Virus record (IMG/VR): IMGVR_UViG_3300033146_005439
Coordinates: 32,001-96,000 of that record
Length of the DNA stretch: 64,000 bases
Direction: 5' to 3' (one strand)
From: a virus
The notes beneath the pieces are model-generated. The model was not told the DNA's origin. It was given only the letters and a program-made list of their open reading frames with translations, and did not search any database. This document shows, piece after piece, positions 1 through 64,000 of this stretch (position 1 is the stretch's first letter; the number at the start of each line of letters is the position of its first letter). The position numbers and the translations under genes were made by a program.

Positions 1-819
1 TTGACCCATAGTAACATTAGACCCCATGACAGCCACAGTATTAAATAAACCATATTCATGAAAACGCCAAACACTTTTAAAACCTTCAACCACAATCAAA
101 GGTACTGTTGTACCATAAATACGTGCTTTATTTAAATTATAAAGTACCTTATCTTTATTAAAAGGTTTTGTCAACAAATATTTATAATCTTCACCTAAAA
201 CATTACCAGAAATATCTCTTAAACTATAAGCTAGTAATTTATTATTAACATCCCTGATAGGAATTATATCTCTTACAATATTATAAGCATCTATAAAGCC
301 ACCTGCAATTTCAAAATGATCTAATGTTTCCTTTTTAAAAGCTCCATTTTTTTCTTCCATAAAAAAAGTAGATCTAAATGGTTTATATAAATTTAAAGCC
401 TCTTCTGAAACATACTCTGGCAAAGGTGGGTCTACATGTGCTTCTATAAAATTTTTACGCTCTTGTTCATGCTTTCTTCTTGCTGCAGCTAAAGAAGCCC
501 CTTCATAATCACCTACCATTTCTTTTAAAAAATTTAAAGCAGTTATAAAATCTACTTTAAGTGCAGCTTTAATTAAACCTATAATATCATTTCCATATTC
601 TTCATGACATTTATGTGTAAAACAAACCCAAGTACGCCTTTCTAAATTAAATCTAAAAGCACTCCTATTATCACCTCCATGTATAGAACAAGGACCTCTA
701 ATCTCACGAGAATTAGATCTAAGATATTTAATCCCTAATTGATCCAACAAATAAGGTACATCTACTGCTTCTTTTAAAAAAACAAGATCATCTTTCTCAT
801 ACAAGTGCGTCTGACTCAT
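1..819 (-). CDS. dnaG: DnaG-type DNA primase (3' end runs off the window; not in the ORF track)
   Basis: Manual translation from ATG at 819 (GGAGAGG RBS at 826-832) gives MSQTHLYEKDDL...GPCSIHGGDN...WVCFTHKC, a CHC2 zinc-binding domain. Near position 100 it reads PLIVVEGFKSVW...VAVMGS, the start of a TOPRIM domain. Overlaps the end of the helicase gene. Confidence 0.9.
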   Translation of the reverse strand, partial: MSQTHLYEKDDLVFLKEAVDVPYLLDQLGIKYLRSNSREIRGPCSIHGGDNRSAFRFNLERRTWVCFTHKCHEEYGNDIIGLIKAALKVDFITALNFLKEMVGDYEGASLAAARRKHEQERKNFIEAHVDPPLPEYVSEEALNLYKPFRSTFFMEEKNGAFKKETLDHFEIAGGFIDAYNIVRDIIPIRDVNNKLLAYSLRDISGNVLGEDYKYLLTKPFNKDKVLYNLNKARIYGTTVPLIVVEGFKSVWRFHEYGLFNTVAVMGSNVTMGQ

Positions 820-2266
820 TCTGAACCTCTCCTTGACCTAATGTATTTATATCCCCGATATCTAAAGTATCACTACCACTAAAAATATGTTTCTCTACTT
901 GATGCATCATTGGCACTTCTAAAATAGTTAGTTTAGAATGAATAAACTTATAACCTATACCCGCAGAACCGGTTGTACCTCCACGCCTAGAATCTTTAAT
1001 ATATAAACCATAATGACCTATTTCATCTAAATCCCAAGCATTTTCTTCAGCTTCCTTTAAATCACGTAATCCCCAAAAAGCAATAACATCAGCATAACGA
1101 GCTATACGATCTGAATCAGCTACATCACCAGCTCTACTTAACTGAACAGCCGCCAAAAAAGGTATATTTAATTGACCAGACAAATCTTTTAATTTAGTAG
1201 TAACATCACCTAAAATTTGATATTCTTTTCTTCCTTGTTCTATACTGGATAAATCAGGTTCTTTAATATAATCAAAAATACCTAGTTGAATATCCTCCTT
1301 TAATTTATACTTCTTATACAAAGCTGATATTTTATCAACGGAATATCCAGGCAAATAAAAATGAAAAAGTTTACTCGCTTTTAAATACTCTACTGCACGA
1401 AGTACTCTATCATAAATTTCAGCGTTACCTTTAAAACCACCATGTTTAATAATACGTTCATCTACACCACTAATATTAGCTAAAATACGCCCCCGCCATT
1501 CAGGAAAAGTCATCTCTGTATCTATGTATAAAACTGGTTCTTGTTTCTTAATAGAAACATTAGCCGCAATATTAGTAAGTAAAGCACTTTTACCCATCTT
1601 TTTTCGGGCGGCAATAATAGTTAAAGTACCAGGAATTAAACCATCAATTGCTTTATCTAAAAAAGGATAACCTGTGGATAAACCTAATGTCTCTATTTTA
1701 GTATCTTCTATACTTTTAATATAATCTTCTAAACCATCGCCAATATGAATAGGTTCTTCAATAGCTGAACTTTCTAAAGATAAAGTTAATATGTCTGCTT
1801 GTACTTTATTTAAAAATGTATCACTAGGTACCGTTTCTACTTTTCCAGCACTGTCCAATAATTCATATCTATTACGATGCAAACTTACAAATAATTTATA
1901 TTTAGTACTATCATCCAAAAGTTTATGAACGTATAAATCAAAATTAGAAGAATTCACCTCTGTTTTAAATATAGCAGACAAAAAAGATTCATCCTCTAAC
2001 TCTGTATAACCTAATTCACTAGCTATCTTAGTTAAAATAGGAACATCAAAAGAACGCACACCTGTTTTATGTGCTATAAACATTATATTAAATAATTTAC
2101 GAGAATCCTCTGCTAAAAAATCATCTTCAACAACCTTAGACAGTAATGAATAAAAAAGGTCTTCGTTACATAAAGATAAAGCCAAAACAGAACGTTCGTT
2201 ACCATAATCACAAAAAGTTAAACGTACATCATCTGAATCAACTGTGTCTTTCTTGATATAATTCAT
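797..2266 (-). CDS. dnaB: DnaB-like replicative helicase
   Basis: GLSTGYPFLDKAIDGL, Walker A AARKKMGKS, YIDTEM, Walker B IFDYI, QLSR, YADV; DnaB-like N-terminal domain; adjacent to primase. Confidence 0.93.
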   Translation of the reverse strand: MNYIKKDTVDSDDVRLTFCDYGNERSVLALSLCNEDLFYSLLSKVVEDDFLAEDSRKLFNIMFIAHKTGVRSFDVPILTKIASELGYTELEDESFLSAIFKTEVNSSNFDLYVHKLLDDSTKYKLFVSLHRNRYELLDSAGKVETVPSDTFLNKVQADILTLSLESSAIEEPIHIGDGLEDYIKSIEDTKIETLGLSTGYPFLDKAIDGLIPGTLTIIAARKKMGKSALLTNIAANVSIKKQEPVLYIDTEMTFPEWRGRILANISGVDERIIKHGGFKGNAEIYDRVLRAVEYLKASKLFHFYLPGYSVDKISALYKKYKLKEDIQLGIFDYIKEPDLSSIEQGRKEYQILGDVTTKLKDLSGQLNIPFLAAVQLSRAGDVADSDRIARYADVIAFWGLRDLKEAEENAWDLDEIGHYGLYIKDSRRGGTTGSAGIGYKFIHSKLTILEVPMMHQVEKHIFSGSDTLDIGDINTLGQGEVQNESDALV

Positions 2267-2693
2267 TCTCTCTCCTAGTTAATTCTCTTTTAAATGATGC
2301 AATTAATTCTGAAATAGTTTTATCAATACCTTGTAACATATATACTTCATCTTGTAAAGCTTCTATTTCTATTTGTATAGAAGATAAAGTAGCCGTTTCA
2401 TATATAAGTTTATTACGTGCCTCAGCTTTTGTTTTATATTTTTTTAAATACTCTGGCGTCATTAATTGAAATAAAGTAGCTTCTAATAAACGTTGTTTAT
2501 CATTTAACCTCATTTTTGTTTGATTAAATTGAAATTTAAAATAAATCAAATACTGTGATAAAGCTATCACATATTGACTAATTTCTAGACTAGATACTTG
2601 ATTTAATTTAGAAACATCAAAATGAAAAATAGAATTAACATAATTTTTATTAGGATTTATTTGCTTAAACATATCAATATCATCCTGCATCAA
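2238..2693 (-). CDS. coiled-coil protein, possibly a UvsY-like recombination mediator or helicase loader
   Basis: 151 aa, almost entirely helical heptads; lies between recA and dnaB. The function is inferred from size and context only. Confidence 0.35.
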   Translation of the reverse strand: MMQDDIDMFKQINPNKNYVNSIFHFDVSKLNQVSSLEISQYVIALSQYLIYFKFQFNQTKMRLNDKQRLLEATLFQLMTPEYLKKYKTKAEARNKLIYETATLSSIQIEIEALQDEVYMLQGIDKTISELIASFKRELTRRENELYQERHS

Positions 2694-2932
2694 GAAACCT
2701 CCTTATCCTCATTTTTATTTTCTTTTGTAACATAACAACCAGTACAAAAATAATCAAACTCATAAGTACCTGTTTCATGATTATAAAAATTATACCAATC
2801 AGATTTCATACCCACTTGTTTACATTCTAAAGATAAATCACAATAATGACTATCCCCAGTCATAGTGCCATCTTTTAAAGGTATAAAATCCATACAATCT
2901 TTTATTAATATATCAGTCATGTAGTGCCTCAT
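2690..2932 (-). CDS. small hypothetical protein with Cys residues
   Basis: Overlaps both neighbours in the operon; C-x5-C and CTGC. The true start may be M5. Confidence 0.55.
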   Translation of the reverse strand: MRHYMTDILIKDCMDFIPLKDGTMTGDSHYCDLSLECKQVGMKSDWYNFYNHETGTYEFDYFCTGCYVTKENKNEDKEVS

Positions 2933-3257
2933 AAATACGAGTTAAAACAAGATCTTGCGTAATCACATCTTGTTTATCATAAAAATAAACTAAAACTAAA
3001 TTAGTTTCTTCACAATATTCAACTTTTAAATTATCCCTTCTTTTTTGGGCATATAAAGCTTTAATATCTGAATGAAAATGACTTACATACTTAAAATGTT
3101 GTTCACCTTGACATTCAATTAAAACTCCTAAAGTTTTAATATAAAAATCAAAGAACAAACGAGTATTTTTATAATATACATAATATTCACATTTTATATC
3201 ATCAAATGGATATAACTTATGTAAAACATTATAAACATTATCTGCTATTTTACTCAT
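2913..3257 (-). CDS. DUF559/Vsr-like endonuclease
   Basis: FDFY...LIECQGEQH...RD.LK..YC pattern typical of the very-short-patch/DUF559 nuclease family. Confidence 0.75.
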   Translation of the reverse strand: MSKIADNVYNVLHKLYPFDDIKCEYYVYYKNTRLFFDFYIKTLGVLIECQGEQHFKYVSHFHSDIKALYAQKRRDNLKVEYCEETNLVLVYFYDKQDVITQDLVLTRIYEALHD

Positions 3258-4318
3258 GTTTTATTTAAAGAGGCGTCTCTTTCTTTCTGAGCTTGATAAA
3301 AAGGAGTTAAACCCACCATAGAAATTACTTGATCTTTAATTTCAAAAAAAACTTCTGGATGCTTATTAAAATAATCCCTAACACCCTTATCACCTTGACC
3401 TATAGTTTCTCCTTTATGATAATACCAAGCTCCCTTTTTTTCAATAATACCTAGATCTACAGCATATGTTATAATCTCATATTCCAAATCATAACCCACA
3501 CCGTAGTATAAAGGAACTATATTAGATTTAAAAGGAGCACTTAATTTATTTTTAACTATTTCACATTTGGTCATGTGCCCTATAACTGTACCATCTTCAT
3601 CTTTAATTCTATTAGCAACAGCTTGTGCCCCAGAAACCTTAATCCTACCTGTAGCATAAAATTTTAAAGCATTACCACCAGTTGTAGTCTCTGGATTACC
3701 ATAACCACCTACTTTATTACGTGTCTGATTAATAAAAATAACACATACATTATTTTTTGCTGCTATAGGGACATACCTAAGTAAAGTAGTACTCATTAAT
3801 CTAGCTAAAAGAGCTATTGTAGTATCACCTATTTCCTTTTGGGCTTGATCTTGTGGTATTAAAGCTGTTACAGAATCTACAACAACTAAATCTAATTCTC
3901 CCGTCTTCATTAATATTTCGGCGGCATCTAAATTTTCCTCTCCAGTAAATAAATCAATTACAATAAGTTTATCTAAATCTACACCCATAGATTCAAATAG
4001 TTGAGGATCAGCGCTATGTTCTGCATCAATAAAAGCAGCAGTCATACCACGTGATTGTGCTTCTGCTATAATAGACATAGCAAGTGTAGTTTTGCCAGAG
4101 GCTTCTCCACCAAAGATCTCGTAGATTCTACCTAAAGCTACACCACCTCTACCTAAATTCATATCTAAACCAATACTTCTAGTAGAAATAGTATCAATAA
4201 TAAGAGGTTTTTCTGACATAGGCTTAACTACATCACCATACTTCTTTTGAATAGCCTTCTTAGCTAAGTCTAATGTAGATACAACTTTTTTAGTCTTACT
4301 ATCTTTTTTCTTAACCAT
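3254..4318 (-). CDS. recA: RecA recombinase
   Basis: GRIYEIFGGEASGKTT (P-loop), AFIDAEH, VVVDSVTAL, FINQTR, ETTTGGNALKFY, VKNKLSAPF, KKGAWY. Confidence 0.97.
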   Translation of the reverse strand: MVKKKDSKTKKVVSTLDLAKKAIQKKYGDVVKPMSEKPLIIDTISTRSIGLDMNLGRGGVALGRIYEIFGGEASGKTTLAMSIIAEAQSRGMTAAFIDAEHSADPQLFESMGVDLDKLIVIDLFTGEENLDAAEILMKTGELDLVVVDSVTALIPQDQAQKEIGDTTIALLARLMSTTLLRYVPIAAKNNVCVIFINQTRNKVGGYGNPETTTGGNALKFYATGRIKVSGAQAVANRIKDEDGTVIGHMTKCEIVKNKLSAPFKSNIVPLYYGVGYDLEYEIITYAVDLGIIEKKGAWYYHKGETIGQGDKGVRDYFNKHPEVFFEIKDQVISMVGLTPFYQAQKERDASLNKT

Positions 4319-4329
4319 ACATAAATCTC

Positions 4330-4902
4330 CTACTTTTTATAAATTAAATCAAAACCTTTATAATTTTTAGCTTCTCGTTCAGACCATAACTTAGCTTTAC
4401 GTTCAGCTTTTAACTGTAAAAATTCATATTCATTACTGTTTAATAAATTAATAACTTTATCAGTTACCCATTTACAATTTACCCACCCAAATAAAGCTAA
4501 AGTAGGACCACTTTTTAAATTCAATTGTTCTTCATATTGAAAAAGACCTTCTATAATAAGAGCTGTATCTATTAAAGCTTCTTTATAAGAAATAGATAAC
4601 TCAACACTACGTTTTTTAACAAAATTAGACAATATAGCCCTATCCTTATCTCTATTAGAAACTAATTTACAAATGTTACCTTTATAATAAGCATACATAT
4701 TATAAAAGTAATCTATCAAATCATCAACAGATTTTAAATCATGCCTTACTGGTTTTTTTACAATAGAATAATCACGACTCTTTAAAAAATCAATACACAA
4801 AGCCTCTAAATCAGCCTCTGTTTTAACTGAACCTCCAAAAAGGTCCCTCTGTTCTAGATCAAATAAAAGTTGCTTAAAAGTATCTAAATAGGCCGCTGTC
4901 AT
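4330..4902 (-). CDS. hypothetical protein
   Basis: 190-aa ORF with a 4-nt overlap with the clamp gene; no motif recognised. Confidence 0.65.
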   Translation of the reverse strand: MTAAYLDTFKQLLFDLEQRDLFGGSVKTEADLEALCIDFLKSRDYSIVKKPVRHDLKSVDDLIDYFYNMYAYYKGNICKLVSNRDKDRAILSNFVKKRSVELSISYKEALIDTALIIEGLFQYEEQLNLKSGPTLALFGWVNCKWVTDKVINLLNSNEYEFLQLKAERKAKLWSEREAKNYKGFDLIYKK

Positions 4903-6041
4903 ACTCTTCGCCTAATAGGTGTTAAAAGAGCCCTTTGATTATGATTATTAACATCTTTTAAAATAAACAAACCATTTTCATTAGAAAAACAAACTTCCAC
5001 TTGGGTATCATCTATAGCATCTAAACTCTGAACTAAATATTGACCATTTAAATCAATCAACAAATTTTTAGTATGCTCTATAGCACCACTATAAATAAAA
5101 GAAGCATTATCAGCAAATACTTGTAATTGACCGTCTTCTAATTGTAAAGTAACTCGCTTATAATCATCATCAAGAGCGTTTATAAAAGGGACTAAACTCG
5201 ATAGTAATATATATTTATCTATTACAATAGAATCAATATATTGCTCAAAAGTTTCAGTATAATCAGGAAAATTATCTCCAACTAATAATCTACCATGTAA
5301 AGTTGTATTATTGATAACCACTTTAATAAAACCCTTAGATATATCAGCATCGAAAAAAACTGAAGTTTCTGGTTCTAACAATCTTCTAAGAACCATAATA
5401 AATTGATAAGGTATTAAATAAGAAATATCTTTAACATCACTAGTATTATCTACAGAAAACTCTGCTAATTTTAAAGCATCAGTTCCAGCAAAATATATTT
5501 TATCTTCTGTAAATTTTAAATTAATGCCTTGTATAAATAATCTTGCTGAACTAGGATCTGTTGCATAAATAACTTTACTTATAGCGCTCTTTATTACATC
5601 CGAACTTAACACAAAGGAAGGTTCTCCAAAAGCTGAAGGTAAAAACATTTTTTCCGTAGGAAATAAAGGTAGTTTTAAAGAACTTTTTGCTGACTGACCA
5701 TTAGAAAAAGTATTTACAACTTTAACTGTAAAACTATGCTTATTAAGTTTTAAAGATACCCTATCTACACCCTCTTCATCATTCCATATTTTAAAACTAT
5801 TTACAAAAGAAAACAATTTAAAATAAGGAATACAAGCTCTACCAGTTTCTTTTATACTTAAATTATCATAACAAACTTTAGTTACAAATAAACGACCATT
5901 TGTTGCTAAAAAAACAACACTACCATCCTTACGAGCTTCTAAAAAAACTTGCCCAGTTACATCCTGTGCAGCAGGTTTAATAACAGTACTAACAGCTTTT
6001 AACACTTCTTGTAATTCAAATAAATCAATTAATAATTCCAT
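4899..6041 (-). CDS. dnaN: DNA polymerase III beta subunit (sliding clamp)
   Basis: 380 aa; ATNG, GTDALKLA (cf. ATDGHRLA), FPDY, NGQYL, C-terminal LLTPIR (cf. VMPMR); AGGAGG RBS at 6047-6052. Confidence 0.88.
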   Translation of the reverse strand: MELLIDLFELQEVLKAVSTVIKPAAQDVTGQVFLEARKDGSVVFLATNGRLFVTKVCYDNLSIKETGRACIPYFKLFSFVNSFKIWNDEEGVDRVSLKLNKHSFTVKVVNTFSNGQSAKSSLKLPLFPTEKMFLPSAFGEPSFVLSSDVIKSAISKVIYATDPSSARLFIQGINLKFTEDKIYFAGTDALKLAEFSVDNTSDVKDISYLIPYQFIMVLRRLLEPETSVFFDADISKGFIKVVINNTTLHGRLLVGDNFPDYTETFEQYIDSIVIDKYILLSSLVPFINALDDDYKRVTLQLEDGQLQVFADNASFIYSGAIEHTKNLLIDLNGQYLVQSLDAIDDTQVEVCFSNENGLFILKDVNNHNQRALLTPIRRRV

Positions 6042-6084
6042 ATATACCTCCTTTTAAAAAAATATTATATATCTAATTAAAATT

Positions 6085-6113
6085 AGTATAACATATTAAT
6101 AAAAGAAAGTCTA
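6085..6113 (-). promoter_or_regulatory. sigma70-type promoter for the replication operon
   Basis: Minus strand reads TAGACT (6113-6108), a 17-bp spacer, then TATACT (6090-6085) with an extended -10 TG. It lies in the only sizeable gap upstream of dnaN. Confidence 0.7.
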
Positions 6114-6120
6114 CTAAAAT

Positions 6121-7986
6121 TTAAACGCATTGAATAAAAACATTTAAATTTTTAAACCAATGCTTACGAGAAACTATCGAGTATTTAACATATAAATCTA
6201 TACAATTTAAAGGTAAAGAAGCCTTAATAAAACCATATAAATCTTTTTTAAATAAAGTACCATGTTTTTGTAAAATAAATTTAATCTGCTCATCTATATC
6301 GGAATAATCCTCCAAATTAACATAATCAGATACCCTTACTGAAGATTTACTTCTAGAAGATGCCTTATAATAGTAACTTTCTATATGAAAAGCCCATAAA
6401 TAAGACTTATTCCTATCTAAAGAATATATCTTGTCATAATTTTTTATATAATAATATATAGGTGAACCATCTTCACCAGAATTAATTTTAATGTTTACAT
6501 ACCTAGGGTTTCTGCCAGCTGAAAAATTATTTATATCCAAAACTTGTTCTGTATGTTTAAATTGTTCATACATAGGGGTTGTAGTAAAATTAGGTAAAAT
6601 TTTAGGTTGTATAAAAGCAACTAAACTTTTACTATGTAACTGACCATATATATAGGTATTTAAAGTAACTAAATTACCTCCTATAAGATTAAAAGAATTT
6701 TCTATTTTAGAAGCTTTCTTTAAAGTACCACCATTTATTTTAAATTGTGCGTAAGGCCTATAAGTCTCTGCAGCTCTTATATGTATATAATCTAATACTT
6801 CATAAGAACTTGTATTAATAAAACAACTTAAATCTTTAATATTTCTAGAATAAAAAGTATTATCCCATCCTATAACATAGCCTACTAAATCTTTCTTAAA
6901 TAATATATCACAATAAGCATATAAAACTTTATAATTAGAATTTAGACAATAAGTATTAATCATAGCATATAAATAAACACTTTGTAATAATGAAATAGCT
7001 ATAACAGAACTACTTTTTAATATAGAAGGTTTAATTGAAACAACTAGATCTTTATATAAACGACCTGTATTTATATAAGTAATTAAATCAAAAAGTTTCA
7101 TTGTAGAAATAGTAATGTATAAATCTTTGTATAAATCTTTATTTATATAAGTATATAAAAATTTTGTTTGATTAAAACCCTTAAACCCTTTAATAACACC
7201 ATATAAAACTTTAAAAGGTATACAATAAATAGAACCTATTAAATTTAAATAAGCTAAATTAGCACTTAAATATATATGTAAATCTTTAATAGCATAACTA
7301 TGTAAATAAACACTAAACTCTTTATAAGGAATACTAACTAAATAAGTATTTAAAAATAAACTACTTAAATTTATACCAGTAATATAAGTAGAAAGAAGTT
7401 TATATCTTTTACTAAATATATAACCTTTTAAATAAACATAAGCCCAACCATAAATAAAACTTTTAATACTTAAACTTTGTCTTAAATAAATTTTAAAAAA
7501 AGAAGTTTTTAAATCTAAAAAACCTTTTAAATAAACACCTTCTATATTAACATGTATATCATAAAATTCTATAATATTTATAAAAGCATTTAATTTAAAA
7601 GGTTCTACACTATAAAGTAAACTTTTTAAATCAAAATAAATAGACTTTCCTTGTAAAACACGTATAAATACTTTAAAATAAATATTAGAAGTGTGCTCTA
7701 TATTTCGTATAAAAGCTGTATAAGAAAGAGTATCTGTAAAAGTCATTACTCTAATAAAAGAATGTAGATACAAAGAAGGTATCTGCACAGCAATATAAGC
7801 ATTTAAATAAATACTTAAAGGATTACCATAAATAAAACTTTCTAAAGTATCTGCGGATTTAAAAACACAAGGTAATTTAAGAACTTGTATAGTACCTTTG
7901 GCATAACCTAAAACTATACGCCTACATTCAGTGGCATATACACCACTTAAAGCTCTTGCTTTTAAGTTATCATAATTATAGGTCAT
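6121..7986 (-). CDS. putative virion structural protein with degenerate ~14-15-aa repeats
   Basis: Recurrent KDLxxxI-type units (KDLHIYL, KDLYITI, KDLVVSI, KDLVGYV, KDLSCFI, KDLYGFI); last gene of the structural block. Confidence 0.5.
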   Translation of the reverse strand: MTYNYDNLKARALSGVYATECRRIVLGYAKGTIQVLKLPCVFKSADTLESFIYGNPLSIYLNAYIAVQIPSLYLHSFIRVMTFTDTLSYTAFIRNIEHTSNIYFKVFIRVLQGKSIYFDLKSLLYSVEPFKLNAFINIIEFYDIHVNIEGVYLKGFLDLKTSFFKIYLRQSLSIKSFIYGWAYVYLKGYIFSKRYKLLSTYITGINLSSLFLNTYLVSIPYKEFSVYLHSYAIKDLHIYLSANLAYLNLIGSIYCIPFKVLYGVIKGFKGFNQTKFLYTYINKDLYKDLYITISTMKLFDLITYINTGRLYKDLVVSIKPSILKSSSVIAISLLQSVYLYAMINTYCLNSNYKVLYAYCDILFKKDLVGYVIGWDNTFYSRNIKDLSCFINTSSYEVLDYIHIRAAETYRPYAQFKINGGTLKKASKIENSFNLIGGNLVTLNTYIYGQLHSKSLVAFIQPKILPNFTTTPMYEQFKHTEQVLDINNFSAGRNPRYVNIKINSGEDGSPIYYYIKNYDKIYSLDRNKSYLWAFHIESYYYKASSRSKSSVRVSDYVNLEDYSDIDEQIKFILQKHGTLFKKDLYGFIKASLPLNCIDLYVKYSIVSRKHWFKNLNVFIQCV

Positions 7987-7990
7987 GCTT

Positions 7991-10900
7991 TTATATATCC
8001 CACCAAACTCTTAGTTTACTATCAAAATAATCAAAAACAGCTTGTGCTGGTATTTTTGATCGAACATAAATAGCTTTACTATCATTTATACGTATATCAG
8101 AAACTTTTAAAGAAGGAACTACACCTATAGATTTAATATAAGGAACTGAAGAATCTTCCCCAAAATTCTTACTAATTAAGGTTAATTTTATTTGTAAAAA
8201 TCTAAGCCTTTTTAAAAAATAATTATCTTTAGGCACAATACTCCAATTATCAACAGAAGTGTTCCAAAAAGGATCTTCTTTACGTGGTAATATAGTACCT
8301 AATAAAGCATATTCTCTTTTAGACACATTAAAATCATGAGAAAATATAATAGGATATGCAGGCTCATAAGTAAAAGTATTAGAAGGAATAAAATCACTAT
8401 AATATAATATTTTATCTATATTTCTTGTATAATTATTTATATAAGTTATACTATGATTATGTTTATTATATACTATACAATAATAAGTATTAGCTTGTAA
8501 ATAAGTTACATTATTTAAAAAAGATTTAGTATAAATTAAAGTGCCTTTTGCTGAATAATGCCTTATTTCACCATTATTAAAAGATAAAGCTACAAAAAAA
8601 CCTCCTACCTTATCTTCTGTCAAACTTATTACTTTAGAAGGCATTAAAATACTAATAAGAGGTTCATCTAAATTAACTCTATATTTACTTACAAAAACTG
8701 AATTAGATGCGGTAGTACTAACTACCCAACAAGAATTTTCTTCAGCGCTACATAATAAAGAAGGACTTTGTAAAGAAATATTAAAAATCAAAGAAGTATC
8801 TAAACCAATAATAGTTAAATTACTTTGTGAAGTACAAGTATAAAAAATATAATCGGACATATAATGCACACAAAAATCTGTTAAATAATTTAAATATAAA
8901 ACATGTTTAGAACTTAAATCAGATGAATAAATAGCTAATAATAAATTAGGTAATAAAAAAACTATATTATCTGATAAAGTAAAAAGTACTTTAATATATT
9001 CATAGGGCTCTTCAACATCATTAGCAGTAAAATTAGCTGCATGTAAAGACTTACCTGAAATATCTTCCAATTCAATATTAAAACTAGTTGCACGCTGCTT
9101 AATAAATATTCTATTACAATTACATCTATTTTCTGAAATACCTACAATTTTTTGTAAACTAGAACTTAAATCACCTAAATCCTTATAAGTATCGGTATGT
9201 ATATCATATAATTTAGCTCCTACAGGAAATAAATCATTACTTGAAACACACCAAGCAATATCACTAAATAAAAAAGGTGGTTCATTAGATTGTTTTATTT
9301 CTATAGTACTTACATATAAATTTTCATCAACACTTATATTATTTTTACCTAATTCTAAATCAGCAACTACTTTAACATAACTTGCTTTATTAGCTTCTTC
9401 AAAATCTATAACTTTAGTTATATAAACTCCTTGAGATAAAATAGATGTATTAAAATAAGAAGCTAACACTAAATTACCCTTATTAGAATTAGAAGCTACA
9501 TCATAAACTTGTTCTTGTAATATATTTAAAAGACCATCTGAAGATTTATATATAATAGATTGAGCATAAATAATAGTATTATATATAGCTTCATCATTGA
9601 TATCTTTAAATAAAGAAATATTTAATAAAAAAGAACCTTCTATAACTTTAGTAATTTGATTTACTACATAACATTTCCACCATTTATTATCCTCTAAAAC
9701 ATATATATAATAAGTGTCATCAAGTAAATTAATCTTAAGATATTCTTCTCCTAATAAAACATCTGTTTCTAAAACTACATATAAAAGACCAGTTATATAA
9801 TCATACTCATAAATTCTAGTTGCGCCGTAACTAATCCCTCGGGCTTTAGCAGTTATAGTTAATTTTTGAGTACTAGTATTATAATCACAAAATCTAAAAG
9901 AATGTTGCTCATTTATTAAACTAAAAGATTGTATTTCTACACAATTATTTGTTATAACATCATACTCATATAAACACATATTAGTGGAATTTATAGATAC
10001 TAATATAATAAAAGTATTATCATCCTTATAAGTAGCTGATATATACCCTGAAGATATATTTATAGTATAAGCTGTTATATTATTAGGCAAACCATTTAAA
10101 TCATGTTTATATACTTGATCATAATCTATAACATACACACAAGCATTACCAGAATGGTAATATAAAGCAACATAAGAATTAGATAAATAAGGCTGCATAT
10201 CCATATATAAACTAAAAGTATCAGTTAAAATATCATATTTAAATAATTCTTTTAAATTTCCGGGATATTTATGTGCTAATATGTAACAAACTAAATTATC
10301 TTTATCTAAACTCATAGTTTGAGTATTATAAATAAAGCCTAAATCTACTGTAGATAATTGGGGTTGTTTATATTTATACTGCCAAGGAGTATCTAAAGAA
10401 GCTATACTTAAATAATTAGTTGAAGAAACAACTTCAGTGTTCAAAAAAGTTCCAGAATACCAATTGTTATAAACATTAGAAATAATAGTACCTGCATCTA
10501 TACCTTTATAAGGACCTTCTTTATTTAAAGCTAACTGAATATAATCCCCTTTAGTGGTTGGATCAGGATCTATACACACATAGGCGTCCACAGAATCAGG
10601 CTTACAATTATTATATATATAAACAGGCTCTGATTTCCCTTCATAACCTATAGGAGTATCATCTAAATATTCATAATAAGAAGAACCATCTTGACCAAAG
10701 CTAATACAATAATCATTATTTAAAATCTTAAATTCAAAAACTTCAATAGAAATACCACTAACAACACATCTTATATATTTAGCAATAGAAGGTTCTGGTA
10801 AAGTAGCATAATATGCTTGAGCACTAACGTTAGTAACCACTTTCTTAAAATTGTAATTATCATCTTCTTTATAATAAAAATAAATATCGTTTTTATTATT

Positions 10901-11116
10901 TAAATTATTAGCATAAAGTTGTAAGCTATCTAACTTGATTTTATATCCTAAATCTACTTCTAAACAAAGTATGTCAGAATTTTGCAAAATTACACCAGAA
11001 TAAGTAGTAATATTATCTTTAAGTAGATTCAACTCATAAGAAGATAAAGCTACATTACCCACACCTGAAGAAACTGTATATAAATAACTATTATGTATTA
11101 AATTATATGTCACCAA
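7991..11116 (-). CDS. large beta-rich structural protein (discoidin-like N-terminus, probable beta-propellers)
   Basis: LEVDLG...AKYIR...FEFKI jelly-roll pattern; repeated YxYD blade-like segments; C-terminal RFLQIKLTL...PYIKSI resembling phage tail/baseplate proteins. Confidence 0.5.
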   Translation of the reverse strand: MVTYNLIHNSYLYTVSSGVGNVALSSYELNLLKDNITTYSGVILQNSDILCLEVDLGYKIKLDSLQLYANNLNNKNDIYFYYKEDDNYNFKKVVTNVSAQAYYATLPEPSIAKYIRCVVSGISIEVFEFKILNNDYCISFGQDGSSYYEYLDDTPIGYEGKSEPVYIYNNCKPDSVDAYVCIDPDPTTKGDYIQLALNKEGPYKGIDAGTIISNVYNNWYSGTFLNTEVVSSTNYLSIASLDTPWQYKYKQPQLSTVDLGFIYNTQTMSLDKDNLVCYILAHKYPGNLKELFKYDILTDTFSLYMDMQPYLSNSYVALYYHSGNACVYVIDYDQVYKHDLNGLPNNITAYTINISSGYISATYKDDNTFIILVSINSTNMCLYEYDVITNNCVEIQSFSLINEQHSFRFCDYNTSTQKLTITAKARGISYGATRIYEYDYITGLLYVVLETDVLLGEEYLKINLLDDTYYIYVLEDNKWWKCYVVNQITKVIEGSFLLNISLFKDINDEAIYNTIIYAQSIIYKSSDGLLNILQEQVYDVASNSNKGNLVLASYFNTSILSQGVYITKVIDFEEANKASYVKVVADLELGKNNISVDENLYVSTIEIKQSNEPPFLFSDIAWCVSSNDLFPVGAKLYDIHTDTYKDLGDLSSSLQKIVGISENRCNCNRIFIKQRATSFNIELEDISGKSLHAANFTANDVEEPYEYIKVLFTLSDNIVFLLPNLLLAIYSSDLSSKHVLYLNYLTDFCVHYMSDYIFYTCTSQSNLTIIGLDTSLIFNISLQSPSLLCSAEENSCWVVSTTASNSVFVSKYRVNLDEPLISILMPSKVISLTEDKVGGFFVALSFNNGEIRHYSAKGTLIYTKSFLNNVTYLQANTYYCIVYNKHNHSITYINNYTRNIDKILYYSDFIPSNTFTYEPAYPIIFSHDFNVSKREYALLGTILPRKEDPFWNTSVDNWSIVPKDNYFLKRLRFLQIKLTLISKNFGEDSSVPYIKSIGVVPSLKVSDIRINDSKAIYVRSKIPAQAVFDYFDSKLRVWWDI

Positions 11117-11124
11117 AATTTACC

Positions 11125-14100
11125 TCACTCGGAAATTAACCATTCTATTAATAATGCTGCTGTATAGTCTAAATATAAAAAATCTCTACTTTTATCTACA
11201 CTAATATAAACAGACACCACACCACTTACGGGTACTTGTGTATAAATAAGAGGTAAAGTGCCCGTAGATAAATTATGAACTACTTGTTTATTAGGCTCTC
11301 TAATATCTATATAATAATTAGCTTCTTTATAAACCTCTAAAGCATTAGCTAAACTAGATTTACTATAATTATAAATTTTTAAATCCGCAAAAAAAAGATT
11401 GGTAAATAAAGAACCTTCAGAAAAAGCTTGTCTAAGACCGCCACCTAATTTAAAATAAATATTTGTATCTTGTGAAAACTTAAAATAACTTTTAGCACTT
11501 AAAGCCCTTTTACCATCTAAACATAATTCAAAATTATCACCCGAATTATTTACACCTGCAGAAGACATATCCCAAGTAAAAGAAACTGCTACATCTTCTC
11601 CTATATTAAAAAATTTATTAACAGGAGCTCTTTCCAAGTAACATAAATTAGCTTCTTTTAATAAGCCATACTCAAAAGCAAACCAATTGCCCCTTTTTAA
11701 AATTAAAGATATATATTCATTATTATTATTAGATAATGTAAAAAAAACAACTGTCTGTGGGTTTCTAAAAATATCTGAACCATGAGATGTTGTACCTAAT
11801 TTAACTATAAAATCTATTGTACCTCTACTAAAAGAAAGCTTAGTTAAAGGTATAGATAAATATTCATCTTCAAATAAATATAAAGATTTAAAATTATAAA
11901 TATAATTATCACATGTATTTCTTTCTATTCTAAAAGTATCTAACCATAAAGTAACAATGGAACTATCTTTAAAGTAAGGTTGTATTTTTATAGTATTTAA
12001 TTTAAAAGCTTTTCTTAAATCTAAATCTGCATTTAAATAAGTTCCTAAATTATAAGGAAATTTCTCTACCGCTTCAAAAAAACTTAACCTTACAGAATTC
12101 CAACCCGCTTTTAAATCTTTAGGTGTTATCCTAAACTTATACCAAAAAACTGTTTTATCTTCTGTTAAACCTTCTAAATATATATAAAATTTATCTGTAT
12201 TTAAACCTTCAGGCCCTGAAATTTTTAAGTCAAAACATAAAAAATCAAAAATAGAAAAATTTAAATCTACACCTAAAGAATCTCCAGGATTATATAATAC
12301 TTCTTCAAATAAAATATTAGGTCCTAATTTAATAACTAAAGATCTTGAACCTTTTAATACATTTAAACTATCATTAGTTAATATAGTAGTACTATATAAA
12401 GTTTTCCACCACCACCAATATTCAGTAATATTAAAAGTACCTAAACTAAATAAATATAACTTACATAAGGCTCGATCTTTTTTAAAAGAACTATCATTAT
12501 TAAAAGATTGACATTCTGCTGTATTAGCTGTTAAAGCTACCCAATAAGATTGTATTATATAAGAATATAAAAATAAATTTTGAATTCCCCAATCAGTATG
12601 ACTATCCGCATCTTCATTAATAATATAAATATTATATAAACCTGGTTCTTCTAAAACAAAATTACTTATTTGATCTGTCCAATTAGAACCAACCACTAAA
12701 ACATTAATAGTTTGTGAATATTTACCCTCAAAATATAAATATTGATTTTTATAAATATCTGTATTTAAAGCTTGCCATCTTACAATATATTTTCCAGAGT
12801 TTAAATACAAAGAATCTTCTATTTTATATTTTTTACATAAATATAAATCAATTAAAGGACCTTCAAACTTAAAATATAAAATGGAATCTTTCTTTTTATA
12901 AAAGGAAACTTTAGCCGGATCTTCATAAGAGTCCGCGCTATAGGCATAAAAGGCTTCTTCATTAAACCACTCAGCATAATTGACTAAACCTTCTAAACTA
13001 TGGGCACTTATTTGAAAAGAGTCTCTTAAATAATAACATATTACAGGATATTTATGACTATCTATAAATAAATTCGTATTCACTTCTCTATAAACTTTAA
13101 CTTCTTTTAATCCAGTCAAAAAACTTAAACTATTTAAATTAGTAGTAACATCAGTATAGTAAACTTCAATGTACTTAGCATCCAATACTTCAATTTTTAA
13201 ACGCCTCGCCGCAAAAAGTTCAAGTAATACTATATTATTATAAAAATTTCTTGTAGATAAATAAAAATTACTTAATACATTTGTAAAATCATCACCAAAA
13301 AGAGTTGTAGATACTAAAATATTTATTTTTAAAACACCTTCTAATAAAATATCTTTATATAAACCATTATAAATTTCTATACGTGATATATCATAAACAG
13401 CATCAAAAGTTAATATCAAAGAAGGCTGAACTAAACTTTCTTGCGGTTTTTCAAATATCCACCCAGCTAATACTGAAGGATCATAGTTTATGTTGTTATC
13501 AACTACATTATATACTGGAAAAGTATCAACATAATAACTAGTTTGTTCCGTAGAGCATCTATACGCAACATTAGTATCTAATAAATAATCAGTACTAAAT
13601 GTACCTAAATAATGCCAAGAAGTATTAAACTTACCTGTAGGAGTTAATCTATAACGTATGTCAGAGTATATACCTAATTTACTTATAGTAGTAGCTTTAG
13701 TACTTAAACACTCTATTTTTAAAAGTAACCATCTACAATCCAAATAAGTAGAAGAAAATATTACATTATTAATATCATCTATATCATCATTAGAATATTC
13801 TATAACATTACTATATTTATCTATAAAAAGTAGCTCACTTGAATCATCACCACAATAATAATTTCGTATTATATCTAAGCTATATCTTTGTTTTAAATCT
13901 AAAGCTATTAATAAAGTAGTACTATTTACAACTAAATGGGGTTGCTCAACTAAAAAATAATTAGAACCATCCATACTAGTGTATATTAAAAAAGAAGCAT
14001 CATCACTTAAAGCATCTATGAAAATAAATTTATTTGTAGGCGCTTTCTCTTTTAATTTAAAACCTACAAAAGTATCTTTATATAAAATAGCAGGCTTAAA

Positions 14101-17100
14101 CAAATATATATAGTCAATACTAAATAAATCAGCTTGAAAAACATCATAGTTAGTCTTAAAATTATTAAAAGATATTTTTGAAAAAACAGTATCAGGGTAA
14201 ACACCCTTATATAAAAGTATATTATTTATAGAAAAAATAAAAGTATCAGCAACTTTCACAAAAGTTATCAAATTATAAGTGTGTAAACAAAAATTAGAAA
14301 AATAATGTGTATAAAGAAAAGTGGTATCTTTATAAATTGTAACTTTTACTGTACAATCACTAGAACCTACAACACTATCTAAAAAAACTTTTATATGATC
14401 ACCATAATTAATTTCTAAATTATAAGAAATATCATATTGAGAAGACCTAAACCTATTATCACTAACACTATATTTTAAATAAAAATCAACGCCTAAATCA
14501 CCATAAATATTAAATAATTTATACATAGAAAAAAAAGGTTCAGGTTTATCTACGTATATCATTAAGTTAGCACAAGTCTTAAAGGTAACACAACTATCTT
14601 CTTCAGTAACCGTAGCACCTCCAATTAGATCAACTACCCATTCAGACAAAGAACTTCCTTCAAAATCATATTTATAAATATAATCACCTAAAATAAAATT
14701 AGTGTTTGAATTTAATCTTATTTCTTCTCTACCTATATGAGTACCCACAAAAATATAATCTATATCCACCAAAGTATCTTCGTATAATAAAGAAAAATTA
14801 CGTAAAAGATGTACTATATTTGGATCATCAGTTTTTATTAAAAAATAATTTGTAGAAACAGGTTCAAAAACACCTTCGATTTTTGTAGTATCACAATAAA
14901 ATTTTGTAGGTAATTCTAAAGGTACGTCATGTATTAATAAACCTTTAAATTCCCAATAAACAAAATCACAAGATATGTACAATAAACTAGAATCAACTAA
15001 ATTAACCAAACCATAAGTAGGCAAATTTATAGCTATCATACCTTGATTTTCTATAAAAAAAGTTGACTTTTTTACTAAATAAGGCTTTGGCCCATAAGCA
15101 GGCTCTAAAATAGAGTCTACAGAATTTAAAGAGCTATAAAAAATTAAATCAGAAGAATTTAACAACATTTTAGGTAAATTAATATTTAAATCAGCAGGCA
15201 CTTCATAAGGATTAGAAAAATCTAATTTTAATTCTTTACTTTTAAAATGTTTTTTAACATTATTTAAAGAAAGAGCACTTTTATCTGTAGTTACTTGCTG
15301 TTTTGTATTAAATAAAAATTCTTTTAAAGAAAAAGTATGAGCTGATTTAAATTTTAAATTAAAATGTTTATAATTATTAGTTACTGTTGCGGAAAGTCCT
15401 TTTGTATAAACAGCGGTATTAAGTGATTCCTGAGAATTATCATTATTAGTAGCTAAAACACTAGTAATTTCTACTAAAGAACTACTGTATAAACTTTTAG
15501 TATAAATCTCTATCTCAAATAATTTTGTACTATAATGTAAATCTGTAAAAAATCTAAAACCTTTACATTCTACAGGTGTAAATGTATATTCTAAAAAATT
15601 CCAATATAATAAATAACTACATAAATATATATCTTGAGCATGTTCTTCATAAGAAGGTAGTTTTTTAATAACAGGATTTCTCCATAAATAAATATCAACA
15701 TTAGGATCATCACCTTTAAAATAAGTAGTATCATTTACATTAATAGTTTCAAAAGTAGTATCTTTAATATAACTAAAACGTCTATCAGATAAAACAGAAC
15801 CATTAGTATAATTCAAATCATGCAAATAAGCTAAATAAAAATTTTTAAAATTATTAGATTCCTTAAAATATATAGCGATTTTATGTATAGGTAATTGTAT
15901 ATCTTTAGGAAAATATAAATCAAAGGCTATAGGATCTTCTTCATAATCAATTAACTTATCAGGACAAACATAAAATTCAGCTATATCTGGATAAGAGCCC
16001 CTCAACCATTCAGCATCACCATTAACATAAAAATAAGCATGTTTACCATAAGTTTCTAAGCCGTCGGTTGAGGTACCTAAACCTACATTAACATAATCTA
16101 TACCTAATAATCCTGAATCTAAGAATACTTGACCATCGGATAAAGCGTCTTTACCAAAATACATATTTTTATGCTCAACCCACTGTGTATATACTCCATC
16201 ACAAGTTGTCCACCTATGAAAGTGGGTTTCTTCAAATAAATCCACATCAAAACTTAAATCTTTACAAATAGCTACATTATATTCATAAAAAGAATCTTCT
16301 ATATTACCTACTACAAAAATATTGGAAATATCCAAAGGCTTATCAAAAAAAATATCTAAAGATAAATCAACTGCTTTATATTTTGAATGACCATAAAAGG
16401 CTAAACCAGATAAACCTGTAGAGTGTACCTCCGTAGGAATAACAGTATCTATTATTTCTCCTTCTGCATAAAAATAAGTAGCATCTATGGCTAAGTCACT
16501 ATTTAAACTAGCTAAAATTGTAACATTATATAAACCTATAACATCTCCTTTACACAGCATAAAATTACAATCTACTTTAATTAAATTTAAATTTTTAGAA
16601 TATAATTTATCTTCAGCTAAGTTAGGCGTTATCAATTTAGAATAAACCACCTTATAAGAACCATCATTTCTTGGCCTTAAAACTTTTAAAGCTGCACCTT
16701 CATAGGCATAACCTGAAAATCTAAATATATGCATACGACCATTAGCTGTGGCTACATGTGTTATATCTACTATAGTTCTACCAATACTATTAATATTATA
16801 AAGTTCAGTTAAATTCTTAAAAGTAGAAACATCAGATAAGGTAGTAAAAGTATTTACAAAGTCTGCTCTTCCTATTTCAACACTATAATTATCAGGTTTA
16901 TGCGTATAAGCGTCTCTAAAAGCATCATTATCGCGTAATTTATTTTTAGTATTAGTATCTAATAAAACGGTAGCCTTATACTCAAAACCATCAACTATAT
17001 CTAAACCTTGTTCACTTATACCAATAAAGTTAAAAGCACCGTCATAAAAACCTAATAATTCTGCACATTTGCTATATAATATAGTAACTACACTATCCTT

Positions 17101-17958
17101 ACCTAAAGTACCACTTATGATTTTAAAAGTAGAAGATTCTGTATAAATTACTTGAGAATAAGCATAACTACCCACACCTACTAAAGCCAAAGCATTTTCT
17201 ATAAGTACTGCTAATTCTTTACCAGAAATATTTGATAAAGTGCCTAGTTCAATTTTTTCAATACCATAATTATCTATATTTATATATAAAAAATCAGAAT
17301 AATCTGTAATTAAATTAAAATAAGCATCCGTAGAAAAACCTTCTATATAACCTTCTTTACCTGCACCTAAACAATTTTTCGTATAATTAACATAATAAGA
17401 ACAATTTCTATTAGTACATAAAGAAACATCATTAGAATCAAAACTAATATGACTAATATAAAAAATATCATATAATTTAACATCTAAACCTATATAAAAT
17501 CTAATGTCCTTAATGTCATCTTGCCAAGTAATTTTTTCTCTCAAGTCTAACATATAATTATGCCAAGTATCTCTACTAGCATCTATATTAAATTCAAAAG
17601 AGCACTCTTCTGACCAAGTAGTATCTTGTATTCTTTGCCACATAAGTTTAGCTTTAGAAATACCAGGCACTGATCTTTCTATATTTTTATCTTCCCATTT
17701 TAATTTAACATTAAATATATAAAAATCAGCAGCTTTAAAAGGAACAACACCATCAGATCTACCTATATAACAAAAGGTATCTAAAGCAGTGCCAAATAAT
17801 ATAGAATCCCAAACACCATATAAGGCTATATTAGTGTAGATATCCCAACCTTCTACATCACCATTAATACCAAAAGTAGATTGTAATATAGAGTAGGTTT
17901 CAAAACGACAACCCACACTATTACACATATTACGTGACTGTTTTAAAAAATTATACAT
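11125..17958 (-). CDS. very large virion/tail protein with carbohydrate-binding-like domains and a C-terminal LamG-like domain
   Basis: 2277 aa; F5/8-like segments (LILTFDAVYDISRIEIY...ARRLKI...LKEVKVY); LamG-like GTIDF...VSFTWD...LCLDG...LGGG...ADLKIYN. Confidence 0.5.
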   Translation of the reverse strand: MYNFLKQSRNMCNSVGCRFETYSILQSTFGINGDVEGWDIYTNIALYGVWDSILFGTALDTFCYIGRSDGVVPFKAADFYIFNVKLKWEDKNIERSVPGISKAKLMWQRIQDTTWSEECSFEFNIDASRDTWHNYMLDLREKITWQDDIKDIRFYIGLDVKLYDIFYISHISFDSNDVSLCTNRNCSYYVNYTKNCLGAGKEGYIEGFSTDAYFNLITDYSDFLYINIDNYGIEKIELGTLSNISGKELAVLIENALALVGVGSYAYSQVIYTESSTFKIISGTLGKDSVVTILYSKCAELLGFYDGAFNFIGISEQGLDIVDGFEYKATVLLDTNTKNKLRDNDAFRDAYTHKPDNYSVEIGRADFVNTFTTLSDVSTFKNLTELYNINSIGRTIVDITHVATANGRMHIFRFSGYAYEGAALKVLRPRNDGSYKVVYSKLITPNLAEDKLYSKNLNLIKVDCNFMLCKGDVIGLYNVTILASLNSDLAIDATYFYAEGEIIDTVIPTEVHSTGLSGLAFYGHSKYKAVDLSLDIFFDKPLDISNIFVVGNIEDSFYEYNVAICKDLSFDVDLFEETHFHRWTTCDGVYTQWVEHKNMYFGKDALSDGQVFLDSGLLGIDYVNVGLGTSTDGLETYGKHAYFYVNGDAEWLRGSYPDIAEFYVCPDKLIDYEEDPIAFDLYFPKDIQLPIHKIAIYFKESNNFKNFYLAYLHDLNYTNGSVLSDRRFSYIKDTTFETINVNDTTYFKGDDPNVDIYLWRNPVIKKLPSYEEHAQDIYLCSYLLYWNFLEYTFTPVECKGFRFFTDLHYSTKLFEIEIYTKSLYSSSLVEITSVLATNNDNSQESLNTAVYTKGLSATVTNNYKHFNLKFKSAHTFSLKEFLFNTKQQVTTDKSALSLNNVKKHFKSKELKLDFSNPYEVPADLNINLPKMLLNSSDLIFYSSLNSVDSILEPAYGPKPYLVKKSTFFIENQGMIAINLPTYGLVNLVDSSLLYISCDFVYWEFKGLLIHDVPLELPTKFYCDTTKIEGVFEPVSTNYFLIKTDDPNIVHLLRNFSLLYEDTLVDIDYIFVGTHIGREEIRLNSNTNFILGDYIYKYDFEGSSLSEWVVDLIGGATVTEEDSCVTFKTCANLMIYVDKPEPFFSMYKLFNIYGDLGVDFYLKYSVSDNRFRSSQYDISYNLEINYGDHIKVFLDSVVGSSDCTVKVTIYKDTTFLYTHYFSNFCLHTYNLITFVKVADTFIFSINNILLYKGVYPDTVFSKISFNNFKTNYDVFQADLFSIDYIYLFKPAILYKDTFVGFKLKEKAPTNKFIFIDALSDDASFLIYTSMDGSNYFLVEQPHLVVNSTTLLIALDLKQRYSLDIIRNYYCGDDSSELLFIDKYSNVIEYSNDDIDDINNVIFSSTYLDCRWLLLKIECLSTKATTISKLGIYSDIRYRLTPTGKFNTSWHYLGTFSTDYLLDTNVAYRCSTEQTSYYVDTFPVYNVVDNNINYDPSVLAGWIFEKPQESLVQPSLILTFDAVYDISRIEIYNGLYKDILLEGVLKINILVSTTLFGDDFTNVLSNFYLSTRNFYNNIVLLELFAARRLKIEVLDAKYIEVYYTDVTTNLNSLSFLTGLKEVKVYREVNTNLFIDSHKYPVICYYLRDSFQISAHSLEGLVNYAEWFNEEAFYAYSADSYEDPAKVSFYKKKDSILYFKFEGPLIDLYLCKKYKIEDSLYLNSGKYIVRWQALNTDIYKNQYLYFEGKYSQTINVLVVGSNWTDQISNFVLEEPGLYNIYIINEDADSHTDWGIQNLFLYSYIIQSYWVALTANTAECQSFNNDSSFKKDRALCKLYLFSLGTFNITEYWWWWKTLYSTTILTNDSLNVLKGSRSLVIKLGPNILFEEVLYNPGDSLGVDLNFSIFDFLCFDLKISGPEGLNTDKFYIYLEGLTEDKTVFWYKFRITPKDLKAGWNSVRLSFFEAVEKFPYNLGTYLNADLDLRKAFKLNTIKIQPYFKDSSIVTLWLDTFRIERNTCDNYIYNFKSLYLFEDEYLSIPLTKLSFSRGTIDFIVKLGTTSHGSDIFRNPQTVVFFTLSNNNNEYISLILKRGNWFAFEYGLLKEANLCYLERAPVNKFFNIGEDVAVSFTWDMSSAGVNNSGDNFELCLDGKRALSAKSYFKFSQDTNIYFKLGGGLRQAFSEGSLFTNLFFADLKIYNYSKSSLANALEVYKEANYYIDIREPNKQVVHNLSTGTLPLIYTQVPVSGVVSVYISVDKSRDFLYLDYTAALLIEWLISE

Positions 17959-18361
17959 GCTTTTTTCTTAGTCTACATTTATCTTTCAAATCTTTATAAC
18001 AATTACCCTCATTATCTACACCAGAACATACACCACAATAAAATAAATCTGTATCAGCATTAATTTTTATAAATTGCTTATTATATTTTACAAAAAAAGC
18101 CTTCTTTTTATAATATAAAGCTTGTTCTAATAAGTATAATCTTACCTTATATTCAATGTCTTTTAAGGTATACTCCACAGATTTACCGCAAGCATCACAT
18201 TTATAGTATAAAGTATCTAAATCAACATCCTCTACTTTTAACTTTAATAATTCTTCTTCAGAATAATCTTTTTCTAATTTAAATACATAAGAATATCTAG
18301 TAGTATCTATATCTAAATCCATAAAACTACCACAATCACAAGGTATCGGTATAAAATTCAT
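17951..18361 (-). CDS. Cys-rich, probable zinc-binding protein
   Basis: CDCG, CDACG, CGVC...C...C motifs in 136 aa. Confidence 0.6.
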   Translation of the reverse strand: MNFIPIPCDCGSFMDLDIDTTRYSYVFKLEKDYSEEELLKLKVEDVDLDTLYYKCDACGKSVEYTLKDIEYKVRLYLLEQALYYKKKAFFVKYNKQFIKINADTDLFYCGVCSGVDNEGNCYKDLKDKCRLRKKHV

Positions 18362-21300
18362 TCCTCATCTTCCTCTTCTGTAGGTTGTTCTTCTTCATAC
18401 TTATTATGCGCTATATAATAATGATCAGCACCAAAATAATCAGGATCTTTTACTATATATTGATTTTTAAATATATTGTAGTAACGCGTTAAAATACCAG
18501 CTGTATTATAAAATTCTCCAGATTGATTTGCTCTAACATATCTATATTCTATAGTACCTTCACCACAAACTATAGTTTCGTAAGGAGGAAAAACATACCA
18601 TTCCCATAAATGACCGCCTGGATAAAATAAAGATTTAGCTTCCACAGGTATAAGAGTACCTGTATCATTATTTCTTAATGTAAAAGACCATTCAGGCACT
18701 CGAGTAACACCTACTCTTTTAAAAAAATTACCTAAAACATCTTTAAGACAAGAATCATATACTATAATACCACTAATAAGTTGACTAGTTTTATCATAAA
18801 GCTCTTTTTGCTTATTTTCAAGTTCTAAATAATCTCCTTCAACTATAACAAACTCATCTTTAATTTCTGATAAACTACGACTATAAAACTTACTTATGGT
18901 TTTTAATTTATGTTTAGTAACTAAAGCTGCACCACTTATACCATAACGAGTGTCTACTTGTACAAGTGTACTTATTTCTTCTGGGTGTCTATGTAAAGTT
19001 CTATATATATCTGTCCCTTGAACAGGAAAATTTCCACAAGAACCTTTTGATACTTTAAATAAACGTTCATAAGTATTTAATTTAACATCTACATCCATAT
19101 AAATACTTTCTCTTAAAGAAAAACCTATTAAATGTATAAATTCTCCTAAATAATTACTTTTATTATTTTCTTCATAATAATTATTTAAATTCCTTATATA
19201 AATAGGATCTATACTTAAAACAAGTTTTACATAAGAAATGCCATATTTAGCTTCTTCAAAGGTCAATTTATGACGCAATTGAAAATCTTTAATCGTAAAA
19301 TCTAAAGTATCTTCGGAAAAAGTTTGCATTATATACTCTTTTTCTACATCTTGACCATTTATACCAAAATACAATCTTATATTAGGTATAGCAAACCACT
19401 TATCAAAACCCAAAGCATCCGTAAATTTACCGTAATTAAAACTTAAATTCAAATACTCTATTAATTTAGGTAGTTTAAAAGTAATCAATATAGTTAAAGA
19501 AGTTAATAAACTCGCTTGTTTATATAGTAGGTCTAAAGGTATAGAACCTGGTATATCTATTAAATTATCCATAGATGAAAACATAGATTCTGGGTCATCA
19601 GTTGGTAAATTTAAATTAACTAAATAATCATCAATAACAAATACTTGTTTAGGTATACCAGTGTCTAATAAGTCTCTCTTTATATGTATAGCTAGGCCTC
19701 TATTAAAAAAGTATTCTTTTTCTTCACCCATATTATTAAAGTAACCTATGGTACGTCTTTCTTTTCTAGCTAATTCCTCTAATTCTTCTGTGGAGTCTTT
19801 TGATTCTTTTTTTTCATATAAAACCCTACCTGCTTTATATTCAGCAATATTATTAGGCATAGACAATGTATATACACCATTTAACCAATCTATACCAGAA
19901 CATAACTTATAATAATGAATATCTTCTTCTATATTAGTAATATCAGAAAAAACAATACCATCTGGAACATCACTAGGATCTTCTACTATATTAAAATCAG
20001 AGTCATATAATAAAGCAGGCCCTTCATCTAAGTAAAAAGCATAATAATATAATTTTGTTTGCTCTTCCTCATTTTCTAAAACACCTATTCTAAAACTAAT
20101 AGTATGTAGCCCTTCAGTAGGTACGCGTCGTCCTTCCCTTAATCTATAGTCATAACCATATTCAGGATAATTAATATCTAAAAAAGGTAAATAATCATAA
20201 ATTAGTTCATCTAAAGTATCATTTAAAAAAGATTCTTCAAATAATTCTGTACGATCCTGCTCTATAATCACCTCTAAAGATTTCCACTCCTGTCTCCAAG
20301 CATGCATAATTGATTCATGTGGTAAAGCTGCATTAGGACTTGCAACATTTAAAGGTTTATAAGTTACATAACCATTTACTCTTTTTAAACCTTCTAAAGT
20401 TTTCTTATTATATTCTGGAACACTCTGTGGATAAGTTATACCAGCTATAGTATGATGATCATAAAAAACATCATTGTATCTTAATGACTCTTCTACAAAT
20501 ACCTCATCTAAATTATGGCTATCTACATTTGTACCTAATAAAATGCCTAATTGATTAATATAACTTGATATATTATCTTCATTAAAATATTTTTTATATT
20601 GATAATCTTCTGCCGCAAAATCTAAACTTGTTAAAGCATAATTTTGTGGAACAGGCATCCATTTATCTCCTAAAAATGAAAATATAGTATCACCAATAGT
20701 TTGATTATAGTAATAATTAAAATTACCTTCACTTCTAAAAGATATTAATTGGTCTCTATAAGTATCACCAAAAGGTGGCATATTTTCACTAGAACATTGT
20801 TGCATATTATATAAATTTTCACCTTCTAAATGCGTTACCATACGAGCAGTACCAGAAAACCAAGCATCACTAGTACGTGTACCATTTATAAAAGTATAAT
20901 CACAGGAACAATCATTAAAAGATAAATGTGTAAATAGTACTCTTCCTAAATTATCTTCAGGCCCTAACATGCGCATATCAAATCTATTATGTTCCCAATG
21001 ATCATAACATTTTTTAGGTACCTGTCCTGGCTCAGTTTCATCATCTTCATAATCTTCAGCTGTACATTCCCATAATTCCATAACACCTAAGTCACCACCA
21101 CCTTGTATGGCTAAACTAGTTTGCTCGTATTTAGCAAAATCTTTACAAGAAACATAAGGATACCACATCCAATAATCTATATGACAAGAAGGTGGCGGAT
21201 AATAAGTATGATCACCACAAGGAGGTGCACTACCTTGAATATCCGTTCTATAATATATTTTAGATGCTTGAACTACATTACAATAACCATTAGGTTTTAT

Positions 21301-23733
21301 AATATGCCAATCATATGTAGCTGACCAAAAATATTTAATTTCTACAGAACTACAATAAGGCTGTTTAACCCAACTAACAATATCTGTCTTAATTTGTCCT
21401 TTAATATAACCAGTTAAAGTACTTTTAAAAGGCACTGATAAAATAATAGGAGCTCTTTCTAAATTAGAAAATATGAATTTAGTACCTTGCCACTCCACTT
21501 CTTGATTAATTTTTTTTACAGCATCTCTATTAGGTTTAGGAGGTTTATTCAAAGGATAAAAAGTTATAAAAGCATCATCTATTTCTTCATAAGAAGCATA
21601 AGGTTTTGTGTTTAACTGATCTGTATCACTATATTTTTCATATATAATAACTTTTTTTATAAATATATTAGCTTTATATAAAGTTGTAAAAGAAGCATAA
21701 TCTTTAGGAGCAATAACTATAGCATTATTTTCCATAGAAGTTAAACCTACATATTTAGTCATGTAATCTATAGTTTTTTCCTCGCCAAATAAAGTTACAC
21801 CTACTAAACTTAAACCTTCTAATTCTAAAGGTCTAATTAAACTATGTAATAACTTAAATTCATCTGGTATATTTAATAAGATTAAACCACTATTACCTAA
21901 AAAATTTAAAGCATTAGTAGCAATACTTATATTTTTATATACAGTTATTTTATACAAATTATAACCTAAAGTATATGACTCTACTGAAGGTGTATAAGTA
22001 GGTGGTTTTTCATTATGATAACAAGTATCTAAGTACCATCCTATAGGTTGAGCTTGTAAACCATCACCACAAACAGATAAAAAATTTACTTCTGCTTTTA
22101 CTGAAAGTGTTTTTAAATGAAATCTTAAATCAAAATAAGGTAAATATGAATATTGATTATGTGAATTATAACAAGTAAAAGAAGTTTGAGCTAATAAAGC
22201 ACCACAAAAAAGTTTCGTTATTTTTATACTATCATACTCAAAGTAAGTATCATTATAAGAAATAACTACTATAATATTTTCCCCAAAACGCGTTTCTACA
22301 TCTATATCAAAATAAGAAGCCCAAATATCTTTATTTAAATTATTAAATACTTTGTCTGAATAAAAAAAAGTTAATAAAAATAAAAATTTTTGTAGTTTAT
22401 TAAAAACATTATCATAATAAAGTCTAGCTTCCTCTGTATCAGGTAAATCTTTTTTTAAAAAAAATAAAGAACTATAATCTACTAATTCTGCAGGATAACC
22501 TATATCTAGTAAACTTAAATTAATAGCTACTACTTTAGTATTTATCTTAGGATTATCACCTAATAATTTTATATACTTATCTTTTTCTCTAGATACTTCA
22601 AAAATATAATCAAACTCTTGAGAGGAAGAAGTCTTATTATAAAAAGTAGAATAAATAATAGGTAAACAAGGAGACTCTTCTAATTCAGTAATTAATGTAG
22701 GATAATCTGCAACTATACCATCTGAAGCATTGCCTTTTGTTAATAAAGTACTCTCGTTTTCTAATTTAAAAGTATCAAAATTAGAAATATATACTCTAAA
22801 AGAATCAATTTTAAAATCTACTATTTCATTATTTAAATAAATTACATCTGGCCTATCACCCCCAAAAGTAAAAATCTCAGGATTAATAAAATAAGTATAA
22901 AAAAAATCAGAAGTCCACCTATTACGTAAAGAATTATATCTTACCTCAAAAATACTATAAGCATTAACTTTTTCCCCAGACTGTAATTTTATATCAGATA
23001 AAGCAGTAAAATCATTATTAGCACAAACAACATAACCATTATAATACTTACACTCCGCTTTAGCGCCGTTACAAGGGTAAATAATAAAATCTTCCTCTTC
23101 TGAAGTATCTATATTTAAAGTTTTAAATTTTTGAGTATATTCAGAATCTGAATGTGTGCATTTAAATTCTGGAAAAATAATAGTATAAAAACCACAATCT
23201 GTAAGTTGATTTTTATCTAATTTATAAAAATAATCTTCATTTCTCCACCAATAACATCTACCAAAAGATACTCTATTATTTAATAAAGCATAATTTATAG
23301 GTAGATGATCACAAACACCAGAATAAGTGGTAAAACCTAAAATAGAAGGTGTATAACAAGAACAATTTAAAGATGTACCATCTGATATAGCATCTGTATC
23401 TGGATTATGAAACACACAATGGTCTTTATTATAACTACTAATAATAGAATAATCTATAGTAGTATCACTTATAGTAACTCTACAACAATCTCTTATGGCA
23501 TCTAACTGATATAAACTAGGTAAAATACAACAAGGTTCTACTTTATTTAGACGAGGTTTATATTTAGTACACCTAAACTCATTACCTATTAAATTACATC
23601 TAGGATAAAAACTAGGTAAATTACCTTGTGTATAATCTACAAAAGTACAAGTAGTATCTTCAAAATTCCAATAAATACAAGTACTAGAAGCATAAATATC
23701 CCAATACTTACAAGGGACCCCAAAATCTTCCAT
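18358..23733 (-). CDS. large hypothetical (probably structural) protein with Cys-rich N-terminus
   Basis: 1791-aa ORF; many Cys in the first ~240 aa (CKYW, CIYW, CYWW, PCNGAKAECKYY); acidic C-terminus. Confidence 0.55.
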   Translation of the reverse strand: MEDFGVPCKYWDIYASSTCIYWNFEDTTCTFVDYTQGNLPSFYPRCNLIGNEFRCTKYKPRLNKVEPCCILPSLYQLDAIRDCCRVTISDTTIDYSIISSYNKDHCVFHNPDTDAISDGTSLNCSCYTPSILGFTTYSGVCDHLPINYALLNNRVSFGRCYWWRNEDYFYKLDKNQLTDCGFYTIIFPEFKCTHSDSEYTQKFKTLNIDTSEEEDFIIYPCNGAKAECKYYNGYVVCANNDFTALSDIKLQSGEKVNAYSIFEVRYNSLRNRWTSDFFYTYFINPEIFTFGGDRPDVIYLNNEIVDFKIDSFRVYISNFDTFKLENESTLLTKGNASDGIVADYPTLITELEESPCLPIIYSTFYNKTSSSQEFDYIFEVSREKDKYIKLLGDNPKINTKVVAINLSLLDIGYPAELVDYSSLFFLKKDLPDTEEARLYYDNVFNKLQKFLFLLTFFYSDKVFNNLNKDIWASYFDIDVETRFGENIIVVISYNDTYFEYDSIKITKLFCGALLAQTSFTCYNSHNQYSYLPYFDLRFHLKTLSVKAEVNFLSVCGDGLQAQPIGWYLDTCYHNEKPPTYTPSVESYTLGYNLYKITVYKNISIATNALNFLGNSGLILLNIPDEFKLLHSLIRPLELEGLSLVGVTLFGEEKTIDYMTKYVGLTSMENNAIVIAPKDYASFTTLYKANIFIKKVIIYEKYSDTDQLNTKPYASYEEIDDAFITFYPLNKPPKPNRDAVKKINQEVEWQGTKFIFSNLERAPIILSVPFKSTLTGYIKGQIKTDIVSWVKQPYCSSVEIKYFWSATYDWHIIKPNGYCNVVQASKIYYRTDIQGSAPPCGDHTYYPPPSCHIDYWMWYPYVSCKDFAKYEQTSLAIQGGGDLGVMELWECTAEDYEDDETEPGQVPKKCYDHWEHNRFDMRMLGPEDNLGRVLFTHLSFNDCSCDYTFINGTRTSDAWFSGTARMVTHLEGENLYNMQQCSSENMPPFGDTYRDQLISFRSEGNFNYYYNQTIGDTIFSFLGDKWMPVPQNYALTSLDFAAEDYQYKKYFNEDNISSYINQLGILLGTNVDSHNLDEVFVEESLRYNDVFYDHHTIAGITYPQSVPEYNKKTLEGLKRVNGYVTYKPLNVASPNAALPHESIMHAWRQEWKSLEVIIEQDRTELFEESFLNDTLDELIYDYLPFLDINYPEYGYDYRLREGRRVPTEGLHTISFRIGVLENEEEQTKLYYYAFYLDEGPALLYDSDFNIVEDPSDVPDGIVFSDITNIEEDIHYYKLCSGIDWLNGVYTLSMPNNIAEYKAGRVLYEKKESKDSTEELEELARKERRTIGYFNNMGEEKEYFFNRGLAIHIKRDLLDTGIPKQVFVIDDYLVNLNLPTDDPESMFSSMDNLIDIPGSIPLDLLYKQASLLTSLTILITFKLPKLIEYLNLSFNYGKFTDALGFDKWFAIPNIRLYFGINGQDVEKEYIMQTFSEDTLDFTIKDFQLRHKLTFEEAKYGISYVKLVLSIDPIYIRNLNNYYEENNKSNYLGEFIHLIGFSLRESIYMDVDVKLNTYERLFKVSKGSCGNFPVQGTDIYRTLHRHPEEISTLVQVDTRYGISGAALVTKHKLKTISKFYSRSLSEIKDEFVIVEGDYLELENKQKELYDKTSQLISGIIVYDSCLKDVLGNFFKRVGVTRVPEWSFTLRNNDTGTLIPVEAKSLFYPGGHLWEWYVFPPYETIVCGEGTIEYRYVRANQSGEFYNTAGILTRYYNIFKNQYIVKDPDYFGADHYYIAHNKYEEEQPTEEEDEE

Positions 23734-23744
23734 TAAATAAACCC

Positions 23745-25307
23745 TTAAGAATAATCAAAAAATAATCTATAAATTACTTGAGAAGCACCTGTTTCTGAAG
23801 CACCTAACTTTATACCAAACCATATAGGATCAGAAATTAAAGAGGTATTACCTACTAACTCTGAATCATCTGCATTAGTTACTTCACTTAAATTAGCTTT
23901 TGTTGCATGTAAATAAGCCGGAGGTATATCAGAATCAATATCTGTTGGTTGTATATTAGGATAAAATTCAATACCATCTTCGTTACCTGAACCTGCCGGC
24001 TGTCCTGGACCAGCAGTACCAAAATGCATTAAGGTATCCATATTACCGGCATCATGATGTAAAAAAGAACCATGACTATGTAAACCAAAACGAACACTAC
24101 TTAAAATACAAGCACCACTTAATACTTCAAAGCCCACACATTTAACATCGGATTCTGTAGATACAGTAACATTTCCAAAATTAATGCTATCTATATCGTA
24201 ATATTGAGGTAAAGGCCCATGACAAGTAACTTTAAAAGTATCACCCGCCCTCAATTTATCTGAAGAACCATTTGATTTAAAAGTAATATTAACTCCTCTA
24301 GATCCTAAAGACATACTTACACCAGAAGCTGAAGTTAACGCAGCTCCTGCCATATCACCACGTGTAGAAGAATATGCAAAATAAGCTTGACCAGGTAAAG
24401 CATCTAAATTAGTTCCTTCAGCATAATCAGGTTTATAACAATCAATTGTCCAACTTCCAGTATCAAACACTGCATCAGAAAATTTAACCATTAAACCTAA
24501 AGTACCTACATTATACCAATAATCCGGGTATAATAACTCTGTAGCTGAAGTTGAGGAATCACTTACAGGAGAAGAACTCCAAGACATCTTTGGAACATTC
24601 CCCGTACCAGCACCCATCGTAGTACCATTAGTAGTATCTATACTCAAAGTATAAGTAGTATCAGCACTTCCATTATATATACCACCAGTAGTTAATACAC
24701 CATCATAATTTATATTAGATACTGGGTCACCTATACCACGTGAATAGCCTGAATTATCATTTGTTATTACAATAGTATAAATTTCAGGCAAAAAACCTTT
24801 ATACACGCCAGATACATCTAAATAACCTTGATAATTATTATTACTAGCAGCACCCCCAACTTCATCACGAGTATCAAAACCCAAAACTTGATAAGCATTA
24901 TGATCACCTGAAGTACTTATGGCCACAGATGAAGATAAACCTAAACTACCAGAATATATTTTAAAACTATTACCAATACTTTTATTATTTTCCCATAAAC
25001 ATAAAGATTTATCCCAAGTGTCATCATTTTTACCTAAACTTCTTAATTTATTAGTAATATCTTGAGCTATCATACGTGGATCTAAATCTATACCAGAAGT
25101 TAAAGTTATGTAAGGTCCTGAAGAACCATCTAATTGTAAATATAATCTATTTGTTGTAGGCCCTATATTAATTGTATCTCCTATATTACTAAGAGCTGTA
25201 GCTGTTCCTGATGTACCTTTACAGCCTGCACCTCTACCATCACTTATAGTACCACCCAGAGTTACATCATATTGTACCCACCTTGTTTCAGCTGCACACA
25301 TACACAC
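23745..25307 (-). CDS. Gly/Ser/Thr-rich virion structural protein
   Basis: G/S/T/D-rich beta protein. The AGGAGG RBS at 25310-25315 favours the ATG at 25301 as start. Shares a module with the 327-aa and 2277-aa proteins. Confidence 0.6.
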   Translation of the reverse strand: MCMCAAETRWVQYDVTLGGTISDGRGAGCKGTSGTATALSNIGDTINIGPTTNRLYLQLDGSSGPYITLTSGIDLDPRMIAQDITNKLRSLGKNDDTWDKSLCLWENNKSIGNSFKIYSGSLGLSSSVAISTSGDHNAYQVLGFDTRDEVGGAASNNNYQGYLDVSGVYKGFLPEIYTIVITNDNSGYSRGIGDPVSNINYDGVLTTGGIYNGSADTTYTLSIDTTNGTTMGAGTGNVPKMSWSSSPVSDSSTSATELLYPDYWYNVGTLGLMVKFSDAVFDTGSWTIDCYKPDYAEGTNLDALPGQAYFAYSSTRGDMAGAALTSASGVSMSLGSRGVNITFKSNGSSDKLRAGDTFKVTCHGPLPQYYDIDSINFGNVTVSTESDVKCVGFEVLSGACILSSVRFGLHSHGSFLHHDAGNMDTLMHFGTAGPGQPAGSGNEDGIEFYPNIQPTDIDSDIPPAYLHATKANLSEVTNADDSELVGNTSLISDPIWFGIKLGASETGASQVIYRLFFDYS

Positions 25308-25322
25308 AACCTCCTTATAAAA

Positions 25323-25973
25323 TTATTTTTTTTGTTCTATAGTAAAAATATACTTAACTGTAGGCATATAATTATTATTCATATCTCTTACTCCAGAAAT
25401 AGTTACAGTATAAGTTCTTCCATACATAAAATACATACTTTGAGGTGTTATACTACAAATTAAATCTTTATATGCAGAACCTGCAGCAGATATTGTAGCT
25501 TTTAAATACTTATGTCTAAAATTATAGGTTCTAAATGATGCTGAAAAAAAAGAGGACTCTTTAAAAGTAACATCATTAACCATATTAATACCAAAAGTAA
25601 GCACGTAATCAGTAGGAAAATATTTAACTTTATTATAAATAACTTTATAACCAAAAGTTAAAATATACTCTTTTTCAATACTATCTACACCATTAGTAGC
25701 TACTGCTCTAACTACACAAGATTTTTTAGGATAAAACTTATACTTTATATTATATCCTCCTAAAATAGGTGTATATATACCAGATAAAGTTATAATACCA
25801 CTTGTAGTAGGTAAAAAACAATGAGTTACCTTAGAATTATCTATATAAAGATATGTTCCTGAACAAGTGACACTATTACTATAATCTACAAGATCTACAC
25901 TTAAAGATAACCCTTTATCAATATTTACTATTTCATCTTTTGCTATATTAAAATTCTTAATTTCTATACTCAT
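25323..25973 (-). CDS. structural protein with a C-terminal Ig-like element
   Basis: C-terminal YTVTISGVRDMNNN...YIFT resembles the end of Big_5/SbsA-type Ig domains. Confidence 0.5.
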   Translation of the reverse strand: MSIEIKNFNIAKDEIVNIDKGLSLSVDLVDYSNSVTCSGTYLYIDNSKVTHCFLPTTSGIITLSGIYTPILGGYNIKYKFYPKKSCVVRAVATNGVDSIEKEYILTFGYKVIYNKVKYFPTDYVLTFGINMVNDVTFKESSFFSASFRTYNFRHKYLKATISAAGSAYKDLICSITPQSMYFMYGRTYTVTISGVRDMNNNYMPTVKYIFTIEQKK

Positions 25974-26004
25974 AATATACCTACTTATTAAAAGGTTAGA
26001 TTAA

Positions 26005-28584
26005 TCAACTTAAACGTTTCATTATAGGTCTAAATTCGACATCAACTTTAGTGTTATCTAAAACAAAAATACATTGGTCTGGATCTATACCATCATATTT
26101 TGAAAAAATATTAAAAGTCAAATAAGTTAATCTTGTAGGAATAACATCAGCACAAATAGGTAGTAATATAGAATCGGTATCTAAAATTGGTTGTTCTGAA
26201 ATTTTTGTATAAAAAACCCAACTTTTCTTCAATTTATTACCTTTAACAGAATTATCAAAAACTTCTACATAAACAGATACTTTATCTGAAAAATTATAAC
26301 TATGTAAATCACTATAAATAGTATAACCACCAGAAATAGTAGTATAACTATAGTTACTAAACCTATTGTTAATCTTTAAAATTAAAGTATCTAAATTAAT
26401 ACCTGTTCCTTTATCTATAATATCAAAAGTTATACTGTTTTCAATTAAAGCATAGGTACTATTAGGTAAAGGTTCTATATTACATATATATGGCAATATA
26501 TAATCTTCTATCAAACTAAACCAATAATCTAACCTAAATAAATTAGGCTCAGGTGCAGTATCATACACTTCTAAATAAACATACACTAAAGCATTATAGT
26601 GGTACTTATTAGGATTTTTAAAAGAAATCTCTAAACCTTTTAAACCTACACCAACATTAAATTCAGTCACTTTAAAAAAAGAAGATTCTTCTAATAAAAT
26701 ATAACCTGTGTCACCAATATAAGAAACTTCTCTTACTTTAAAAATTAAAGAAGTTTTATCTAAACTATAACCATAAGGACTTAGTCGTAACCATATTTCA
26801 GAATTAAGTGCATTACCATCAGAATAAGGTACAGGCTTAATAGCTTGTATAAAACTAAACTGTGCTATTGTAGAAGTTACTTCATTTGACCCTATAGGTA
26901 AATGCCTACTTAAATAGTTATAAAAAAGAGAAGTATCATCACTAAACTCACTTAAAAAATTTATAGGGCTGGTATGTACTGAATCACTTAACATAGTACA
27001 AAAAATAGCACTGCTTTTTTCAGTTAATTGTAAACAAAATACATTTGATTTAAATAAATAATCTAAATAAAGAAGATTTAAATAAGAAATATACTCTTTA
27101 TAGTAATTAACTTTAAAATAACCAAAAAAATCTAAAGGTTTAAATGTAATAATCTCATAACCATGCGGAGAACTTTCAGCACCTGCTATAAAACTAGGTT
27201 GTAATTTAATAGAAAAAGTACCTTTAACTAAATCTGTACCTAAATTAATATTACCACCATCAGTTGAAGCATAAAAAGTAACAACTTGATCATAAATCAC
27301 ATCTTTAGTGGTATCATACCAACCACTGGTATAATTTATAAGGCACCAACCATCTATATCTGTTAAAACCTTACCATCAGGATCAGAAAAGGTACCACCT
27401 TGATCTCCTGTTCTTGAAAAAGTTACTTCTTTATTAGAAACACCTACATTATATTGATCTAAAACCAGAGCTTTTAAAGTAATTGTAGTATTATTACACA
27501 TAAAACTCGGACCATCCACATAAAGGGTGATGGTATTAACATATGGTAACATAGTATCACTTATAATATTATAATAAGACCAAGGCTTAATACCTAAAGA
27601 ACCGTCTATTTCACTTCTAGCCATATAGTACTTTTGTAATCTTACTACTTCATCTTTATACAAAGCTATATCATCAATAACTAAATAATTACCATAAGCA
27701 TCCACAGTATTCAAAATATAAGATCTTTGTACCTCTTTTTTAATTAAATCATAATACAATAATTGACTTTTTTTTACTATACATAAAAAACTTATATAGT
27801 AAGAACTAAAACTTAAAGCCTCCACATCTTTAAATAAACCTGACTTAAAAAAGGTAAGCACAGCACCAGAAGATTTATCTAATTTATATAAAATACCTTT
27901 ATCTTTATTTAACTCATTATATTCTGCACTTTGTAAATATAAATCATTAAAAATAACAACAGAATCATTTATATTATAATAATTAAAAGGAGCTTGCTTA
28001 TTTTTTAAATATACTAAAGTACCTGAAACAGAAGAAACTTCTACTTTTTCCAAAGCATTTAAATTATTAACATTAGAACTTAAACCTAAGTATAAATAAC
28101 TAGTAGAAGTTATATTAGAAGTATCCGCTATATTTATATAACCTGTACCAGAAACTGTAGAACTACTTAAATGTGTATAATATACTTCAGGTGTAAAAGA
28201 TTGAGTATTAAAAATATAAGAAGAATCACTATAAGATTTAACTAATGAATAATACTTTACTAAAGTACTAGTACTAACTTCTAGTTGCCAAAAAGTCACT
28301 TCTGTATAATAACCAGAAATTGTAGTATAAAGATACTGACTAGTAAGAAACAACATATTATCGACATATACAGTAGTATCTCTAGGCCCAATGTAGTCTA
28401 ACGATATAAAAGTAGTATGTTGTTTAAAATTAGTATTAAAAGAAAAACTATCAATTAAAGTACCACTAGTATTTTTTATATATAAAAAAGAATCTATATT
28501 AGACGTATCAATACTACCATAAGTTCCTAAAATAGGCGTAATACAAAAATTAGAATTATTAAACCTAACATTCTCTTGTACCAT
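26005..28584 (-). CDS. structural protein with Big_1-like and further Ig-like domains; paralog of the next two genes
   Basis: LKALVLDQYNVGVSNKEVTF...TDIDG (Big_1-like); N-terminal half aligns by eye with the 606-aa and 618-aa proteins. Confidence 0.6.
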   Translation of the reverse strand: MVQENVRFNNSNFCITPILGTYGSIDTSNIDSFLYIKNTSGTLIDSFSFNTNFKQHTTFISLDYIGPRDTTVYVDNMLFLTSQYLYTTISGYYTEVTFWQLEVSTSTLVKYYSLVKSYSDSSYIFNTQSFTPEVYYTHLSSSTVSGTGYINIADTSNITSTSYLYLGLSSNVNNLNALEKVEVSSVSGTLVYLKNKQAPFNYYNINDSVVIFNDLYLQSAEYNELNKDKGILYKLDKSSGAVLTFFKSGLFKDVEALSFSSYYISFLCIVKKSQLLYYDLIKKEVQRSYILNTVDAYGNYLVIDDIALYKDEVVRLQKYYMARSEIDGSLGIKPWSYYNIISDTMLPYVNTITLYVDGPSFMCNNTTITLKALVLDQYNVGVSNKEVTFSRTGDQGGTFSDPDGKVLTDIDGWCLINYTSGWYDTTKDVIYDQVVTFYASTDGGNINLGTDLVKGTFSIKLQPSFIAGAESSPHGYEIITFKPLDFFGYFKVNYYKEYISYLNLLYLDYLFKSNVFCLQLTEKSSAIFCTMLSDSVHTSPINFLSEFSDDTSLFYNYLSRHLPIGSNEVTSTIAQFSFIQAIKPVPYSDGNALNSEIWLRLSPYGYSLDKTSLIFKVREVSYIGDTGYILLEESSFFKVTEFNVGVGLKGLEISFKNPNKYHYNALVYVYLEVYDTAPEPNLFRLDYWFSLIEDYILPYICNIEPLPNSTYALIENSITFDIIDKGTGINLDTLILKINNRFSNYSYTTISGGYTIYSDLHSYNFSDKVSVYVEVFDNSVKGNKLKKSWVFYTKISEQPILDTDSILLPICADVIPTRLTYLTFNIFSKYDGIDPDQCIFVLDNTKVDVEFRPIMKRLS

Positions 28585-28588
28585 TTAA

Positions 28589-30409
28589 TTATACCACCTT
28601 AGCCTTAATTAATACTATCCTATCTTCGATACCAGAAGTATAAGCAGTTTGTGCTTTTCCAGAATAATCAAAATAACTTGTAAATACTACAGAACTAGTA
28701 ACATACCCTATGGTATCATCATCGGATACTAAAACTTTCTGACCTATCATACCATCTGTATATTGATCCTTTATTACTATATCTATAGTAGAATAATTAT
28801 GAGTAGTAGCAGGAAGAACAGTAGGATACACATGCATAGATATAAAATCCTGATAAGGTCGTAAAGGAGTTATTTGATAATTAAAATATTTTCCAAAGTC
28901 ATAAGTTGTCCCATAAAAAGTAGCTTTATTTTGTAATCTATATATGTTATCATCAAAAACAGCTAAAGCTTTTACAGGTATTATAGTGTTTCCTATAGTC
29001 TCTAAATTGTCTAAAGTAATACTACCATAATAATTAACGTTATCTAAATTTTTTGTTACTACTCCTGAAATAGCTGTAACATAATCTATATATGTAGCAT
29101 TAATAGAACATACATTAGCTTCCACCAATAACTCCATAGATAAAGCATAATCATTTAAAGAAATCTCAATAAAATTAGAATCTTCTAAAGAAGTAACTTT
29201 CAAAAAAGCATTATTTTGAAAACGTTCAATATTAAAAACATATGACACACCTGATAAAGAACTAAAATAATATATTTGATCATCTATTAAAGTATAAGGT
29301 CTTCCTCCTACAGAATAAGTATCTTCATTTATTATATAACCAAATTCATAATTCTTATGTTCATACACTTCAGAAAGTTTTATACAAAACTTATAAAAAG
29401 AAATTCCAGAACAATTAACATAATTAGGTGTTGAAACTTTAACTTCGAAATTAATGTTTTCTAATAAGTAATAATTAGACCTTAAAGAACTTAAACCTGT
29501 AATAGGTGTTTGTAATATTAAATTAGAACCATCCATATAATAAGATCCTGAAACTAAGGACCATTTATCTAAATCTAAAGTTAAAGCATTAAAATTATCA
29601 GAAAAAGTTGTAGCAGCAGAGTAACCTAATAAATAATCCATTGATAATAAATTTAAAATATTACCTTTTACATATAAAGTTGTATGAATATCTTTATAAA
29701 AATTTAATTTGTCCACTATATGAGTAAACATAGCAGCACTTACATTCTTATATTGATCAGAAACACTAGTTAAAAGCAAAGAACCATTCATACTAGAATA
29801 TCTAGATAAAGTACCATTATTATAATTACTAAATATAAAAAAACTACTTATAATAACAACAGAATCACCTTTTTTATAATTATAACTTAAAGTATTATCA
29901 AAAAATAAAGTGTCATCGACTACTTTAACAACACATAAAGTATCAAAAAAGCCTTCCTTATTAAAACCTAATATCACAAAATTATTTGTAAAAATACACT
30001 TATCAAAATAAGCATCTACTTTTATAAAATTATCTGATATAAAACAGTCTTCCGATAAAGTAGTTACATAACTTTCTACAAAAAAAGCTGAAGAATCTTC
30101 TACAAAAGGTTGATCTATTAAAAAAAATTTATCCAGACTAACTATTCCTTGATTTCTATATAAATGTAATCTTATAACATAAAAATAAGTAGTTTGTTTT
30201 TCCTTAACTAAACACCAAAAACCTATACCATCATATACTAAATGATATAAGTCATATAAATATAAATTAAAATCAATAGTAAAAGTATAAACTTTCTTAC
30301 CATTCGAAGTTATAGCATATAATAAACAGGCCTTATTATCAATATAATAAAAATATATTCCATCAAAAGCCATATGAGAATAGGGGACATTTAAATTAGA
30401 AAAATCCAT
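28589..30409 (-). CDS. structural protein, paralog of 30418-32274
   Basis: YDGIGFWCL, FFVESYVTTLS, QYKNVSAAMF and C-terminal IKDQY...GQKV match the neighbouring gene. Confidence 0.6.
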   Translation of the reverse strand: MDFSNLNVPYSHMAFDGIYFYYIDNKACLLYAITSNGKKVYTFTIDFNLYLYDLYHLVYDGIGFWCLVKEKQTTYFYVIRLHLYRNQGIVSLDKFFLIDQPFVEDSSAFFVESYVTTLSEDCFISDNFIKVDAYFDKCIFTNNFVILGFNKEGFFDTLCVVKVVDDTLFFDNTLSYNYKKGDSVVIISSFFIFSNYNNGTLSRYSSMNGSLLLTSVSDQYKNVSAAMFTHIVDKLNFYKDIHTTLYVKGNILNLLSMDYLLGYSAATTFSDNFNALTLDLDKWSLVSGSYYMDGSNLILQTPITGLSSLRSNYYLLENINFEVKVSTPNYVNCSGISFYKFCIKLSEVYEHKNYEFGYIINEDTYSVGGRPYTLIDDQIYYFSSLSGVSYVFNIERFQNNAFLKVTSLEDSNFIEISLNDYALSMELLVEANVCSINATYIDYVTAISGVVTKNLDNVNYYGSITLDNLETIGNTIIPVKALAVFDDNIYRLQNKATFYGTTYDFGKYFNYQITPLRPYQDFISMHVYPTVLPATTHNYSTIDIVIKDQYTDGMIGQKVLVSDDDTIGYVTSSVVFTSYFDYSGKAQTAYTSGIEDRIVLIKAKVV

Positions 30410-30417
30410 TAAAACTA

Positions 30418-32274
30418 TTAAGTCTGAGGTGCACGAGCAGTAACTAAACCTTTACCATATTGTGTTCCAGCAGTTAATTCTGTAACAGCTTTACCATTTT
30501 CATCAGTATTAACATAAGAAGGACCAGAGATATCTCCTAAATTAGCATCAAAACTAACACGACGTCCTACTATAGGCTGTAAGTATTGATCTGTTACATA
30601 AGCTGTAATTATACTTTTACTATAACTATCTGCGGGTAACACTGCCGGTGAAGCAGTTAATGCTATAGCTGCTATAAAAGATTTCATAGGACTTAATATA
30701 TAACCATGTCCAGTAGTTAATATATAAATATTTCCTGAATCAACGCTTAAATCTTTAATCCTTGAAAAATCAATATCATTATCTACTATTTCTGACACAT
30801 AAGCTGAACCATAATAAGGTAAATCATTGGTAAAACTTTTTATATATACTCTACCTCGTGTAAAAATAAAATTGTCATAGATTAAATCTAAAGAACTAGT
30901 ACTATCTGTTTTAACACTAAGAATAAATTGTGCTTCTGTATCATACATATCTACTGTATATAAAGTAGTTTCAGAACTTACTATACCTGATTCTACAGTT
31001 TTATAAAAAAAGCTTACTTTTGTATCATCTAAGCCCTGATTCCTACGCATACCTAATATATAATTAGTAGCGTTAGTACTAATGCCTGAAGCTACAGTGT
31101 CTGTTTCTTTTCTATAAACCACTGAAAAATTACTAAAAGTATTACTACCAAATTCTGTACTATAACCCCTAGAAATAATACAATATCTATTAGATTCCTG
31201 AGGAAAAAGTAAACCTAAAGACTGTTGATAATATTCACCTGAAGAAATATTACTATCAATAATAGAACCACTCACAGTAACTTCAAAATAATCATCAGTA
31301 TAATACTTAGAAATAATAGTATTATTAGTTTCAGAAGTAGAATAAGACCTTAAAGTATTATTATTTATAGTCAAAGAACCACTTAAAGTAACCCATTTAT
31401 TTGAATCAGGTAAACTACCATTAGTACCTGTAAACTCATCATCATATGTAGACCCTTCAACATAAGTTTTATTAATAGTACTAACATCTAAAAAAAGTAT
31501 AGAAGGCCCTTTTAAATATAATAAAGCATCTACTTCTCCGACATCTTTAAATATATCAATGGTTGTAAATGTAGCAGCTTTTACATCTTTATATACACCA
31601 CTACCATATTTTTCTTTAAAAAAACCTGAATGAGAGTCGAACTTATATAAAGCTCCTGAAGTTTCATCTGAACCATTATAATTATTAAACATAAATAAAT
31701 GTTTATGAAATAATATTGAAGTGTTTTGTGCATAATCATGTTGTAAAGAAGAAGTTAAACGTACTCCTCCATATAAAACACTATCCACAACCACTTCTTC
31801 TGATTTACCTAAAGCATTAGGCCCTATAAATAAAGTTGCTCCTTCTATTAAAAAAATATTATTGTAATATTTATTTAAATATAATACGGTATCTCCTTGA
31901 GAAGCATTCTTACTTAAAGTTGTATGATAATGTTCCACAGTAAACGCATCAGCATTATATTTATGAGAACTATTTGCTTCAAAATTAAATGTTTGCTTTA
32001 ATTTACAAATGTAATTCTCTACTCTCCAACGTTTAATAACCATAGAAGTAGAAGGTTTTTGCTCATCATCACCATCTAAATATAAAGGTTGTAAAGACCA
32101 AAAATTAATCCCATCATATTCCATAGATACAACAGGCTTATATAAAACTGTATCTAAAGGATAAGTATAAGCATAATTACCATTATCAACCTCTATAACC
32201 AAAGCATCTACGTCAACATCAAATGTATAGAAATAACCCTCTTTTACACTAAAATTATCACTATTTATAACCAT
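30418..32274 (-). CDS. structural protein with C-terminal Big_1 (invasin-type Ig) domain
   Basis: C-terminus ASPAVLPADSYSKSIITAYVTDQYLQPIVGRRVSF...TDENGKA...VTA is a typical Big_1 pattern. Confidence 0.65.
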   Translation of the reverse strand: MVINSDNFSVKEGYFYTFDVDVDALVIEVDNGNYAYTYPLDTVLYKPVVSMEYDGINFWSLQPLYLDGDDEQKPSTSMVIKRWRVENYICKLKQTFNFEANSSHKYNADAFTVEHYHTTLSKNASQGDTVLYLNKYYNNIFLIEGATLFIGPNALGKSEEVVVDSVLYGGVRLTSSLQHDYAQNTSILFHKHLFMFNNYNGSDETSGALYKFDSHSGFFKEKYGSGVYKDVKAATFTTIDIFKDVGEVDALLYLKGPSILFLDVSTINKTYVEGSTYDDEFTGTNGSLPDSNKWVTLSGSLTINNNTLRSYSTSETNNTIISKYYTDDYFEVTVSGSIIDSNISSGEYYQQSLGLLFPQESNRYCIISRGYSTEFGSNTFSNFSVVYRKETDTVASGISTNATNYILGMRRNQGLDDTKVSFFYKTVESGIVSSETTLYTVDMYDTEAQFILSVKTDSTSSLDLIYDNFIFTRGRVYIKSFTNDLPYYGSAYVSEIVDNDIDFSRIKDLSVDSGNIYILTTGHGYILSPMKSFIAAIALTASPAVLPADSYSKSIITAYVTDQYLQPIVGRRVSFDANLGDISGPSYVNTDENGKAVTELTAGTQYGKGLVTARAPQT

Positions 32275-32291
32275 TACTATAACCTCTTATT

Positions 32292-32795
32292 TTAGTCATT
32301 ATGCGCTCTTTCTGGTTGCCATTTAAATTTAACATTAAAAGGATCTCCCTGCAATAAAAACTTATCTGTAACATCAAAAATAAAATCACCATTATTTAAA
32401 GTAACTACCATTTCTGAAAAATCTAAACCAGAAGCAGGCATAGTATCCTCTATACCAAATTCTATATAAGAAGTTATACTAACATTATTACCTTCTGGAT
32501 AAAAATAATACAAATTAGGTGCTTCTGTATCTTCTAAAATATCATCCCAATTAATTTTTTTACATAAAGCACTAACAATATTATCTATAATATCATCTAA
32601 ATATTTAACATTTAATACACCTACATAAACAGGAGCTATTTTATTACCTTCTAAATCTAATTCTAATGTGCCTACTTCTAAATACCAACGAGATTCACCG
32701 TCTTTTTTATTAAAGTCTACAAATTCTTTTAAACTTATATTAAATTTAACTGCCTTATAAGGATTTAAATTAGACTTAACAAATAAATCAGCCAT
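32292..32795 (-). CDS. structural protein with an Ig-like C-terminal domain
   Basis: DTEAP...P...IEFGIED...SGLD resembles the C-terminal repeats of the 859-aa protein (ITFDIIDKGTGIN). Confidence 0.5.
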   Translation of the reverse strand: MADLFVKSNLNPYKAVKFNISLKEFVDFNKKDGESRWYLEVGTLELDLEGNKIAPVYVGVLNVKYLDDIIDNIVSALCKKINWDDILEDTEAPNLYYFYPEGNNVSITSYIEFGIEDTMPASGLDFSEMVVTLNNGDFIFDVTDKFLLQGDPFNVKFKWQPERAHND

Positions 32796-32797
32796 AT

Positions 32798-33781
32798 TTA
32801 ACTAGAAAAATCTATCTGATTAATTAAACTTTTAGACATGTAGCGTAATAAAGCATCAATATCCTCAAAATAATTATCAGGTTTATTATCAGGATCTTGT
32901 TTTCTCAATATTTGAACATAAGAACCATCAGTTACAGCATAACTATGTTGTATACCAATAAAACCATTAGCTGCTTGAGTAGGAACTGTAATTTGAGTAC
33001 CAGAAACAGTTATGGCCGTAAAATAATCAAAATTCTCACCATCTGTAATATACAAACTATCACCATCTTGAACACCAGTACCTAAACCTATATTTAAAAT
33101 AGATGTACCTGCATTATAATCAGCTGTTATAGAAGCTTCTGCTATAGTAGTGCCCCATAAATCTTCAGAAGTAACTGCATGATCAAAACCTAAAACTTCT
33201 GTACAATTATTTGTAGGTGCGGAAGCTACTGCTACTGAAGTTCTATTTGGTCCCACATAATCTGAACTTATGGTACCAGATGTTATATAAAATTTTCCTG
33301 ATTTAAAAGTAACATCACAATTAGTATAAGCTAATTGAAAACCTTTATCACCATCCACACACTGAATGTCTCTTATTTTGTCCTGCATATCTGCAGCTAT
33401 ATCTTCACCAGTCTTCAAAGTATTATCCGTATTATATTCTAATTCGATCTCATAATAAGCCTTTCCATTATAAGTATAAGTTCCACTAACTGTAGCATCC
33501 ATACTAACACCCATACGATTAGTTGCTGCTGTTAAATTAAATTTTCCAGCTACACCGGCCAAACCAGAAGATTTGGCCCAACCAACATAAGGATGCATAA
33601 CATATAAGTCTTGTATAGGTGTTCTATTTGTATTATTAGCATATGCTGTTGTTGAAGCTATAAGCATTAATTTTTCATCACCATAAGTATTTGTAGGTAC
33701 TATTTGATCTACATCTAAAGTAACTCTTTTTGTTATCCCTGGATAAAGTATTAAGTCTTGCACATCTTGATTAATAGCCAT
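32798..33781 (-). CDS. virion structural protein
   Basis: GAGGAG RBS; T/G/D-rich; contains the module shared with the 520-aa and 2277-aa proteins. Confidence 0.6.
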   Translation of the reverse strand: MAINQDVQDLILYPGITKRVTLDVDQIVPTNTYGDEKLMLIASTTAYANNTNRTPIQDLYVMHPYVGWAKSSGLAGVAGKFNLTAATNRMGVSMDATVSGTYTYNGKAYYEIELEYNTDNTLKTGEDIAADMQDKIRDIQCVDGDKGFQLAYTNCDVTFKSGKFYITSGTISSDYVGPNRTSVAVASAPTNNCTEVLGFDHAVTSEDLWGTTIAEASITADYNAGTSILNIGLGTGVQDGDSLYITDGENFDYFTAITVSGTQITVPTQAANGFIGIQHSYAVTDGSYVQILRKQDPDNKPDNYFEDIDALLRYMSKSLINQIDFSS

Positions 33782-33809
33782 AATTATAATCTCCTCTAAT
33801 AACTAATTT

Positions 33810-34157
33810 TTATTTATAAAAGTAAGCAATACCCTTATTCAATTTATGAGGGCAATTATCAAATGTACATCTATACCCCCAAGAAACTTGTGAAGCTGTC
33901 TCCATGTAATAGGCCCTCCCAGTAAGATCTGTATGATCAACTTTAGTAGGTAAAGGATCTGTAGCAGACAACCCTAACATGTAACGTGTTTTTTCATCAG
34001 ACACTCTAATATCATAAGGACAAGGCATCCAACAGTGCCCAGAATGTTGATTTTTTTTATATTGTGGTAAATTACCATAAGCATCAGTTCCATAAATTAA
34101 CTTCCATTTTTCTTCTTTAGTTAAATTAGGATTAGAACAAATATCTTTACTTCTCAT
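33810..34157 (-). CDS. hypothetical protein with Cys/His motifs
   Basis: HCWMPC and CTFDNCPH; overlaps the upstream gene. Confidence 0.6.
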   Translation of the reverse strand: MRSKDICSNPNLTKEEKWKLIYGTDAYGNLPQYKKNQHSGHCWMPCPYDIRVSDEKTRYMLGLSATDPLPTKVDHTDLTGRAYYMETASQVSWGYRCTFDNCPHKLNKGIAYFYK

Positions 34158-34566
34158 AATTATATACCTGAGTATCTAAATTTACAATATAAGTTTTATA
34201 GTTAGGGTGCCAATCATGAACACTTCTATCATGATCACTACAATCTATAACCATATAATCAGTATCACTTAATTTAGGTGCTTTATTTAACTCTGTTTTA
34301 TGTTCTAACTTACAATTATTTAAATATACTTTATCATTTTTATATAAAATTTTTTCCCAAGATAATTTCCCTATATACACATTTTCTACCACTATATAAT
34401 ACTGTTCAAAAAAATCCAAATGTATACTATCATTATCTTGAATTTTCTCTGCTATAGTTAATACTGGACCACAAAAATAAGCATCCTCAAAAAAACAAAC
34501 GCCTTCTTTATATAAAACCTTAGACCAATGCACTTCAAGTCTAAATAAGTCATTTAATAATCTCAT
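34147..34566 (-). CDS. hypothetical protein
   Basis: 139-aa ORF in the tightly packed operon. Confidence 0.6.
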   Translation of the reverse strand: MRLLNDLFRLEVHWSKVLYKEGVCFFEDAYFCGPVLTIAEKIQDNDSIHLDFFEQYYIVVENVYIGKLSWEKILYKNDKVYLNNCKLEHKTELNKAPKLSDTDYMVIDCSDHDRSVHDWHPNYKTYIVNLDTQVYNYEK

Positions 34567-34575
34567 AAAGCTCTC

Positions 34576-35232
34576 TTACAAATATAAAGGTGTATAAGGC
34601 ATAGAACAACTACCTTGACCTATATCACCAGAACCACTTTGAGAATTACCTACACTAGATACAACAGCTGTCTGCACTCTATCTGCTCTACCTATCTGCC
34701 CTGCGGATACACTACCTGAAGTTCCTTCTGAAATGGAACCTCCAAAATTAACACCAACAACACCTTGATCTGGAGGATCACCTGTAACTGAACCTTCAGA
34801 AATACCTCGCAGTACATAATCAGGTAACACAACTTCTGTATCGCCCAAAGTAACATAATTCATCATTGACCAAGTCTCTTGGCCTGGTTGTCTAGCATCA
34901 CCCTTAGAAAAACTATAACTAGTAACAAACCATTGCGTAGAACTAGGCCCTAAGTCATCTCCTGTAGTACATCCAGCTGGAAATACTCTACAAAACATAG
35001 TATTAGCATCAATACAAGTTGTAGTAGGAGTAGTATCGTAAGTTGGTGTATTACCAGAATACAATGTTATATTTATAGTTTCTGTAGGACTTTTTATCTC
35101 TGCTGGATCATAAGGTAACCAATCACCTAACACATAAGCTCTCTGCACATTAGGATTAATTTCCCATGATACTTGAGTAGGATGACCTCCTCCCATATCA
35201 ACTATAGTTCCTGCACCTATTATAACTCCCAT
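34576..35232 (-). CDS. putative tail-tube-like/baseplate protein
   Basis: TQVSWEINPNVQRAYVLG and FVTSYSFS...QETWS resemble tube-fold beta-strands; position downstream of the tape measure gene. Confidence 0.4.
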   Translation of the reverse strand: MGVIIGAGTIVDMGGGHPTQVSWEINPNVQRAYVLGDWLPYDPAEIKSPTETINITLYSGNTPTYDTTPTTTCIDANTMFCRVFPAGCTTGDDLGPSSTQWFVTSYSFSKGDARQPGQETWSMMNYVTLGDTEVVLPDYVLRGISEGSVTGDPPDQGVVGVNFGGSISEGTSGSVSAGQIGRADRVQTAVVSSVGNSQSGSGDIGQGSCSMPYTPLYL

Positions 35233-35283
35233 AAATTTTACCTCTAAAAATAAAGTTAAATAATTTATTATATTATAGTTAGA

Positions 35284-35475
35284 TTATTTAGATTTACATT
35301 TTTTATACATAACATAATTACATATATATCTTTTATCACATTTTTTACAAAATCTTTTTTTAAAAATATTTAAACGAGCTCTAATTTGTCTATCAGGTAA
35401 ATAAGCATAACCACCCATAACATCATATTCTTCTTCTGTTAAATTGCGACGTTTAACACATTTAGAGCAACCCAT
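35284..35475 (-). CDS. small basic Cys-rich protein
   Basis: CSKC...CKKC...C...C in 63 aa. Confidence 0.6.
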   Translation of the reverse strand: MGCSKCVKRRNLTEEEYDVMGGYAYLPDRQIRARLNIFKKRFCKKCDKRYICNYVMYKKCKSK

Positions 35476-35477
35476 GT

Positions 35478-35717
35478 TTAATCTGTTGTAGCTATTAAAG
35501 TTACTCTAGTCTCATACCAATTTACTGTATCTCTTACAGGTGAAAGAGACATATCAGTAATATATCCAGAAAAATGTTGTCCGCCGGCGTTTAATTCTGT
35601 AACATAACAATAGTCTGCATTTTTATGTACCATCGTATAAGATATAGATACAATACCCATAATATTATAATTAAAAGACAATGATGTACAGTCTATAAAA
35701 GATTCTTCACAAGCCAT
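35478..35717 (-). CDS. small hypothetical (baseplate-region) protein
   Basis: 79 aa, beta-rich, 2-nt gaps to its neighbours. Confidence 0.6.
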   Translation of the reverse strand: MACEESFIDCTSLSFNYNIMGIVSISYTMVHKNADYCYVTELNAGGQHFSGYITDMSLSPVRDTVNWYETRVTLIATTD

Positions 35718-35719
35718 AA

Positions 35720-36004
35720 TTATCTAACAAACTCCTCATCAACATAAACTGGATTATGTATAATTTTACCTTGAAAACTTTCTTGTTCTTTATCTAAAAG
35801 TCTAGTAAAATTAGCTGATACGTAATCACCATCTTGACCTCTAAAATCAGAACTAGAAGGTAATTCAGTAGTATATAAAAAATTATCTACTGTATTCTCC
35901 TCTGCCATAAAAGTCTGTAAAACAAAATGACCTATAGAAATAGGCATAGGAGCTCCAGCTCTTAATTTATAAGTATTACTAGTTATCTTAATCTCATTTG
36001 CCAT
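35720..36004 (-). CDS. hypothetical protein
   Basis: 94-aa ORF with AGGTG RBS. Confidence 0.6.
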   Translation of the reverse strand: MANEIKITSNTYKLRAGAPMPISIGHFVLQTFMAEENTVDNFLYTTELPSSSDFRGQDGDYVSANFTRLLDKEQESFQGKIIHNPVYVDEEFVR

Positions 36005-36013
36005 AATAACACC

Positions 36014-36634
36014 TTATTCTTTAATATTATATATAAAATCAAAAGAAACTATTGGTATTTTTCCTGGAGTACATTGTAAATTTATACTTTGTAACATACA
36101 AACACCGTACCCACCTATACCATAATTAGTTAAATTAATTTTACAATTAGCTTCATTAGATGTATTTATATGCCAAGGATTACCAGAATAAACTAAACCT
36201 ATACCATCATATTGAGTATCTTCAGTATATAAAGAAGCAGGACCAGAAGACGCTGAAGCATCAACAACATCATAAGAAATTATAGGGTTAGATATACCTC
36301 CTAAACTAGGAAATGATGCTAACCCTTGTACATCACCAGATATAGTAGACCTACCAGCACCCCCAAATAAATATATAAAATGATCACAATCAGTTCTTCT
36401 TTGCCAATTAATACTTACAGTAGCTTTTCCAGCACAACCACTATGAACTTTAGAACTAGCATAAGCTGAAATAGACACTGTACCTGAACTAGGTTCCACT
36501 GCAACACTTGCATTATTACCTATAAAAAAATACTGAAATCCTGTATTACCCCTAGAAGATACAGAAATCAAACCTTTTGCTGTAGTAGGAAAATTACCTA
36601 CAAGTTTACAACAATCTACTTGTGCCTTAACCAT
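36014..36634 (-). CDS. putative tail/baseplate protein (tube-like fold possible)
   Basis: G/S-rich; C-terminal LQSINLQCTPGKIPIVSFDF resembles the terminal hairpin of tube-fold proteins. Confidence 0.4.
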   Translation of the reverse strand: MVKAQVDCCKLVGNFPTTAKGLISVSSRGNTGFQYFFIGNNASVAVEPSSGTVSISAYASSKVHSGCAGKATVSINWQRRTDCDHFIYLFGGAGRSTISGDVQGLASFPSLGGISNPIISYDVVDASASSGPASLYTEDTQYDGIGLVYSGNPWHINTSNEANCKINLTNYGIGGYGVCMLQSINLQCTPGKIPIVSFDFIYNIKE

Positions 36635-36645
36635 CTAAATTACCT

Positions 36646-37047
36646 TTAATTAGTATTATCTACATTATAGTCTACAAAATAAGTACCAAAAGCAGGACCA
36701 CCCTGAACAATACTTGAATGATCATGTATTGGTATGTTTAATACATCTACTGTTTGATAAATCTTATTATCCGAAAAAAAATATATTTTATTTTCTTGTT
36801 GTTTTAAATGAGTATAAATAATTTCAGGATCTCCAGTACGTAAATTTGAAGGTACCACATGTAATTCCCCTATATTAGAATACCTTATAGCAAAACCATT
36901 AACTAGCTTCAATTCTTTACCATCTATATAAATAGTATCTTCTTGTGAAGGAAAAAAACCATGACCTGATTTTAAATCAGAAGGCACCCTTAATTTAATA
37001 CTTGTTCCAGCAGGTAAAGAAATAGTATAAGAACTTTGACCTTCCAT
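36646..37047 (-). CDS. putative baseplate spike tip protein
   Basis: C-terminal IPIHDHSS (HxH at 36718-36726), like the metal-binding apex of contractile-tail spikes. Confidence 0.45.
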   Translation of the reverse strand: MEGQSSYTISLPAGTSIKLRVPSDLKSGHGFFPSQEDTIYIDGKELKLVNGFAIRYSNIGELHVVPSNLRTGDPEIIYTHLKQQENKIYFFSDNKIYQTVDVLNIPIHDHSSIVQGGPAFGTYFVDYNVDNTN

Positions 37048-37049
37048 TA

Positions 37050-37628
37050 TTACTCCAAATTAATATTAGTAACTTCTAATAAAATAGATTGCCCAGGACC
37101 ACTGGTTATAGGCACACCATAACGACTTAAATCTGTTATATAAAATTGTTTATCACTTTTTTGATCATCCGTTGCAATATCACCATCTGTAGGTAATAAT
37201 ACGTCCTCTTTAACCAGTTTAAATTGTGCTCCTTTTGGTGCTTTCCGTTGAACTCCTGTAATTAAAGCCCAACGACTAGACATAGATGTCTGTCTTCTAG
37301 TATAACGTTCATTTTCTAATCTATATAAAATATCCGAACCTGATAAATTTAATATCACATACTTAGGGTCATCCCAACAAGGACTAGGTGTTGAATTTAA
37401 TATAAAACCAGTAAAAATTTTTTTTTGCTTTCTTTTAGTACCTGCTAATATAATTATAGTATTATCAGATATATGCTGTAAGTCATAAGCATCTATTTTT
37501 AAAGAAGCAGAAAAAGTAGATTTACTATTACGCACTTTATTAACATTAAAACTTAAAACATACGGTGTCTCAACTTCAATATTACCTAATCTAACCGTTG
37601 CTCTTATAGGTTCTTCACGTATTGACAT
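37050..37628 (-). CDS. baseplate hub-like protein
   Basis: SFNVNK...FSASL...KIFTGFI...LSGSDILYRLE matches the N-terminal pattern of gpD/gp44/gp27-type hub proteins. Confidence 0.55.
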   Translation of the reverse strand: MSIREEPIRATVRLGNIEVETPYVLSFNVNKVRNSKSTFSASLKIDAYDLQHISDNTIIILAGTKRKQKKIFTGFILNSTPSPCWDDPKYVILNLSGSDILYRLENERYTRRQTSMSSRWALITGVQRKAPKGAQFKLVKEDVLLPTDGDIATDDQKSDKQFYITDLSRYGVPITSGPGQSILLEVTNINLE

Positions 37629-39617
37629 TTAAACCTCCACTGCATTATTATGTATAACAACATTAACTTTATCTCCTATATCTAACACACCTGGATAACC
37701 ATTAATTGCTATCATATCACCAACTCCATCAACTCTAATCTTAAAATGTACATGATCTCCAAATTGTTGTATAATTGTTCCAGTAGCTGTAATATCTTCT
37801 ACTTGTTTTTTATACATACCACCACCTATACCAGAAAAATTACCAAAAGAAATGTCACCTTCTACAACAGTTATTAAATAAGAACCACTATCAGAATAAC
37901 TATAAGTAATTGTATTTATAATCTTACCTTGCGGTCCTTTAGAACCTACCTTAGGAACACTATTAGGGCCACAAGTATGTGTATAATTAATACCAGCATC
38001 TTTTTTTAATAATTTATATAATTGATTTGATAAATTTTTAGTACCTCTTTCATCTAAAGAAGCCATATTAATAGAAAGTGTCCTACCTCTCATACTATTT
38101 TGAGCACGTTCCATAGGTGTATCATCAAAATCCTGCTGTGTTGTAGGATCATTATCTTTAATACCTACAGTTTGATCTACAAGTTCTCCATTTAAAGCTA
38201 TAGGAGGAGGTTTTTCTTCTAATACTATGGGTGTTATAGAAATCTCCATATTATTTGCAATTTCAAAAGCTTTACCCATAGGATCACTAACTATAAAACA
38301 AGGTGTATCTAAGTCCACTTGTGCCCATACTTGTAAAACTAAATAACCTGTACCATTACCATCTGTAGGCAATAAATTACCCTTAGCTACATAACCTAAA
38401 TTATTTTCTTCTATTATAGGATTTAAAAAATCTAATAAATCTGATGAAGTATAATCTACATAAAAATTAACATTAGATCCATAACGCCCATTATCATTAT
38501 ACATAGCATTATTGGCAAATTGTATTTTTATAATACCACTAGCCTCTTCAAAAGAAGCGTCCGTATAGTCTTCTATATAATGTATTCCTGGACTTAACTT
38601 ATATATATTAGTTTCAGCAGAATTAGCTGACACAAAAACAACTGTATTTTCAGGTTTATTTCCTTGATAAGCTTTAGAAGGTATAGGAATGCCTCTACAC
38701 ATATCTAATTTTATTCCCACTATATAAAGCTGATTTATACCCATAAATTTATTAACTAAAGTACCTCTATAAGATTCATAAGTTAAATTTTCTATCATAG
38801 GCACAAAAAACTCTACAGGGTAACCTTCATAAGAATTATTTAAATCTTCAAAAGGCTGACAATCTACAGTATCACCTGTCATATTAACATACTGTCTTCT
38901 ACGAGGAATACCCAAAGAACCATTTTCTGATACCATTATAGGTACCGAAGAAGTATTTCTTTGTATTATATTAACTGCAGGATTAGTTTCTGTATTCAAA
39001 GTTACTTGCCAAGCCCACCCAATTATACTTTGAAAAGGTGAAGTTAACTCAAATTTATTAGGAATGCCATCACGATAACTTGTTTTACCAGTAGTCAACA
39101 AAGGATCATCATAAGTTATAACTACGGATGTAGAAAAACCAGGAACTGTACAAGAAGAAGTAAGCCTAGTTGTGTCCCATATAGTATATTTAGAATCACC
39201 TCCTATAATATGTTTAAATTCATAAGATACCCTAGTAGCTTTAGGTTTACCTCCTGTAACCATAACATTTACTTCTCTTGGTAGATAACCAACAGATTTA
39301 ATTGTATAATATATATCTAAACTTGTAGATTTCTTACCTACAGCATAAACTTCCACTTCACCTTCAGAATTAACTCTTAATTCATATAAAGTACCTTCTA
39401 TAGCTAATAATTCTAACAAAGAAGCTTTCATGGCTTCTAAAGGAGGCACTCTTTTTAAATCAACATTCTGCAATTTACCTGATTTAATAAAACCATAAGG
39501 AATATCATAAGTATCAAGCACTTCTTCTATTATAGGCTTTGTATCAACATCTAAAGGTATTTCATAAGAATTATCTTGAAAAGTAGGCCATACAGTACTT
39601 GTATTAACTTCACCCAT
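37629..39617 (-). CDS. baseplate/tail protein with C-terminal OB-fold-like segment
   Basis: Directly after the tape measure gene. The likely start is ATG 39617 (MGEVNTS), overlapping the TGA of the giant gene; the ORF track extends to 39653. C-terminal TGTII...FKIRVDG...IGDKVNV. Confidence 0.5.
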   Translation of the reverse strand: MGEVNTSTVWPTFQDNSYEIPLDVDTKPIIEEVLDTYDIPYGFIKSGKLQNVDLKRVPPLEAMKASLLELLAIEGTLYELRVNSEGEVEVYAVGKKSTSLDIYYTIKSVGYLPREVNVMVTGGKPKATRVSYEFKHIIGGDSKYTIWDTTRLTSSCTVPGFSTSVVITYDDPLLTTGKTSYRDGIPNKFELTSPFQSIIGWAWQVTLNTETNPAVNIIQRNTSSVPIMVSENGSLGIPRRRQYVNMTGDTVDCQPFEDLNNSYEGYPVEFFVPMIENLTYESYRGTLVNKFMGINQLYIVGIKLDMCRGIPIPSKAYQGNKPENTVVFVSANSAETNIYKLSPGIHYIEDYTDASFEEASGIIKIQFANNAMYNDNGRYGSNVNFYVDYTSSDLLDFLNPIIEENNLGYVAKGNLLPTDGNGTGYLVLQVWAQVDLDTPCFIVSDPMGKAFEIANNMEISITPIVLEEKPPPIALNGELVDQTVGIKDNDPTTQQDFDDTPMERAQNSMRGRTLSINMASLDERGTKNLSNQLYKLLKKDAGINYTHTCGPNSVPKVGSKGPQGKIINTITYSYSDSGSYLITVVEGDISFGNFSGIGGGMYKKQVEDITATGTIIQQFGDHVHFKIRVDGVGDMIAINGYPGVLDIGDKVNVVIHNNAVEV

Positions 39618-42600
39618 TATATAAACCCCCCAATGCAGATACAGAATAAACATGTGTTAATATACGATTTAATTTAGCTTCTTGTTCCATAAAACGTGTA
39701 TTCATTTCTTGAGAAAGACCTGATTTATCCGAACGAAGAACATTTAAATCAGAAATTAAGTCATTTATTTGTTTTTCTAAATAGGCAGTATCTAAAGTAT
39801 GTTTTTCTTGTATATCTGATAATACTGCTATACTAGAGGTATCTTCTATCTTAGTATTTAACATAGTTATATCTTCTGTATGCCTTACCTTTAAATCAGT
39901 TATTTGATTACTTAAATTATCTAACACAGTAGCTAATTGATCATTTTTTTCCGCACCTACTGCTGCACCAACACCTTCTAAGTTAAGGGAGGTTAATTTA
40001 TTAACAGCCGCCTCAAAAGAAGATGTATCCACCTTTATAGTTGCCTCAGGTAAATCTACAGGTACTTTAACTCCTGTAACATCTACACCAATTTTAGCTT
40101 CACCTACATCAACTGAAACTTTCGCATCATTAACATCCACAGGAACTTTAGCATCACCTACATCAACCTTAACTGTAGCATCACTTACATCAACAGGCAC
40201 TTTTGTATCAGAAACATCCACTTTAAATTCTACAGATTTTAATTCTTCTATAGCTTTATTTAATTCACCAATATTATCAATTGTTATAGAAGTAGTTGGT
40301 ATATTTAAACTTTTACTATCCAATTCATCAGATAAAGCTAAACCTCCATTCTTAAAATTTTTAGAAACAACCAGTTCCCCTTTTTCTAAGAAATAATTAC
40401 CTGTAGAGTTAATCATACCTCCAGTATGCTTATGTCCTTTTACAAAACCGCCTAAAAGATGCTTCTTTAAAAAAGCTTCAGGTGAATAATCTTTAGTAAT
40501 AATATTCATAAAAGCATTTTCCTCAGTGCCCGCTTTTATTACAGAAGATTTACTAGAAATACCTGGCGTTTTAAAATAAGAGGAGCCTATAAAAGAACTA
40601 AACTCTTTTCTATCTACATAAAGTTTTCCTGTTTTAGTATCTTTATAAATAGAACCATCTTTAATACGTTGATTTATACCTGCTGAATCAATGCCTATGT
40701 GCTTTAAATAAGAAACGCTTACTGGAAAATACCTTCTATTTCTTCCCCCTGATAAGTCAAAAGTATCTCTTTTTTCAGCTACATTTTTAAACACTGTACC
40801 TGCTAATTTATCTTCAAATAAATAACGCATATTAGCAAAAAGATTACTTTTTTCAACTACGTCAGAAGTATTCTTATATTGAGACATCATGCCTTGTAAA
40901 GTCTTAGTACCTTCAACTAAAGATTTCATCATAAGTGCTTTAGTTTTTGGATTCTTTACATCTGCCCAATTCTTAATATTAGCTACATCAGTATCCCCAA
41001 ATACAGCAATATTCATATTACCTTTATTAGCTTCTATAAATTTAGTTAACTTAGCTTCATCACCACCAAAACGTAACAATGAGTCTATATCTTTAAAAAG
41101 TTTTCCAGATTTAGTTGTAACATCATACTTAGTATTTTTAGCTCTACTAGGCATAGCTTCTACATCGGCAGAAGCTTTCCCAAAAATATCTATACCTCCG
41201 GACATCTTATACTTATTTAAGTCGTCTTTCCTTAAAGCTTCATAATCAGGACGAGCAGCAGATAATTGTCTCGATCTCAAAATTCTACGAGCTTTCATTT
41301 CTTTTTTCTGCTGATCAAAAACATTAGCTCTATTAGCTACATGCATATCATAAGAATTAGTATAATAACCTAAATAATTATCTTTTATCATAGGTGATGC
41401 GTTATTTACTTTAACACCGCCACGTAAACCTGTATTACCTACCATTTTTAATAAAGTAGCATCACTTATAGTTTTAAAACCAGCTTTAGTTATACGTTTT
41501 CTTTGACTGTTTAAATCCATAAAACTAGGTGCTGGTGCAAACATTGTTCTATTTGTAGCTCTTGTTACGTCTTCACCACGATATTTCTTTTTATTTCTAT
41601 AATAATTATCTATTTTATTAGCATCTATACCTTGAGATTTAAAATATTCTGAGATAGTCTGTAACTCTGGTAAAACCATTTCTTCCCAAGCTCCTTTACT
41701 ATTCAATTTTTGTATCCCAGGACCAAATAAATTGGTATAAACATGCTTTTTATTTTTTATAGAACCACCTAAAGCGAACTTATAAAAGTCTTTTGTTGCA
41801 TCACCTACATAAGGAACTCCTTTAGGTACTTGTCTATTTATTTTAAATTCTTTTTGAACATTCTTATTTGTTAAAATCTTAACAAACATCTTTTTTATTT
41901 CATTAGGTGTTTGTGCAGAATACATAGGTTCTTTAATACCTGCTAAATCATGTAGTCTAAATAATTCTGCTAAAGGTTCGTCCGAAAGTTTAAGTTCATC
42001 TGCGCCCATACTTCTATAATTTTTTAAACTTTCCTTAGCATATTCCGTAGCATATTTATCTTTTAAAGCTAAATTTCTCCAGTATTTATGAAGATCAGGA
42101 GCATCTTCTAAAAATTTACGAGAAGCTACATGACCTATTTCATGCACCATAGTAGCTCTTAAAAGTTTATCTTGATCTTGAGCTATACTACGCATATGAC
42201 CAGAAAGAACTTTTACATTAGGATTATAAATATTACCCGCAGCTATATCTACTTTAGAACGCCCAGTACGTAAATCTTTATAAGCTCTGCCTAAGTTACC
42301 TTTCTTTTTATTTATAGCACTTAAAGCTGATACATCTAAATCAACATCACCTAAAATATCTTTATACTTTGACATAACAGACGATACTGTTTTAGTATAA
42401 CCAGGTAAAACATCTGCGGGTAATCCTGATGCTCTAGCCATTAAAGAAGCTATAGAACTGCCTCCAGATTTAACATTTGTACCAATAGCTCCTATCTCAT
42501 TAGACAAAGGATTAAAGCCCTTTAAACGAGAAGCTACACCCCCAGATAGAGCTGTTCCAGCTAAAGCACTTAAAATACCTGAAGTTACTCCTAAACCACC

Positions 42601-45600
42601 TTTTTTAATATCCCCCATAAAACTAGTTTTAACACTAGCACCTATTTCCTTCAATTGTTCAATATTAAGATTAGAAACAAAACTACCAACACCTTTAGCC
42701 ATAGAAACACCTTTAGCTAAAGTGGTTTTCATACCTTTCTGTGCTTGATATGTTGAAATATTCTCTATAGTCTTAAGAGGGTCTAAAGCTAAAGTTTTAC
42801 CTACTCTAGCACCTAGTTCTAAAGTAGCAGCACCAGCTTGACCTAAAATATTATGAGTTCCTTTTAGTCTATAATCTTCTAAAGATTGTATTCCTTTACC
42901 AGCTTGCGTAGATAGCCAATTAAAAACACCACCACCAGAAGCGTAGCCTTTACCTTGATTCAACTTTCTAGCAGCAGTAACACCACCTATAGCTTTAACT
43001 TCATCAGGTGTTAAAAGTAATTCACCATTACTAACATTTACAGGAACACCTCCCTTAGCAAAATTATTTAAAGAAGTTTTAGCCTTATTAGCATATTTAG
43101 ATTGTATAATAAAAGAACCTTCTGGCACACGCATACTGATACTATCAGAGGTACCTGTTCCTGGACCCTTTATAGTGGTTCCTATAGTACCACCTAAAGC
43201 TTTTTCTTCAGAAGTTAACTTCTTAAAATAACGAGCTGGTGAAAAAGGCATAGTTTTAGAACTAAAAGGTATACTACCAGGAAGAACATGTTGAAATAAG
43301 GTTTTTAATTTGTCGCCAAAAGATTTTAATTCATCTTCCGGAAAAAATTTAGTTGAATCTATACCTAAAGTACTTAGAGTATCTTTTGCCTGTTCCTTAC
43401 CTCCAGACATAACTTCTAATATCTTAGCCAAAATAAGTGTTTGAGAATCTAAAGCATTAACTACAGGTGTATTAGCATTTTTAAAATAATCAGCATATTT
43501 AGTTTCATCACCACCAAAAGCTTTATTAATTAAACCTGTCTTTATATCTTCTAAAATAGTCATGTCAGGTTTTTGAGCTACAGCATTATTACGTGTATTT
43601 TCACCAGCCTGTTTAATCATATCATATAACTTAGAAGCCTGTTGCCCAAAATAACCTCGTTGCTCTTCATTAAAATTATAATTAGGATTATTAGCAAAAG
43701 AAGACAACTTATCAGCAAATTCTTTTATAGGAGCAAAATTAGTTCTTGTTATATCTGAAATTTGTTGTAATTTTTCAGACTTCTTATAAGCAGCTTTTTC
43801 AGAAGGTATTAAATTAAGTTGAGTTAAAATATCAGAACGTTGAGTCCCTTTAGAAGTTCTTAATTGTTCCATTAAATTTGCTCTTTTTATATCAAACTGA
43901 TTGGATGCGCCTAAAGTAAGTTGAACACCCGCTTTAGATGCCTTGTATTGAGCATAAGGATCAATAAATTGAGGAGCAAAAGAAGAAGAACCTCCATACA
44001 TAGATTCTAAAGAACGTTTAGCTTCAAAACTACCATACTTCAAACCAGATAAAGAATCTGTAGCCTGCGAAATACCTTGTTCTAATTGAAGCATAGCAGC
44101 AGACAAACTTTTAAAACCATTTAAAGTTAAAGAAATGGAAACTAATTCTTTTTTCAATTTATTTAAAACATTATCAGTTTCTTTTGCAGATTTGGATAAA
44201 AGTTCAAGTTCAAGTCTAACCTGTTTTTGCACTACTGATTCTGAAGTTGAAAACCAACCTTTATTACTAGGTAAAGCATTATACTCCTGAGTCTTTAAAG
44301 CTAACTGTTTAGCTATACTAGAACGTTCAGCTAACTTAGCTTCATATAAAAATTGCCTATCTTTATAAGAACGCATTAAATTTTTAGCTTTAGCTCCTCC
44401 AGCCAAACCCATAAATTGTTCAACATTTAAATCATTAATATTATTAGGAATTAATTGTAAACCTGAAGGAGTACCACGTAAATTACCATTAAATCCTTGA
44501 TTTTGTAAAGAATTTAAATCATCTAATCTTTGTGACATTAATTCTGCTGTCATATCTGTAGCAGAACTAAAACGATTCAAGGCTTGTTCTGCTAAAAGTG
44601 ATGCTTTTAATAAAGCTCCGCCATGGGCTAGTTGAGATTTAACCAATTTAGCTAATTTATCAGATTCTTTTTTAATTAAGGTATCCCATTTTTTCTGTTC
44701 ACCTGAATTAACAGCTTGAGATCTATTAGATACCATAGCATTAATTCTACTTTGTGCATCTATTATAAGTCTATCTAAAGATTTATAAGCAGTTAAAGCT
44801 TTTGTTGTATCTGTAGGAGATTTAAAAAAAGAACTCGTTTTTTCAACTAAAGTTTTAGGCTCTTTACGACCTTCTAATAACTGCATCAACTGGAACTTAT
44901 CTAAACCTCGCATAGATGTTTCACCTAAAGAAATATTAGTAGAAGGTACACTCATACCAGCATAAATACCTTTACCTATTTTTAAAGAATCTTGTATATC
45001 TTTAGCAAAATTAGTATTTTTTATATCTCTTTCTATAGTTTCTAATTGAATCTTAAATTTCTCTGCTAATTCTAATTTAGTTAATTCTGCTTTTAATTTT
45101 TTAACATCTTCTGTAGTATCATCAAAAGTAGTTTCAAGATTCTTTTTTAATTTTTCAGTATCTTTTACAGCTTTTTTATAAGCCTCTTCAGAATCCAATA
45201 TAGTAGATTCTTTTACAGTAGATTGATTACCACCAACTTTAGTACTATTAACCGTCTGTTTATGTAATTCATCGTAAACTTGTTGTGCTGCAACCGAATT
45301 TTCTGAAATAATGGCACGTAACTTAGCAGCTTCTACATCAGCCCCTTGTTTTAAATCTGCTGCTCTAACTTTTTGAGTATCCTTTTCTGCTACATAACGT
45401 GCTAAAGTGGAAGCTGTTGCTGCAGTAGCTATTTGAGCCACTTTATTATAATCTATAGGATCTACAGATACAGTAGGACCTTTAACTTCTCCCCCTGCAG
45501 CAAAACTACCAATAATACCACCGTGAGCTAAAGTATCTAATTGACCTTTTTGTAATTTAAGTAACTTGTCCCTACCTATAGCCTTAGCCATAGTAGGTGG

Positions 45601-48600
45601 TATAATTAACTCACCATTACTAACTCGTATAGTGGCAGTTTTGCCAGAAGAACCTGTATTATTAGTAGCATAACTAGATTTAGCAATCAATGCTTTTGCT
45701 TTATTAGCATATTTAGAAGGTATTACAAAAGAACCTTCAGGCACATCTTGCAAAAGTATAGAATCAGAAGTACCTGTGCCAGGCCCTTTAACAACACCTC
45801 CTTGAGCAAAAGATTGCACGTAGCCTCCAAAAGCTTTATTATCTTTTTTAGTAGCCATCTTATCAACAGCTTCTTTCATTTTATCAGCAGCTTCATTCAT
45901 CTTGTCCGAAGCTTTTTCCATACCAGGTTTAATATAGTCTTCCCTAACAGATTTAGGTTTAGTAGCACCTGCAACTTCTTTAATCCCTAAAGATTCTTCT
46001 GCAAAATCTTTCATAAAAGTTGATGAAGCTTTTTTCAAACCTCTAAAAGCAAAAAATTCTTTAACTTTACCAAATATACCTTCGGATTCTGATACAGTTT
46101 TAGCAAAATCTTTTAAAGCTTGTCCATATTTCTTAAAACTTTCGGGTAGTTCTTCACCAGTTAAACCTGTTTGCATTTTAGCTGCAGCATAAGTCCCTAT
46201 AGCTCCTCCAACTGCTCCGGAACGCATAGACCATTTATCACTAAGGCCCATTTTACGCGCAAATAAAGTTGCTGCACCAGTACCTGCAGACATACCTTGT
46301 AAAGAACCATAAAAACGAGCTTTTTTATACTCTTGAGCTTTTTGAGCTAATAACTCTTCTTGACGTTTTCCATACTCTCCTGATAGTTTATATTTCTTAC
46401 CTTCGGGTGTAATAGTAGAAGATACTACTTCACCTGCCTTTAAAGCGCGTTCTGATAATTTTTTTAATTCTTGATCAATAGCTTCTATCTTTTTACTAGT
46501 ATAATTTCTTTTATATGTAGCAAATACTGCTGTTCCTGCAGCTAAACCGGCCATATTTTTAGAATTAAGTAAAGAACTCTCTGCTACCTTAGTTTTATTC
46601 TCTTTTTGTAGAGCTTCTAAAGTGGCTACTTGTTTATCAAACTCCGGAGTACCTCCCTTACTTCTTAAACCAAACCATTTACGTTCATCTGGCATTTTAT
46701 TACGTAATTCACCTAATAACGTATTAGCATTCATACCGGCAAACGCTCTACTATACATTTCTTTACTAGAATATGATCCTGGACCACCAACACTTTTATT
46801 GTCTATCATCTTAGCAGCGCCAGCCAAACCTTCTCTAGAAATGAGTCGTTTAGTCAATAAATCTAAAGCTCTATTAGATTTAATTAACATCTCAGAATCA
46901 CCTGTTTTTGCAGCGGTATCTCTTATTTTGGCTACTCTATCTAAAGCGGATACTATTTTACCACTTTCTGTAACAAAGCCCGGTAATAAAGCAGAAACTA
47001 TATCATTAGGTGTAAGCATTAAATCATCTAATAAAGTAGAAAGATTACGTACTTCACCTTGTTTATCAAAACGCTCTATTAATTTGTCTAATCTATCTAC
47101 GGTATTAGCTGTATTTTCAGCAGTTTTTGTAGTATCTACTTTTAATTCTTTTAATTCATTACCTGGCCCTGCTACTTCAGTTAAATACTTCTGAAAATCT
47201 TCAGGTTTAACAGCTGTTCCAAAACCTTTAGATACCTTTCTAATACTATCCAAAGCTACTTTAGTTTTATCTATAGCGTAAATATTATTTGCTGTACCTT
47301 CACGTTTAGCTTCTAAAACCTTTAATTGTTTGGCCATAGCCTCAAACTTAGGATTTTTAATAAGCAATCTTTGCTGAGCAGTTAATTTAGTTTTATCTTG
47401 TATGCCTAAATCTAAATTAGCTAACTCTTTACTTTTTCCTGACATTAAACCAGCAGTTTCTCTAGTTAATTTTAAACGTGATTCTGTAACAGCAACATTC
47501 TCAGCAGTAGCTCTACTATTAGCTTCCATAGCTTTAGTTAAATCTACAAAAGCAGCTCTATATTGCATTATAATTTGATTATTCTTCAAAACATTCTGAA
47601 GTTGTACAATCTGATCATATAAACCAGTAGTCATTTTTATAGATTTAGCGTCTATACCATCTAACTTCATTTTTTGAAGACGTTCTAATAAGAAACGATA
47701 CTCTTCCATAGGTTTAGCATAATATTTCTTAAAATCAGCTGCCCAACCCTTTTGAAAAGGTGACTTACCAAAAGATTTTTCTAAAGGATTATAACCTTTT
47801 GCACCTTGTAAAATAGTAGAAGTACTTATTTCACTAAAAAAACGTTCTCCTAGATTAAAATTACGCTTAAAATCTTTTGGTGAAATACCTCGTAATCCAG
47901 CCCCCGCTCCTGCCATAAATTCATTTAAAGCACCTATTCTATCAGATAAATCTTTTTCTATTTGTCTAACAGGTAATACAGAATCAACGATAGCTTGCAT
48001 ATTACTATCAAACTTATGTGTTTCTACTTTTAAAGTTTTAGTGTTAAAGTAAGTAGCTACCCAATCATAAGTTCCATCAATAGTCTTTTTATATTCTACT
48101 ATAGCTTGACGACCTGCCATATTAAATTTCTTAGCTGCATCATCCATAAAAGTTACAATATCACCACTTAACACTTTACCTTGACGCTTAGCAATACCAG
48201 CACTTTCAACATTAGCTGTAGTTAATTCTTTAGTAACATCTAATAAACCAGATTTAGTAGGATAAACACGTTTCATTACTTCTTGACCTAAAACATCTTG
48301 CCAAGAAGCTTTACCTTTCATAGCACCTACTTGAAATTTTGGTTCTATTTTAAGAGCCATCTCATAACCTTTTTGTAGTTCAGGACTACTTAAAATTCTT
48401 GAAATTTCATCAGTAGGTAAACCTTTTAGTGACATACTACTTAAAGTTTTTCTAAAACCTTCATAAGAACCCTTAAGTTTATCACTTAATTTTGTTACTT
48501 TCTCTTGTAATTTAGAAATATCTTTATCATAAATATCACTTAAAGAATATTTATTTTTCTGTGACATCATATAATTAAGTTCTTTTACTGCCTCTTTTAA

Positions 48601-51600
48601 AGCCTTGGCTGGTGTTACATTTATACCTTTTGATAATAAACCACCAATAGCAGGAACCTCTTTAGCTAAAGCTTTTAATTCATATTTCCATTTCTCTGAA
48701 CCACCCGTAGCAGTCATATCTTTTATATATTTAGAAGCAATACTTACATCAGTTTTAGCCATTTCCCGTAATTTTGATTTTTCTAAAACAGAAAATAAAT
48801 TTTCAAAATCTCCAGAAGCTTTTAATACAGCATTACCTAGTTCATCATAACCAGCTACTAAAGAGTTATTTACTTTAGCTAAATCATTAGCCATCTTTGT
48901 AGCTTCCTGTTGTTTATCCACCATTTCAAGTAGAGGACTTCTATAAGTTCCTAAACGTTTAGATTCTTTTTGGGCTGCTGGAGACATACTTTTAATTATG
49001 TCTTGATAACCTTTTTTAAAAGTAGAATAACCATGAGCTACATTACGTAATGTTTTTAATTGATCTTCTTGTGAACGTTTTAAACCATACATAGATTTTT
49101 CAAAAGCTTCTGCAGATTGCATAGAAGCTATAAACTCTTTACTTAAAGATTTAAAAGCAGGAAGTAAAGTCATAATAGTTAAACCTAAAGGTGCTATAGA
49201 CTCAACTAAACCTGAATTCTTTCCTGCCCATTCTTTAAATAAATCGCCTCCGGCTCCTAATTTTTTGCTAAAAGCATCTACAAACATACCTGCAGCAGAA
49301 GCTCCTAAACCAACAAATTCACCGGCAACAGCCGTAGTTGCTCCAGCTAGTTTACCTAAACTCTTAAAACCGTATTTTTTAAATAATTCTTTAACTCCTT
49401 TAGCAGAACCATAAGTTCCTGCAGCACGAAGACCTATATCTTTCCAGGTAGTATCTTCACCCTTATCTTTAACGCCAGCAGAACTTGCCCCAGACAATGC
49501 AGTTGAAGTAAAACTTAAAAAATTACCAATTTTCTTTAAAGTTTTTCCTACAAAACCTGTGGCACTTGCAGTACCTTTTGCTGTGGCTGCAACATAAGAA
49601 TTAAACTTCTTACCTAAATTAGCTATTAAATAAGTGGACTTGCCTAAAGCAGAATTAAAATCAGATAATTGTTTTCCTCCAGCAACACCACTTACTACTC
49701 CTGGAGTTACAGTTTTTAAACCTCTGACTGAAGTAGTGCCTGCTCCAGCTCCTAAAATTTCAAAAGCCGCTGTTTTTAATTCATCTTTAATAGAACCAAA
49801 TAAACCTCCAGCAACAGGTGTTCCTGTAGATAAAGTATCAGCTATTGAACTAATAATTTTATCGCCTTTAGATAAGAAAACTAAGAAACCTAACATTGCG
49901 GCGCCGGCAGCTTTTATAGAATCAGGGATACCTGCTAATGTTTCAGCTATAGTCTTTACTGCCTTTAAACCAAATTTAAATACAGGAAAAGCTACTTTTC
50001 CCACAGAAGTTTGTAATTCTACCATAGCAGCTTTAGTTTGCTCTAACTGTTTAGCATAAGTTTTCATTAACTCTTGATTTTTACGCTCAGCTGAACCTTT
50101 TGAATCTACACTATGCCTAATAGCCTCTAAAGCTTGTCCCCAATTATCCATTAAAACTAATAAAGCATTATATTGACGAGTACCACCTATGGCTTGAGCG
50201 ATATTCATCTTTTGTGCTTGAGTTAAATCTTTCCATTTACCGGCTAATTCATCTAAAATATTAAAACCACCTTTTAACTCACCAGAACCTGTAATTGTAG
50301 AAATACCTAATTTACCTAACTCTTTAGGACCTTTCTCTGAAGTTAATCTACGCATAATAAAACGCATAGAAGTACCAACTTCTTTACCAGACTGTCTTGT
50401 AGTAGAACCTATAGCAGCAACAATACCATTTAATTGATCAAAAGTAAATCCAGCATTTTTTGCTGCAGAAGCCGCCTTCTTAATAGCATCCGCCATATCA
50501 CCAGCAGTAATAGCATGTTTAGATTCTACCTCTGACCAAGCATCTAAAAAATGCATAGAAGTTTTACCTTCTTTATTAAATACTTTCATAGCTGCAGTTA
50601 AAGCTTCTGTAGCATCTTTAGCATTCAAAGTAGTAACATTAGCTGCTAAAGTAGCTGTTTGTGTTCTTTCTAGTATTTGAGGTTCAGGTAAACCTTGTTG
50701 TGCAAATACTTTCATACCTTGAAGAACATCTGTTACAGCTACTCCATATTGTTTAGCCATATTAATAGCTGATTTTTGTAAATTATCAAAATCACTAGTT
50801 AAAGGATTCATAACCATTCTTAAACTAGCCATTTGTACTTCTATATCAGCTAATACGCCCACAGACTCTTTTAATTTATTAAAACCTCCATAAACTATGG
50901 TAGAAGCAGCTCCCCACATAACAGCTCTTTTAATAGCTCCTTGAATACCTCTATGAGAACCTGCTAAAGATTCATTCATATCAATTTGCTTCGTTGTAAA
51001 TTTACCTATAGTATTACCAGTTGCATCTACAACTTCTTTATATTTTGTAAAAGCTGTCTGAACATTTTTTACAGCATTACCAGCTTGATCAAATACTTTT
51101 GCTTTATAAATGTAAGTCTCTCCTACTTTAGCACCACCTTTTGCTGCAGGAGTCTTCATGTAATCCCTTATTTTAGCTATATTACGTTTATTTAAAGCTT
51201 CTTGTGTTTTTGGATCTAACCATTTAGGAACACTAACAACACCAGTTTCTCCCCAAGCTCCTGGACCTTTTTTAGTGGTTTGACGACCTAAATCCATATA
51301 AGTAAGCTTATTTTCAGCATCCTTTAACATTTTAATAGTCTGTTCTAAATTCTTACGTTCTACAGACAAAGGAGAATCTGAAACATTATACTGCTTAAAT
51401 AATTCTAAAGCATCCCTTAAACGTGTTATCTTTTGAGCACCACCTTTAAAATCCCAAGCCTCTGCTATTTCAGGTCCTAAACGTTCTAATAATTTACCAT
51501 CTTCCATTAATTTTATAAGTTCATCATCCATAGAAGTTAAAGACTTGATAGCAAAACGAGCTTTTTCCATAGGAGAAGCCATTGCATCACGTTTATCACC

Positions 51601-60600: not shown

Positions 60601-62022
60601 GCTTAATTGTTTTTCAAAAATAGAAATACTATTTAAAATGTCTTTTCTTAATCTATTAGCTTTACCTACACCAGCACCTCCTGGAGTAGCTTCAGGTAAA
60701 GGTTTCTGTAAAGTACTTTTTACAACACCTAATGGAGCAGAAACTTTTTTATTAGCTACAATATGATTAACACGCTGTGGCTGAGTTGTATTCTTAAAAG
60801 AAAAAGCCTGAGTCTTGTCTTGTAACTTTTGTAAACTCTTATAAGCTTGCTCTAACTCAGAAACTAAACCTTCACCTATACCTTTTGCAGATTTAAACTT
60901 AACTATCGTAGCTTTTAAAGCATCCAACTTATCAATAATATATTTTAACTGATCTACAGCTACAGCTAAAGATCTGGGATCACCTATGACTGATGAAATA
61001 GTAGTGTCACCTTTAATTTTAAGTTTATGCTCTTCAGATAAAACTTTCTGAACTACTTCTAACTGCTGCAATAAATCTATTAAATCATTCTTTTTAACGT
61101 CTACTTTTAAAGATGCTTTTTTCTCACCTTCAATAGCTTCTATTTGATCAGTAATCTTACCTAATTTTTGAGTAGCTTCTTGGTCATCAACTTTAACTTT
61201 AACTTTAACTATTTTATCTGCTACATTTTTAAAAGTAGATACTACTGTATTTAAACTACTAACTATCTTTCTTAAATTATTTAAAGAATCTTTAGATACC
61301 TCTATTTCTGGTATATTAGCTACTTTTAATACTATATCAGAAAGAACTTTCTTTAGCCCCGAAGCATCAGCTCCTGTAGTGGAATCTAATTTTTTAATTA
61401 AAGTTGTAATTAATTTTATAAATTGTGAAAAGTCGCCTTTAAAATCTTTAAAAGGATTTTCTAACTTATAATTAGAACCTTGCTTATTATATCTGGCTAA
61501 TTCTTTGGCTAAAGCTTTAGCAATAGCTTTTGCTAAAGCATTATTATCAATATTCAAATCTGTGCGTTTAGACACAGTAGTACTAATTGATTTTGTTAAA
61601 GAAGTAATTAAACTAGCAAGTTCTTTTTGATCTTGAGATGTACCTAAAGAAGAAACAGATCGAGTTAAAGTACCTTTTAAACCTTTTAATTCTGATAATT
61701 CTTTAGCTAATACTTTAATTACTTTTACAAGATCTTGTATTTCTTTTACATTTTGGGGTTTTTGGGTAGTTTGTAGTTTACTTAAAAGTTTAGTAATTTC
61801 TGAAATTTTATTATTATACTCTTTTAATACTGCAGCCACTTCTGAAGAAGCACTACCCTTACCTTTATCACCGGCTTTTGCCGCTTTTTCTAATATAGCT
61901 ATTAATTTTTTATTAAGACGTTCTAAAGTCTGTGCAGACTTTTGTGTAGGAGCCTGAGTTTTTGTATTAGATGTAGAATCAGTATTCTTAATATTTACAG
62001 TATAAGTAGTATTATTAGCCAA
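39610..62022 (-). CDS. giant (7470 aa) tape measure protein fused to a single-chain beta/beta'-like RNA polymerase, a PD-(D/E)XK nuclease and an HEXXH metallopeptidase
   Basis: One uninterrupted ORF with a TTG start and GGAGA RBS (62031-62035), located between chaperone-like genes and baseplate genes. Domain motifs are listed in the sub-features. Confidence 0.85.
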   Translation of the reverse strand: MANNTTYTVNIKNTDSTSNTKTQAPTQKSAQTLERLNKKLIAILEKAAKAGDKGKGSASSEVAAVLKEYNNKISEITKLLSKLQTTQKPQNVKEIQDLVKVIKVLAKELSELKGLKGTLTRSVSSLGTSQDQKELASLITSLTKSISTTVSKRTDLNIDNNALAKAIAKALAKELARYNKQGSNYKLENPFKDFKGDFSQFIKLITTLIKKLDSTTGADASGLKKVLSDIVLKVANIPEIEVSKDSLNNLRKIVSSLNTVVSTFKNVADKIVKVKVKVDDQEATQKLGKITDQIEAIEGEKKASLKVDVKKNDLIDLLQQLEVVQKVLSEEHKLKIKGDTTISSVIGDPRSLAVAVDQLKYIIDKLDALKATIVKFKSAKGIGEGLVSELEQAYKSLQKLQDKTQAFSFKNTTQPQRVNHIVANKKVSAPLGVVKSTLQKPLPEATPGGAGVGKANRLRKDILNSISIFEKQLSNIDLTTLNKTLEQLSTKQGALLSKAIDDVDQSYKDITTINKEVVKVRKEEVKTTSQLNKARELEARTIQSNIRKQASTSTAGLRSFRRTVPTKAFKEMPIYPGESFIQSTSKAASSIKNPYEKEVYANAKNLAKSLQVLQKRIFDELNKGLKQSSDNSGRWNVVGKTPGQAFKLRGRQWNVDIASSKALESYTGKKGPIDKLLNDYKRKLSKQLFGEGGQKDVVSKEVEKHFDNVAEWLKNNLNTRTYDGKLKEIVNKISKDPAASTKNISDLLQKNFKDHLDELYGATLGEGEIRQLLSKQGVLKTVSLPSAKITSKGTPIVETPSGRQRALSSYSTYKSGFEKAFDTYVSELKSRGSLNSNKAMELAKGTRALDSGKVPANMDAITKALVKALALPGNTRARNLQDIGLEDVKKIYKQATIPMAIEKQRITSGTVAPVKAKTAQKEFEALINRTAASAKSVDAFIDAMDTAGMSAYKVVKSLDEISFSNFYDILNKTLPQKIEAITKHADTSERGFRKFEKAISQMEGLLPIVEYDKPRRGMHQSNIVKSMYQTSSAYQKQFKDDTEFEPMFGPEQQKEFIRNVNKRNRELLYEYQNLDKLDVPEVKTRKKQINLGNARALSSLGLPESTAGAIVDFSKNNTYNFTDEVDFKGINELNTLHGKMISLYKDDLKAMAPFGQQFQQLGRNISNVSSAKIFDPTAYAKASGIKSQFPTLRSNRENEAIMSGRMGTQGYGFNVLAELSHTASTFEDQIVVAGDLAKAVTTVTKKLVRPTSAGGKATAIQEGDISKAGSEIMSIMGVPEKYKGRADVALIKEVKKELSTVRGESTEVQTAKLAEVFMNHFGRKFTTRYGSKGVSITPTKSGSMAEILKKYKEPSIKVMTAAEQKKAGLGVAMLPKSMGELASEIIKQNASQLKGTASIPVEDLVKALKTSGNKFMLELFKNPEKGLVVGGEANVNKKVFEQTQQVFKQLGIELKDGIEGIQQLKTQYSKIFPSKSLVKAKPIDIRISSFGAAKRGLQTEALEMITGNLASTSKTGTTVIKDKIDYKKLLGPTSKKGTLSSYAATLGYAGTGKSEAAIRKAIEKMYGDKAAENKEFIDALVKLESDSSFYVDVIDELGNKHKSLVGPKFVQIIEDAKQFQEWSKGDIASGAKGLKLNLPAYAAYQSIFGPDSNMLKQINAAYDAKQAEAYENILTYLISSNKDYGEQFLKELNTVSLKDIKPFEGSFGTFEKGAANSMLGSVFDTDKFPTAFKTKLPTANRNVKEDFYVPSSIARQPFADPNVAGGYGITGTGRALQNVLTSARSLSAYQNKDLSLLNENDKKTILKYFGGNLQSKLKNTDESSKKTYIEQLFKVAEQNASSEKGLLPESIKKYNAAGLQGVGTASQKEYVAALKEAFVNNKISAKNKLGPLDRTAAELKTLLLGDYQPGKGSSGPSIVSSKKGTNAQFKVLEDIKASMGMDFNEVALFKKDENQILTKKLAQLEKAKQEYFKSLEQELVGKSGAVAQTFFTKKIPAVLAKATNAMVDKTADMKKFGSMLDNINKQYAGVIKDLGQADFTKDVSLVKSLGAEHAKKVASYKKIGLPVLKQNELGIPKKLADKLSVSYTKKFDTKGQVTKSSDVKSTLTSLLTYVEKLEKSLAEGSAQPEVRDYIDKELAPYIESVRFPFTGTSSVQPYKAKLLKTTKGLNEDSLLVPGVPEMDVNKFDALFKSIKARMEQASTKREELRTIGTPETNQKADELTKYIDALSKALSDALPKYIAQAQKLDYDGDQIEIHTATIKEARQEIKRHFDLLTKEVDSTAARFRDVFTYDAMQPTQGAAPLAFMAKAYTKKFPKEHGFDYLQKPFYTENLSYLSNKEKINILASKKVDTDNLTGPDAVNTLMTEMFTKAGASFKSIEGVETLDEAAQKAAEALDKLTEQDKPMAGLVEGYLKESLSNLKFDNAVNAQLFKLHTGTDVESLTKLMRSYEAQIGFGSGEINNARSGNKLDRTNLLRERQTQLNELYRFAVQKGMDVKHAGETPVAGELSSLLTKGPKALEVLIGKIKAGGNYGGLKDFMEENDKALKLNLGRYKTEDLRKAAQEPYMNIQNAEQLNRPELVNAMVKAMGFEGFLRSLQKSIEKQAIAYLSQTKDEKTGEPLGEAGAKKYLTSLYEKGKGINMSKMVTEPFDPLYKYRTGAASGRLKSGLMETFASDIKHPTKDTRGGAYSLMTGSFSKDLQRVNSSIDSKKLEAMGLAIENITFDSAKSVQSLRAFIDELDSLETALRIAPISVNKRTQILQSKSVIGKLTNKPAPPKSGMSEEELISFYKAYDSFIETKALLTERIKRLNTALSVQAKDITSTSTTELPRRNQIQETRAKLAEAKYNRAKGLSGAQSKSGGVLPPTPTEPSVGKYSMGSGIVPVHLVSVNSDVFTKFANTFSMVKAAANTVSAGSDQTTYINKLKDIAARASGGANELKDASFETMYRASAFHGGGKFSFKENYKGPDFEKQVASIKETMLGTAMKDVDKDLLDSTSLIGTALHEMIEDRMVEASNKIKGQGTPIIEKFVSYADDAVGAITGHVDAILTNAEGKMTTAVDIKTVSGKLKDTLGKAVEGAGSADVGAVLGKLGNKKSSSYARYKIEEVRSQLNFYMKALQEAGDDVQQAEVHFYDRMGDPKNEKPVVVRFKFDENLFKKDMKAIKVAREAIQKEIASGKPISFAKTGSLETLSKIAKEESLYKAKGAQVPGRPSKSEIQELLKGGRSYYEAYRNKGAFYKSKGTGSAGISQDQINKFTKPEYQKPQTLNLTPYSGSGPVAELKNIKLLRAAAKTMQASHGVDLEKAAKELPRQAQDMIEGAKTGNVKASDFFKYIKDVQILDKSRENPELDGAKLANAWKLFKDAQLEYLIKKAEQAKQYLENVKKTEDSRQISLAYTDFTKAVGDVQAHVKKGVGKRSDIYTRNKVWSQPDIAKAAGVYMSPSEIESKAAVDIEGDSDLYETYKKIVGDLSGDKRDAMASPMEKARFAIKSLTSMDDELIKLMEDGKLLERLGPEIAEAWDFKGGAQKITRLRDALELFKQYNVSDSPLSVERKNLEQTIKMLKDAENKLTYMDLGRQTTKKGPGAWGETGVVSVPKWLDPKTQEALNKRNIAKIRDYMKTPAAKGGAKVGETYIYKAKVFDQAGNAVKNVQTAFTKYKEVVDATGNTIGKFTTKQIDMNESLAGSHRGIQGAIKRAVMWGAASTIVYGGFNKLKESVGVLADIEVQMASLRMVMNPLTSDFDNLQKSAINMAKQYGVAVTDVLQGMKVFAQQGLPEPQILERTQTATLAANVTTLNAKDATEALTAAMKVFNKEGKTSMHFLDAWSEVESKHAITAGDMADAIKKAASAAKNAGFTFDQLNGIVAAIGSTTRQSGKEVGTSMRFIMRRLTSEKGPKELGKLGISTITGSGELKGGFNILDELAGKWKDLTQAQKMNIAQAIGGTRQYNALLVLMDNWGQALEAIRHSVDSKGSAERKNQELMKTYAKQLEQTKAAMVELQTSVGKVAFPVFKFGLKAVKTIAETLAGIPDSIKAAGAAMLGFLVFLSKGDKIISSIADTLSTGTPVAGGLFGSIKDELKTAAFEILGAGAGTTSVRGLKTVTPGVVSGVAGGKQLSDFNSALGKSTYLIANLGKKFNSYVAATAKGTASATGFVGKTLKKIGNFLSFTSTALSGASSAGVKDKGEDTTWKDIGLRAAGTYGSAKGVKELFKKYGFKSLGKLAGATTAVAGEFVGLGASAAGMFVDAFSKKLGAGGDLFKEWAGKNSGLVESIAPLGLTIMTLLPAFKSLSKEFIASMQSAEAFEKSMYGLKRSQEDQLKTLRNVAHGYSTFKKGYQDIIKSMSPAAQKESKRLGTYRSPLLEMVDKQQEATKMANDLAKVNNSLVAGYDELGNAVLKASGDFENLFSVLEKSKLREMAKTDVSIASKYIKDMTATGGSEKWKYELKALAKEVPAIGGLLSKGINVTPAKALKEAVKELNYMMSQKNKYSLSDIYDKDISKLQEKVTKLSDKLKGSYEGFRKTLSSMSLKGLPTDEISRILSSPELQKGYEMALKIEPKFQVGAMKGKASWQDVLGQEVMKRVYPTKSGLLDVTKELTTANVESAGIAKRQGKVLSGDIVTFMDDAAKKFNMAGRQAIVEYKKTIDGTYDWVATYFNTKTLKVETHKFDSNMQAIVDSVLPVRQIEKDLSDRIGALNEFMAGAGAGLRGISPKDFKRNFNLGERFFSEISTSTILQGAKGYNPLEKSFGKSPFQKGWAADFKKYYAKPMEEYRFLLERLQKMKLDGIDAKSIKMTTGLYDQIVQLQNVLKNNQIIMQYRAAFVDLTKAMEANSRATAENVAVTESRLKLTRETAGLMSGKSKELANLDLGIQDKTKLTAQQRLLIKNPKFEAMAKQLKVLEAKREGTANNIYAIDKTKVALDSIRKVSKGFGTAVKPEDFQKYLTEVAGPGNELKELKVDTTKTAENTANTVDRLDKLIERFDKQGEVRNLSTLLDDLMLTPNDIVSALLPGFVTESGKIVSALDRVAKIRDTAAKTGDSEMLIKSNRALDLLTKRLISREGLAGAAKMIDNKSVGGPGSYSSKEMYSRAFAGMNANTLLGELRNKMPDERKWFGLRSKGGTPEFDKQVATLEALQKENKTKVAESSLLNSKNMAGLAAGTAVFATYKRNYTSKKIEAIDQELKKLSERALKAGEVVSSTITPEGKKYKLSGEYGKRQEELLAQKAQEYKKARFYGSLQGMSAGTGAATLFARKMGLSDKWSMRSGAVGGAIGTYAAAKMQTGLTGEELPESFKKYGQALKDFAKTVSESEGIFGKVKEFFAFRGLKKASSTFMKDFAEESLGIKEVAGATKPKSVREDYIKPGMEKASDKMNEAADKMKEAVDKMATKKDNKAFGGYVQSFAQGGVVKGPGTGTSDSILLQDVPEGSFVIPSKYANKAKALIAKSSYATNNTGSSGKTATIRVSNGELIIPPTMAKAIGRDKLLKLQKGQLDTLAHGGIIGSFAAGGEVKGPTVSVDPIDYNKVAQIATAATASTLARYVAEKDTQKVRAADLKQGADVEAAKLRAIISENSVAAQQVYDELHKQTVNSTKVGGNQSTVKESTILDSEEAYKKAVKDTEKLKKNLETTFDDTTEDVKKLKAELTKLELAEKFKIQLETIERDIKNTNFAKDIQDSLKIGKGIYAGMSVPSTNISLGETSMRGLDKFQLMQLLEGRKEPKTLVEKTSSFFKSPTDTTKALTAYKSLDRLIIDAQSRINAMVSNRSQAVNSGEQKKWDTLIKKESDKLAKLVKSQLAHGGALLKASLLAEQALNRFSSATDMTAELMSQRLDDLNSLQNQGFNGNLRGTPSGLQLIPNNINDLNVEQFMGLAGGAKAKNLMRSYKDRQFLYEAKLAERSSIAKQLALKTQEYNALPSNKGWFSTSESVVQKQVRLELELLSKSAKETDNVLNKLKKELVSISLTLNGFKSLSAAMLQLEQGISQATDSLSGLKYGSFEAKRSLESMYGGSSSFAPQFIDPYAQYKASKAGVQLTLGASNQFDIKRANLMEQLRTSKGTQRSDILTQLNLIPSEKAAYKKSEKLQQISDITRTNFAPIKEFADKLSSFANNPNYNFNEEQRGYFGQQASKLYDMIKQAGENTRNNAVAQKPDMTILEDIKTGLINKAFGGDETKYADYFKNANTPVVNALDSQTLILAKILEVMSGGKEQAKDTLSTLGIDSTKFFPEDELKSFGDKLKTLFQHVLPGSIPFSSKTMPFSPARYFKKLTSEEKALGGTIGTTIKGPGTGTSDSISMRVPEGSFIIQSKYANKAKTSLNNFAKGGVPVNVSNGELLLTPDEVKAIGGVTAARKLNQGKGYASGGGVFNWLSTQAGKGIQSLEDYRLKGTHNILGQAGAATLELGARVGKTLALDPLKTIENISTYQAQKGMKTTLAKGVSMAKGVGSFVSNLNIEQLKEIGASVKTSFMGDIKKGGLGVTSGILSALAGTALSGGVASRLKGFNPLSNEIGAIGTNVKSGGSSIASLMARASGLPADVLPGYTKTVSSVMSKYKDILGDVDLDVSALSAINKKKGNLGRAYKDLRTGRSKVDIAAGNIYNPNVKVLSGHMRSIAQDQDKLLRATMVHEIGHVASRKFLEDAPDLHKYWRNLALKDKYATEYAKESLKNYRSMGADELKLSDEPLAELFRLHDLAGIKEPMYSAQTPNEIKKMFVKILTNKNVQKEFKINRQVPKGVPYVGDATKDFYKFALGGSIKNKKHVYTNLFGPGIQKLNSKGAWEEMVLPELQTISEYFKSQGIDANKIDNYYRNKKKYRGEDVTRATNRTMFAPAPSFMDLNSQRKRITKAGFKTISDATLLKMVGNTGLRGGVKVNNASPMIKDNYLGYYTNSYDMHVANRANVFDQQKKEMKARRILRSRQLSAARPDYEALRKDDLNKYKMSGGIDIFGKASADVEAMPSRAKNTKYDVTTKSGKLFKDIDSLLRFGGDEAKLTKFIEANKGNMNIAVFGDTDVANIKNWADVKNPKTKALMMKSLVEGTKTLQGMMSQYKNTSDVVEKSNLFANMRYLFEDKLAGTVFKNVAEKRDTFDLSGGRNRRYFPVSVSYLKHIGIDSAGINQRIKDGSIYKDTKTGKLYVDRKEFSSFIGSSYFKTPGISSKSSVIKAGTEENAFMNIITKDYSPEAFLKKHLLGGFVKGHKHTGGMINSTGNYFLEKGELVVSKNFKNGGLALSDELDSKSLNIPTTSITIDNIGELNKAIEELKSVEFKVDVSDTKVPVDVSDATVKVDVGDAKVPVDVNDAKVSVDVGEAKIGVDVTGVKVPVDLPEATIKVDTSSFEAAVNKLTSLNLEGVGAAVGAEKNDQLATVLDNLSNQITDLKVRHTEDITMLNTKIEDTSSIAVLSDIQEKHTLDTAYLEKQINDLISDLNVLRSDKSGLSQEMNTRFMEQEAKLNRILTHVYSVSALGGLYNG
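40024..40221 (-). repeat. about seven tandem 27-bp (9-aa) repeats near the C-terminus of the giant protein
   Basis: VDVSDTKVP VDVSDATVK VDVGDAKVP VDVNDAKVS VDVGEAKIG VDVTGVKVP VDLPEATIK VD. Confidence 0.9.
41930..42330 (-). other. zincin-like metallopeptidase domain within the giant protein
   Basis: TMVHEIGH (42130-42144, H6627-H6631), then TEYA and a downstream EPLAELF carrying the candidate third ligand. Confidence 0.7.
49850..50930 (-). other. tape measure core domain (TP901/PhageMin_Tail-like)
   Basis: AVMWGAASTIVYGG...AINMAKQYG...FAQQG...ATEALTAAM...TRQSGKEVGTSMRFI...ELAGKWKDLT...IAQAIGGTRQYNALLVLMDNW, followed by hydrophobic segments (AAMLGFLVFL). Confidence 0.85.
52510..53175 (-). 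other. PD-(D/E)XK (RecB/Cas4-like) nuclease domain within the giant protein
   Basis: RASAF, GTALHEMIE (H3007), IIEK, ITGHVDAIL (D3048), VDIKT (D3063/K3065), QLNFY (Q3113). Confidence 0.8.
54450..56800 (-). other. RNA polymerase beta'-like region of the giant protein (~aa 1740-2520)
   Basis: FYVPSSIARQP (cf. LPVLPPDLRP); LVGKSGAVAQTFFTKKI (IKGKQGRFRQNLLGKRV); LKQNELGIPKKLA (LRLHQCGLPKKMA); VRFP at ~55579-55590 (NRAP); LDYDGDQIEIHTATIKEARQE with DYDGD at 55264-55278 ([21 protein letters not shown]). Confidence 0.88.
57050..59690 (-). other. RNA polymerase beta-like region of the giant protein (~aa 780-1660)
   Basis: Colinear beta motifs: SLPSAKITSKGTPIV..GRQRAL (cf. IPLMTDNGTFVINGTERV); RGMHQS (RDVHPT); GYGFNVLAEL..TFEDQIVV at 58327-58350 (GQNMRVAF..NFEDSI); GRKFTTRYGSKGV at 58021-58059 (GDKMAGRHGNKGV); PIDIRISSFGAAKR (PVDIVLNPLGVPSR); VGPKFV (VGYMYM); GLKLNLPAYAAY (GQRFGEMEVWALEAY). 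Confidence 0.85.
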
Positions 62023-62043
62023 TTTTATTTTCTCCCAAAATAA

Positions 62044-63066
62044 TTATCTTCTTTTTGATACAGTGCGTTTTTTTATATCAGCACGATCTTTAATTACTTG
62101 TGCCTCACGAGGTTTATCATATTCTATATCTTGATATAATTCATTAGACTGTGTAATAATAACCTCTTCTGCATCAAAAGCTGATAAAGGTCCCTTACCT
62201 TTAGCTTTATTACTACGTGCTATAGAAGCTTCATTACTTAATTCTTTATAATATTCCTCCATAAATTTATCTAATAATTCATCATCTTCTATCACATCAT
62301 CTGAAGGCCTTTGATCAGGCATCATATTATAAACATTGTCATAAAAATTAGACCAATAAACTAAATTTAATTGATCTGTAGTATATTCAGAAGTTGCTCT
62401 ATTAAACAAACATTCTGATGTTTTCATACTAGTTGTATATCTTATTCTCCATAAGGTGCTACGCGCTAAAAAACGTATTATACTAGTATCTAAACCATTT
62501 AATAAAGTTATAAAAGTTGATAATGCTGTATTTTTTAATGTGGAAGGAGATGCCTGCATATAAGCAGTGTAAGTTGGCCATAATAAATTACCAGTCATAT
62601 CAAATAAACTAGCCCAACACATAAATTGGTTCTTTATCTCTTCAGCTTTAGATTCCGCCGACATCATTAATTTAGAATGTTTTTTATAAATAATAGCATC
62701 TATCTCTGATTGTAAATTAGCTATTACTATTTTTATTCTTTCTTGATTAGCCCGCACCTTTAAAGTTTTAGATAATAATACTTGTTGAGCTTCTAATTTA
62801 CCACGTAGTTTATTTAAAGCATCTGTGTCTTCTTCAGTAAAAACACCTCTTTCCTCTAACAACTTTTCAAATTCTTGCAAAGGTAATAAACCTTCTTTTA
62901 ATGCTTCTTGATAAGCATTATCATAAATTAAATTTGCTTGTTGTTTTACCTCTAATCTAGGGTAAGTTACTACTATAAAATCTTGCCTATCTTCTACAAA
63001 TAAATATTCTTTCCCAGAAGAAATTCTACTAAGATAATTATCTATCTCTTCATGACTTAAAATCAT
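62044..63066 (-). CDS. putative tail assembly chaperone (long form)
   Basis: Immediately upstream of the tape measure gene; helical and acidic; N-terminal ~190 aa similar to the upstream 246-aa protein. Confidence 0.55.
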   Translation of the reverse strand: MILSHEEIDNYLSRISSGKEYLFVEDRQDFIVVTYPRLEVKQQANLIYDNAYQEALKEGLLPLQEFEKLLEERGVFTEEDTDALNKLRGKLEAQQVLLSKTLKVRANQERIKIVIANLQSEIDAIIYKKHSKLMMSAESKAEEIKNQFMCWASLFDMTGNLLWPTYTAYMQASPSTLKNTALSTFITLLNGLDTSIIRFLARSTLWRIRYTTSMKTSECLFNRATSEYTTDQLNLVYWSNFYDNVYNMMPDQRPSDDVIEDDELLDKFMEEYYKELSNEASIARSNKAKGKGPLSAFDAEEVIITQSNELYQDIEYDKPREAQVIKDRADIKKRTVSKRR

Positions 63067-63092
63067 TACTAACCTCTAAAGGTGCCGTTCCT

Positions 63093-63136
63093 TATAATAA
63101 AAGTGGTTAGTTAAATAACCAACCACTTTTACTATA
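63093..63136 (-). terminator. long hairpin, probable intrinsic terminator or RNA processing site
   Basis: Minus strand TATAGTAAAAGTGGTTGGTT-ATTT-AACTAACCACTTTTATTATA: a 20-bp stem whose two mismatches are G:U pairs only on the minus strand, with a U-rich 3' arm. Confidence 0.75.
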
Positions 63137-63155
63137 ATTTTTTATAATTTATATA

Positions 63156-63896
63156 TTATTTTTTAGTAGAACGTTTAGCTGTAGTTTTCCTTGTGGTTTT
63201 CTTACGTGTTCTTTTAACAGGTTTTTTCACTTCAGTTTTTTCTTCGGCGGCTTCTTCTGACATTTCTGCCATAACATTAGCCAAAGTCTCTTGTTCTATT
63301 TCACGCATAACTATAGCTTCAGGTGTTTGTTCCATAAAATCACTTTCTAAACCTTGTAAATAAAGCATTACTTCAAACCTAGCTTTTTGAGCTAAACCTT
63401 GTTCTTTTTCTACAAGATACTCATCAAAACTATTCCATACTCTATTACCATCAGCATCTACAACAATACAAGAAGTTAAAAATTCTAACCTAGTATCATC
63501 TGCTATCTGCTCACAAGTATTTGCTAAGGGAGCCTGCAAACGTTGATTCCATTGAAATAATTCATCTCTAGCAGCAGCCACTTCTAAAGCCAAAGTCTGT
63601 TTTTCTTCAGTTGTTGATGCAGCAGCTAAAGCGTCTATTTTAACATTTAAAATTTCCGCTAATTCATTAGATCTCTGCTCAAATTCTGGCCCAATGATAC
63701 CACGACGCATTAAGATATCTGTCATTTCTGCTGTAGTAGTAATACCTTCTACTAAACTTTTAGTATAAGCTTTACTATACTCCCAATCAGCCCCTCTAAT
63801 ATCCTCAGCTGTAGGAGCTACTATATAGTAAGTAGCATCGCCATCTATACCTAAAAAAGACCTTAAACCTTCTGTATTAAATTCTTGTTCACTCAT
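63156..63896 (-). CDS. putative tail assembly chaperone (short form) with basic C-terminal tail
   Basis: Acidic helical protein two genes before the tape measure gene; ends KKPVKRTRKKTTRKTTAKRSTKK. Confidence 0.55.
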   Translation of the reverse strand: MSEQEFNTEGLRSFLGIDGDATYYIVAPTAEDIRGADWEYSKAYTKSLVEGITTTAEMTDILMRRGIIGPEFEQRSNELAEILNVKIDALAAASTTEEKQTLALEVAAARDELFQWNQRLQAPLANTCEQIADDTRLEFLTSCIVVDADGNRVWNSFDEYLVEKEQGLAQKARFEVMLYLQGLESDFMEQTPEAIVMREIEQETLANVMAEMSEEAAEEKTEVKKPVKRTRKKTTRKTTAKRSTKK

Positions 63897-63911
63897 AATA
63901 TCACCTTTTCC

Positions 63912-64000
63912 TTATTTTTTATGTTTAATCTCAATAATTTCCTCAGTTTTAGGCACATACTTAATATCATAATCTGATAAATTAGCATTAATTGTACGAA
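63912..64000 (-). CDS. 3' end of a gene starting outside the window
   Basis: Open frame ...RTINANLSDYDIKYVPKTEEIIEIKHKK* ending at TAA 63914-63912, just before the RBS of the next gene. Confidence 0.55.
   Translation of the reverse strand, partial: RTINANLSDYDIKYVPKTEEIIEIKHKK

What the first reader, a model, noticed from the sequence alone, without database searches (positions are those of the whole stretch)
39610..62022. Tape measure protein fused to a complete RNA polymerase: a candidate tail-injected transcription machine
Seen: one 7470-codon ORF in the canonical tape-measure position (after chaperone-like genes, before hub/spike genes). It contains a tape-measure core (~aa 3700-4060) and, upstream of it, ordered catalytic motifs of both RNA polymerase large subunits (FEDQ at E1227/D1228; K1324 and K1332 in KFTTRYGSK; R2146 in RFP; D2249-Y-D-G-D2253). 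Established: tape measure proteins fill the tail tube and leave the virion at infection. The virion RNAPs I know (N4, phiKZ-like, crAss-like) are separate capsid-packaged proteins. Inference: this phage loads its early RNA polymerase by covalent fusion to the tail ruler, so the enzyme is delivered at or before DNA entry, and transcription might help pull the genome in. I do not know of this architecture being characterised, but I cannot check the literature here.
Basis: partly seen in the sequence, partly recalled or inferred. Interest (0 to 1): 0.96.

Follow-up and report, generated by a model that had tools for sequence, protein, structure and literature searches.

The report
RNA polymerase fused into giant tape measure
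The 7,470-residue tail "ruler" protein of this uncultured large phage has a cell-type RNA polymerase core built into its front third, so the phage probably injects its own transcription enzyme through the tail. That design was shown in 2024 for Thermus phage P23-45, and here it occurs in a large lineage with no detectable sequence relation to it.

Summary
Window 39610-62022 (-) is one 7,470-codon ORF with a Shine-Dalgarno site and a TTG start. Pfam PhageMin_Tail matches aa 3749-3947 (E 7e-32).

The fusion is not an assembly artefact. 57 other giant proteins from independent assemblies share the layout. A syntenic 234-kb relative has a 7,722-aa version.

The beta-prime half is supported by structure. 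The model of aa 1680-2299 matches only largest RNAP subunits (Z 10-11, 240-284 residues aligned).

The beta half rests on invariant motifs that map exactly onto E. coli RpoB NFEDS and GRHGNKG. Its barrel fold could not be modelled.

The protein has no cysteine in 7,470 residues, against 1.6% in the other ORFs. P23-45 gp96 and SPbeta-type YomI also have none.

The architecture is already characterised: Thermus phage P23-45 gp96 (Chaban et al. 2024, PMC10770324). This family shares no detectable sequence with gp96 beyond DFDGD, and it aligns with the beta-prime clamp region. It also carries a candidate nuclease. I read it as a separate variant of a known kind.

Delivery through the tail and early transcription are inferred, not shown.

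This scan had already reported the same family on other DNA (77 findings, at least 61 genomes).

The parts
39610..62022 (-). Giant ORF, 7,470 aa: tape measure protein with an embedded RNA polymerase module
   Evidence: 57 homologues of 4.5-8.0 thousand aa share the layout. The syntenic relative G001 has a 7,722-aa open frame, stop to stop.
62020..62036 (-). Ribosome-binding site GGGAGA, an 8-nt spacer and the TTG start codon
60223..62022 (-). aa 1-600: poorly conserved, K/E/Q/A/L-rich N-terminal region
53923..58575 (-). aa ~1150-2700: conserved RNA polymerase module, beta-like part followed by beta-prime-like part
   Evidence: Conservation profile; family searches; motif and structure evidence
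57853..58455 (-). aa ~1190-1390: beta-like motifs FEDQ (1226-1229), GRKFTTRYGSKG (1322-1333) and PKSMG (1375-1379)
   Evidence: Invariant in 53-57 of 58 members. Family HMM blocks hit E. coli RpoB only at 808-823 and 1063-1076. The fold was not modelled.
55123..56985 (-). aa ~1680-2300: beta-prime-like clamp region and catalytic barrel with GIPKKL (2076-2081), RFPFTG (2146-2151) and DYDGD
   Evidence: The AF2 model has pLDDT 80-93 in this region. VIA-align gives Z 10-11 with 240-284 aligned residues, to largest RNAP subunits only.
55264..55278 (-). D2249-Y-D-G-D2253, the Mg-binding aspartate triad
   Evidence: Invariant in 58 of 58. hhalign to E. coli RpoC 455-480. HMM block 0 of 1000 shuffles. 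Pfam PF00623 is weak.
52648..53040 (-). aa ~2995-3125: candidate PD-(D/E)xK (RecB/Cas4-like) nuclease with H3007, D3048, D3063-x-K3065 and Q3113..Y3117
   Evidence: The motifs are kept in 46-51 of 58 members. PHROG 1706 matches weakly (E 0.0018). One relative, L007, lacks them.
47071..51207 (-). aa ~3606-4984: tape-measure core; Pfam PhageMin_Tail at aa 3749-3947 = window 50182-50778
   Evidence: This is the most conserved block of the protein.
49153..49929 (-). aa 4032-4290: glycine-rich stretch with two hydrophobic segments (4032-4050 and 4272-4290), candidate membrane-inserting part
45583..45855 (-). aa ~5390-5480: first copy of the GPGTGTSDSI...SNGEL repeat
42958..43230 (-). aa ~6265-6355: second copy of the same repeat
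   Evidence: PHROG 11341 E 2.9e-22
42130..42144 (-). HEIGH (aa 6627-6631), a zinc-peptidase-like motif
   Evidence: HExxH lies at a similar position in only about a third of homologues, and this region aligns poorly.
62044..63896 (-). Two conserved upstream genes (340 and 246 aa) of unknown family, in the slot where tail chaperones usually lie
   Evidence: Syntenic in G001 at 48% and 61% identity. No family match.
37629..39653 (-). Downstream 674-aa gene, probably translationally coupled (alternative ATG at 39617 behind GGGGGG); candidate distal tail protein
   Evidence: Syntenic in G001. No family match.

Best explanation
The ORF encodes a tail tape measure protein whose N-terminal third is a single-chain two-barrel DNA-dependent RNA polymerase of the cellular beta/beta-prime type. 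A candidate PD-(D/E)xK nuclease follows it, then the tape-measure core, a hydrophobic glycine-rich part and a variable C-terminal region.

Shown here: the fusion is real and conserved, and the catalytic residues of both halves are under strong purifying selection. The beta-prime-like half folds like the clamp and active-site barrel of cellular RNAPs. The whole chain, polymerase part included, is free of cysteine, as are the two other tape measures I counted.

Inferred by analogy with P23-45 gp96: a few copies sit in or at the top of the tail tube in a metastable form. At infection the C-terminal and hydrophobic parts leave first and form the channel through the envelope. The N-terminal polymerase follows just ahead of the DNA, refolds at the channel exit and transcribes the first genes to enter.

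No second polymerase signature was found in an 89%-complete relative. Later genes would therefore depend on the host polymerase or on newly made copies of this same protein.
For: The ORF, its start and the motifs are confirmed.

Tape-measure identity: PF10145 E 7e-32 and PHROG 4211 E 3e-81. The best tblastn hits are tape measures of Bacillus phages, including SPbeta-type YomI.

Fusion conserved: 57 giant PF10145-bearing homologues at 30-45% identity over aa 1100-2700, from ENA, JGI, Logan and NCBI assemblies. An exhaustive search found 111 clusters. Synteny with the 234-kb relative G001 is clear. Contigs from two studies cover the whole stretch 44000-62100.

Catalysis-relevant residues are invariant: E1227, D1228, K1324, K1332, R2146, P2148, D2249, D2251, D2253 and H2258 in 57-58 of 58 members. 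The [RK]xPx{20,100}DxDxD filter used in PMC10770324 Supplementary Data 4 is met: 100 residues lie between P2148 and D2249.

Structure: the AF2 model of aa 1160-2359 has pLDDT 71 overall and 80-93 over the beta-prime part. In the search of PDB representatives that did not use Foldseek, the best non-helical hits are RPA190, NRPD1, ASFV Rpb1, Rpb1, Mtb beta-prime, archaeal A', QDE-1, vaccinia, AR9 and phiKZ subunits and a designed DPBB. In the second look, all 50 top rows are largest RNAP subunits, Z 10.1-10.7 with 211-284 residues aligned (240 or more in all but two rows).

Collinear sequence hits of family HMM blocks on E. coli: RpoB 808-823, RpoB 1063-1076, RpoC 359-374 and RpoC 458-477. The last scores above all 1000 shuffles.

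Cysteine: 0 in 7,470 aa against 1.59% in the phage's other ORFs. 60 of 76 giant homologues have none. gp96 has 0 in 5,002 aa and YomI 0 in 2,295 aa, while E. coli beta-prime has 15.

Precedent for the mechanism: PMC10770324.
Against: The beta-like barrel was not modelled. It stayed below pLDDT 50 and was drawn as helices in both AF2 runs, so 'two barrels' rests on motifs for one of them.

The individual beta-block HMM scores are low (about 2 bits; 7-15 of 1000 shuffles reach them). The argument rests on their exact placement and order.

Foldseek gave no hit at E <= 0.001. The Z scores of 10-11 are interleaved with helical-bundle noise in the search of PDB representatives.

The bridge helix and trigger loop (aa 2300-2700) were not examined structurally.

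No proteomic, transcript or activity data exist. No cultured relative exists among 50,697 phage records.

The genome record is only about 42% complete, so a second polymerase in this phage cannot be excluded.

A folded polymerase with a clamp would not fit a tail-tube lumen. It would have to travel unfolded or be stored elsewhere.
Confidence: 0.72

Rival explanations
1. The protein is a precursor. The polymerase (and nuclease) part is cut off in the producing cell and acts as the phage's ordinary, non-virion polymerase. Only the C-terminal ~4,000 residues enter the tail as the ruler.
For: No other RNAP signature was found in the 89%-complete relative, so this could be the only phage polymerase. 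A HEIGH peptidase-like motif is present. The segment between the polymerase and the tape-measure core is poorly conserved. The beta-prime-like part aligns with the clamp region, which looks too bulky for a tube lumen.
Against: The cysteine-free composition extends over the whole polymerase part, as in gp96 and YomI. This is hard to explain for a purely cytoplasmic enzyme. The fusion is kept in every full-length member found, and no close stand-alone form appeared in an exhaustive search without a length filter. HExxH is not conserved in the family. In P23-45 the fused form is in the virion (PMC10770324).
Confidence: 0.15
2. The polymerase-like region is an inactive or re-purposed relic. It might be a structural or DNA-gripping domain that helps DNA exit, or an enzyme with another two-barrel activity such as RNA-dependent synthesis or priming. 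It would not be an early-gene transcriptase.
For: The beta-like barrel could not be folded. QDE-1, an RNA-dependent enzyme, is among the structural hits. Other nucleic-acid enzymes ride in the same position in relatives.
Against: All metal-binding aspartates and both basic residues are invariant across members that are only 30-45% identical, which argues for catalysis. The best matches in motif wording and in aligned length are DNA-dependent multisubunit enzymes.
Confidence: 0.1
3. Assembly chimera or missed stop or frameshift: two genes wrongly joined.
For: One contig of run X1 carries a 1-base insertion at window 61402, near the poorly conserved N-terminus. No single Logan contig spans the whole gene.
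Against: The same uninterrupted architecture is found in 57+ proteins from independent assemblies and sources and in a syntenic 234-kb record. Contigs from two studies tile all 30 bins of 44000-62100. There are no stops in 22.4 kb of 30%-GC DNA.
Confidence: 0.02

Closest known systems
Thermus phage P23-45 gp96 (Oshimavirus; also P74-26, G20c, TSP4): tape-measure-fused virion RNA polymerase (PMC10770324; PDB 8H2M, 8H2N)
   Same: Both are one giant ORF in the tail module, with a single-chain two-barrel RNAP N-terminal to the tape-measure part, a D[FY]DGD triad and hydrophobic segments. gp96 also has a metallopeptidase domain; here there is only an unconserved HEIGH motif. Both chains are completely free of cysteine.
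   Different: No sequence similarity beyond DFDGD was found by hhalign, HMM blocks or tblastn of all ORFs. Here the polymerase starts at about aa 1150 rather than 327. The gap between the two catalytic centres is about 1,000 aa. The beta-prime part aligns with the clamp region, which gp96 lacks. The beta and beta-prime motifs read like cellular ones. A candidate nuclease follows the polymerase. The protein is 7,470 aa against 5,002. The genome is about 235 kb in the relative G001 against 84 kb. No second (gp64-like) polymerase was found.
Cellular multisubunit RNAP, beta (RpoB) and beta-prime (RpoC)
   Same: The motifs are collinear: NFEDS/FEDQ, GRHGNKG/GRKFTTRYGSKG, QCGLPKKMAL/ELGIPKKLA, RAPTLH/RFPFTG and NADFDGDQMAVH/KLDYDGDQIEIH. 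The structural match to beta-prime residues ~12-505 gives Z 10-11.
   Different: Here there is a single chain with the beta part before the beta-prime part. It has no zinc-binding cysteines. Pfam models do not reach their thresholds (PF00562 no hit; PF00623 13-14 bits against a cut-off of 25.3). It has no alpha or omega partners and is fused to a tail protein.
Virion RNAPs of crAss-like phages (phi14:2 gp66, PDB 6VR4), and SPbeta YonO and QDE-1 of the same single-chain two-barrel group
   Same: All are single-chain two-barrel polymerases. gp66 is part of a large virion protein that is delivered at infection.
   Different: Those virion enzymes are packaged in the capsid and are not fused to a tape measure. 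No similarity to YonO was found. gp66 was not compared by sequence, and neither 6VR4 nor 8H2N appears among the structural rows listed, which does not exclude them. QDE-1 aligns over only 129 residues.
TP901/SPbeta-type tape measure proteins (PF10145; YomI)
   Same: The core domain is 27-31% identical to the best Bacillus-phage tape measures, including SPbeta-type YomI. It has glycine-rich hydrophobic segments, is cysteine-free and sits in the tail module.
   Different: It is three times longer and carries about 3,300 extra N-terminal residues with enzymes.

Membership tests
Two-barrel (double-psi beta-barrel) RNA polymerases | Beta-prime-type barrel with the DxDxD metal-binding loop | tested here: met
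   DYDGD is invariant in 58 of 58. hhalign aligns it to RpoC 455-480, E 0.003. The HMM block scores 9.4-11.5 bits with 0 of 1000 shuffles reaching it. The confident model matches largest RNAP subunits at Z 10-11 with 240-284 residues aligned. Pfam PF00623 stays below its cut-off.
Two-barrel (double-psi beta-barrel) RNA polymerases | [RK]xP 20-100 residues before DxDxD (the filter used in PMC10770324 Supplementary Data 4) | tested here: met
   R2146-F-P2148, then 100 residues, then D2249. R and P are invariant in 58 of 58.
Two-barrel (double-psi beta-barrel) RNA polymerases | Second, beta-type barrel supplying two basic residues | tested here: inconclusive
   Motif level: K1324 and K1332 are invariant in 57 of 58, and E1227 and D1228 likewise. 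The family blocks hit RpoB only at 808-823 and 1063-1076, the known catalytic motifs. Fold level: pLDDT under 50 in both AF2 models and no structural hit. hhalign and PF00562 found nothing.
Two-barrel (double-psi beta-barrel) RNA polymerases | Bridge helix and trigger loop after the catalytic barrel | not tested
   aa 2300-2700 is conserved but was outside or at the edge of the model. No block hit stood out.
Two-barrel (double-psi beta-barrel) RNA polymerases | Template-dependent RNA synthesis | not testable with these tools
   Needs a biochemical assay.
Tape-measure-fused virion RNAP (P23-45 gp96 type) | RNAP and tape-measure core in one polypeptide, RNAP N-terminal | tested here: met
Tape-measure-fused virion RNAP (P23-45 gp96 type) | Sequence homology to gp96 | tested here: not met
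   hhalign probability 0.1. No tblastn hit of any ORF to the P23-45 structural half. Only the DFDGD decapeptide matches.
Tape-measure-fused virion RNAP (P23-45 gp96 type) | Flat, clamp-less polymerase architecture | tested here: inconclusive
   The model aligns with beta-prime residues ~12-350, the clamp region. This suggests a clamp-like part is present. The inter-domain geometry of the model is uncertain (pTM 0.56).
Tape-measure-fused virion RNAP (P23-45 gp96 type) | Paralogous non-virion RNAP in the same genome | tested here: inconclusive
   None was found by profile, Pfam or signature in G000 (42% complete) or G001 (89% complete). Divergent enzymes could be missed.
Tape-measure-fused virion RNAP (P23-45 gp96 type) | Present in virions and active on pre-early genes | not testable with these tools
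   No cultured member. No RNA run listed.
Phage tail tape measure protein (PF10145, TP901 family) | PhageMin_Tail domain above the Pfam threshold, in a tail gene module | tested here: met
   111.3 bits against a cut-off of 33.2. Twelve PHROG tape-measure families match. The flanks are syntenic. The tube-like upstream gene is a lead only.
PD-(D/E)xK nucleases (RecB/Cas4-like) | H ... D ... (D/E)xK ... QxxxY motif set and fold | tested here: inconclusive
   The motifs are kept in 46-51 of 58. PHROG 1706 gives E 0.0018. There is no Pfam or PDB profile hit. One relative lacks them.

The most novel reading that the evidence does not exclude
This would be a second, independently evolved tape-measure-polymerase fusion. 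A cellular-type beta-then-beta-prime single chain, with a part that aligns to the beta-prime clamp, has been grafted onto a TP901/SPbeta-type tape measure in a widespread lineage of uncultured phages of about 235 kb from sediment and vent habitats. It would serve as the phage's only polymerase. The N-terminal extension of the tape measure would act as a general, cysteine-free 'cargo rack' for injected nucleic-acid enzymes: a PD-(D/E)xK nuclease here, a 3'-5' exonuclease in some relatives, and RNA ligase, LigD phosphoesterase and RNase H in a distant subfamily. If the whole chain acts as the ruler, as the P23-45 proportions suggest, the tail would be about 1.1 micrometres long, longer than the roughly 800-nm tail reported for P23-45, itself called extraordinarily long.
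Probability: 0.45. Interest if true: 0.72.

Novelty: new variant of a known kind. Interest (0 to 1): 0.58.

Why it matters
Only one phage group (Thermus Oshimavirus) is known to deliver its first polymerase as part of the tail ruler. This family would show that the strategy is widespread: 111 clusters at 50% identity. It would also show that the strategy has probably arisen more than once and is compatible with a much more cell-like polymerase.

The family offers a natural test of how an enzyme of about 1,500 residues can be stored in, and pass through, a tail tube. It bears on whether transcription helps pull in a genome of more than 200 kb. It also points to the tape-measure N-terminus as a modular carrier for injected enzymes.

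In practice, tape measures of this size are annotated only as 'tape measure' or 'hypothetical', so a whole class of phage polymerases is currently invisible to annotation.

Tried and rejected
Sequence searches that found nothing:
- phmmer and a profile of the polymerase region against PDB sequences gave only chance hits.
- hhalign against gp96 aa 1-1200, E. coli RpoB and YonO found nothing for the beta part.
- Pfam PF00562 had no candidate in the genome.
- tblastn of aa 1100-2700 against 50,697 phage records found no match at E <= 1.

Structure searches that found nothing significant:
- Foldseek against PDB and BFVD gave nothing at E <= 0.001, although many beta-prime chains are among the weak PDB rows.
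- The second AF2 model (aa 1100-1560) left the beta-like barrel under pLDDT 50, and its fold search gave only helical noise, Z <= 5.7.
- The ESM Atlas look-up of aa 1100-1560 gave low scores and tape-measure-like composition only.

Complex prediction: complex prediction of the two halves returned 'no answer' (score 0.00; the partner's fold was uncertain). This is not evidence either way.

Neighbouring genes: PHROGs and Pfam on about 28 neighbours named no tail, capsid or terminase family. Pfam Phage_sheath_1 and T7-type RNAP had no hit in three records, and the control for the latter rang nowhere.

The context of most homologues could therefore not be read.

Apparent stand-alone forms:
- The short hits of 2.3-3.1 thousand aa are fragments on 10-24 kb contigs.
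- Relatives of the 2,236-aa hit P0133 lie inside an open frame of at least 5,982 aa.
- The context of the 1,000-aa hit P0142 could not be fetched.

Sequencing runs: no RNA holder was listed. The 'joints' have sides of 20-23 letters and are taken as noise.

Nuclease: a profile of the nuclease region against PDB found nothing.
Full report
1. THE OBJECT

Window 39610..62022 (minus strand) is a single open frame of 7,470 codons. It begins at TTG 62022, 8 nt behind GGGAGA and 21 nt after the stop of the preceding gene. The next gene probably starts at an ATG that overlaps the giant gene's last codons.

The window is bases 32001-96000 of a 111,382-bp IMG/VR virus record. The record is linear, and CheckV estimates it to be 42% complete. 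Nearly all genes lie on the minus strand, and GC is about 30%.

A 234,228-bp relative (G001, 89% complete) is collinear with it over about 100 kb. That stretch includes the giant gene, which is 7,722 aa there, and both of its flanks.

2. THE TAPE-MEASURE HALF

Pfam PhageMin_Tail matches aa 3749-3947 with 111 bits (cut-off 33.2; E 7e-32). Twelve PHROG tape-measure families match aa ~3600-5000, the best at E 3e-81. tblastn finds 274 phage records, all tape measures of Firmicutes phages, including SPbeta-type YomI. This block is the most conserved part of the protein.

Further features lie C-terminal of the core:
- a glycine-rich stretch with two hydrophobic segments;
- two copies of a GPGTGTSDSI...SNGEL repeat;
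- a HEIGH motif that is not conserved in the family.

3. THE POLYMERASE HALF: SEQUENCE

A word-indexed search restricted to proteins of 4,108-13,073 aa found 57 others. All carry PF10145 and are 30-45% identical over aa 1100-2700. They come from ENA, JGI, Logan and NCBI assemblies on contigs of up to 325 kb. An exhaustive search of 1.84 billion representatives gave 111 clusters.

Conservation within the family:
- D[FY]DGD occurs exactly once in each of the 58 proteins.
- In a full-length alignment E1227, D1228, Q1229, G1322, K1324, T1327, G1330, K1332, G1333, R2146, P2148, T2150, G2151, D2249, D2251, G2252, D2253 and H2258 are kept in 57-58 of 58.
- The published filter [RK]xPx{20,100}DxDxD is satisfied.

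I built HMMs from short family blocks and ran them against E. coli RpoB and RpoC plus 1,000 shuffles. The blocks land on the known catalytic motifs, in order:
- the FEDQ block on RpoB 808-823 (NFEDS);
- the GRK block on RpoB 1063-1076 (GRHGNKG);
- aa 2066-2081 on RpoC 359-374 (QCGLPKKMAL);
- the DYDGD block on RpoC 458-477, which no shuffle reaches.

The scores of the beta blocks are low. Their weight lies in the exact placement. The same blocks find nothing in P23-45 gp96 except DFDGD, and nothing in YonO.

4. THE POLYMERASE HALF: STRUCTURE

An AF2 model of aa 1160-2359 was built with 36 aligned sequences (mean pLDDT 71, pTM 0.56). It is confident (80-93) over aa ~1960-2300 and moderately confident over 1370-1800.

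VIA-align against 48,161 PDB representatives puts largest RNAP subunits at the top among non-helical hits. These are RPA190 (Z 11.1, 267 residues), NRPD1, ASFV, Rpb1, Mtb beta-prime, archaeal A', QDE-1, vaccinia, AR9 and phiKZ subunits, and a designed double-psi barrel. All lie over model residues 521-1139.

The second look at Foldseek's 1,000 best chains gives 50 of 50 top rows as largest subunits. Z is 10.1-10.7, with 211-284 residues aligned (240 or more in all but two rows). The rows align with beta-prime ~12-505, or ~12-780 in Thermus numbering. That is the clamp region plus the catalytic barrel. Foldseek E-values themselves were not significant.

The beta-like barrel (aa ~1190-1390) stayed under pLDDT 50 in this model and in a dedicated 461-residue model. 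Its fold is therefore untested.

5. A COMPOSITIONAL SIGNATURE

The protein has no cysteine in 7,470 residues, while the phage's other ORFs have 1.59%. The binomial probability of zero is about 1e-52. 60 of 76 giant homologues also have none, and the rest have at most four. P23-45 gp96 (5,002 aa) and an SPbeta-type YomI (2,295 aa) also have none. E. coli beta and beta-prime have 7 and 15.

The polymerase part thus shares the cysteine-free composition of gp96 and YomI, proteins that leave the virion through the tail. This fits delivery of the whole chain better than a cytoplasmic-only role.

6. WHAT IS KNOWN

Chaban et al. (Nat Commun 2024; PMC10770324) showed that the N-terminal part of P23-45 gp96, a 5,002-aa tape measure, is a virion RNAP that transcribes pre-early genes. 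They solved its structure (8H2M, 8H2N). They also proposed that it works at the tape-measure pore while the DNA enters. They named only P74-26, G20c and TSP4 as sharing the fusion.

Full-text searches for later work found no other family. The kind is therefore known, but this lineage appears undescribed in the library I could search.

It differs from gp96 in several ways:
- no detectable homology;
- cellular-type motifs;
- a part that aligns with the beta-prime clamp region, which gp96 lacks;
- a spacing of about 1,000 residues between the two catalytic centres;
- a candidate nuclease;
- a genome about three times larger (about 235 kb in the relative G001 against 84 kb).

7. OTHER PARTS AND CONTEXT

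The segment at aa ~2995-3125 keeps the H, D, DxK and Q..Y motifs of PD-(D/E)xK nucleases in about 80% of members. The only family hit is weak (PHROG 1706, E 0.0018), and one relative lacks the motifs.

Relatives carry other enzymes in the same chain:
- an RNase_T-type exonuclease (PF00929) in three members and a lytic transglycosylase in one;
- in a distant subfamily on 211-545 kb contigs, RNA ligase, LigD phosphoesterase and RNase H between the polymerase and the PhageMin_Tail domain.

No second polymerase was found in the near-complete relative.

Contigs of a likely source run, and of a hydrothermal-vent metagenome from another study, tile the gene. NCBI fragments of the family sit in bins labelled Thorarchaeota, Methanogenium and Gammaproteobacteria. 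These are probably mis-binned viral contigs, so the host is unknown.

8. VERDICT

The mechanistic reading is the best available, but it is inferred by analogy. The novelty claim must be lowered to a new variant of a known kind.

The same family has been reported repeatedly by this scan on other DNA: 77 findings in at least 61 genomes, with follow-ups reaching the same reading.

Noticed in passing
L037:8825-26770 (IMGVR_UViG_3300005077_000489, 211 kb); also L035 and L036: A distant subfamily, about 22% identical over the polymerase, has an open frame of at least 5,982 aa. It carries the RNAP module, then RNA ligase (PF09414), LigD 3'-phosphoesterase (PF13298) and RNase H (PF00075/PF13456), then PhageMin_Tail. 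The tape-measure N-terminus looks like a modular carrier of nucleic-acid enzymes.
   Followed up: partly
proteins P0051, P0052, P0055 and P0048: Three family members also carry an RNase_T-type 3'-5' exonuclease domain (PF00929). One carries a lytic transglycosylase domain (PF01464).
   Followed up: no
window 61402: One contig of run X1 has a 1-base insertion (G) here, inside the poorly conserved N-terminal region, with two nearby substitutions. It is probably a related strain and has not been reconciled.
   Followed up: no
G001 (L030-L032), about 184.2, 199.6, 213.7, 214.2 and 214.7 kb: The palindrome TATAGTATACTA(TA) recurs in intergenic regions of the plus-strand block of small genes, a candidate early region, in the 234-kb relative. 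It could be a promoter or an operator. That region is missing from this genome record.
   Followed up: partly
L013:2262-3092, 3135-3713 and 5567-6982 (genome 96262-100982, just outside the window): Two or three HNH/homing-endonuclease genes (PHROG 559 and 3339, E down to 1e-110) are inserted among the structural genes upstream of the tape measure. Two adjacent ORFs look like one split copy.
   Followed up: no
L013:3855-5444 (genome 97855-99444): This 529-aa protein is 71.5% identical in the relative, the best-conserved gene near the tape measure. It has no Pfam, PHROG or PDB hit. The language-model look-up points to tail-tube families (Phage_tube_2 at 0.92, YomU_Tube at 0.82). It is probably the tail tube protein.
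   Followed up: partly
window 30418-32274: This 618-aa protein ends in a bacterial Ig-like domain (Big_1 / invasin D3, E 8e-10). It is likely a tail fibre or a decoration protein.
   Followed up: no
window 11125-23733: Two further very large genes (2,277 and 1,791 aa) lie downstream and have no family match. They are syntenic but only 26-32% identical in the relative, and are presumably fibres or baseplate parts.
   Followed up: no
NCBI records RLI54203.1 and MFA5396084.1; L010 (JAUVDT010000035.1): Fragments of this phage protein family are deposited inside MAGs labelled Thorarchaeota, Methanogenium and Gammaproteobacteria. One is named '3'-5' exonuclease, partial'. These are probably viral contigs binned with cellular genomes.
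   Followed up: no
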